25,646 nucleotides of DNA. It comes from Anaerolineae bacterium. GTDB lineage: Bacteria > Chloroflexota > Anaerolineae > B4-G1 > DUEL01. The position numbers and the translations under genes were made by a program. Position 1 is the stretch's first letter. The number at the start of each line of letters is the position of its first letter. Below are positions 1 to 25,646 of the stretch, piece by piece. The stretch covers positions 62,001 through 87,646 of the forward strand of contig JBDOIF010000120.1 of assembly GCA_041082215.1 (NCBI GenBank), in the 5' to 3' direction. The notes under the pieces are model-generated. The model saw only the letters and a list, made by a program, of their open reading frames with translations. It did not search any database and had not been told where the DNA came from.

Positions 1-1787
1 TAGGTCCCTGGCGGCGTTGCCGGGTTGAGGTTCAGGTCGAAATGGGTCTCCACCACCTCATCCATCTCCCATCGGTCCGGCGGGTATCGGTCGAAGAGGT
101 CGGGCCGGCGGTCCATATTCCCGCCCCACACATTGAAGTCCCCGTCCACCACACGGACCAGGGGGCGGAAGGGGGTAGGGGCGATCTGGGCCTGCCGACG
201 CCAGTAGAGGACGGCGTGGATCCAGTTGCTGGGAGGATGGGAGAGCCGCTCGGTGGGTGGGAGGCTCCGGGCATCGAGCCGGTAGCCGACCAGACAGAGG
301 CCGTTCTGGAAGCAGAGGTCCAGCGGCACGGCGGTTTCCGGAAGCGCAGGGTAGGTAAAGCGCATCTGGTAGCCGATGAGGGCGATCTGGCCCGCGTTGG
401 GGTACTGCTCCGTGATGACCGGGAAGGCTGCGGCGGCCACCTCTCGCAGGTGATGGCCAGGGGCCATCGCCTGGTCCTGGTGCAACACCAGCCACAGCCG
501 GTCGTAGTGTTGGGCCATCTGCTCGTAGAAGGGCCAGGGATCGTACGGGTCGTATGTGAATCCCTCGACCTCTGAAGTGCCCCGGTAGTACCGTTCCAGA
601 AGCCGGGTGTTGTAGTAGGCGGAGACGACGGCTACGTCGTTCGGGCCTTCGTGGGCCTCGATGTAGCTGGCGATGAACCGCCAATCCCCCCGTTGCATTG
701 CCGGGTCGGTGAGGTCGCGCACCAGCCCTCCGATCATCAGCCCGCCCAGGGCGAGGAGGAGAACCCCCAGCGGCCGCCAGAGACGGGCCAGGGTTTCGAC
801 CCCATATGCCACCAGCAGGAAGAGGGCCGGCACGACAGCGGAGAGGTACTTGGCGGTGTAGACCGGCACGCGGAAGGAGATGATGTAGAAGAGAAGCACG
901 GGCAGAAGGGCGTGGACGGCGACCGCCCATCGCTCCTTCTTTCCCAGGAGAAGCGCCGCCGCACCGACCAGGGCCAGGCCAGCGGGGAGGAGAAAGGCCG
1001 GCCAGGAGACCGTCGGCACGGAGAGCCGGTAAAAATAGTTCCCTAAGGCGTCCCGCAGCAGGGTCCCCAGCGGCACGAACCCCCGCCAGATGTCGCGCGG
1101 CTCATAGTACTGGATAAGCTGCCAGCCAATCTTCAGGAGAGGGAGGTGGGCCAACCCCAGGAGGAGCATCGTCGCCAGATAGGCCAGCAGCCGTTTTCGC
1201 CTCTGCCAGCCCAGGAAGAGGGCCATCACCGCCTGGCTTGCTACCAGAAAAACGCCGAAAAGGTGGCTGTAGAACACCGTCGAGGTGAGGGAAGCAAAGA
1301 GCAGCCAGCGCCACCAGCCGCCCCGCTGGAAAGCCTCTGTGAGGGCCAGGCTGGAAGCGACGGCGACCAGCATGTGGAGGGCGTACATCTTCGCTTCCTG
1401 GGCAAACCACAGGGCGAAGGGGGAGAAGCCCCAGAGCCAGACCGCCACCGCGCCTGCCCGCGCCGTCGCCAGCCGCCGTGCCCAGCGGAAGAGCAGCGGC
1501 ATCGTCAGCACCGAGCAGATGGCTGAGAGGTAACGGACGGCGAAGTCGGAGTCCCCCACCAGATGTCGCCACCCAAAGAGAAGCAGATAAAAGAGGGGGC
1601 CGTTGTGGGAAGGATGGATGATCGTGCGCGCGGTCTCCATGAAGCTCCCTTCCGTGAAGTGGAGGGCCATCACCTCATCCACCCACATGCTCTGGAGGGT
1701 CAGCGTGCCGGTCCGCAGCCCGTAGGCGATGAAGAGCAGGGCCAGGAGGCCGATGTTCAGGGTTGTGTGCTGTCTGGTCGATTTCAT
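1..1787 (-). CDS. GT-C membrane glycosyltransferase (ArnT/PMT_2-like) with C-terminal extracytoplasmic module; 3' end runs off the window
   Basis: Absent from the ORF track because there is no stop in the window. Manual translation from ATG 1787 gives MKSTRQHTTLNIGLLALLFIAYGLRTGTLTLQSMWVDEVMALHF...HNGPLFYLLL...SDFAVRYLS, i.e. TM1 plus a WxDE loop. The window edge reads, in the same frame, ...YPPDRWEMDEVVETHFDLNLNPATPPGT, like the C-terminal module of its neighbours. Confidence 0.85.
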   Translation of the reverse strand, partial: MKSTRQHTTLNIGLLALLFIAYGLRTGTLTLQSMWVDEVMALHFTEGSFMETARTIIHPSHNGPLFYLLLFGWRHLVGDSDFAVRYLSAICSVLTMPLLFRWARRLATARAGAVAVWLWGFSPFALWFAQEAKMYALHMLVAVASSLALTEAFQRGGWWRWLLFASLTSTVFYSHLFGVFLVASQAVMALFLGWQRRKRLLAYLATMLLLGLAHLPLLKIGWQLIQYYEPRDIWRGFVPLGTLLRDALGNYFYRLSVPTVSWPAFLLPAGLALVGAAALLLGKKERWAVAVHALLPVLLFYIISFRVPVYTAKYLSAVVPALFLLVAYGVETLARLWRPLGVLLLALGGLMIGGLVRDLTDPAMQRGDWRFIASYIEAHEGPNDVAVVSAYYNTRLLERYYRGTSEVEGFTYDPYDPWPFYEQMAQHYDRLWLVLHQDQAMAPGHHLREVAAAAFPVITEQYPNAGQIALIGYQMRFTYPALPETAVPLDLCFQNGLCLVGYRLDARSLPPTERLSHPPSNWIHAVLYWRRQAQIAPTPFRPLVRVVDGDFNVWGGNMDRRPDLFDRYPPDRWEMDEVVETHFDLNLNPATPPGT

Positions 1788-1789
1788 AT

Positions 1790-1859
1790 GTCAGGCGTCA
1801 AGCGTCAGGCGTCAAACATCAGGTGTCAAACGTCAGGCGTCAAACGTCAGACGTCAGGC
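1790..1859. repeat. Tandem heptamer repeat, 10 units of consensus GTCARRC (STRR-like)
   Basis: Units read directly: gtcaggc gtcaagc gtcaggc gtcaaac atcaggt gtcaaac gtcaggc gtcaaac gtcagac gtcaggc. The array fills the intergenic gap and contains the upstream gene's stop codon. Confidence 0.95.
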
Positions 1860-4141
1860 GTCGGGTGGCGGGGGATGTTGAGGGCCAGGAGCACGGCTGC
1901 GCCCGCTGCCAGCGCCAGCCCCACCTGGAGGGAGCGGGGGAAGAACCGCATCCTCACCCGGTGGTCCCCCGGCGGGATCAGGACACCGCGGAAGGTGGCG
2001 TCGGTCCGATAGATCGGCACAGGCTCTCTGTCCACCTCGGCACGCCAGCCGGGGTAGTATACATCCGAGAGCACCAGCAGAGCTGGCGCGTCGGTGTGGA
2101 CGACGAAGACCACCTCGTTGGGGCTGTACCGCCCCACCTCGATTGTGCCGTTCCCTTCTCCCTCCAGCCGGGGGCCACCCTCCACCACCGCCACCTCTTC
2201 TGGCCGGAAGTCGGGGGAGAGCACGCGCCGGAACGCCTCCCCGAAATCCTCTGCCGGCTCGGTCCGATAGACCAGCCAGACGCGGGGCAGCGCCAGGGTG
2301 TTCAGATGGACGTCCACCACCTCATCCTCGATAAACACCGGCCAGATCCCCTCTCCGCCCGGCGGCTCCCCCTTTGCCACTATGATATACTTGATTCCCA
2401 AAAGGCGGTACCCGGCCGAGGTCTTGGAAGGGAGCGACCAGTAGAACTGTTCGAGGGGGTAGAGGGCGAGCGGATCGCCCGACCCCTGGAGGGTCTCAAA
2501 CCCCTGCACCTGCAGGACTTCCGGTGACCAGAGGTGTCGGGCCGTCGGGTCGGTGTCCACGCGGAACCAGCCCGGATCGCTCTGGAGGAAGGCGAGCGCC
2601 CCCCCGTGGTCGGGGCCGGCCAGTGGAGGCGAGGGGTCGGCCTCGACCAGCGAACCTGTCGCCACCAGCTCGCCGATCAGCAGGGCCACGACCCCGGCCA
2701 GGGTCCACTGCTGCCTCCACCGCAGCCAGGCCCATCCAAGCCCGGCCAGTCCCAGGGCGAGGAGGGCCGAGAGCCGCAGGCTGAGCCGGGCCATCTCCGC
2801 CGGCTGCCCGGCCGGGAAACCTGCGACCAGGACAGGCGCGGCGATCCAGAGGACAATCCCCCCGCCGACCAGCGCCGCCGTCCACCCCCGGGTCCGCCAC
2901 CGTGCGGCGTCACAGGCCAGCACATCTCCCCCCAGGCCGGCCAGGAGGGCCAGGCTGAAAGCAGCGATGAAGACCGCCCGGGCCGTCTTCCAGGATTCGG
3001 CGAAGAGGGGCCAGTCGGCCACCAGGGGGTAGAGCGGCCCCTGATGCCCCACCGCGAAAAGCACCGCCAGTCCCCCCAGCCCCAGCCAGAAGAGGGCACG
3101 GCGGGGCCGGGCGAGCACCCCCAGGACGGCCAGGTAGAGCGCCACCGCGCCGACATAGACCTTCTCCACCCGGTTTACTCCGAACCAGGTCCCTTCCACA
3201 CCGCGGCCGTGGAGGTAGGGGGCCAGGCTATCGGCCAGGAGGGCGGGCAGGAACTCGTATCCCCGGCGGAGCTCTCTGGGCATCAACGAACGGACCGTCC
3301 ACGGCAGCCGCTCGACCCCCGGCAATGTCATCGGCGCAGAGAGGGCGAAGCCGACCATCCCCGCCAGCGCCAGCCGACCGAGCCGAAGCGGGAAGGGGAG
3401 CTCCCGCCCCCTCCCCACAGGGGCCAGCACGGCCCAAAGTCCGTAGAGGCCGGCAGCGATCAGCCCGTAGAGGGAGACCTGGCCGTGGCCGGCCAGCGCC
3501 ATCAGGGCAAGGGGGACGCCGCCGAGGGCTGCCCGTCTCCACGACCGTGCTTCCAGTGCCCAGTCCACACCCAGGAACGACCAGGGGAGCCAGGCGATGG
3601 CGTCGTTGATCTGAGGGTGGCCCAGATGGACGATGAGGGGGTCGGAGAGCATGTAGGCCACACCTCCTGCCAGCCCTGCCGGGGTCGTCAGTCGGAGGCG
3701 GGGGGAGCGGGTGAGGTAGAGGTACATCCCCACCCCCGCCAGCAGCACCCCGACCATCCCCCGCAGCAGCACCGCCTCTACGGGCGGCGGGGAGAGCAGG
3801 AAGAGGGGCCAGTTGAGGGGATTGAAGAGGCCATACTGGCCCTCGGAGAGGATCGGGTCCCCCGCCGCCAGCAGGGGGTCCCAGAGGGGGAAGACTCCCC
3901 GTCGGACCTGGCTGGCGATAAAGGCCCAGACGGGGTAGAGCTGTCCCCACAGGTCGCCTCCCCCTTTGGGGAAGGCGTGGCCGGCAAGGAGGACTGGCCA
4001 GAAGAACAGCGCCACGGCGGTGGTGAGGAGAAGCACTGCACCGGCATCCCGCCCCCGCTGCCGGCATCCGGGCAGGCGGGTGGTGAGCCAGGCCAGGCCC
4101 GCTCCGACGACACCCAACCCGATCCACACCCCAGGTCGCAT
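1847..4141 (-). CDS. YfhO-family GT-C membrane protein (764 aa)
   Basis: Motifs GGDLWGQLYP, FPLWDPLLAAGDP, LFNPLNW, AGHGQ and C-terminal LVLSDVYYPGWRAEVD...FRGVLIPPGDHRV followed by a final TM helix are typical of YfhO-like proteins. GGAGG RBS precedes ATG 4141. Confidence 0.85.
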   Translation of the reverse strand: MRPGVWIGLGVVGAGLAWLTTRLPGCRQRGRDAGAVLLLTTAVALFFWPVLLAGHAFPKGGGDLWGQLYPVWAFIASQVRRGVFPLWDPLLAAGDPILSEGQYGLFNPLNWPLFLLSPPPVEAVLLRGMVGVLLAGVGMYLYLTRSPRLRLTTPAGLAGGVAYMLSDPLIVHLGHPQINDAIAWLPWSFLGVDWALEARSWRRAALGGVPLALMALAGHGQVSLYGLIAAGLYGLWAVLAPVGRGRELPFPLRLGRLALAGMVGFALSAPMTLPGVERLPWTVRSLMPRELRRGYEFLPALLADSLAPYLHGRGVEGTWFGVNRVEKVYVGAVALYLAVLGVLARPRRALFWLGLGGLAVLFAVGHQGPLYPLVADWPLFAESWKTARAVFIAAFSLALLAGLGGDVLACDAARWRTRGWTAALVGGGIVLWIAAPVLVAGFPAGQPAEMARLSLRLSALLALGLAGLGWAWLRWRQQWTLAGVVALLIGELVATGSLVEADPSPPLAGPDHGGALAFLQSDPGWFRVDTDPTARHLWSPEVLQVQGFETLQGSGDPLALYPLEQFYWSLPSKTSAGYRLLGIKYIIVAKGEPPGGEGIWPVFIEDEVVDVHLNTLALPRVWLVYRTEPAEDFGEAFRRVLSPDFRPEEVAVVEGGPRLEGEGNGTIEVGRYSPNEVVFVVHTDAPALLVLSDVYYPGWRAEVDREPVPIYRTDATFRGVLIPPGDHRVRMRFFPRSLQVGLALAAGAAVLLALNIPRHPTPDV

Positions 4142-4157
4142 CCCTGTCCTCCGCAGG

Positions 4158-6413
4158 CTACGGCCTTACCTCCACCTCTGCCAGCGGGATGGCGTCGTTG
4201 GCCAGGCGCGCTCCGCTGGCATCGAAGGCCGGAAGCCGTTCCCCCGTCTCCAGGCTGTAGAGTCCCACCAGAAGCGTGTACCGTCCCGGCGGGAGGTCGT
4301 TCGGAAGCGCCACCACCCGTGGGTCAGCGACCATATCTCCGGCGGCCCAGAGCTGGGTGGGATAATCCCCGCCCATCGGCGGCCCGTCCCCCTGGGCCAT
4401 CGGCAGGCCGTCCTCAGCGGCCAGATGGACGAAGACGTTGAGCGGTCGGCCCAGCGGAGCGTCGCAGGCCCAGTAGAGGGTGAAGAGGAGCGTCTCACCG
4501 GGGCGGACCGGGCCGCTCCAATCTGGCTCCCAGGCCACAAGCCGCACCCCATCCCCCAGCCGGCAGGCCGCAGGGAGGCCTGTGGGGGTCGCAGGTTCCC
4601 GCGCCGCCAGCCGCACTGGCCCCAGGCTGACCGTTTCCCGTCCGTCGCTGGCAGCGAGCCGTGGGCCATCAGGCAGGTAGAAGCCAGTGTCCAGCCGGAG
4701 ACCCACGGGGGCGTCGGCGTCTGCCTCGATGGGCACCGGGACCGTATCGGCGATGACTTCACCGGGCTGCCAGCGGGAGGTGGGGTATCGCCCCAGACCG
4801 GGGTGGGTGTCCCGTGCGCCGATCTTCGTGCCGCCCCGTCCGAACACCTGAACAAAGAAGGTGTAATCGGTGTTCGAAGTACCCAGGACCTGCCAGTAGA
4901 AAGTAATTCGCAGGACGTCGCCGGGATGGAGAGGGTCGGGCGCGGTGTCGTAGCCGATAAGGTGAGCCAGCCCCGGATAGGTCACATCTGCCGGGTGTCG
5001 AGGATTGACCTCATCGGCGGAGGCGTATCGGGGCGGCGGGGCATAGGCCGGCGCCAGCACACCGACCAGCCCATAGACCGCCAGCGCCAGCATTGCCAGG
5101 GCCAGAATCGGCAGCAGGGCCGCCCGGCGGCGGTCCGGGAACCACTCGGCAAGCCCCAGGACGTAGAGGGGAGCCAGGACGGCCAGCGCCACGAAGAGGT
5201 AGCGGCCGAAGTCGGCGGCGGCGCTGACCGTCATCCGGGCGAAGTTGACCGCAAGCGCGACGAGCGGGGCAGTGGCGAGGAGTCCCATAGCTGCCAGAGA
5301 GCCTTTCCTCTTATCTGTCCGATGACGGGCCCACAGGAGCAGGAGCCCTCCCAGGGCCGCCAGCCCGACCAGTCGGGCCAGGCCGTAGATGGGATGCGGG
5401 AAAGGAATCTGGCCATAGCCGAAAACGCCCCACAGCGTGTTGTGGAGGAAGCCCAGCTCCCGCGCTGCCGCCAGGAGGTCGGGGGCGTTTGCCCGCACCC
5501 CCCATACCCCTGTCTGACGCACCATCGCCGTCGGCTCGCCGTAGAGGAGCCAGTTACGGACAAACCACCATCCGCCGATCAGCAACGCCAGCCCCACGGC
5601 GATCCCGCTCAGGCGGAAAGCCTCCCGCCATCCCCTGCGGCTCCGGTCGGCCAGGGAGTGGTAGAGGAGGGCCAGCATTGCAGTGGGCATTACCAGCAGG
5701 CAGGTCAGTTTGCTCAGGATGCCCAGGCCCATCAACACGCCAAGCGTTACCGCCCGCCGGGCCGTCGCGCCCCGGGTGAGGATGCGGGCGGCGACGTGAA
5801 GCATCGCCGCAGAGACCAGGTTGGCCAGGGGGTCGTCGTGGACCGAGCCGCTGATGTAGAGGAACATCGGGTTGAAGGCGACCAGCGCTGCGGCCGCGAC
5901 AGCCAGCGGCGGGGCGATGCCGCTCCCCCGGCCACCATACACCGCCATAATGACCTCACAGGCAGTGGTGTAGACCAAAAGGACGGTCCCGGCCCCCATC
6001 AGCAGGGAGAGCCAGCGGATCAGGTGAACCCCCAGCGCCACGTCCCGGTAGGGGAACGATTCCAGCATCGGATTGTGCAGGTAGAGGCTCTTGTTGTCCA
6101 CCCCCGGTTCCCAGAGCCGGTAAGCCCAGAAGGGATTGGTCCGCTCCACGATAGCATTGAAATGCTCGTTCGATACCCAGAATGTAAGCAATGCGCCCAG
6201 CGCGTAGTAGAGCGGAGGGTGATGGGCCTTGGTGGGCTTGCCCGGTTCCAGCACCGGCAGCCGGCGCTCTTCGATGAAGTGGCGGATGTTGGCGTAGTTG
6301 AGCGATTCGTCCGGGCTTTCAAAAAGGGGGTTGACCACGCTGTAGGCCCCGCCGAGGCCCAGATATACCAGGAGGATGACGGCTATCCACCGGCGCGCGG
6401 TGTGTTTGCTCAC
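4158..6413 (-). CDS. GT-C glycosyltransferase (ArnT/PMT/DUF2142-like) with two C-terminal extracytoplasmic modules (751 aa)
   Basis: FESPDE after TM1, HHPPLYY, VHDD, LSKLT and FGRYLF motifs, with many TM segments. The GTG start overlaps the upstream TGA (GTGA 6410-6413). Confidence 0.88.
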   Translation of the reverse strand: MSKHTARRWIAVILLVYLGLGGAYSVVNPLFESPDESLNYANIRHFIEERRLPVLEPGKPTKAHHPPLYYALGALLTFWVSNEHFNAIVERTNPFWAYRLWEPGVDNKSLYLHNPMLESFPYRDVALGVHLIRWLSLLMGAGTVLLVYTTACEVIMAVYGGRGSGIAPPLAVAAAALVAFNPMFLYISGSVHDDPLANLVSAAMLHVAARILTRGATARRAVTLGVLMGLGILSKLTCLLVMPTAMLALLYHSLADRSRRGWREAFRLSGIAVGLALLIGGWWFVRNWLLYGEPTAMVRQTGVWGVRANAPDLLAAARELGFLHNTLWGVFGYGQIPFPHPIYGLARLVGLAALGGLLLLWARHRTDKRKGSLAAMGLLATAPLVALAVNFARMTVSAAADFGRYLFVALAVLAPLYVLGLAEWFPDRRRAALLPILALAMLALAVYGLVGVLAPAYAPPPRYASADEVNPRHPADVTYPGLAHLIGYDTAPDPLHPGDVLRITFYWQVLGTSNTDYTFFVQVFGRGGTKIGARDTHPGLGRYPTSRWQPGEVIADTVPVPIEADADAPVGLRLDTGFYLPDGPRLAASDGRETVSLGPVRLAAREPATPTGLPAACRLGDGVRLVAWEPDWSGPVRPGETLLFTLYWACDAPLGRPLNVFVHLAAEDGLPMAQGDGPPMGGDYPTQLWAAGDMVADPRVVALPNDLPPGRYTLLVGLYSLETGERLPAFDASGARLANDAIPLAEVEVRP

Positions 6414-8635
6414 GGCCAGACCACCTCAGCCAGAAGGATGGCGTCGTTGGCCAGGCGCGCTCCACTGGCATCGAAGGCCGGGAGCCGCTCGCCGGTCTCC
6501 AGCAGGTACATCCCCACGTACAGGCGATAGGTCCCCGGTGCCACCCCGTCCAGGGAGAGCCACCGCGCATCGGCGATGGCCTCGCCGGGGGCCCAGAACG
6601 AGGTGGGGTAATCCCCTCCCGCCGGGGGGCCGTCGGCCTGGGCGACCGGCAGGCCGTCGGGACCGACGAAGTGGACAAAGACCGTATAATCCTGACCCGG
6701 CGGGGCCAGGCAGGCCCAGTGGAGCGTGAGGCGCAACCCGTCCGGCTCCTGCGCCAGGTCGTAGCCGGTCAGCGCAATGGCCTCCCCCAGCCGGTAGTCC
6801 AGAGCGACGGAGGGGGCCGGAGGAGGCTCCGTCGCCGCCAGCTTCAGCCAGCCCGCCGTCGCCGTGCCGATGGGGGTGCCGCTCCCATCCACCGCCGTCA
6901 ATCGTTGCCCCGTCTCCCGGTCGTATAGCCCCACATCCAGACGCAGCCGGCTGGGGGCAGGGGCTTCCGGGTCCACCGGGATGAGCACTTCGTCCAGAAT
7001 CACCTGTCCCGGTTTCCAGAAGGAGGTGGGATAATGGCCCAGGCCGGGATAGGTATCCCGCTGCCCCACCTTTGCCCCCTGGCGGCCGAACAGCTGGGCA
7101 AAAAGGACGTAGTTCTCGGGGGTCGTTCCCAGCACTTCCCAGTGGAGCGTTGCCCGGACCGTGCCGCCGGGTTCCACGGCTGTCGGCTCCAGGTCGTACC
7201 CCCGCAGGCGGGCCAGCGGTTCGCCGTCTTCCAGATAGGTCCAATCCAGCCGGTAGGTGGGTTTGGGCGCGGTGGCGGCGTCATAGATCGGCGGGCGGGC
7301 ATAGGCGGGGATCAGGAAGCAGACGAGCCCTGCTGCTCCCAGCGCCAGCATCCCCGCCGTGGCCCCCAGCGCCAGGTAGCGGTGCCAGCGCCGGGGCAGC
7401 CATTCGCTCAGGCCGGTGAAGAGCAGGAGGACGATGGATGGGAGGACCGGGAAGAGGTACCGACCGAAGTTGGGCATCGGCCGGAGGAAGCGGCGGATGA
7501 CCATCGGGGCGAAGGTGAGGAGAAAGGCGAGAAGCAGGAAAGCAAGGGGCAGGAGAACAGAGCGCCGGGAAGAGGCGGGGCAGGAGAGGACCAGGCGGAC
7601 CAGTCCCACGATGGCCAGCATAGCGATGCCGTCCAGCAGGTCGTAAATCCATCTGGAAAGGGGGATCTGGTTGTAGCCCAATCGGCCCCAGAAGGAGGTG
7701 CGCAGCCAGTAAAGGTCAGGCCCCAGGTCGGCGAGGGTGGGGGGGCGGTCGCGGAGTCCCCACTCCGTCATCTCCCGCGCCGTGCCGGTGGGGTCGCCGT
7801 AGAGAATCGTCTGGCGGACCATCCAGGGCACGATGAAGAGGGCAGCCACGCCGAAGACCACCAGCCCCCAGCGGAACAGACTGCGCCACGAACGTTCCTG
7901 CCAGGCGGCCCAGACCACCGTCAGCCCGGCGGCGGGGATCAGCGCGGCAACGGTGAGCTTGGAAAGCCAGCCCAGCCCCAGCGCAGCCCCCAGCCCGACG
8001 CATCGGCGCAGGGTCGGCCCCCGCTGCAGGATACGCACCATCCCCCAGAGCGCCAGCGCGCCAAAGAGGGAGGCCCCGTTGTCGTCGTTCACCGCGCCGG
8101 AGATGAAGAGGAACTCGGGGATGAAGGCGGCCAGCCCCGCCGCCCCCACCCCCATCTCCGGCCGGTCCGGGAAAACCTCCCGCCCGATGCGGTAGATGGC
8201 CCAGATGGTGAGGGCGCCCATCAGGACGGAGAGGAGCCGGACCACCCGCAAGCCCAGCCAGGTGTCGCTCGTGCCGAACCGGTCGTCTTCGGGGTGGAGG
8301 TAGAGGTTTTTGTTGTCCCGCCCCACCTCGCCGAACTGGTAGCCGAAGAAGGGGTTGTGCCGGTCGGGCCAGAGGTGGAGGTCGTTTTCCCCCACCCAGA
8401 AGGAAGCCAGCGCGCCGATAACGTAGTAGAGAGGGGCGTGGTGGCCGAATCCCCGTCCGCCCCCCTCCTCCAGGACCGGCGGATGGCCAGTTTTGACTAG
8501 GGTGCGGATGTAGTCGTAGTGGTAGATTTCATCGGGGGCCTCCAGGGTGGGCGTGGCGATGGCGTAGGCCCAGCCCAGGGCCACGAAGAGGATGAGGATC
8601 ACCGTCAGCACCCTGCGGGCAGCCTGCTCGCTCAT
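6410..8635 (-). CDS. GT-C glycosyltransferase, paralogue of 4158-6413, with two C-terminal modules (741 aa)
   Basis: LEAPDE, HHAPLYY, NKNLYLH, VNDD, LSKLT and FGRYLF motifs. Start reassigned to ATG 8635 (MSEQAARR) because of a GGAGG RBS and an ATGA overlap with the upstream stop. Confidence 0.88.
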   Translation of the reverse strand: MSEQAARRVLTVILILFVALGWAYAIATPTLEAPDEIYHYDYIRTLVKTGHPPVLEEGGGRGFGHHAPLYYVIGALASFWVGENDLHLWPDRHNPFFGYQFGEVGRDNKNLYLHPEDDRFGTSDTWLGLRVVRLLSVLMGALTIWAIYRIGREVFPDRPEMGVGAAGLAAFIPEFLFISGAVNDDNGASLFGALALWGMVRILQRGPTLRRCVGLGAALGLGWLSKLTVAALIPAAGLTVVWAAWQERSWRSLFRWGLVVFGVAALFIVPWMVRQTILYGDPTGTAREMTEWGLRDRPPTLADLGPDLYWLRTSFWGRLGYNQIPLSRWIYDLLDGIAMLAIVGLVRLVLSCPASSRRSVLLPLAFLLLAFLLTFAPMVIRRFLRPMPNFGRYLFPVLPSIVLLLFTGLSEWLPRRWHRYLALGATAGMLALGAAGLVCFLIPAYARPPIYDAATAPKPTYRLDWTYLEDGEPLARLRGYDLEPTAVEPGGTVRATLHWEVLGTTPENYVLFAQLFGRQGAKVGQRDTYPGLGHYPTSFWKPGQVILDEVLIPVDPEAPAPSRLRLDVGLYDRETGQRLTAVDGSGTPIGTATAGWLKLAATEPPPAPSVALDYRLGEAIALTGYDLAQEPDGLRLTLHWACLAPPGQDYTVFVHFVGPDGLPVAQADGPPAGGDYPTSFWAPGEAIADARWLSLDGVAPGTYRLYVGMYLLETGERLPAFDASGARLANDAILLAEVVWP

Positions 8636-10767
8636 CGCTTCCTCCACGCAGCCACCAGAGCGGAGGCCAGCACCAGCCCCGCCAGCCCCCGGGCCACCCA
8701 TGCGGCCGGGTGGGTGTGGGGTTGCCGGACGGTGAGCCTCGTCACCTCGATCCGATCCTCCGCAAGCCGCGTCCCCTCAGGGCCAAAGGCAGGGAGACGC
8801 TCGCCGGTCCGCCAGTCGTAGAGGCCGGCTGCCAGCAGGTACTCCCCTTCTGGCAGATCGGTCGGGAGCGGGATCGTGTGGGGGTCGGCGATCACCTCCC
8901 CTGGCGACCAGCTCCAGGTGGGCCGTGTGCCGTGGGCGGCCGCTCCGTCGTCCTGCCAGACCAGGTTGCCGGAGGGGTCCAGCAGATGGACGAAAATGCT
9001 CAGGTCGGCCGTCACCGGCCCGGTGGCCTGCCAGTAGAGGACGAAGGGAACCCGGTCGCCCGGCGCCGACCCGGTCGAGCGCAGGTCGTACCCCAGGAAG
9101 CGGAACGGCTCCCCCAGGCGGACCTGGACAGGGTGTTCGGGTAGTGCGTCGGAGGGGAGGACGGGGTAAAGCCAGGCGTAGGGGACTCCGTCAAAAGAGA
9201 CCTCGACCTCCGGGGTGCGAGGGGCATACCGCTCCCATGCGGCGGCCCATTCCTCGGCCTTGTAGTCCCGCGCAGTGTAGTTGCGGTGGAAGGCCAGGTA
9301 GTCGGCCGGTTGATCGAGGTCTACCGTCTTCCCCTGGAAGGTCTGGTTGAAGACGTGCTCGAGCTGGGCAGCGACGGTGAGCTGTTCGGCGTCGGGCCGA
9401 TTGTTCAGGTAGGCGGCCAGATCGGCCAGCCCTTCCCCCTCCTCGCCGATGAGGATAGAGCGGGCGGCGGCGGGCGGCCCCCCGGCCAGCCAGTTGAGCG
9501 CGGTGCCGTAGTAGGGGTGGCGGGGCAGGACCAGGGCCGCCTGGACCAGCAGGGGGAGCGCCATCAGCGCGGCGGCCCACTTCTGGCGGCTGCCCGCCAG
9601 CGCCCGCGCCCAGCCGACCACCCCGGCTGCCGCCAGAAGGTCCAGCGCCAGGATGGAAGGAAGGACGTAGCGGGGCATTTTTTTGGCACCCAATGACATC
9701 TGGACCAGGAAGAAGAAAGCATAAATGAGCAGTAACAGGGAGTCCATTCCAGTGGGAGAGAAGGGCTGCCTGCGGATCCACCAGCCGATTCCCAGGATCG
9801 CCGCGACGGTCATGAAGGTCAGTTCGACCTCTCCAGAACGGAAGAGGAGGGCCACGCCATAGAAAATCGGTCCCGGATCTTCGTGGAGCACCTGGCCCAG
9901 AAAATAGGTCGGGGTATCGTGAGCGGTGCTGGCATGGTGGGTGATGCCCCAGGTCACCGCTTCAAGCCCCCGCTGAAAATCCACCCAAAGGGCAGGGAAG
10001 AGAGCCACGTAGACAAGGGCGGCGATCGCCAGCCACAGGGTGAGCGGGAGGAGCAGGTGGGTGAGGAAGAGGCGTGAGGTATGAAGTGTGATCTGTAATC
10101 CGTGATCTGTCAGCAGGCCGACCAGCAGCACAAGTCCGGCATAGGGGATGAGGAAGAGAGCCGGGGTTTTGACCAGCATCGCCAGCCCCCCCAGTCCGCC
10201 GGAGAGGAGGAGCCAGCGAAGGCGGCGCTGACGGCGGTAGAGGAGCATCGCCAGCGCCGAAAGAAGCATCAGTGTTGCCATCCAGGCGTCCAGGTGGAGG
10301 ATCTTGGACTGGGCCAGGTAGTAGGGGCTGAGGGCCAGGAGGAACCCTCCGACAACCGCTGTGGCCTGGTCGAAGAGGCGGCGCAGCATCCCGTAGGCCC
10401 CCACGACGGAAAGGGAGATGAGCAGGGCAAGGGGGAACAGGCCAGCGGCGATCTCTGAGACGGGCACCGGGCCGTAGAAGTGGGTTGCTTCGAAGTCGGG
10501 GGGGACGGTGTAGGCGGCAGGCGCGATGCCGTAAAAGGTCCAGTACAGTTTCAGAGCGATCCCCACTGGCCACATCAGTCCCACCCCCGGGTGCTCGGAA
10601 TAGACCGTGTAGGCCCAGTTCCCTGCCAGCATCGCGTCAATGAAGTGGGCAGAGCGGAGGTACCAGACCAGCGGTCGGGAGACCGGGTGGATGGCGCGCG
10701 GAAGGAAGGCGACAAGGAAAAGCAGCACCGGGAAGGTATATCTGGAAAGCGACTTTGACAGTTTCAT
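8632..10767 (-). CDS. GT-C glycosyltransferase-like protein (ArnT/PMT_2-like) with C-terminal module and terminal TM helix (711 aa)
   Basis: Polytopic membrane protein with HPG, SKILHLD, LVKTP and KKMPRY motifs. C-terminal module FLGYDL...LYWQA...IFVHLLD...PEGEYLL, ending in a hydrophobic helix plus WRKR. Confidence 0.85.
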   Translation of the reverse strand: MKLSKSLSRYTFPVLLFLVAFLPRAIHPVSRPLVWYLRSAHFIDAMLAGNWAYTVYSEHPGVGLMWPVGIALKLYWTFYGIAPAAYTVPPDFEATHFYGPVPVSEIAAGLFPLALLISLSVVGAYGMLRRLFDQATAVVGGFLLALSPYYLAQSKILHLDAWMATLMLLSALAMLLYRRQRRLRWLLLSGGLGGLAMLVKTPALFLIPYAGLVLLVGLLTDHGLQITLHTSRLFLTHLLLPLTLWLAIAALVYVALFPALWVDFQRGLEAVTWGITHHASTAHDTPTYFLGQVLHEDPGPIFYGVALLFRSGEVELTFMTVAAILGIGWWIRRQPFSPTGMDSLLLLIYAFFFLVQMSLGAKKMPRYVLPSILALDLLAAAGVVGWARALAGSRQKWAAALMALPLLVQAALVLPRHPYYGTALNWLAGGPPAAARSILIGEEGEGLADLAAYLNNRPDAEQLTVAAQLEHVFNQTFQGKTVDLDQPADYLAFHRNYTARDYKAEEWAAAWERYAPRTPEVEVSFDGVPYAWLYPVLPSDALPEHPVQVRLGEPFRFLGYDLRSTGSAPGDRVPFVLYWQATGPVTADLSIFVHLLDPSGNLVWQDDGAAAHGTRPTWSWSPGEVIADPHTIPLPTDLPEGEYLLAAGLYDWRTGERLPAFGPEGTRLAEDRIEVTRLTVRQPHTHPAAWVARGLAGLVLASALVAAWRKR
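10074..10108. repeat. Degenerate heptamer repeat inside a CDS
   Basis: gtgaggt atgaagt gtgatct gtaatcc gtgatct; encodes part of the TDHGLQITLHTSR loop between TM helices. Confidence 0.55.
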
Positions 10768-10804
10768 CGGGGTGGATTGTAACGCAAGAGGTGGCTTAGG
10801 GCAA
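10768..10804 (-). promoter_or_regulatory. sigma70-type promoter, near-leaderless, for the left GT-C operon
   Basis: Minus strand reads TTGCCC (10804-10799)-N17-TACAAT (10781-10776)-CCACCCCG-ATG; no SD sequence. Confidence 0.65.
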
Positions 10805-10851
10805 GGGGGGCCACCAATAGCAACGAATACACGAATGCAGGTAACAACGAT

Positions 10852-10879
10852 GTAGGGGCACGGCTCGCCGTGCCCCTAC
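10852..10879. repeat. GTAG-class REP-like palindrome (possible terminator or RNA-stabilising hairpin of the PKD gene)
   Basis: GTAGGGGCACGGC-TC-GCCGTGCCCCTAC is a perfect 13-bp inverted repeat starting with GTAG, 21 nt past the stop at 10901. Confidence 0.8.
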
Positions 10880-10900
10880 TACCCTTCTTACCCGATACTT

Positions 10901-12910
10901 CTAGTTCGAACGAAGGATCAGCGGCAGGTAGACCCTCCTGACATCCATAACCAGGGCGAAATCGCCGAAGGCGGACGGCGTCGCTACCAGTTGGTCATTT
11001 GCCGTATCCAGCGTGGCCGGGACCGGCTCCCAGGAGCCTGTAGCGGGGACCCATTGGTACAATGTGAGCCGTTTCTCAAAGGGAAGGAGGTCCAGCACAT
11101 CGGTGAAGTAATCGTAATCATAGAAGAGGGTGATCGTGTACGTGCCGTTGACCTCCTCGATGGGCTGGCCGTCGGCAAGGGAGCGGGCGCTCAGGGTGAA
11201 TCCCTGGTAGGTGAAATCACCCAACAGCGCTCCGTGGGGCACGGTCAACCAGGGGGTGTGGGTGATCACCAGCCCGTTGCTGATGAGATCGCCTCCCACT
11301 GTGTCGGTATACACGCCTACCTGGACCGTGCCATCAACCGAGACCAGCGTCCCGCCGCTGCCGGTGATGATCTGGCTGGCCGTCGGTGGGATGATGTCCA
11401 CTGCCTGGCGGGCGGTGTCGGTTATCCCATCCGCATCCTCCACCTGGAGGGTAGGCCAGTACCGTCCCAGATGGGGATAGGTATGGCTTTGAACCTGGGT
11501 CACACTGACCACCCCTGTGTCCCACACATCGTCCCCTTCCCAATCCCAGAGGGCTTCCAACTGGGACTGGGGAGTCTCCACGTCGGTGCTGCCGGAGGCA
11601 TCGAAATCAACCTGGGCCCATGTGGTCGGGGTGAACGTGAATGTAGCCGTAGGCGGATACCCGCTGAGGATATCCTGCGTCGCCGTCGCGGTCATCGCAT
11701 CGGTATCCCGAACCACCAGGCACACCGTGTGCAGGCCACCTGTAGCGAAGCTATGGTTGGCCGTCTTGGTCTTCGCCCAGGAGGTGTCACAGGTGCCGTC
11801 GTTGTCCCAATCCCAGCAGACCTCCAGGGACGAGGTGTAATCCTCCGCGTCGCTGCTCCCCGAGGCATCGAAGGTGTACACGGTTCCAGGCGGCCGGGGG
11901 ATGGCGGGGTTCGGCGAGACGGTGAAGGTGGCGGTGGGAGCGGTGGTTATGCCCACGCGGGTGGCCTCAGTGGTTCGCCAGTTCCGGTAGTCAACGCCAT
12001 TCGTTACCCAGGAACCGCTGCCTCCGTTGCTCCCCAGGCCGCAGGCATCGCCCGCCCCGGACGCATCGTAGGGGCCACTGGCTGCTCCCCACCAGTTATT
12101 CTGGGCGTCAATGCAGAAGCTGCCTGGGGCATCGTTCTGGACGCCATACTCGCCTGCTGGGGTCCAGATGTTCGAGTTGTTGATGCGAAGGCTGGAGGTC
12201 CCCACGCGTCTCCAGACGGTTCGGCCCTTCCCGACAGCCCGCTTATCCAGCGAGCTGCCGGTGACCACCACGCTGGCGTTCTCCCCGACGACGAGGTCCA
12301 CTTTGATGTTGTCTGTGAAAAGCGAGCCAGCGATGGTCAGGTGTGCGTTCCCCTCGGCGACAAGCCCGAACTGGTCGCCGTCTCTGATCTGGCACATATT
12401 GAGCACGTGGGTTCCGGTCCCCTGGTAGTGGAGACTGGCGTTTTCGTCGCTGGAATCCGCGCCAGCTCCGAGGACTTCCACGTAGCGGAGGTAAGAAGAG
12501 GAACTCCCGTGGAACCATATCTTCTTCCACCGCTTGCGCTCACCGGTGACGGGGTCTGTATACCGGTCGAATACGATGTGCTGAGATGGGGTGCCCTTGG
12601 CGATCAGAGAGGCCCCGTCCCACACGTGGATGTGAAGTTTGGGGTCGACCCATATCTGCACCCCCGGCTCGATAGTTAACGTGGCACCGGGCATGATGTC
12701 CAGATCGGCTACGGTGATGTGGTAGGGGCTGTTGGCCAGGGTCCATGTCGTGTCGGTTGTGATGTCCGTGTTGATGATGGTCTCGGCTGGCGCTGCCGGT
12801 CGCTGCCAAGAGATGGCCTGACCCGATGTCAACAGAGAGACGAAGAGGATGCAGAAGGCAAGCAACAGGGTGACAAGTCCTTTCGATATGCGCACAAGAG
12901 AGTGGGACAT
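10901..12910 (-). CDS. Secreted/surface protein: signal peptide, right-handed beta-helix region, two PKD domains, C-terminal YLPLILR motif (669 aa)
   Basis: Start at ATG 12910 (MSHSLVRISKGLVTLLLAFCILFVSLL) with a GGAGG RBS. DTTWTLANSPY...LTIEPGV and DAQNNWWG mark the beta-helix region. FDASGSSD...WDWDNDG and FDASGSTD...WDWEGD are PKD signatures. The protein is Thr-rich and ends VYLPLILRSN. Confidence 0.85.
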   Translation of the reverse strand: MSHSLVRISKGLVTLLLAFCILFVSLLTSGQAISWQRPAAPAETIINTDITTDTTWTLANSPYHITVADLDIMPGATLTIEPGVQIWVDPKLHIHVWDGASLIAKGTPSQHIVFDRYTDPVTGERKRWKKIWFHGSSSSYLRYVEVLGAGADSSDENASLHYQGTGTHVLNMCQIRDGDQFGLVAEGNAHLTIAGSLFTDNIKVDLVVGENASVVVTGSSLDKRAVGKGRTVWRRVGTSSLRINNSNIWTPAGEYGVQNDAPGSFCIDAQNNWWGAASGPYDASGAGDACGLGSNGGSGSWVTNGVDYRNWRTTEATRVGITTAPTATFTVSPNPAIPRPPGTVYTFDASGSSDAEDYTSSLEVCWDWDNDGTCDTSWAKTKTANHSFATGGLHTVCLVVRDTDAMTATATQDILSGYPPTATFTFTPTTWAQVDFDASGSTDVETPQSQLEALWDWEGDDVWDTGVVSVTQVQSHTYPHLGRYWPTLQVEDADGITDTARQAVDIIPPTASQIITGSGGTLVSVDGTVQVGVYTDTVGGDLISNGLVITHTPWLTVPHGALLGDFTYQGFTLSARSLADGQPIEEVNGTYTITLFYDYDYFTDVLDLLPFEKRLTLYQWVPATGSWEPVPATLDTANDQLVATPSAFGDFALVMDVRRVYLPLILRSN

Positions 12911-13050
12911 GTATATAACCCTCCAATCATATGCGATATGGTCTACGACGCCTAAGTCGCTAGATATGTTATTTTCTTCAACCACAAGAAAAACGCAAGT
13001 CGTTCATCCGAATACCCGATATGAGTCAACAGATTCTCCCGCCCGCCCAC

Positions 13051-13241
13051 CAGGGTGGGAATGACCCCCATAGCTGGCTGACCGTCGTGGATGACCAGCC
13101 ATTACCCCTCCTCGTCCATCAACCGCACGCTGGTGTGATCGTCCTGTACCAGTAGTCGCAGGCTCACCAGCACCAGGTCTACCACCACCGGCTCCCCCGG
13201 CGGCGCGGGTCACCCCGCACCCCCACCAGCGCCAGGTCCTC
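13051..13241 (-). pseudogene. Decayed fragment duplicating part of the 3' region of the DUF2723 gene (copy of 20317-20508)
   Basis: Manual alignment gives 21 substitutions plus a 1-bp deletion over ~191 nt (~88% identity), including a TGG->TAA nonsense change relative to the intact gene. Confidence 0.9.
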
Positions 13242-13298
13242 TCTGCGAGGAGAAGTTGCTCCCCAGACGGTCAGCAGTTCCAGCTTTCTGTCTTAGCT

Positions 13299-15014
13299 TC
13301 ATCTACTCCGGTGGGGGTATGCTTCAATGACGTCCGCCTCCATCCCGATGCAGTAGACAATCAACTCCGCGTCAGAATGGCAAATCGTGTAGAGAGATGA
13401 CCCTTCAAGATAGCTCACTAATGCTTCGAGCAGATCCATCGACATTTGGTCGGGATGGATGATAATGTAGCTTACGCCAGCCTCGGCCAATACGCCTAAC
13501 TCCGTTGTCGGATTCCCTGCGGGGGGAACTCTCCGCCACATACTCTCCAAGAACCGATTTGCCTCGATAAAAGCATAGGCACCGGTCGGTGGACGGGAGA
13601 CATGCCCAGTGATAGTCGGATGCCCGTGGATGGTTTGGTAAAACATGTAGAGTTTGGATAGATCGTTGGTGATCGGCAGGTCTACGATGGCAGAATTGGC
13701 TGGCTCAGCAGTGAGACTGTGATAAAACGAAGGGATGTCGGGCGAGGTGGTGGGAAATGGCCAGGCCCAATATTCTAGCATGATCAGAGCGCCAATCAGA
13801 AAGGGTGTGCTTTTCTGAAGCGATCCAGACACACGGCGCAGGAAATCTCTAGTTGCTAGGCCCACTGCCATAGCTAGGCACAGCGCTACGAGGATGTTGA
13901 ACCGCTCCGGCTCACGCAGCGAGCTCACTGGCACCGTCCAGCCGACCAGGCGGTAGGGCAACAGGATATGGGGGTAGGGCGTACCGCTGACACGGGGAAA
14001 GGGGCCCAGGGCCAAAACTAAGAAGCATAGCATGCTTATCCACCAGAAGCGTTCTCCCCTTCTCCTCTTACACACTAGACCGTAGGCAGCCAGAAGCAAG
14101 GGGACATATCCCAGTGCCACGGCGTGATCCTTATTTCGCAGGAACTGGCGATGGATCGGCTCGGCCACATTTCCCCATAGCGGATGGTAAAGGTTGGGCA
14201 ACAGGTAAGCTACAAGGTCAGTCTGGGTCTCCCCTTCTTTGGCCGTGTAGGGGTCCTGCCCTTGGGGATTTATGAACCATTCCCACACAACAGGTACCAG
14301 GAGTGGCCCCACAAACACCAGAAGAGTAACAGTTGCTGCCAGCAATGCCCGCCAATTCCCCTTAGCCCAGTCGTGCCGTTCTGTCAACCAGGCATAGGGG
14401 AGCCAGAGAGCGGCTAACATCCCGCTCAGCGTTAAGAGATGCCAGCCAGACAAGCCAGAGAGAGCGAAGAAGAGCCCGGCCAGCAAGCCATCCCGGATAT
14501 GCCCTTGACGTACCGCTCGCATCAAAAATAAGAGCGAAAAGGGGATCCATTGAATACTAAGCAGGTTCAGATGGTTGCGCTGGGCAAAGTGATAGGGGAA
14601 AAAGGTGTAAATTAGGCCGGCAATCAGGGCAGCTTGCCGGTCGCCCACGACTTCCAGGGCCAAAAGGTAGGCCCCCAAACCGGCCAGGGGCCAGCTCCAC
14701 CATACGGTGAAGTTGTAGGCTGCTACATCCCCGATGAGATCTTTCAGCAGCCACCAGACCCCTGTGTTTAGCCAGGAGAAGCTGTGGAAATAGAGGTTTA
14801 CCCCAAGTGGGTAGAAGATCATATTGGTGTGATATGGGTTCTGCCCGGCACTCAATGCGCGGGAAATCCACCAGTTGTCCCACTGGAAAATGTACATATC
14901 GAACCCATTGCCCGCCAGTCGATCGGTAAAGTGCGTTATCAAAGGCCAAGTGTAGGCCAGAGCGATGACCGTGTAAAGGCAGAGAGTTATAAGCCATGAG
15001 CGCGGCCGATTCAT
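13299..15014 (-). CDS. GT-C membrane glycosyltransferase (YfhO-related type; 571 aa), lower GC
   Basis: Motifs GFDMYIFQWDNWW, NMIFYPLG, NHLNLLSIQWIPF, LREPERF and YMFYQTIHGHPTITGHVSR. ATGA overlap with the upstream gene. Confidence 0.82.
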   Translation of the reverse strand: MNRPRSWLITLCLYTVIALAYTWPLITHFTDRLAGNGFDMYIFQWDNWWISRALSAGQNPYHTNMIFYPLGVNLYFHSFSWLNTGVWWLLKDLIGDVAAYNFTVWWSWPLAGLGAYLLALEVVGDRQAALIAGLIYTFFPYHFAQRNHLNLLSIQWIPFSLLFLMRAVRQGHIRDGLLAGLFFALSGLSGWHLLTLSGMLAALWLPYAWLTERHDWAKGNWRALLAATVTLLVFVGPLLVPVVWEWFINPQGQDPYTAKEGETQTDLVAYLLPNLYHPLWGNVAEPIHRQFLRNKDHAVALGYVPLLLAAYGLVCKRRRGERFWWISMLCFLVLALGPFPRVSGTPYPHILLPYRLVGWTVPVSSLREPERFNILVALCLAMAVGLATRDFLRRVSGSLQKSTPFLIGALIMLEYWAWPFPTTSPDIPSFYHSLTAEPANSAIVDLPITNDLSKLYMFYQTIHGHPTITGHVSRPPTGAYAFIEANRFLESMWRRVPPAGNPTTELGVLAEAGVSYIIIHPDQMSMDLLEALVSYLEGSSLYTICHSDAELIVYCIGMEADVIEAYPHRSR

Positions 15015-17671
15015 CGTACCACTTGTATCCTGTTGATTTCGACGGCTCTCACTTCTGCCCCAGGCACATCCGCCAACACCGGCAGCCGCTCCAGGCTCGG
15101 CCAGAGGTAAACACCGGTCAAGAGCCGGTACTCTCCTGGGATCAGGGTTTCGGGCAGCCGTAGGACGACGGAGTGACCATAAACAGCTTCCACCGGCCAG
15201 AAGGGCAAGAGCCGGTCCACTAATGGTGTATCGTCCTGGGCAGACAGGCTACCGTCAGGAGACAGCAAATGAACGAAGAACACGTACCGCTCATCTACGG
15301 GTACCGACGCTTGCCAGTACAAGGTTACTGTCAGTGTGTCACCGGGTCGAAGCGTTGGGCTACTGATATTCCAACCTCGCAGGGAGACCTGATCTCCGAG
15401 GTTCACCTCCACGCTCATCCCGGCCGGTTGGTCTTCCAGAGGAACAAAGCGGATCTGGTCGAAAACGAAAGTACGACAGGTGAACCGGACAGCCTCGGAT
15501 TCGCAGAGTGGCTGCTCCTCTCTTGTCGGGGGAGATAAGAGAGCATCGGCCCAACAACGCGGATCATCTAGCGTCTCAATACAACCGTCCGCTGCCCGGA
15601 AATGGAATGTGTTCATCCCCTGGTTTAATCTGACAGGTTGCGTAGTGTAAATAACCCGGTCCCCTACGATGAAACTGTCAATATGCTTATCTCCCTGATA
15701 AATCTCCAGCACCGGAAATGTCATATGAGAGTCAACGGTGAATTGCAGGCTCCCTGTCGTTGAAAGTGTTGAGTATAAGTAAAGACTTCCCCGCTCATCC
15801 ATCCATCGCCGCCAGCGGCTGCCGTCATGCTCTGGAGGATGCCAGCCCTGTTGGCTCAGGGCATAGAGAAAGGGAGTATCAGGTGAGGATGCATCCTCGG
15901 GCACAGGGAACACGGCCACCAACTCATCCTCGTATTTCGGAGGGCCGAGCAGGGTTTGGATAAAGTCGCGGTAGAAGATATCTGCATCCGGGGACAGTTT
16001 CTCGTATGTCAGGTAGTGAAAGACCACATAATCAACATTGAAATGGCGAAGCCACGCAACTCGCTGGGTTTGATCTGGCCGAGGGACGATGTCGCCTGGA
16101 GCTGGGTCTGGTTCAGCAAGGCCAAGGATGGCCTCCGACCACGGAATCTCCTCCGGCACGATGCGATGCGTTAAGCCATCGACAATAGGGCGCGGCACGA
16201 ACGTCTGGTAGTAGAGAGCGCGGTCGTTTACCTGGCGGCGTGTCATCGGAACGTGGAGCAGTGCACCGTCCCCGGGCTCCGCGCGGATGCGCTGGATGCT
16301 AGGAGGAATCTCAGCCGTCCCTGTTGGGAAGGGCCAGATGATCACGTATTCAAAGAGTGTCCCTAACACGACGATCCCAATGAAAAAGTAAGCCCATCGG
16401 GGGCGGCGTGCTGTCCAGGACAGGAGATGGGACATGCCATAGGCGGCGAGAATTGAGACAGCGAACATCGTTGTGCCGTTCAGACGACCCGGTGTACGTC
16501 CGATCCCAAACATGGGTAACGTCTTCAATAAAGCATAGGGAAGCACAATATAACTTTGGTGCTCGTCTACCTGAAGAACCTCTAATTTCCCTCCCATCTT
16601 GAGTAGGGGTCCTAGAGACAGAACTGCAGTGGATATGGCGAGTATGCCCCAAATCTTCCCCTCTCGCTTCTGGCGTATTGCTCCCCACACCGCCAATGTG
16701 GTCGCAATGAGGCCAGGATATGCAAGACCTTCCCGCAAGGAGCGTATATTGGGAAAGATTGCTTTTGAGAACGAAGACCACCACCCCACCAGGCGCAGTA
16801 AGGGGTGATACGGGGAAGGCGTAAAGAAGGCCAGAAGATCGGTGGCATGTTCGACGGTTCCGGGCTCCAGGAGGTAGGTTTCCTGATCTAGAGAAAGGAA
16901 CACCGTTGGGAGGAGAAAAGGAGCGACAACCAGGAAACAGATCAAGAAGATGCCAACCACCCACGCTATGCGGCGACGATCGAAGAGGGCTTTCCTCAGC
17001 TCCAGTCGCTCGAGGCAGAGTACAATTGCTGTGAGAGGAAGTAGAAAATACGCTAGGTGCATCACGTGAATCAGGCTGGCAATAGCAAGGATAAAGATAG
17101 CAGGAAGAGCAGTCCTCCATCCGGGCGTCCGGATGGCTCGGCGCAAGAATAGCACATAGAGGGGAAACCACTGCATACTGATCTGCGGGAGGTGCCCACC
17201 CAACACATGCCCCATCTTGTTGGGGAAGATGGAAAAAATCAGGCCCCCTACCAGCCCGGCACGGGGATCTCCTGTCAGCTCAGTGCAAAGCCAATACATT
17301 GTGAAGCCACTAAGAACAAGGGCCGATAAAACCTGAAGATTATAGGTGATCGCAGGTGAGACCAACAAAGAGAAAGGCAAAGCAAGCAGATACATTCCTG
17401 TCATCGAGAGAACAAACGGGTGCTCGACGCCATAGGGATGGTTCATCAATGAGAGATAGCCCAGCTCTTTGTCAGAATTGAGGATGGCTTCCTTAGCCCA
17501 CCAGAGGGCCCACGTATACGCATAAGCGTCTCGATATTCTTCGCCGACAATCCTTGTATTCATATACAGAGGGATAGGGTAGGTCACGGCAAGCGTAACA
17601 AAAGTGTACAAGCCCAAAGCAGCAAGGGCCCAGCAGAGCCGCGAGCAGTGTTTTTTGGGGGACTTCTTCAT
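15011..17671 (-). CDS. GT-C membrane glycosyltransferase, same subfamily as 13299-15014, plus C-terminal module (886 aa), lower GC
   Basis: Motifs RDAYAYTWALWW, GHLPQISMQWFP, GRTPGRL and ALYYQTF. C-terminal module LRGW...TLYWQA...FFVHLL...PGEYRLLTGVY. Starts 3 nt after the upstream stop. Confidence 0.82.
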   Translation of the reverse strand: MKKSPKKHCSRLCWALAALGLYTFVTLAVTYPIPLYMNTRIVGEEYRDAYAYTWALWWAKEAILNSDKELGYLSLMNHPYGVEHPFVLSMTGMYLLALPFSLLVSPAITYNLQVLSALVLSGFTMYWLCTELTGDPRAGLVGGLIFSIFPNKMGHVLGGHLPQISMQWFPLYVLFLRRAIRTPGWRTALPAIFILAIASLIHVMHLAYFLLPLTAIVLCLERLELRKALFDRRRIAWVVGIFLICFLVVAPFLLPTVFLSLDQETYLLEPGTVEHATDLLAFFTPSPYHPLLRLVGWWSSFSKAIFPNIRSLREGLAYPGLIATTLAVWGAIRQKREGKIWGILAISTAVLSLGPLLKMGGKLEVLQVDEHQSYIVLPYALLKTLPMFGIGRTPGRLNGTTMFAVSILAAYGMSHLLSWTARRPRWAYFFIGIVVLGTLFEYVIIWPFPTGTAEIPPSIQRIRAEPGDGALLHVPMTRRQVNDRALYYQTFVPRPIVDGLTHRIVPEEIPWSEAILGLAEPDPAPGDIVPRPDQTQRVAWLRHFNVDYVVFHYLTYEKLSPDADIFYRDFIQTLLGPPKYEDELVAVFPVPEDASSPDTPFLYALSQQGWHPPEHDGSRWRRWMDERGSLYLYSTLSTTGSLQFTVDSHMTFPVLEIYQGDKHIDSFIVGDRVIYTTQPVRLNQGMNTFHFRAADGCIETLDDPRCWADALLSPPTREEQPLCESEAVRFTCRTFVFDQIRFVPLEDQPAGMSVEVNLGDQVSLRGWNISSPTLRPGDTLTVTLYWQASVPVDERYVFFVHLLSPDGSLSAQDDTPLVDRLLPFWPVEAVYGHSVVLRLPETLIPGEYRLLTGVYLWPSLERLPVLADVPGAEVRAVEINRIQVVR

Positions 17672-17674
17672 TGC

Positions 17675-20131
17675 TTAATGAACCTCCACTGACGGCAGGA
17701 GCAACTGCGTCCCGACCATCTCGTCATTCACAGTTATCGGCAGACGCGCCATGGTTCGTGAGTCATATACGCCCAACTGCACCCAATAACGGCCTGGCTC
17801 TATATCCCCGGCAATCGGGACAGGATGGTGCTGTACCAACAGATCGCCTGTGTGCCACCCGATGGTCGGTACATCCAGGCCATCATACTGGCAACGGACA
17901 TTGCCGCTGTCATCGAGAACCTGAACGAATATCTTGAGTGGCGTGCCGTCATCTGTTACGACCCGCCAGTAGGTAACCATCGCCCATTCCTCACCGGGCT
18001 GAATAGTCGGAGTGAGGGTTCGGTAACCCAGAAGCTCGAGCCGGTCACTGAAGCGGACTGGCGGGAGAATCGCCTGGCGTAAATCAGGGGCTTCGCTAGG
18101 GACGAAGGTCATTTCGTTCGAGAGAAATAGCAGCGAACTGGCGGAGATTGTACCTATCCATCCGGCGCGCTCTGTAGAAGCCGCCTTTAGACGGTAGAAC
18201 ACAATCTGCTCTGTTCCATCGCGCTCCGGCATTCGCGTGACGGCATCAGTTTGCTCCCACAGCGGACACCACGAGGGAAATATTCCATCCCGCAGCACGT
18301 ACCACACTTCGGGTTCTGACGGGAGGATACACGAAGTTGCCGGAAGGAACCAACGAAGCCGAAGATCGTTGGTGTGCCACAGAGTTTCGAAGGCCGTAGG
18401 GGGGACCTGATCAACCTGGATGCCTCCCAGTGCCACGGTGACGGTAGGCGCGTCAGGATCGAGCAACCGAGGCACCTCGTAGATTAGGATCGAGTATCCT
18501 GGCTGGGCCACCGGCTCTTGATCGAGAAACCACGCGAATAGCTCTTTGTTGTCGAACAATAGGGCCTGAAGGTTTGTAGCACTGATGGCGTACACACCGG
18601 GTGGCGGGTAGTCGGGATGATAAACCCGCGTGAAAAGGTCGGTCAGATCGTCGGGCTTGCTGGGTATGGCGCGGTAAGGGATGCGATACTGCCACGGACG
18701 GGATTCGCCGAACCAGGAGAGATAGATCTGCGAGATGTTATGTTCCGATATATACCTTTCCAGGGCAGGCAGGTCCTGTCCCCAATCGAGGTTCGAATCC
18801 ACCAGCACCCGATATCCATTACTCGGTCCGACCAGTTCGTTGAAATAGGCAAGATAATCGGGGTAAATGATTAAATTGGCGACCATCAGCCAACCTACAA
18901 GTGCCATTGGAAGGCAGCGGAGTCGGTGCGGAAGCGTGCCCAACATCGCACTCCGGCCAGCAAAGACGAGCAGGGGGGGGAGCATCGGCAACAGCAGACG
19001 ATAGCCGGTGTTGAGAGGACTGAGGAGTGCAAGGCAAAAATAGCCGCCACCTGTTGCGAGCAGGACCGCGTCGCCGAAATGAAGAGAGATGTGTCGTCGC
19101 ACTGTGGACGCCGAGGCCAGGGCAATCGCTGCTAAAGTGGGGAGAGGTGTTTTGACAAGGAAGGCAACAATGAAGTAGGGCCACCAACCCCCTTTGTAAT
19201 GAACCCCGAGCAGGAAGGCATCTTGGGGGACGCTGTAATGTTGGAGCAACCTGGCCAATTCATCGAAATAGGCAGGTGCAGGCAAGCATGTCCCATTCCA
19301 GCGTGGCACCGGGCCGAAGTCGGCTCCGTGGATAAGCCAAATGGTGACGGCAGCAATCCCGCCCATGGCTGTGACTAATACTATGCTAGCAAACGCGCGC
19401 TTCACCAGGGAAAGGGCGGCAAGCCCGCGGAATTGCCCCTTCCACACAGGCTGCCGCACCTGCACTAGGCTGAAGGCCAGGTAAATAGGGATGAGGAAGC
19501 CAGTTGTGAAGCGAGTTGAGCCGGCCATCCCCAGAGATAGCCCAGCCACCGCCAGCCGCCCCCAGCCAGGGCGCATCCAGAAATGGTAAAGAGCCCAAGA
19601 ACTCAGGAGTACGGAAAGCGCCGTGGCAAAATCGAGAGTGAGCAATTGGCCATTTGCCAGCAGGTTTGGATCGAAGGCGCACAGCGCCGCCGAGAGCACG
19701 GCAGCGCGTCTTCCGTACAACTCAGTGGTCCACCGGGAGACCAGGGCGACCATCAACACCATGAGAAACAGGGTCGGTACACGAGCCAGGAACAGAACAC
19801 GGTTCGTGTTGCTTCGGTAGAACAACAACTCCCGACCACAACTACGAGCTGTACCATTTGGCCAACAGGCGTGATCGGTCGGTGCGTTTAGTCTCGGTTC
19901 GGTCAGTAGAAAGACCGTCCCAATTATCGGGCCCAGCGCCGGGTGGTTGGTCTGCAACCAGTAGTTCCCTTCTTTCCAGATAGCGATGCCTTCGCCGATG
20001 TAGGCTTCCTCGTCGAAAGTGGCAGATTTGACCCGCACACTGCTTAATGCCAGCCCGAACGAGATCAGCACCAACATCATAACAGCCCAGATGGGGAGTG
20101 CCTTTAGTTCAAGAGAACGCGGGCGCATCAT
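17675..20131 (-). CDS. GT-C glycosyltransferase (ArnT/PMT-like) with C-terminal module (818 aa), lower GC
   Basis: SATFDE, NHP, LTLD, WWPYF...KTPLP and LVDSNLDWGQDL motifs. Start reassigned to ATG 20131 (MMRPRSLE; alternative 20128), which overlaps the DUF2723 stop as ATGA. Confidence 0.85.
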   Translation of the reverse strand: MMRPRSLELKALPIWAVMMLVLISFGLALSSVRVKSATFDEEAYIGEGIAIWKEGNYWLQTNHPALGPIIGTVFLLTEPRLNAPTDHACWPNGTARSCGRELLFYRSNTNRVLFLARVPTLFLMVLMVALVSRWTTELYGRRAAVLSAALCAFDPNLLANGQLLTLDFATALSVLLSSWALYHFWMRPGWGRLAVAGLSLGMAGSTRFTTGFLIPIYLAFSLVQVRQPVWKGQFRGLAALSLVKRAFASIVLVTAMGGIAAVTIWLIHGADFGPVPRWNGTCLPAPAYFDELARLLQHYSVPQDAFLLGVHYKGGWWPYFIVAFLVKTPLPTLAAIALASASTVRRHISLHFGDAVLLATGGGYFCLALLSPLNTGYRLLLPMLPPLLVFAGRSAMLGTLPHRLRCLPMALVGWLMVANLIIYPDYLAYFNELVGPSNGYRVLVDSNLDWGQDLPALERYISEHNISQIYLSWFGESRPWQYRIPYRAIPSKPDDLTDLFTRVYHPDYPPPGVYAISATNLQALLFDNKELFAWFLDQEPVAQPGYSILIYEVPRLLDPDAPTVTVALGGIQVDQVPPTAFETLWHTNDLRLRWFLPATSCILPSEPEVWYVLRDGIFPSWCPLWEQTDAVTRMPERDGTEQIVFYRLKAASTERAGWIGTISASSLLFLSNEMTFVPSEAPDLRQAILPPVRFSDRLELLGYRTLTPTIQPGEEWAMVTYWRVVTDDGTPLKIFVQVLDDSGNVRCQYDGLDVPTIGWHTGDLLVQHHPVPIAGDIEPGRYWVQLGVYDSRTMARLPITVNDEMVGTQLLLPSVEVH

Positions 20132-23055
20132 TTCCTCATCTCTAACATTCTCCACCACCCCAGCGGCACCACCTCGAACCGCTCGTCCATCGGCAGAAGG
20201 GTGGTCATCCGGAAGCCCTCGTAGGCCGCCAGCACTGCCTGGACCCGCTCGCCGCTGAATCCCTCCGGAACCGCGAGCAGGTGACGGTCCCTCACCTTGC
20301 TGCCGCGGATCCACTTCAGGGTAGGAATGGCCCCCATCGCTGGCTGACTGTCGTGGATGGCCAGCCACCACCCCTCCTCGTCCATCAGCCGCACGCTGGT
20401 GTGGTCGTCCTGCACGAGGGGCCGCAGCCCCACCAGCTCCAGGTCCACCACCACCGGCTCCCCCGGCGGCGCGGGCCGCCCCTGTACCCCCACCAGCGCC
20501 AGGTCCTCCCCCAGCGCCACGAACCGCACATCCGCCCCCGGTGTGGGGAGCGAGACCTGGCCCACCGCCGCGCCCCACGGCCCGGCCGCCGCCACAGCCC
20601 GACCGGCCCCATTGGTCAATCCCAGACGCAACTCCTCCGCCCCTCCTCCCAGGTCCACCGCGACAGTCTGGTAGGCCCCTGCGGGCAGGGGCGGCAGCGC
20701 CACCTGCACCTCCTGCCCGTCGGCGGACCGCACCCGGGCCCGCCATCCCTCCCCCACCGGTCCCCGCCACCGCAGATAGATCCGCAGTTCGTCCGGCTCG
20801 CTCCGGTCGTAATCCACCCCCACCAGCGTCGGTCCATCAGAGAAGGGGGTGGAAAGCCGGTGGAGCGTAAAGGGCGCCCGGTCCAACGGCTCCACCTCCA
20901 GCCAGGCCAGCCGCACCACCGTCTCTCCCTCAGGGGTGGGCACATCTTCAAAGCCCGCCTCCGTGGTGCGGTAGGCCCCCAGCACCACCTGATACCGGCC
21001 TGGGGCCAGGGTCGGGTAGAGGGGAAGCGCAAACCGCTCGAAACGGACCTCGCCGGGGGCGACGTCGGCCTGCAATGTCCGGTCGGCGTTGGCTATGTAC
21101 CCTCCCCCTGCGTCCAGCAGCCGCAGGGTGAGGGAGAGGGAAGGGTCCACCGCCTCTGCTGCCCGCCAGGCCACCGCCGCCTCGACCACCTGCCCCGGAT
21201 GGAATCGGCCCTGTTCGAGCGTATAGCCGACAACCTCGACACCGCTGAAGGAAGCCTCGACAGAAGTGAGGGGAGCGGTCGGAGCCTCCAGCGGCCGGGG
21301 ATGGACGCGGAAGCCGGTCCACCACGGCTCGGTGATGTATCCGTCGAACTCGTAGAAGTGGGTCAGGAGCACCGGCCGTCCCGTTTCCGCCTCCTGAACA
21401 CGCCGCTGCCAGGTCTGACGGTACTCCTCCCCCGGCACGTTGTAGACGTAGCGCGCCTCCACGTCGGGCCGCAATCCCTCGACCAGTTGGAGGTAGCGGA
21501 GGGGGGTGAACCAGTGCCAGTCGGCCAGGATCAGCGCCCCTTCCGGCGCCTCCTCCAGGAGCGGCTCGACCGTCTCCCGCGCTACCCGGTCCTCTGCCAG
21601 TTCGAAGAAACTGGGGGCGTGGGCCCAGCCGTTGAGCAGCCCCGCCCACAGGGTAACGGCGGCCAGAAGGGAGAACCAGGGAATCCCGAACCTCGAACCT
21701 CGAACAGTGATCGGGGAGAGTCCGACGGCGACGGCGGTGGGGAGGTAGGCCGGCATCATGTACTCGACCGTCTGCGGGGCGCGGTAGGTGATGGAAACGA
21801 AGGTGTGCAGCGCCAGACTCCCCCCCAGCAGGGCGAGGAGCCGCCTGTCCCGCCACACAAGCCCCAGGAGTCCCACCAGGGCCAGGGCCAGGAGGAGCCC
21901 GTTGAACTGGAAGGGAAAGAGGGTTGGAAGCAGGGCCAGCCGGTGGGGGAGGTCGGTGGGGTTGGCGAAGGCGAACATGTCGCCGGAGAAGCCCTGGGCA
22001 AAGACGTGGTGGATGAGTCCGGTAAGGGTGTCCCGCCCTGGCGGGGCGAAGGGCGCCCCCTGGGCGGCGCGGATGGGGATATAGGCGAAGGGAAGGAGAC
22101 CTGCCGCGAGCGCCACCAGCGCCCCTTTCCACCAGCGGCGGGGCTGTATCACCAGCCGGGGTTCCACCAGCACCAGGTACAAAAGAAAGAAGACGCTTAC
22201 AAAGGCCAGCGAGGGGTGATGTCCCAGTCCCAGTCCCAGCCCCAGCCCCAGGAGGACGAGCGCCCGATCCGCCTCCCGCCGGTCGGCGGCGGTGGAGAAG
22301 CGGGAGAGGGCATACAGGCAGAGGGCGGCGAAGAAGGCGGTGGGGGTTCGGACATTGGCGATCGTCGCCTGGGCCCAGAAGGTGGTGGCAGTGCCCAGGG
22401 CGAGCGATACCGCCAGGCCGGAGATCAGGCCAACAGAGGGAGAGGCACCCAGCCGATGCGCCCATCGCCGGGTTGCCTGTGCCACCAGCACCAGCGTGCC
22501 AGCCGCCAGCAGCCCGCTCATCAGGTTGAGCCGATAGGCGGGACTTCCCCAGGGGAAGAGGCGGATGAAGAGGTGGCCTGCCATCGTGTAGAGGGGATAC
22601 CCCGGCGGGTGAGCCACCCCCAGCGTCGCCGCCACCGCCTGGAACTCCCCCGCATCGGCAGGGAGGACGTCCGGGGCGGCGGTGAGGAAGTAGAAGAGGA
22701 GGGCCACGGCGGAGGTCGCCCCATCGGCCGCCGGCTCCACCCACCGGGGAAGGGAGAGTTGCTCGCCGCAAGCCAGCCAGATCAGCACGGCAAGCAGGGC
22801 CAGGCCGACCGCCGCTTCCGGGTCCCGCCGCGGCCAGATGATGTAGGGGAGCAGGAAGAGGAGCGGCCAGAGACGGACGCCCCGCCGGGCCAGCTTCAGG
22901 CCGAGGAAGAAGCCGCCCGTCCCCGCCAGCCCCCCCATCGCCACCACCAGTGGCAGGGGCAGGGGCCGACAGACCCCCTCCAGCACGACGCGGGCGAGGA
23001 AGAGCGCGGCGATGGACCCTGGCGCTCCCCCCAGTTGCCTGTTCCGGGAAGTCAT
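20128..23055 (-). CDS. DUF2723 / TMEM260-like GT-C protein with tandem C-terminal modules (975 aa)
   Basis: Hallmark DAGEFQAVAATLGVAHPPGYPLY, plus TFWAQATIAN, GHH and LRYLQLVEGLRPDV. Start reassigned to ATG 23055 (MTSRNRQ), 9 nt after a TATAAT box. Confidence 0.88.
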   Translation of the reverse strand: MTSRNRQLGGAPGSIAALFLARVVLEGVCRPLPLPLVVAMGGLAGTGGFFLGLKLARRGVRLWPLLFLLPYIIWPRRDPEAAVGLALLAVLIWLACGEQLSLPRWVEPAADGATSAVALLFYFLTAAPDVLPADAGEFQAVAATLGVAHPPGYPLYTMAGHLFIRLFPWGSPAYRLNLMSGLLAAGTLVLVAQATRRWAHRLGASPSVGLISGLAVSLALGTATTFWAQATIANVRTPTAFFAALCLYALSRFSTAADRREADRALVLLGLGLGLGLGHHPSLAFVSVFFLLYLVLVEPRLVIQPRRWWKGALVALAAGLLPFAYIPIRAAQGAPFAPPGRDTLTGLIHHVFAQGFSGDMFAFANPTDLPHRLALLPTLFPFQFNGLLLALALVGLLGLVWRDRRLLALLGGSLALHTFVSITYRAPQTVEYMMPAYLPTAVAVGLSPITVRGSRFGIPWFSLLAAVTLWAGLLNGWAHAPSFFELAEDRVARETVEPLLEEAPEGALILADWHWFTPLRYLQLVEGLRPDVEARYVYNVPGEEYRQTWQRRVQEAETGRPVLLTHFYEFDGYITEPWWTGFRVHPRPLEAPTAPLTSVEASFSGVEVVGYTLEQGRFHPGQVVEAAVAWRAAEAVDPSLSLTLRLLDAGGGYIANADRTLQADVAPGEVRFERFALPLYPTLAPGRYQVVLGAYRTTEAGFEDVPTPEGETVVRLAWLEVEPLDRAPFTLHRLSTPFSDGPTLVGVDYDRSEPDELRIYLRWRGPVGEGWRARVRSADGQEVQVALPPLPAGAYQTVAVDLGGGAEELRLGLTNGAGRAVAAAGPWGAAVGQVSLPTPGADVRFVALGEDLALVGVQGRPAPPGEPVVVDLELVGLRPLVQDDHTSVRLMDEEGWWLAIHDSQPAMGAIPTLKWIRGSKVRDRHLLAVPEGFSGERVQAVLAAYEGFRMTTLLPMDERFEVVPLGWWRMLEMRK
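20317..20508. repeat. Intact copy of the ~190-bp direct repeat (partner at 13051-13241)
   Basis: Direct manual alignment of the two segments. Confidence 0.9.
21680..21707. repeat. Short heptamer repeat inside the DUF2723 CDS
   Basis: ggaatcc cgaacct cgaacct cgaacag; encodes VRGSRFGIP between TM helices. Confidence 0.55.
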
Positions 23056-23092
23056 CGGAAGTGGATTATACCACCGGAGATGGGGAAGACAA
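23056..23092 (-). promoter_or_regulatory. sigma70-type promoter (extended -10), near-leaderless, for the right GT-C operon
   Basis: Minus strand reads TTGTCT (23092-23087)-N16 ending TGG-TATAAT (23070-23065)-CCACTTCCG-ATG. Confidence 0.7.
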
Positions 23093-23178
23093 GGAGACCT
23101 TGCAGGGGGCTTCGAAGCAAAGCTGAACAAGTCCTGTACGTATCTATCGCAGGCTGACAGCCCGTGCAGGTGGTTGCT

Positions 23179-23211
23179 TTTGTTCACAAAATATGTACAT
23201 AAGCTATACAT
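23179..23211 (+). promoter_or_regulatory. CarH/LitR-type operator: three 11-bp direct repeats nnnnTnnACAn
   Basis: TTCACA at 23183, TGTACA at 23194 and TATACA at 23205 are exactly 11 bp apart and abut the -35 of the carH promoter. This matches the known CarH operator architecture. Confidence 0.75.
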
Positions 23212-23239
23212 TTGACAATCGGCGCTTTGGGTGTATACT
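23212..23239 (+). promoter_or_regulatory. sigma70 promoter of the carH operon
   Basis: TTGACA (23212-23217)-N16-TATACT (23234-23239), followed by a GAGGA RBS before ATG 23258. Confidence 0.75.
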
Positions 23240-23257
23240 TGAGGATAGAGGACGGAT

Positions 23258-24553
23258 ATGGAGAGAGACTCGCTCTTCAACCTGAGGGCTGTCGTTCGGC
23301 AGACCGGCGTGTCGGCCAGTACGCTTCGGGCGTGGGAGCGGCGGTATGGACTGCCTGTCCCTGCCCGTTCCTCCACTGGCCGTCGTCTGTACTCGTGGCG
23401 GGATGTGGACATGATCCGCTGGCTGGTGGCCCGTCGGGCGGAGGGGATGGGCATCGGCCGCGCCGTTGCCCTCTGGAGGGAGCTGGAGCAGGGCGGGCAC
23501 GACCCCCTTGCCGTCTTCCCTCTTCCTCGAGTGGAGGCCCTGCGTGCCGATGTCTCTCTGACCGGGCTGCGCCAGGAGTGGGTGGCGGCGGTTCTGGCTT
23601 TCAATGAGCTGGCTGCCGAGTCGGCGATGACCCGTGCCTTCACCGTCTACCCGCCGGAGATAGCCTGTCTGGAGGTGCTGCTGGGGGGGATGAGGGAGAT
23701 CGGGAACCGCTGGTATGTCGGCCAGGCCACCGTCCACCAGGAGCACTTCGCGTCGGCGCTGGCGATGCGTCGGGTGGAGGCCCTGATGCAGATCGCGCCG
23801 CCTCCGGTCCGGCCCGTTCGCCTGCTGGTCATCTGTCCGCCGCTGGAGAGCCACTGCTTCAACCTCCTGCTCCTGGCCTACCTTCTCCGCCGATGCGGGT
23901 GGGAGGTGGTCTATCTGGGGGCCGATGTTCCCCTGGAGCGGATGGAGGAGACGCTGCGGGCCCTTCAACCTCGATGGGTCATCACGGCTGCCCAGTACCT
24001 GCCGACGGTTGCCGGCCTGCTGGACCTGGCCCGCTTTCTGGACGGGCGGGGCGTGTCTCTGGGATACGGCGGCCGGGCCTTCAACCAGGTGCCGGCCCTG
24101 CGCCAGCGCATCCCCGGCCATTTCCTCGGCGAGCGGCTGGAGGATGTCCCTCACCAACTGGAGCGCTGGCTGGCAGAGCCGGCCCCGGCCCCTCAGGCCG
24201 AGCCTGCGCCGGACCCCTATCGGCAGGCGCTGGGGGTTTTCCGCGAGCATGAGGTCGTCATCCGGGGCACGGTCTGGTTGGCCCTGGCCAGGGAGGGGGA
24301 CGCGCACGAGTGGCTGATAGACGTTGGGCGGGATTTCGGCCTCCATCTTCGGGCCGCTCTGGCGACCGGCGAGATGGGGCTGATGGATGCGTATCTCTCC
24401 TGGCTGCGGGGGCTGCGGGGGGAGGGGGCTTTGCCGGAGGGGTGGCTTCCACGCTACCTTTCCCACTATGCCGACGCTGTGGATCGGTGGCTGGGAGCCT
24501 TTGCCGTTTTCCTTGTGGATTATCTGAAAGATCGCGCGGGGGAGGCGTTATGA
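23258..24553 (+). CDS. carH: MerR-family cobalamin-binding transcriptional regulator (CarH/LitR-like) with extra C-terminal helical domain (431 aa)
   Basis: MerR HTH TGVSASTLRAWERRYGL...RRLYS; W-x9-EH motif (WYVGQATVHQEH); B12 Rossmann domain ESHCFN...GWEVVYLGADVP...GYGGRAF. Confidence 0.85.
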   Translation: MERDSLFNLRAVVRQTGVSASTLRAWERRYGLPVPARSSTGRRLYSWRDVDMIRWLVARRAEGMGIGRAVALWRELEQGGHDPLAVFPLPRVEALRADVSLTGLRQEWVAAVLAFNELAAESAMTRAFTVYPPEIACLEVLLGGMREIGNRWYVGQATVHQEHFASALAMRRVEALMQIAPPPVRPVRLLVICPPLESHCFNLLLLAYLLRRCGWEVVYLGADVPLERMEETLRALQPRWVITAAQYLPTVAGLLDLARFLDGRGVSLGYGGRAFNQVPALRQRIPGHFLGERLEDVPHQLERWLAEPAPAPQAEPAPDPYRQALGVFREHEVVIRGTVWLALAREGDAHEWLIDVGRDFGLHLRAALATGEMGLMDAYLSWLRGLRGEGALPEGWLPRYLSHYADAVDRWLGAFAVFLVDYLKDRAGEAL

Positions 24554-25458
24554 GGGTCATCATAACCGGAGGGACCGGCCTGATCGGCCGGGCGCTGGCG
24601 GCAGAACTGGTCGCGGCCGGGTACGAGTTGGTCGTCCTCAGCCGCAACCCCCGGCAGGCCTACAGGTTGCCGCCAGGGAGTCGGGTGGACGCCTGGGATG
24701 GCCAAACCGCCAGGGGCTGGGGTGTCCTGGCCGACGGCGCTTTCGGGATCGTCAACCTGGCCGGGGAGAACCTGGCAGGAGGCAGGTGGACAGATGCCCG
24801 TAAGGAGCGAATCCGCCGGAGCCGCTTGGATGCCGGGCGGGCGGTGGTGGAGGCTGTGCGCGCAGCGGAAAGAAAGCCCGCCGTGGTCGTTCAGGCCTCC
24901 GGCATCGGCTACTACGGCCCGTGTGGCGATGAGGAGGTGACCGAGGATTCCCCGCCCGGGTCGGATTTTCTGGGCCAGCTGGCGCTGGAGTGGGAAACCT
25001 CCACTGCGCCTGTGGAGGTGATGGGGGTGCGGCAGGTGGTCATCCGGACCGGGGTGGTGCTGAGCCGGGAGGGGGGAGCGCTTCCCCGGCTGGCCCTTCC
25101 CTTCCGGTTTTTCCTGGGAGGGCCGCTGGGGAACGGTCGCCAGTGGCTCCCCTGGATCCACATCGCCGATGAGGCACGGGCTATCCGGTTCTTGCTGGAA
25201 AAAGAGGGAGCCCGGGGTCCATACAATCTGGCGGCGCCGCAGCCGGTCACCAACCGGGAGCTGGCCCGCGCGCTGGGGCGGGTTCTGCGCCGTCCGGCCT
25301 GGCTTCCTGTCCCCGCGCCGGCTCTGCGGCTGCTCCTGGGGGAGATGTCCGCCATCCTGCTGACCGGGCAGCGGGCCGTCCCGAAGCGCTTGCTGGAGGA
25401 GGGCTTCAGTTTTCAGTTCCCCGAAGCCGGGTCCGCTCTGCAGAATTTGCTTGCATAG
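24550..25458 (+). CDS. yfcH: TIGR01777-family NAD(P)-dependent oxidoreductase/epimerase (YfcH-like; 302 aa)
   Basis: MRVIITGGTGLIG, VNLAGE, QASGIGYYG, RTGVVL, GNGRQWLPWIHIAD and LLTGQRAVPKRL motifs. ATG 24550 overlaps the carH TGA, with a GGAGG RBS. Confidence 0.9.
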   Translation: MRVIITGGTGLIGRALAAELVAAGYELVVLSRNPRQAYRLPPGSRVDAWDGQTARGWGVLADGAFGIVNLAGENLAGGRWTDARKERIRRSRLDAGRAVVEAVRAAERKPAVVVQASGIGYYGPCGDEEVTEDSPPGSDFLGQLALEWETSTAPVEVMGVRQVVIRTGVVLSREGGALPRLALPFRFFLGGPLGNGRQWLPWIHIADEARAIRFLLEKEGARGPYNLAAPQPVTNRELARALGRVLRRPAWLPVPAPALRLLLGEMSAILLTGQRAVPKRLLEEGFSFQFPEAGSALQNLLA

Positions 25459-25467
25459 GAGATAGAA

Positions 25468-25646
25468 ATGGCCTGGATAAATGTTCTGGAGGAAGACCGC
25501 CTGCCCGAGGGGGCGCGGGAGGTGGTGGAAGTGGATGGCGCCCCGGTGCTGCTCATCCGGCACAGGGGCGAGGTTTTTGCCGTCGCGGCTCGCTGCCCCC
25601 ATATGGGCGCTCCGCTAAAGAACGGCCGGATCACCGACGACGGCTT
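25468..25646 (+). CDS. Rieske [2Fe-2S] ferredoxin-like protein (truncated by window end)
   Basis: Manual translation MAWINVLEEDRLPEGAREVVEVDGAPVLLIRHRGEVFAVAARCPHMGAPLKNG shows the first Rieske box CPHMG. AGGAG RBS upstream. Confidence 0.85.
   Translation, partial: MAWINVLEEDRLPEGAREVVEVDGAPVLLIRHRGEVFAVAARCPHMGAPLKNGRITDDG

Follow-up and report, generated by a model that had tools for sequence, protein, structure and literature searches.

On the minus strand of the stretch of Anaerolineae DNA analyzed here (25,646 nucleotides, referred to below as the window), nine co-oriented genes for polytopic glycosyltransferases of the GT-C type surround a gene for one exported protein, as the earlier note had described, and the array continues beyond the window to twelve GT-Cs and a gene for a Wzy_C protein. 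Ten of the twelve enzymes carry the same Ig-like domain of about 140 residues at their C-terminal end. We put at roughly 0.5 the probability that the GT-Cs of the array act, together with the Wzy_C protein, on a common glycan acceptor, namely an envelope polymer. The earlier note had proposed an assembly line for either surface proteins or an envelope polymer; the evidence leans to the polymer, through a conserved gene core (M-N-wzy) and the tail domain, whereas the recurrence of the exported protein F in such arrays and an Asp in enzyme J leave some weight on the protein. The literature searched contained no paper describing such an array.

The nine ORFs encode proteins of 571 to 975 residues with 5 to 11 hydrophobic segments each. 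Several junctions are coupled, as had been claimed, with 4-nt overlaps at J/I, H/G, E/D, and D/C and a gap of 3 nt at I/H; G and F are 388 nt apart, and F and E 133 nt. None of the 12 window ORFs scanned encodes a soluble GT, a flippase, or a nucleotide-sugar enzyme, again in agreement with the earlier description, and of the two genes on the plus strand, one encodes a CarH-like regulator and the other a TIGR01777 protein. Consensus scans of the minus strand gave a sigma-70-like site just upstream of J (23065..23092; TTGTCT-16-TATAAT, extended TG), a terminator-like 12-bp hairpin with a T-rich tail after F (10852..10879), and a promoter-like site after this hairpin (10804-10776). Promoter-like sites numbered 8, against 3.7 +/- 2.1 in shuffled sequences, and the terminator count was not above shuffles; both kinds of site were left out of the evidence. 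The view that the array ends at the window edge proved wrong, since beyond gene A there are two further GT-C genes (M and N), the Wzy_C gene (O), mreB, mreC, mreD, pbp2, and a second DUF2723 gene (P), at G000:C29:48373-61816.

All window GT-C genes lie on the minus strand. Gene J (20128-23055; 975 aa) encodes a DUF2723/TMEM260-like (GT117-like) GT-C (PF11028 E 1.9e-31; 109.7 bits against a cutoff of 24.2) with two Wzt-like tail domains, at about 20887-21303 and 20134-20547. Four proteins score over the PMT_2 cutoff: I (17675-20131; 818 aa; FDE loop), E (8632-10767; 711 aa), and A (636 aa; WVDE loop; 3-1787, ending 126 nt beyond the window), which are PMT_2-type and have one tail domain each, and D (6410-8635; 741 aa; ExxDE loop), which has two. 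C (4158-6413; 751 aa; two tail domains) is a paralog of D (44%) and exceeds the PMT_2 and PF11028 cutoffs in genome searches only. B (1847-4141; 764 aa) is a YfhO-family GT-C (PF09586 E 1.2e-13) lacking a tail domain. H (15011-17671; 886 aa; one tail domain) is YfhO-related (profile match to B, E 3.8e-16), and G (13299-15014; 571 aa) is a tailless paralog of H (28% identity; match to B, E 2.7e-17). In the window Pfam scan, H gave a weak match and G none; profile alignment connects both to B (E about 1e-16) and to A, D, and E (probability 94-97%). The nearest atlas clusters of G are unnamed or DUF6311 (32% of members).

An AlphaFold model of D (pLDDT 94.2) matches Pmt4, Pmt1/2, AglB, ALG12, and ArnT at Z 22-24.5, the best match being Pmt4 (Z 24.5, rmsd 3.4, 386 aligned). 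The prediction that these proteins would model as GT-Cs is thus borne out for D by structure prediction, and the other eight are linked to the class by Pfam or profile alignment alone. Acidic residues occupy the first extracytoplasmic loop in A (D37-E38), B (D63), C (D35), D (D35), G (D39), H (D48), I (D40-E41), and J (D134), and they are conserved in homologs of these eight enzymes, the sets for B, G, and H comprising 2-4 sequences. The assignment of the window enzymes as GT-Cs predicted to act outside the cytoplasm is supported. The DE-type motif ascribed to the array is missing from E, which has the sequence SRPxxWxxR and neither Asp nor Glu in the loop that follows TM1; in a 116-row alignment, all 101 rows without a gap there have S30-R31-P32, and the nearest invariant acid is E58.

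The shared C-terminal domain went unmentioned in the earlier note. It is present in 38 ORFs of the genome and common to five GT-C subfamilies, and it belongs to a very large family (35,179 clusters when grouped at 50% identity) that has no Pfam model. With its AlphaFold model (pLDDT 97) as query, Wzt CBDs take all of the first five Foldseek ranks, and the best VIA-align match is the CBD of Aquifex Wzt (6o14; Z 11.1, rmsd 2.5, 115 aligned), with Ig domains of alpha-2-macroglobulin, RbmA, complement C3, and GH2 enzymes within 1 Z of it. Aligned with the profile of 27 Wzt_C domains, the tail profile scored 35.8 over 84 columns (probability 79%, E 1.6e-5), compared with at most 17.2 for controls (PKD, reversed, and 20 shuffled profiles). 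Among 111 tail sequences Wzt_C was the top Pfam family, with eight matching members (best E 3e-5); the other 103 had no Wzt_C match even at E 1. Within the genome only the true Wzt (contig C128) passes PF14524, the best tail reaching 18.5 of the required 30.4 bits. The tail profile retrieved no Wzt sequence from the PDB sequences, and the atlas search with the tail returned unnamed Chloroflexota clusters only. We also considered whether single weak tail matches in distant genomes were Wzt cross-hits; the six loci fetched encode GT-C-like membrane proteins with a diverged tail.

The tail thus has the Ig-like topology of the Wzt CBD (PF14524) and a weak profile similarity above controls. Wzt CBDs, however, are cytoplasmic and reside in ABC-transporter ATPases, whereas the tails, which occur on GT-Cs and on a kinase of PknB-like type, are predicted to be extracytoplasmic and do not reach the Pfam cutoff. 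In the kinase, the tail follows two PASTA domains, which indicates that it is extracytoplasmic and portable. Judged from sequence and model, the tail resembles a module for glycan binding; the match to Wzt does not settle the matter, and an Ig-like tail could just as well bind protein domains. The available part of PMC11127046 describes Ig-like tails of the GT-Cs GT136 ORF12, EmbC, and AftD as binding acceptor polysaccharide. The occurrence of one tail type in five subfamilies suggests a single common acceptor.

The Wzy_C protein (gene O; PF04932, 50.7 bits against 31.7; 11 segments) is encoded by a single-copy gene. A GT-C/tail gene of the same orientation lies immediately upstream of it in 35 of 71 loci, and immediately downstream in one of 73; against the polymer, any adjacent GT-C is found at 40 of 80 wzy loci, so that about half have none. 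In a set of 72 genomes chosen by tail number, in which related genomes are not independent, the Wzy_C gene occurs in 36 of the 38 with at least two tails and in none of the 34 with at most one; counted by family, the figures are 22/22 and 0/13. Tail counts per genome, like PMT_2 copy numbers across the phylum, are lower bounds, counted up to about 20 and 17, respectively. The stable core of the array is M-N-wzy, to which D-C and an A-like gene are often added, and M-N-wzy recurs in the relatives G201, G206, G210, G211, G213, G229, G233, G235, and G237. This conserved core and the glycan-module-like tail point more to an envelope polymer, and the coupling of Wzy_C to GT-Cs, taken with the Wzt-like tail, favors a glycan acceptor over stepwise protein glycosylation begun by DUF2723.

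In more distant loci (L093, L098, L100, L119, and L121), the region ahead of the GT-Cs and wzy contains genes for phosphomannomutase, polyprenyl synthase, GT2, GT4, and GDP-mannose dehydratase; the recurrent wzy neighbors scanned are housekeeping genes. Searched against PDB sequences, the Wzy_C protein gave no match at E 10. The wzy-mreB distance is 13 nt here, and DUF2723 gene P follows pbp2 in G206, G208, G230, and G233. A general link to the elongasome was rejected, as no GT-C array lies upstream of mreB in the 17 relatives fetched (L011 in part). Co-occurrence with peptidoglycan synthesis was likewise set aside, because murC is present in 70 of 72 genomes at any tail count and does not discriminate.

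If the array serves a common glycan, ArnC/Dpm1-like GT2 enzymes would load single sugars onto polyprenyl phosphate, and GtrA, EamA-like, or Wzx carriers would flip the loaded sugars outward. Soluble GT2/GT4 enzymes would make a backbone that the Wzy_C protein joins or attaches, and each GT-C would grip this backbone by its tail domains and add one sugar or linkage. Exchange of GT-C cassettes between strains would vary the decoration, and the final carrier may be peptidoglycan, a lipid, or surface proteins. The earlier note had suggested looking nearby for a GT2 polyprenol-phosphate sugar synthase; the genes scanned, which extend from P into the window as far as J, include neither a GT-A donor synthase nor a flippase, and candidates are located elsewhere in the genome. 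Six of its 28 GT2 matches resemble lipid-phosphate sugar synthases (ArnC/AglJ/Dpm-like, on contigs C84, C18, C146, C46, C42, and C96), below the curated equivalog cutoffs, and the carriers are one GtrA (C133), a Wzx-like protein (C146), and an EamA-like protein (C42). We infer that these GT2s and carriers supply the array. The genome also has three LCP matches and one WecA-like gene.

Against the polymer, J and P are homologous to a protein O-mannosyltransferase, and D is closest in fold to protein mannosyltransferases, with AglB, ALG12, and ArnT scoring equally or almost equally well. These observations bear on a possible, though less likely, explanation, stepwise protein O-glycosylation, in which DUF2723 enzymes would prime Ser/Thr of folded Ig-like domains in exported YLP-box proteins, F among them, and the remaining GT-Cs would lengthen the glycan, or the Wzy_C protein would be an O-oligosaccharyltransferase. 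J is indeed a relative of TMEM260, as proposed in the earlier note (9rql, E 2.9e-20): J and P show similarity to PF11028 and, over residues 115-532, to human TMEM260, with the DAGEF loop of J aligned to DSGEL and its D134 to D52, which TMEM260 requires for O-mannosylation of IPT domains. The genome carries five DUF2723 genes. Other YfhO-family enzymes, PgfM1/PgtC2, glycosylate proteins in streptococci, and the family also serves teichoic acids, according to the available part of 10.1101/2024.05.05.592596. In the archaellin of Litorilinea aerophila, densities at Thr66 and Thr145 are read as likely O-glycans in PMC12488501. However, the match of J to TMEM260 stops at J532 (TMEM260 residue 460 of 729), where Wzt-like tails follow, and J has additional N-terminal helices. 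No STT3-type enzyme exceeded its cutoff. WaaL/PglL-type ligases have a His-containing H-N motif in their last large loop; at this position the Wzy_C protein lacks the His, the aligned stretch reading G-V-[AS]-N-V-Y in 84 homologs, and D445-H446 is conserved further on.

The exported protein F (10901-12910, minus strand; 669 aa) is Thr-rich (11.8%), as the earlier note had it, with one N-terminal hydrophobic segment, two PKD domains, a likely beta-helix, and, at the C-terminus, a YLP-box (VYLPLILRSN), a putative sorting motif. The beta-helix match is weak in F (PF13229 E 0.0064) and over the cutoff in two of four homologs scanned. The last 40 residues score 13.1 against 10 for NF053834 and 14.4 against 15 for NF050076, and the whole protein is below both; a YLP-box pattern made in this analysis matches 43 of 54 F homologs. 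A PDB sequence search with F gave nothing useful. F has many conserved Ser/Thr positions and adjoins GT-C genes in 6/8 full-length metagenome loci and 3/5 informative relatives, so its place in the array is no chance insertion, which favors a protein acceptor. On the other side, F is the only one of 18 exported YLP-tailed ORFs to adjoin a GT-C gene (another adjoins a non-GT tail gene). J never adjoins an F ortholog (0 of 14 F loci, with flanks of at most 7 kb for eight), is missing from the G201 array (F-E-D-C-A-M-N-wzy), has no GT-C neighbor in several genomes, and stands directly before the Wzy_C gene in 9/71 loci. The specific proposal that DUF2723 initiates and the others extend on the PKD protein is thus not supported.

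Variability of the array raises the question of whether it is a recombination-prone collection of paralogs for several pathways (polymer, protein, and lipid) rather than a single assembly line, which we consider improbable. Outside the stable core, the presence of B, J, I-H-G, and F varies from array to array; in G201 and G213, for example, no B separates C from A. GC3 is 0.64, 0.60, and 0.64 in I, H, and G, compared with 0.81-0.87 in neighbors, and the block is bracketed by J and a degenerate copy of the 3' part of J (13051..13241, minus strand; copy of 20317-20508 at 89% identity, disrupted by a frameshift and a stop). Contig depth over I-H-G is less than half that of the flanks (14.6 versus 33-35 and 8.4 versus 16-19, in two runs of one study); no direct join skipping I-H-G was present among the joints listed in four runs. 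One RNA run gave short low-depth contigs only and was uninformative on transcription. PMT_2 matches in the genome number 48, and its GT-C genes, at least 41-48 of them, are spread over many clusters, which also suits a collection. Nevertheless, junctions are coupled, five subfamilies have the same tail, and unrelated genomes (L172, L173, L175, and L203) contain the I-H-G-F-C and J-I blocks as well. A recent insertion of I-H-G unique to this genome was rejected, given J-I in G206 and I-H-G-F-C in L175; allele replacement or strain variation fits better.

It is very improbable that the enzymes modify membrane lipids in the manner of ArnT or transfer non-sugar groups. In favor, ArnT is among the near-tied fold matches of D (Z 22.4), an ArnC-like GT2, aminotransferases, and small EamA-like carriers lie near other GT-C clusters, and all 101 aligned members of the E subfamily have Arg for the usual Asp, but Chloroflexota lack lipid A and the outer-membrane pathway according to the available part of PMC13319060, and one to three large Ig-like domains on dozens of paralogs are ill-suited to small lipid acceptors.

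The reading of a common glycan acceptor can be set against known systems. Like the array, GtrABC-type, CsbB/GtcA/YfhO, and GtlA/GtcA/GtlB systems have GT-Cs with an Asp after TM1 and polyprenyl-phosphate sugar donors, and the closest, by description, is GT136 ORF12 of Citrobacter youngae O1, whose C-terminal Ig-like CBM binds the acceptor O-polysaccharide (available parts of PMC11127046 and PMC8035078). Such multi-component systems place one to three GT-Cs beside a donor synthase and a flippase, whereas here there are twelve GT-Cs of several subfamilies with one repeated tail, no donors alongside, and more than 40 in the genome. In mycobacteria, EmbA/B/C, AftA-D, and PimE are likewise many GT-Cs, several with CBMs, that build one branched envelope glycan outside the membrane, and D resembles them in fold (AftB Z 19.1, AftA 16.3, AftD 12.9, EmbA 12.2, PimE 11.4); no close sequence relation to this set was found, the tail is Wzt-like, and the array is closed by a Wzy_C gene. 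As to the streptococcal Pgf/PgtC2 system, B belongs to the YfhO family and matches PgfM1/M2 weakly, and G and H are related to B by profile, but B is far under the PgfM cutoffs and its position is not conserved.

The E subfamily represents a GT-C group with Arg where the usual Asp stands, and the genome offers bacterial TMEM260 homologs that keep the catalytic Asp; the literature searched contained no characterized bacterial TMEM260/GT117 member. Cryo-tomography of Anaerolineae revealed inner, outer, and protein layers, the composition of which is stated as unknown in the available part of PMC13319060, and the locus supplies concrete candidates for the building of these envelope layers. A broader and rather doubtful extension is that much of Chloroflexota may build one envelope layer by an extracytoplasmic glycan factory, in which one Wzy_C enzyme and dozens of GT-Cs would dock on the same acceptor via a Wzt-related domain; the kinase tail would then sense the glycan, the pathway would include E as a non-catalytic or chemically altered GT-C, and the linking of the glycan to YLP-box proteins such as F would fall to TMEM260-like enzymes.

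The window corresponds to G000:C29:62001-87646; the source genome (G000) is 3.5 Mb in size and 96% complete, close homologues are labeled Anaerolineae, Thermoflexia, or Chloroflexota, and hot-spring metagenomes contain DNA near-identical to the window. All nine genes for membrane proteins, which run on the minus strand (in transcription order J, I, H, G, E, D, C, B, and A), and the gene for F, an exported PKD protein with a likely β-helix encoded between G and E, lie where the earlier note had placed them, and four junctions have a 4-nt gene overlap. A Pfam scan put A, D, E, and I above the PMT_2 cut-off and identified B as YfhO and J as TMEM260-like; C passed the PMT_2 cut-off in a genome-wide search, and profile alignment linked G and H to B, A, D, and E. 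Past A, outside the window, the array continues with two paralogues of C and D, named M and N, and a gene for a 503-aa Wzy_C protein (wzy); then come mreB, mreC, mreD, pbp2, and P, the second DUF2723 gene here, bringing the locus to twelve GT-Cs. The window array is one of many in the genome, where 48 PMT_2 matches (42 above cut-off) and five clear DUF2723 genes were counted; the phylum likewise has many genomes with at least 17 PMT_2 candidates each.

Several neighboring features were recorded. Divergent from J, on the plus strand, is a CarH/LitR-like MerR regulator with B12-binding domains (window 23258–24553; CarH match below the NCBIfam cut-off), with a good sigma-70-like site, TTGACA-16-TATACT, at 23212–23239. 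A TIGR01777-family NAD-dependent epimerase-like protein (24310–25458, plus strand; start probably about 80 codons in) showed no connection to the array. The gap between B and A (1770–1870) holds short 7/14-nt tandem repeats of the GCGTCAA/ACGTCAG type, and similar units occur at ORF starts elsewhere (L128:4473, L005:8282).

That the membrane proteins are GT-Cs, as had been claimed, was borne out for D by a structural model and for the others by Pfam or profile alignment. The model of D (pLDDT 94.2) has 13 long helices and two β-sandwiches; the membrane portion aligns with Pmt4 (Z 24.5), Pmt2 (23.8), AglB (23.1), ALG12 (22.9), and ArnT (22.4), a spread that makes the fold uninformative on the acceptor. 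The Asp after the first helix is kept in eight window enzymes, and D134 of J aligns with D52 of TMEM260, whose mutation abolishes O-mannosylation according to an excerpt of PMC10214176. E has S-R-P at this site in 101 of 101 non-gap rows and, judged by its sequence, may be a non-catalytic partner or an enzyme with other chemistry.

BLAST among the array proteins revealed a repeated C-terminal domain of about 140 residues, here called the tail, which is without a Pfam model. By profile search, it occurs in seven of the nine window GT-Cs, in 10 of all 12 of the locus, and genome-wide in 38 ORFs (61 copies), and it matches 35,179 clusters at 50% identity. Folded in isolation (pLDDT 97.2), its best five Foldseek matches were Wzt carbohydrate-binding domains; with VIA-align, that of Aquifex Wzt ranked first (Z 11.1, rmsd 2.5, 115 aligned), followed within 1 Z by α-2-macroglobulin, RbmA, C3, and GH2 domains. 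Aligned with a profile built on the Wzt_C domains of relatives (27 sequences), the tail scored 35.8 (probability 79%, E 1.6e-5); the PKD, reversed, and 20 shuffled controls all scored 17.2 or less. Wzt_C was matched by eight of 111 tail members at E ≤1, and a PDB sequence search with the tail did not find Wzt. From fold and profile comparisons, the tail is probably distant kin to Wzt_C rather than a member of it.

The tail also terminates a PknB-like Ser/Thr kinase, after a transmembrane helix and two PASTA domains (G000:C7:88483-90378, minus strand; L200:2484-4379), and a small protein of two transmembrane helices, a Pro/Thr linker, and one tail, with no GT part (G000:C100:35282-36139, L201; L034:1599-2513); it is therefore predicted to lie outside the cytoplasm. 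The kinase is possibly a sensor of envelope glycan. The gene for the small protein on C100 stands ahead of one for a YLP-box protein, and a similar gene is close to wzy in G229, a relative. Other GT enzymes with an Ig-like or CBM domain, namely C. youngae ORF12 (GT136), EmbC, and AftD, bind their acceptor polysaccharide with it, as described in part of PMC11127046.

Neighborhoods of wzy were examined in 80 GTDB loci anchored on this gene. A co-oriented GT-C or tail gene lies directly upstream in 35 of the 71 loci with a visible upstream gene (N, 15; J, 9; A-like, 5; others, 6) and directly downstream in one of 73; 40 of 80 have any GT-C nearby. Among 72 genomes of the phylum, chosen by tail count and including nonindependent kin, wzy occurs once each in 36 of 38 with at least two tails and in none of 34 with one or none (by family, 22/22 versus 0/13). 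This pattern is not a matter of distance from the query, since eighteen same-class genomes lack both features and other classes have both. murC, found in 70 of the 72, did not discriminate by tail count. In several distant loci, the GT-Cs and wzy come after genes for phosphomannomutase, polyprenyl synthase, GT2, GT4, or GDP-mannose dehydratase. WaaL/PglL ligases have a motif containing His. The Wzy_C protein has no His at that site and found no match in a PDB search, which leaves it as a ligase or a polymerase.

We propose, at a probability of roughly 0.5, that the GT-Cs decorate an envelope glycan, each gripping the glycan acceptor by its tails, and that the Wzy_C protein would join or attach this glycan. 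The literature searched, mainly the main text of freely accessible papers, held no description of such GT-C arrays or of the tail, nor anything joining the Wzt carbohydrate-binding domain with GT-Cs or Chloroflexota; DUF2723 appears in a single paper there. Excerpts of PMC13319060 mention an inner and an outer layer, whose composition that paper gives as unknown, and a title cited in PMC3368417 refers to a peptidoglycan–polysaccharide complex in Herpetosiphon.

Stepwise protein O-glycosylation is a possible but less probable account, favored by the TMEM260-like J, by F, and by the likely O-glycans on Litorilinea archaellin reported in part of PMC12488501. Full-length F occurs in six of 40 relatives (three adjoining a GT-C, two alone, one on too short a contig) and, in metagenomes, inside GT-C arrays at six of eight loci (two near-duplicates), one of them I-H-G-F-C (L175); F thus belongs to GT-C arrays in the majority of cases. 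Of the genome's 18 exported YLP-tailed ORFs, none but F adjoins a GT-C gene. Exported YLP-box ORFs number about 20 to 28 genome-wide, 13 of them above the NF050076 cut-off. J adjoined F in no locus examined; elsewhere it lies ahead of wzy, ahead of I (G206), or alone.

Nine relatives share M-N-wzy, in many cases with D, C, and an A-like gene ahead of it, and the array of G201 reads F-E-D-C-A-M-N-wzy, with B and J-I-H-G missing. Downstream of the latter is an ORF of at least 5,709 aa (L023:2870-19999, G201:C13) with pentapeptide-like repeats at its start, where the locus is cut. In the source genome, the array leads into a co-oriented mreB-mreC-mreD-pbp2 run (G000:C29:48373-55762, L001), an arrangement not conserved among the relatives examined; a P-type DUF2723 gene directly follows pbp2 in four (G206, G208, G230, and G233). 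An ORF of about 818 aa with lower GC3 separates mreC and mreD in G222 (L009:2747-5203) and G218 (L013:3425-5884).

I, H, and G have a GC3 of 0.60 to 0.64 versus 0.81 to 0.87 in the other GT-Cs. Between G and F lies a decayed, 89% identical copy of the 3′ part of J (window 13051–13241, 191 nt), marking the edge of a low-GC block, I-H-G, that is apparently strain-variable. In two runs of one study, contig depth, a weak measure, was 14.6 and 8.4 over I-H versus 33 to 35 and 16 to 19 in the flanks, and contigs break close to both copies of the J repeat; none of the joins listed bypasses I-H-G. Strain-level replacement of this block is likely.

A GT2 polyprenol-phosphate sugar synthase, which the earlier note suggested locating near the array, did not turn up among the genes scanned from P to J: candidate donor genes are located elsewhere in the genome, where six of 28 GT2 matches resemble lipid-phosphate sugar synthases, below curated cut-offs. 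Genome searches also gave one GtrA, three LCP matches, a wzm/wzt pair, and no STT3 above its cut-off. Two further loci, L132 (G000:C135:13400-22700) and L129 (G000:C46), lack the tail; they comprise a DUF2298/NHL-fused GT-C cluster, with upp and a WecA-like gene behind it, and a 1,593-aa PMT_2–DUF2298 fusion. Of the remaining accounts of the array, a mixed collection appears unlikely and lipid modification very improbable.

The array is real and conserved, and its sequences mark it as a putative extracytoplasmic multi-component glycosylation system, its acceptor being a proposal; decoration of an envelope glycan and stepwise protein O-glycosylation can both be partly true.
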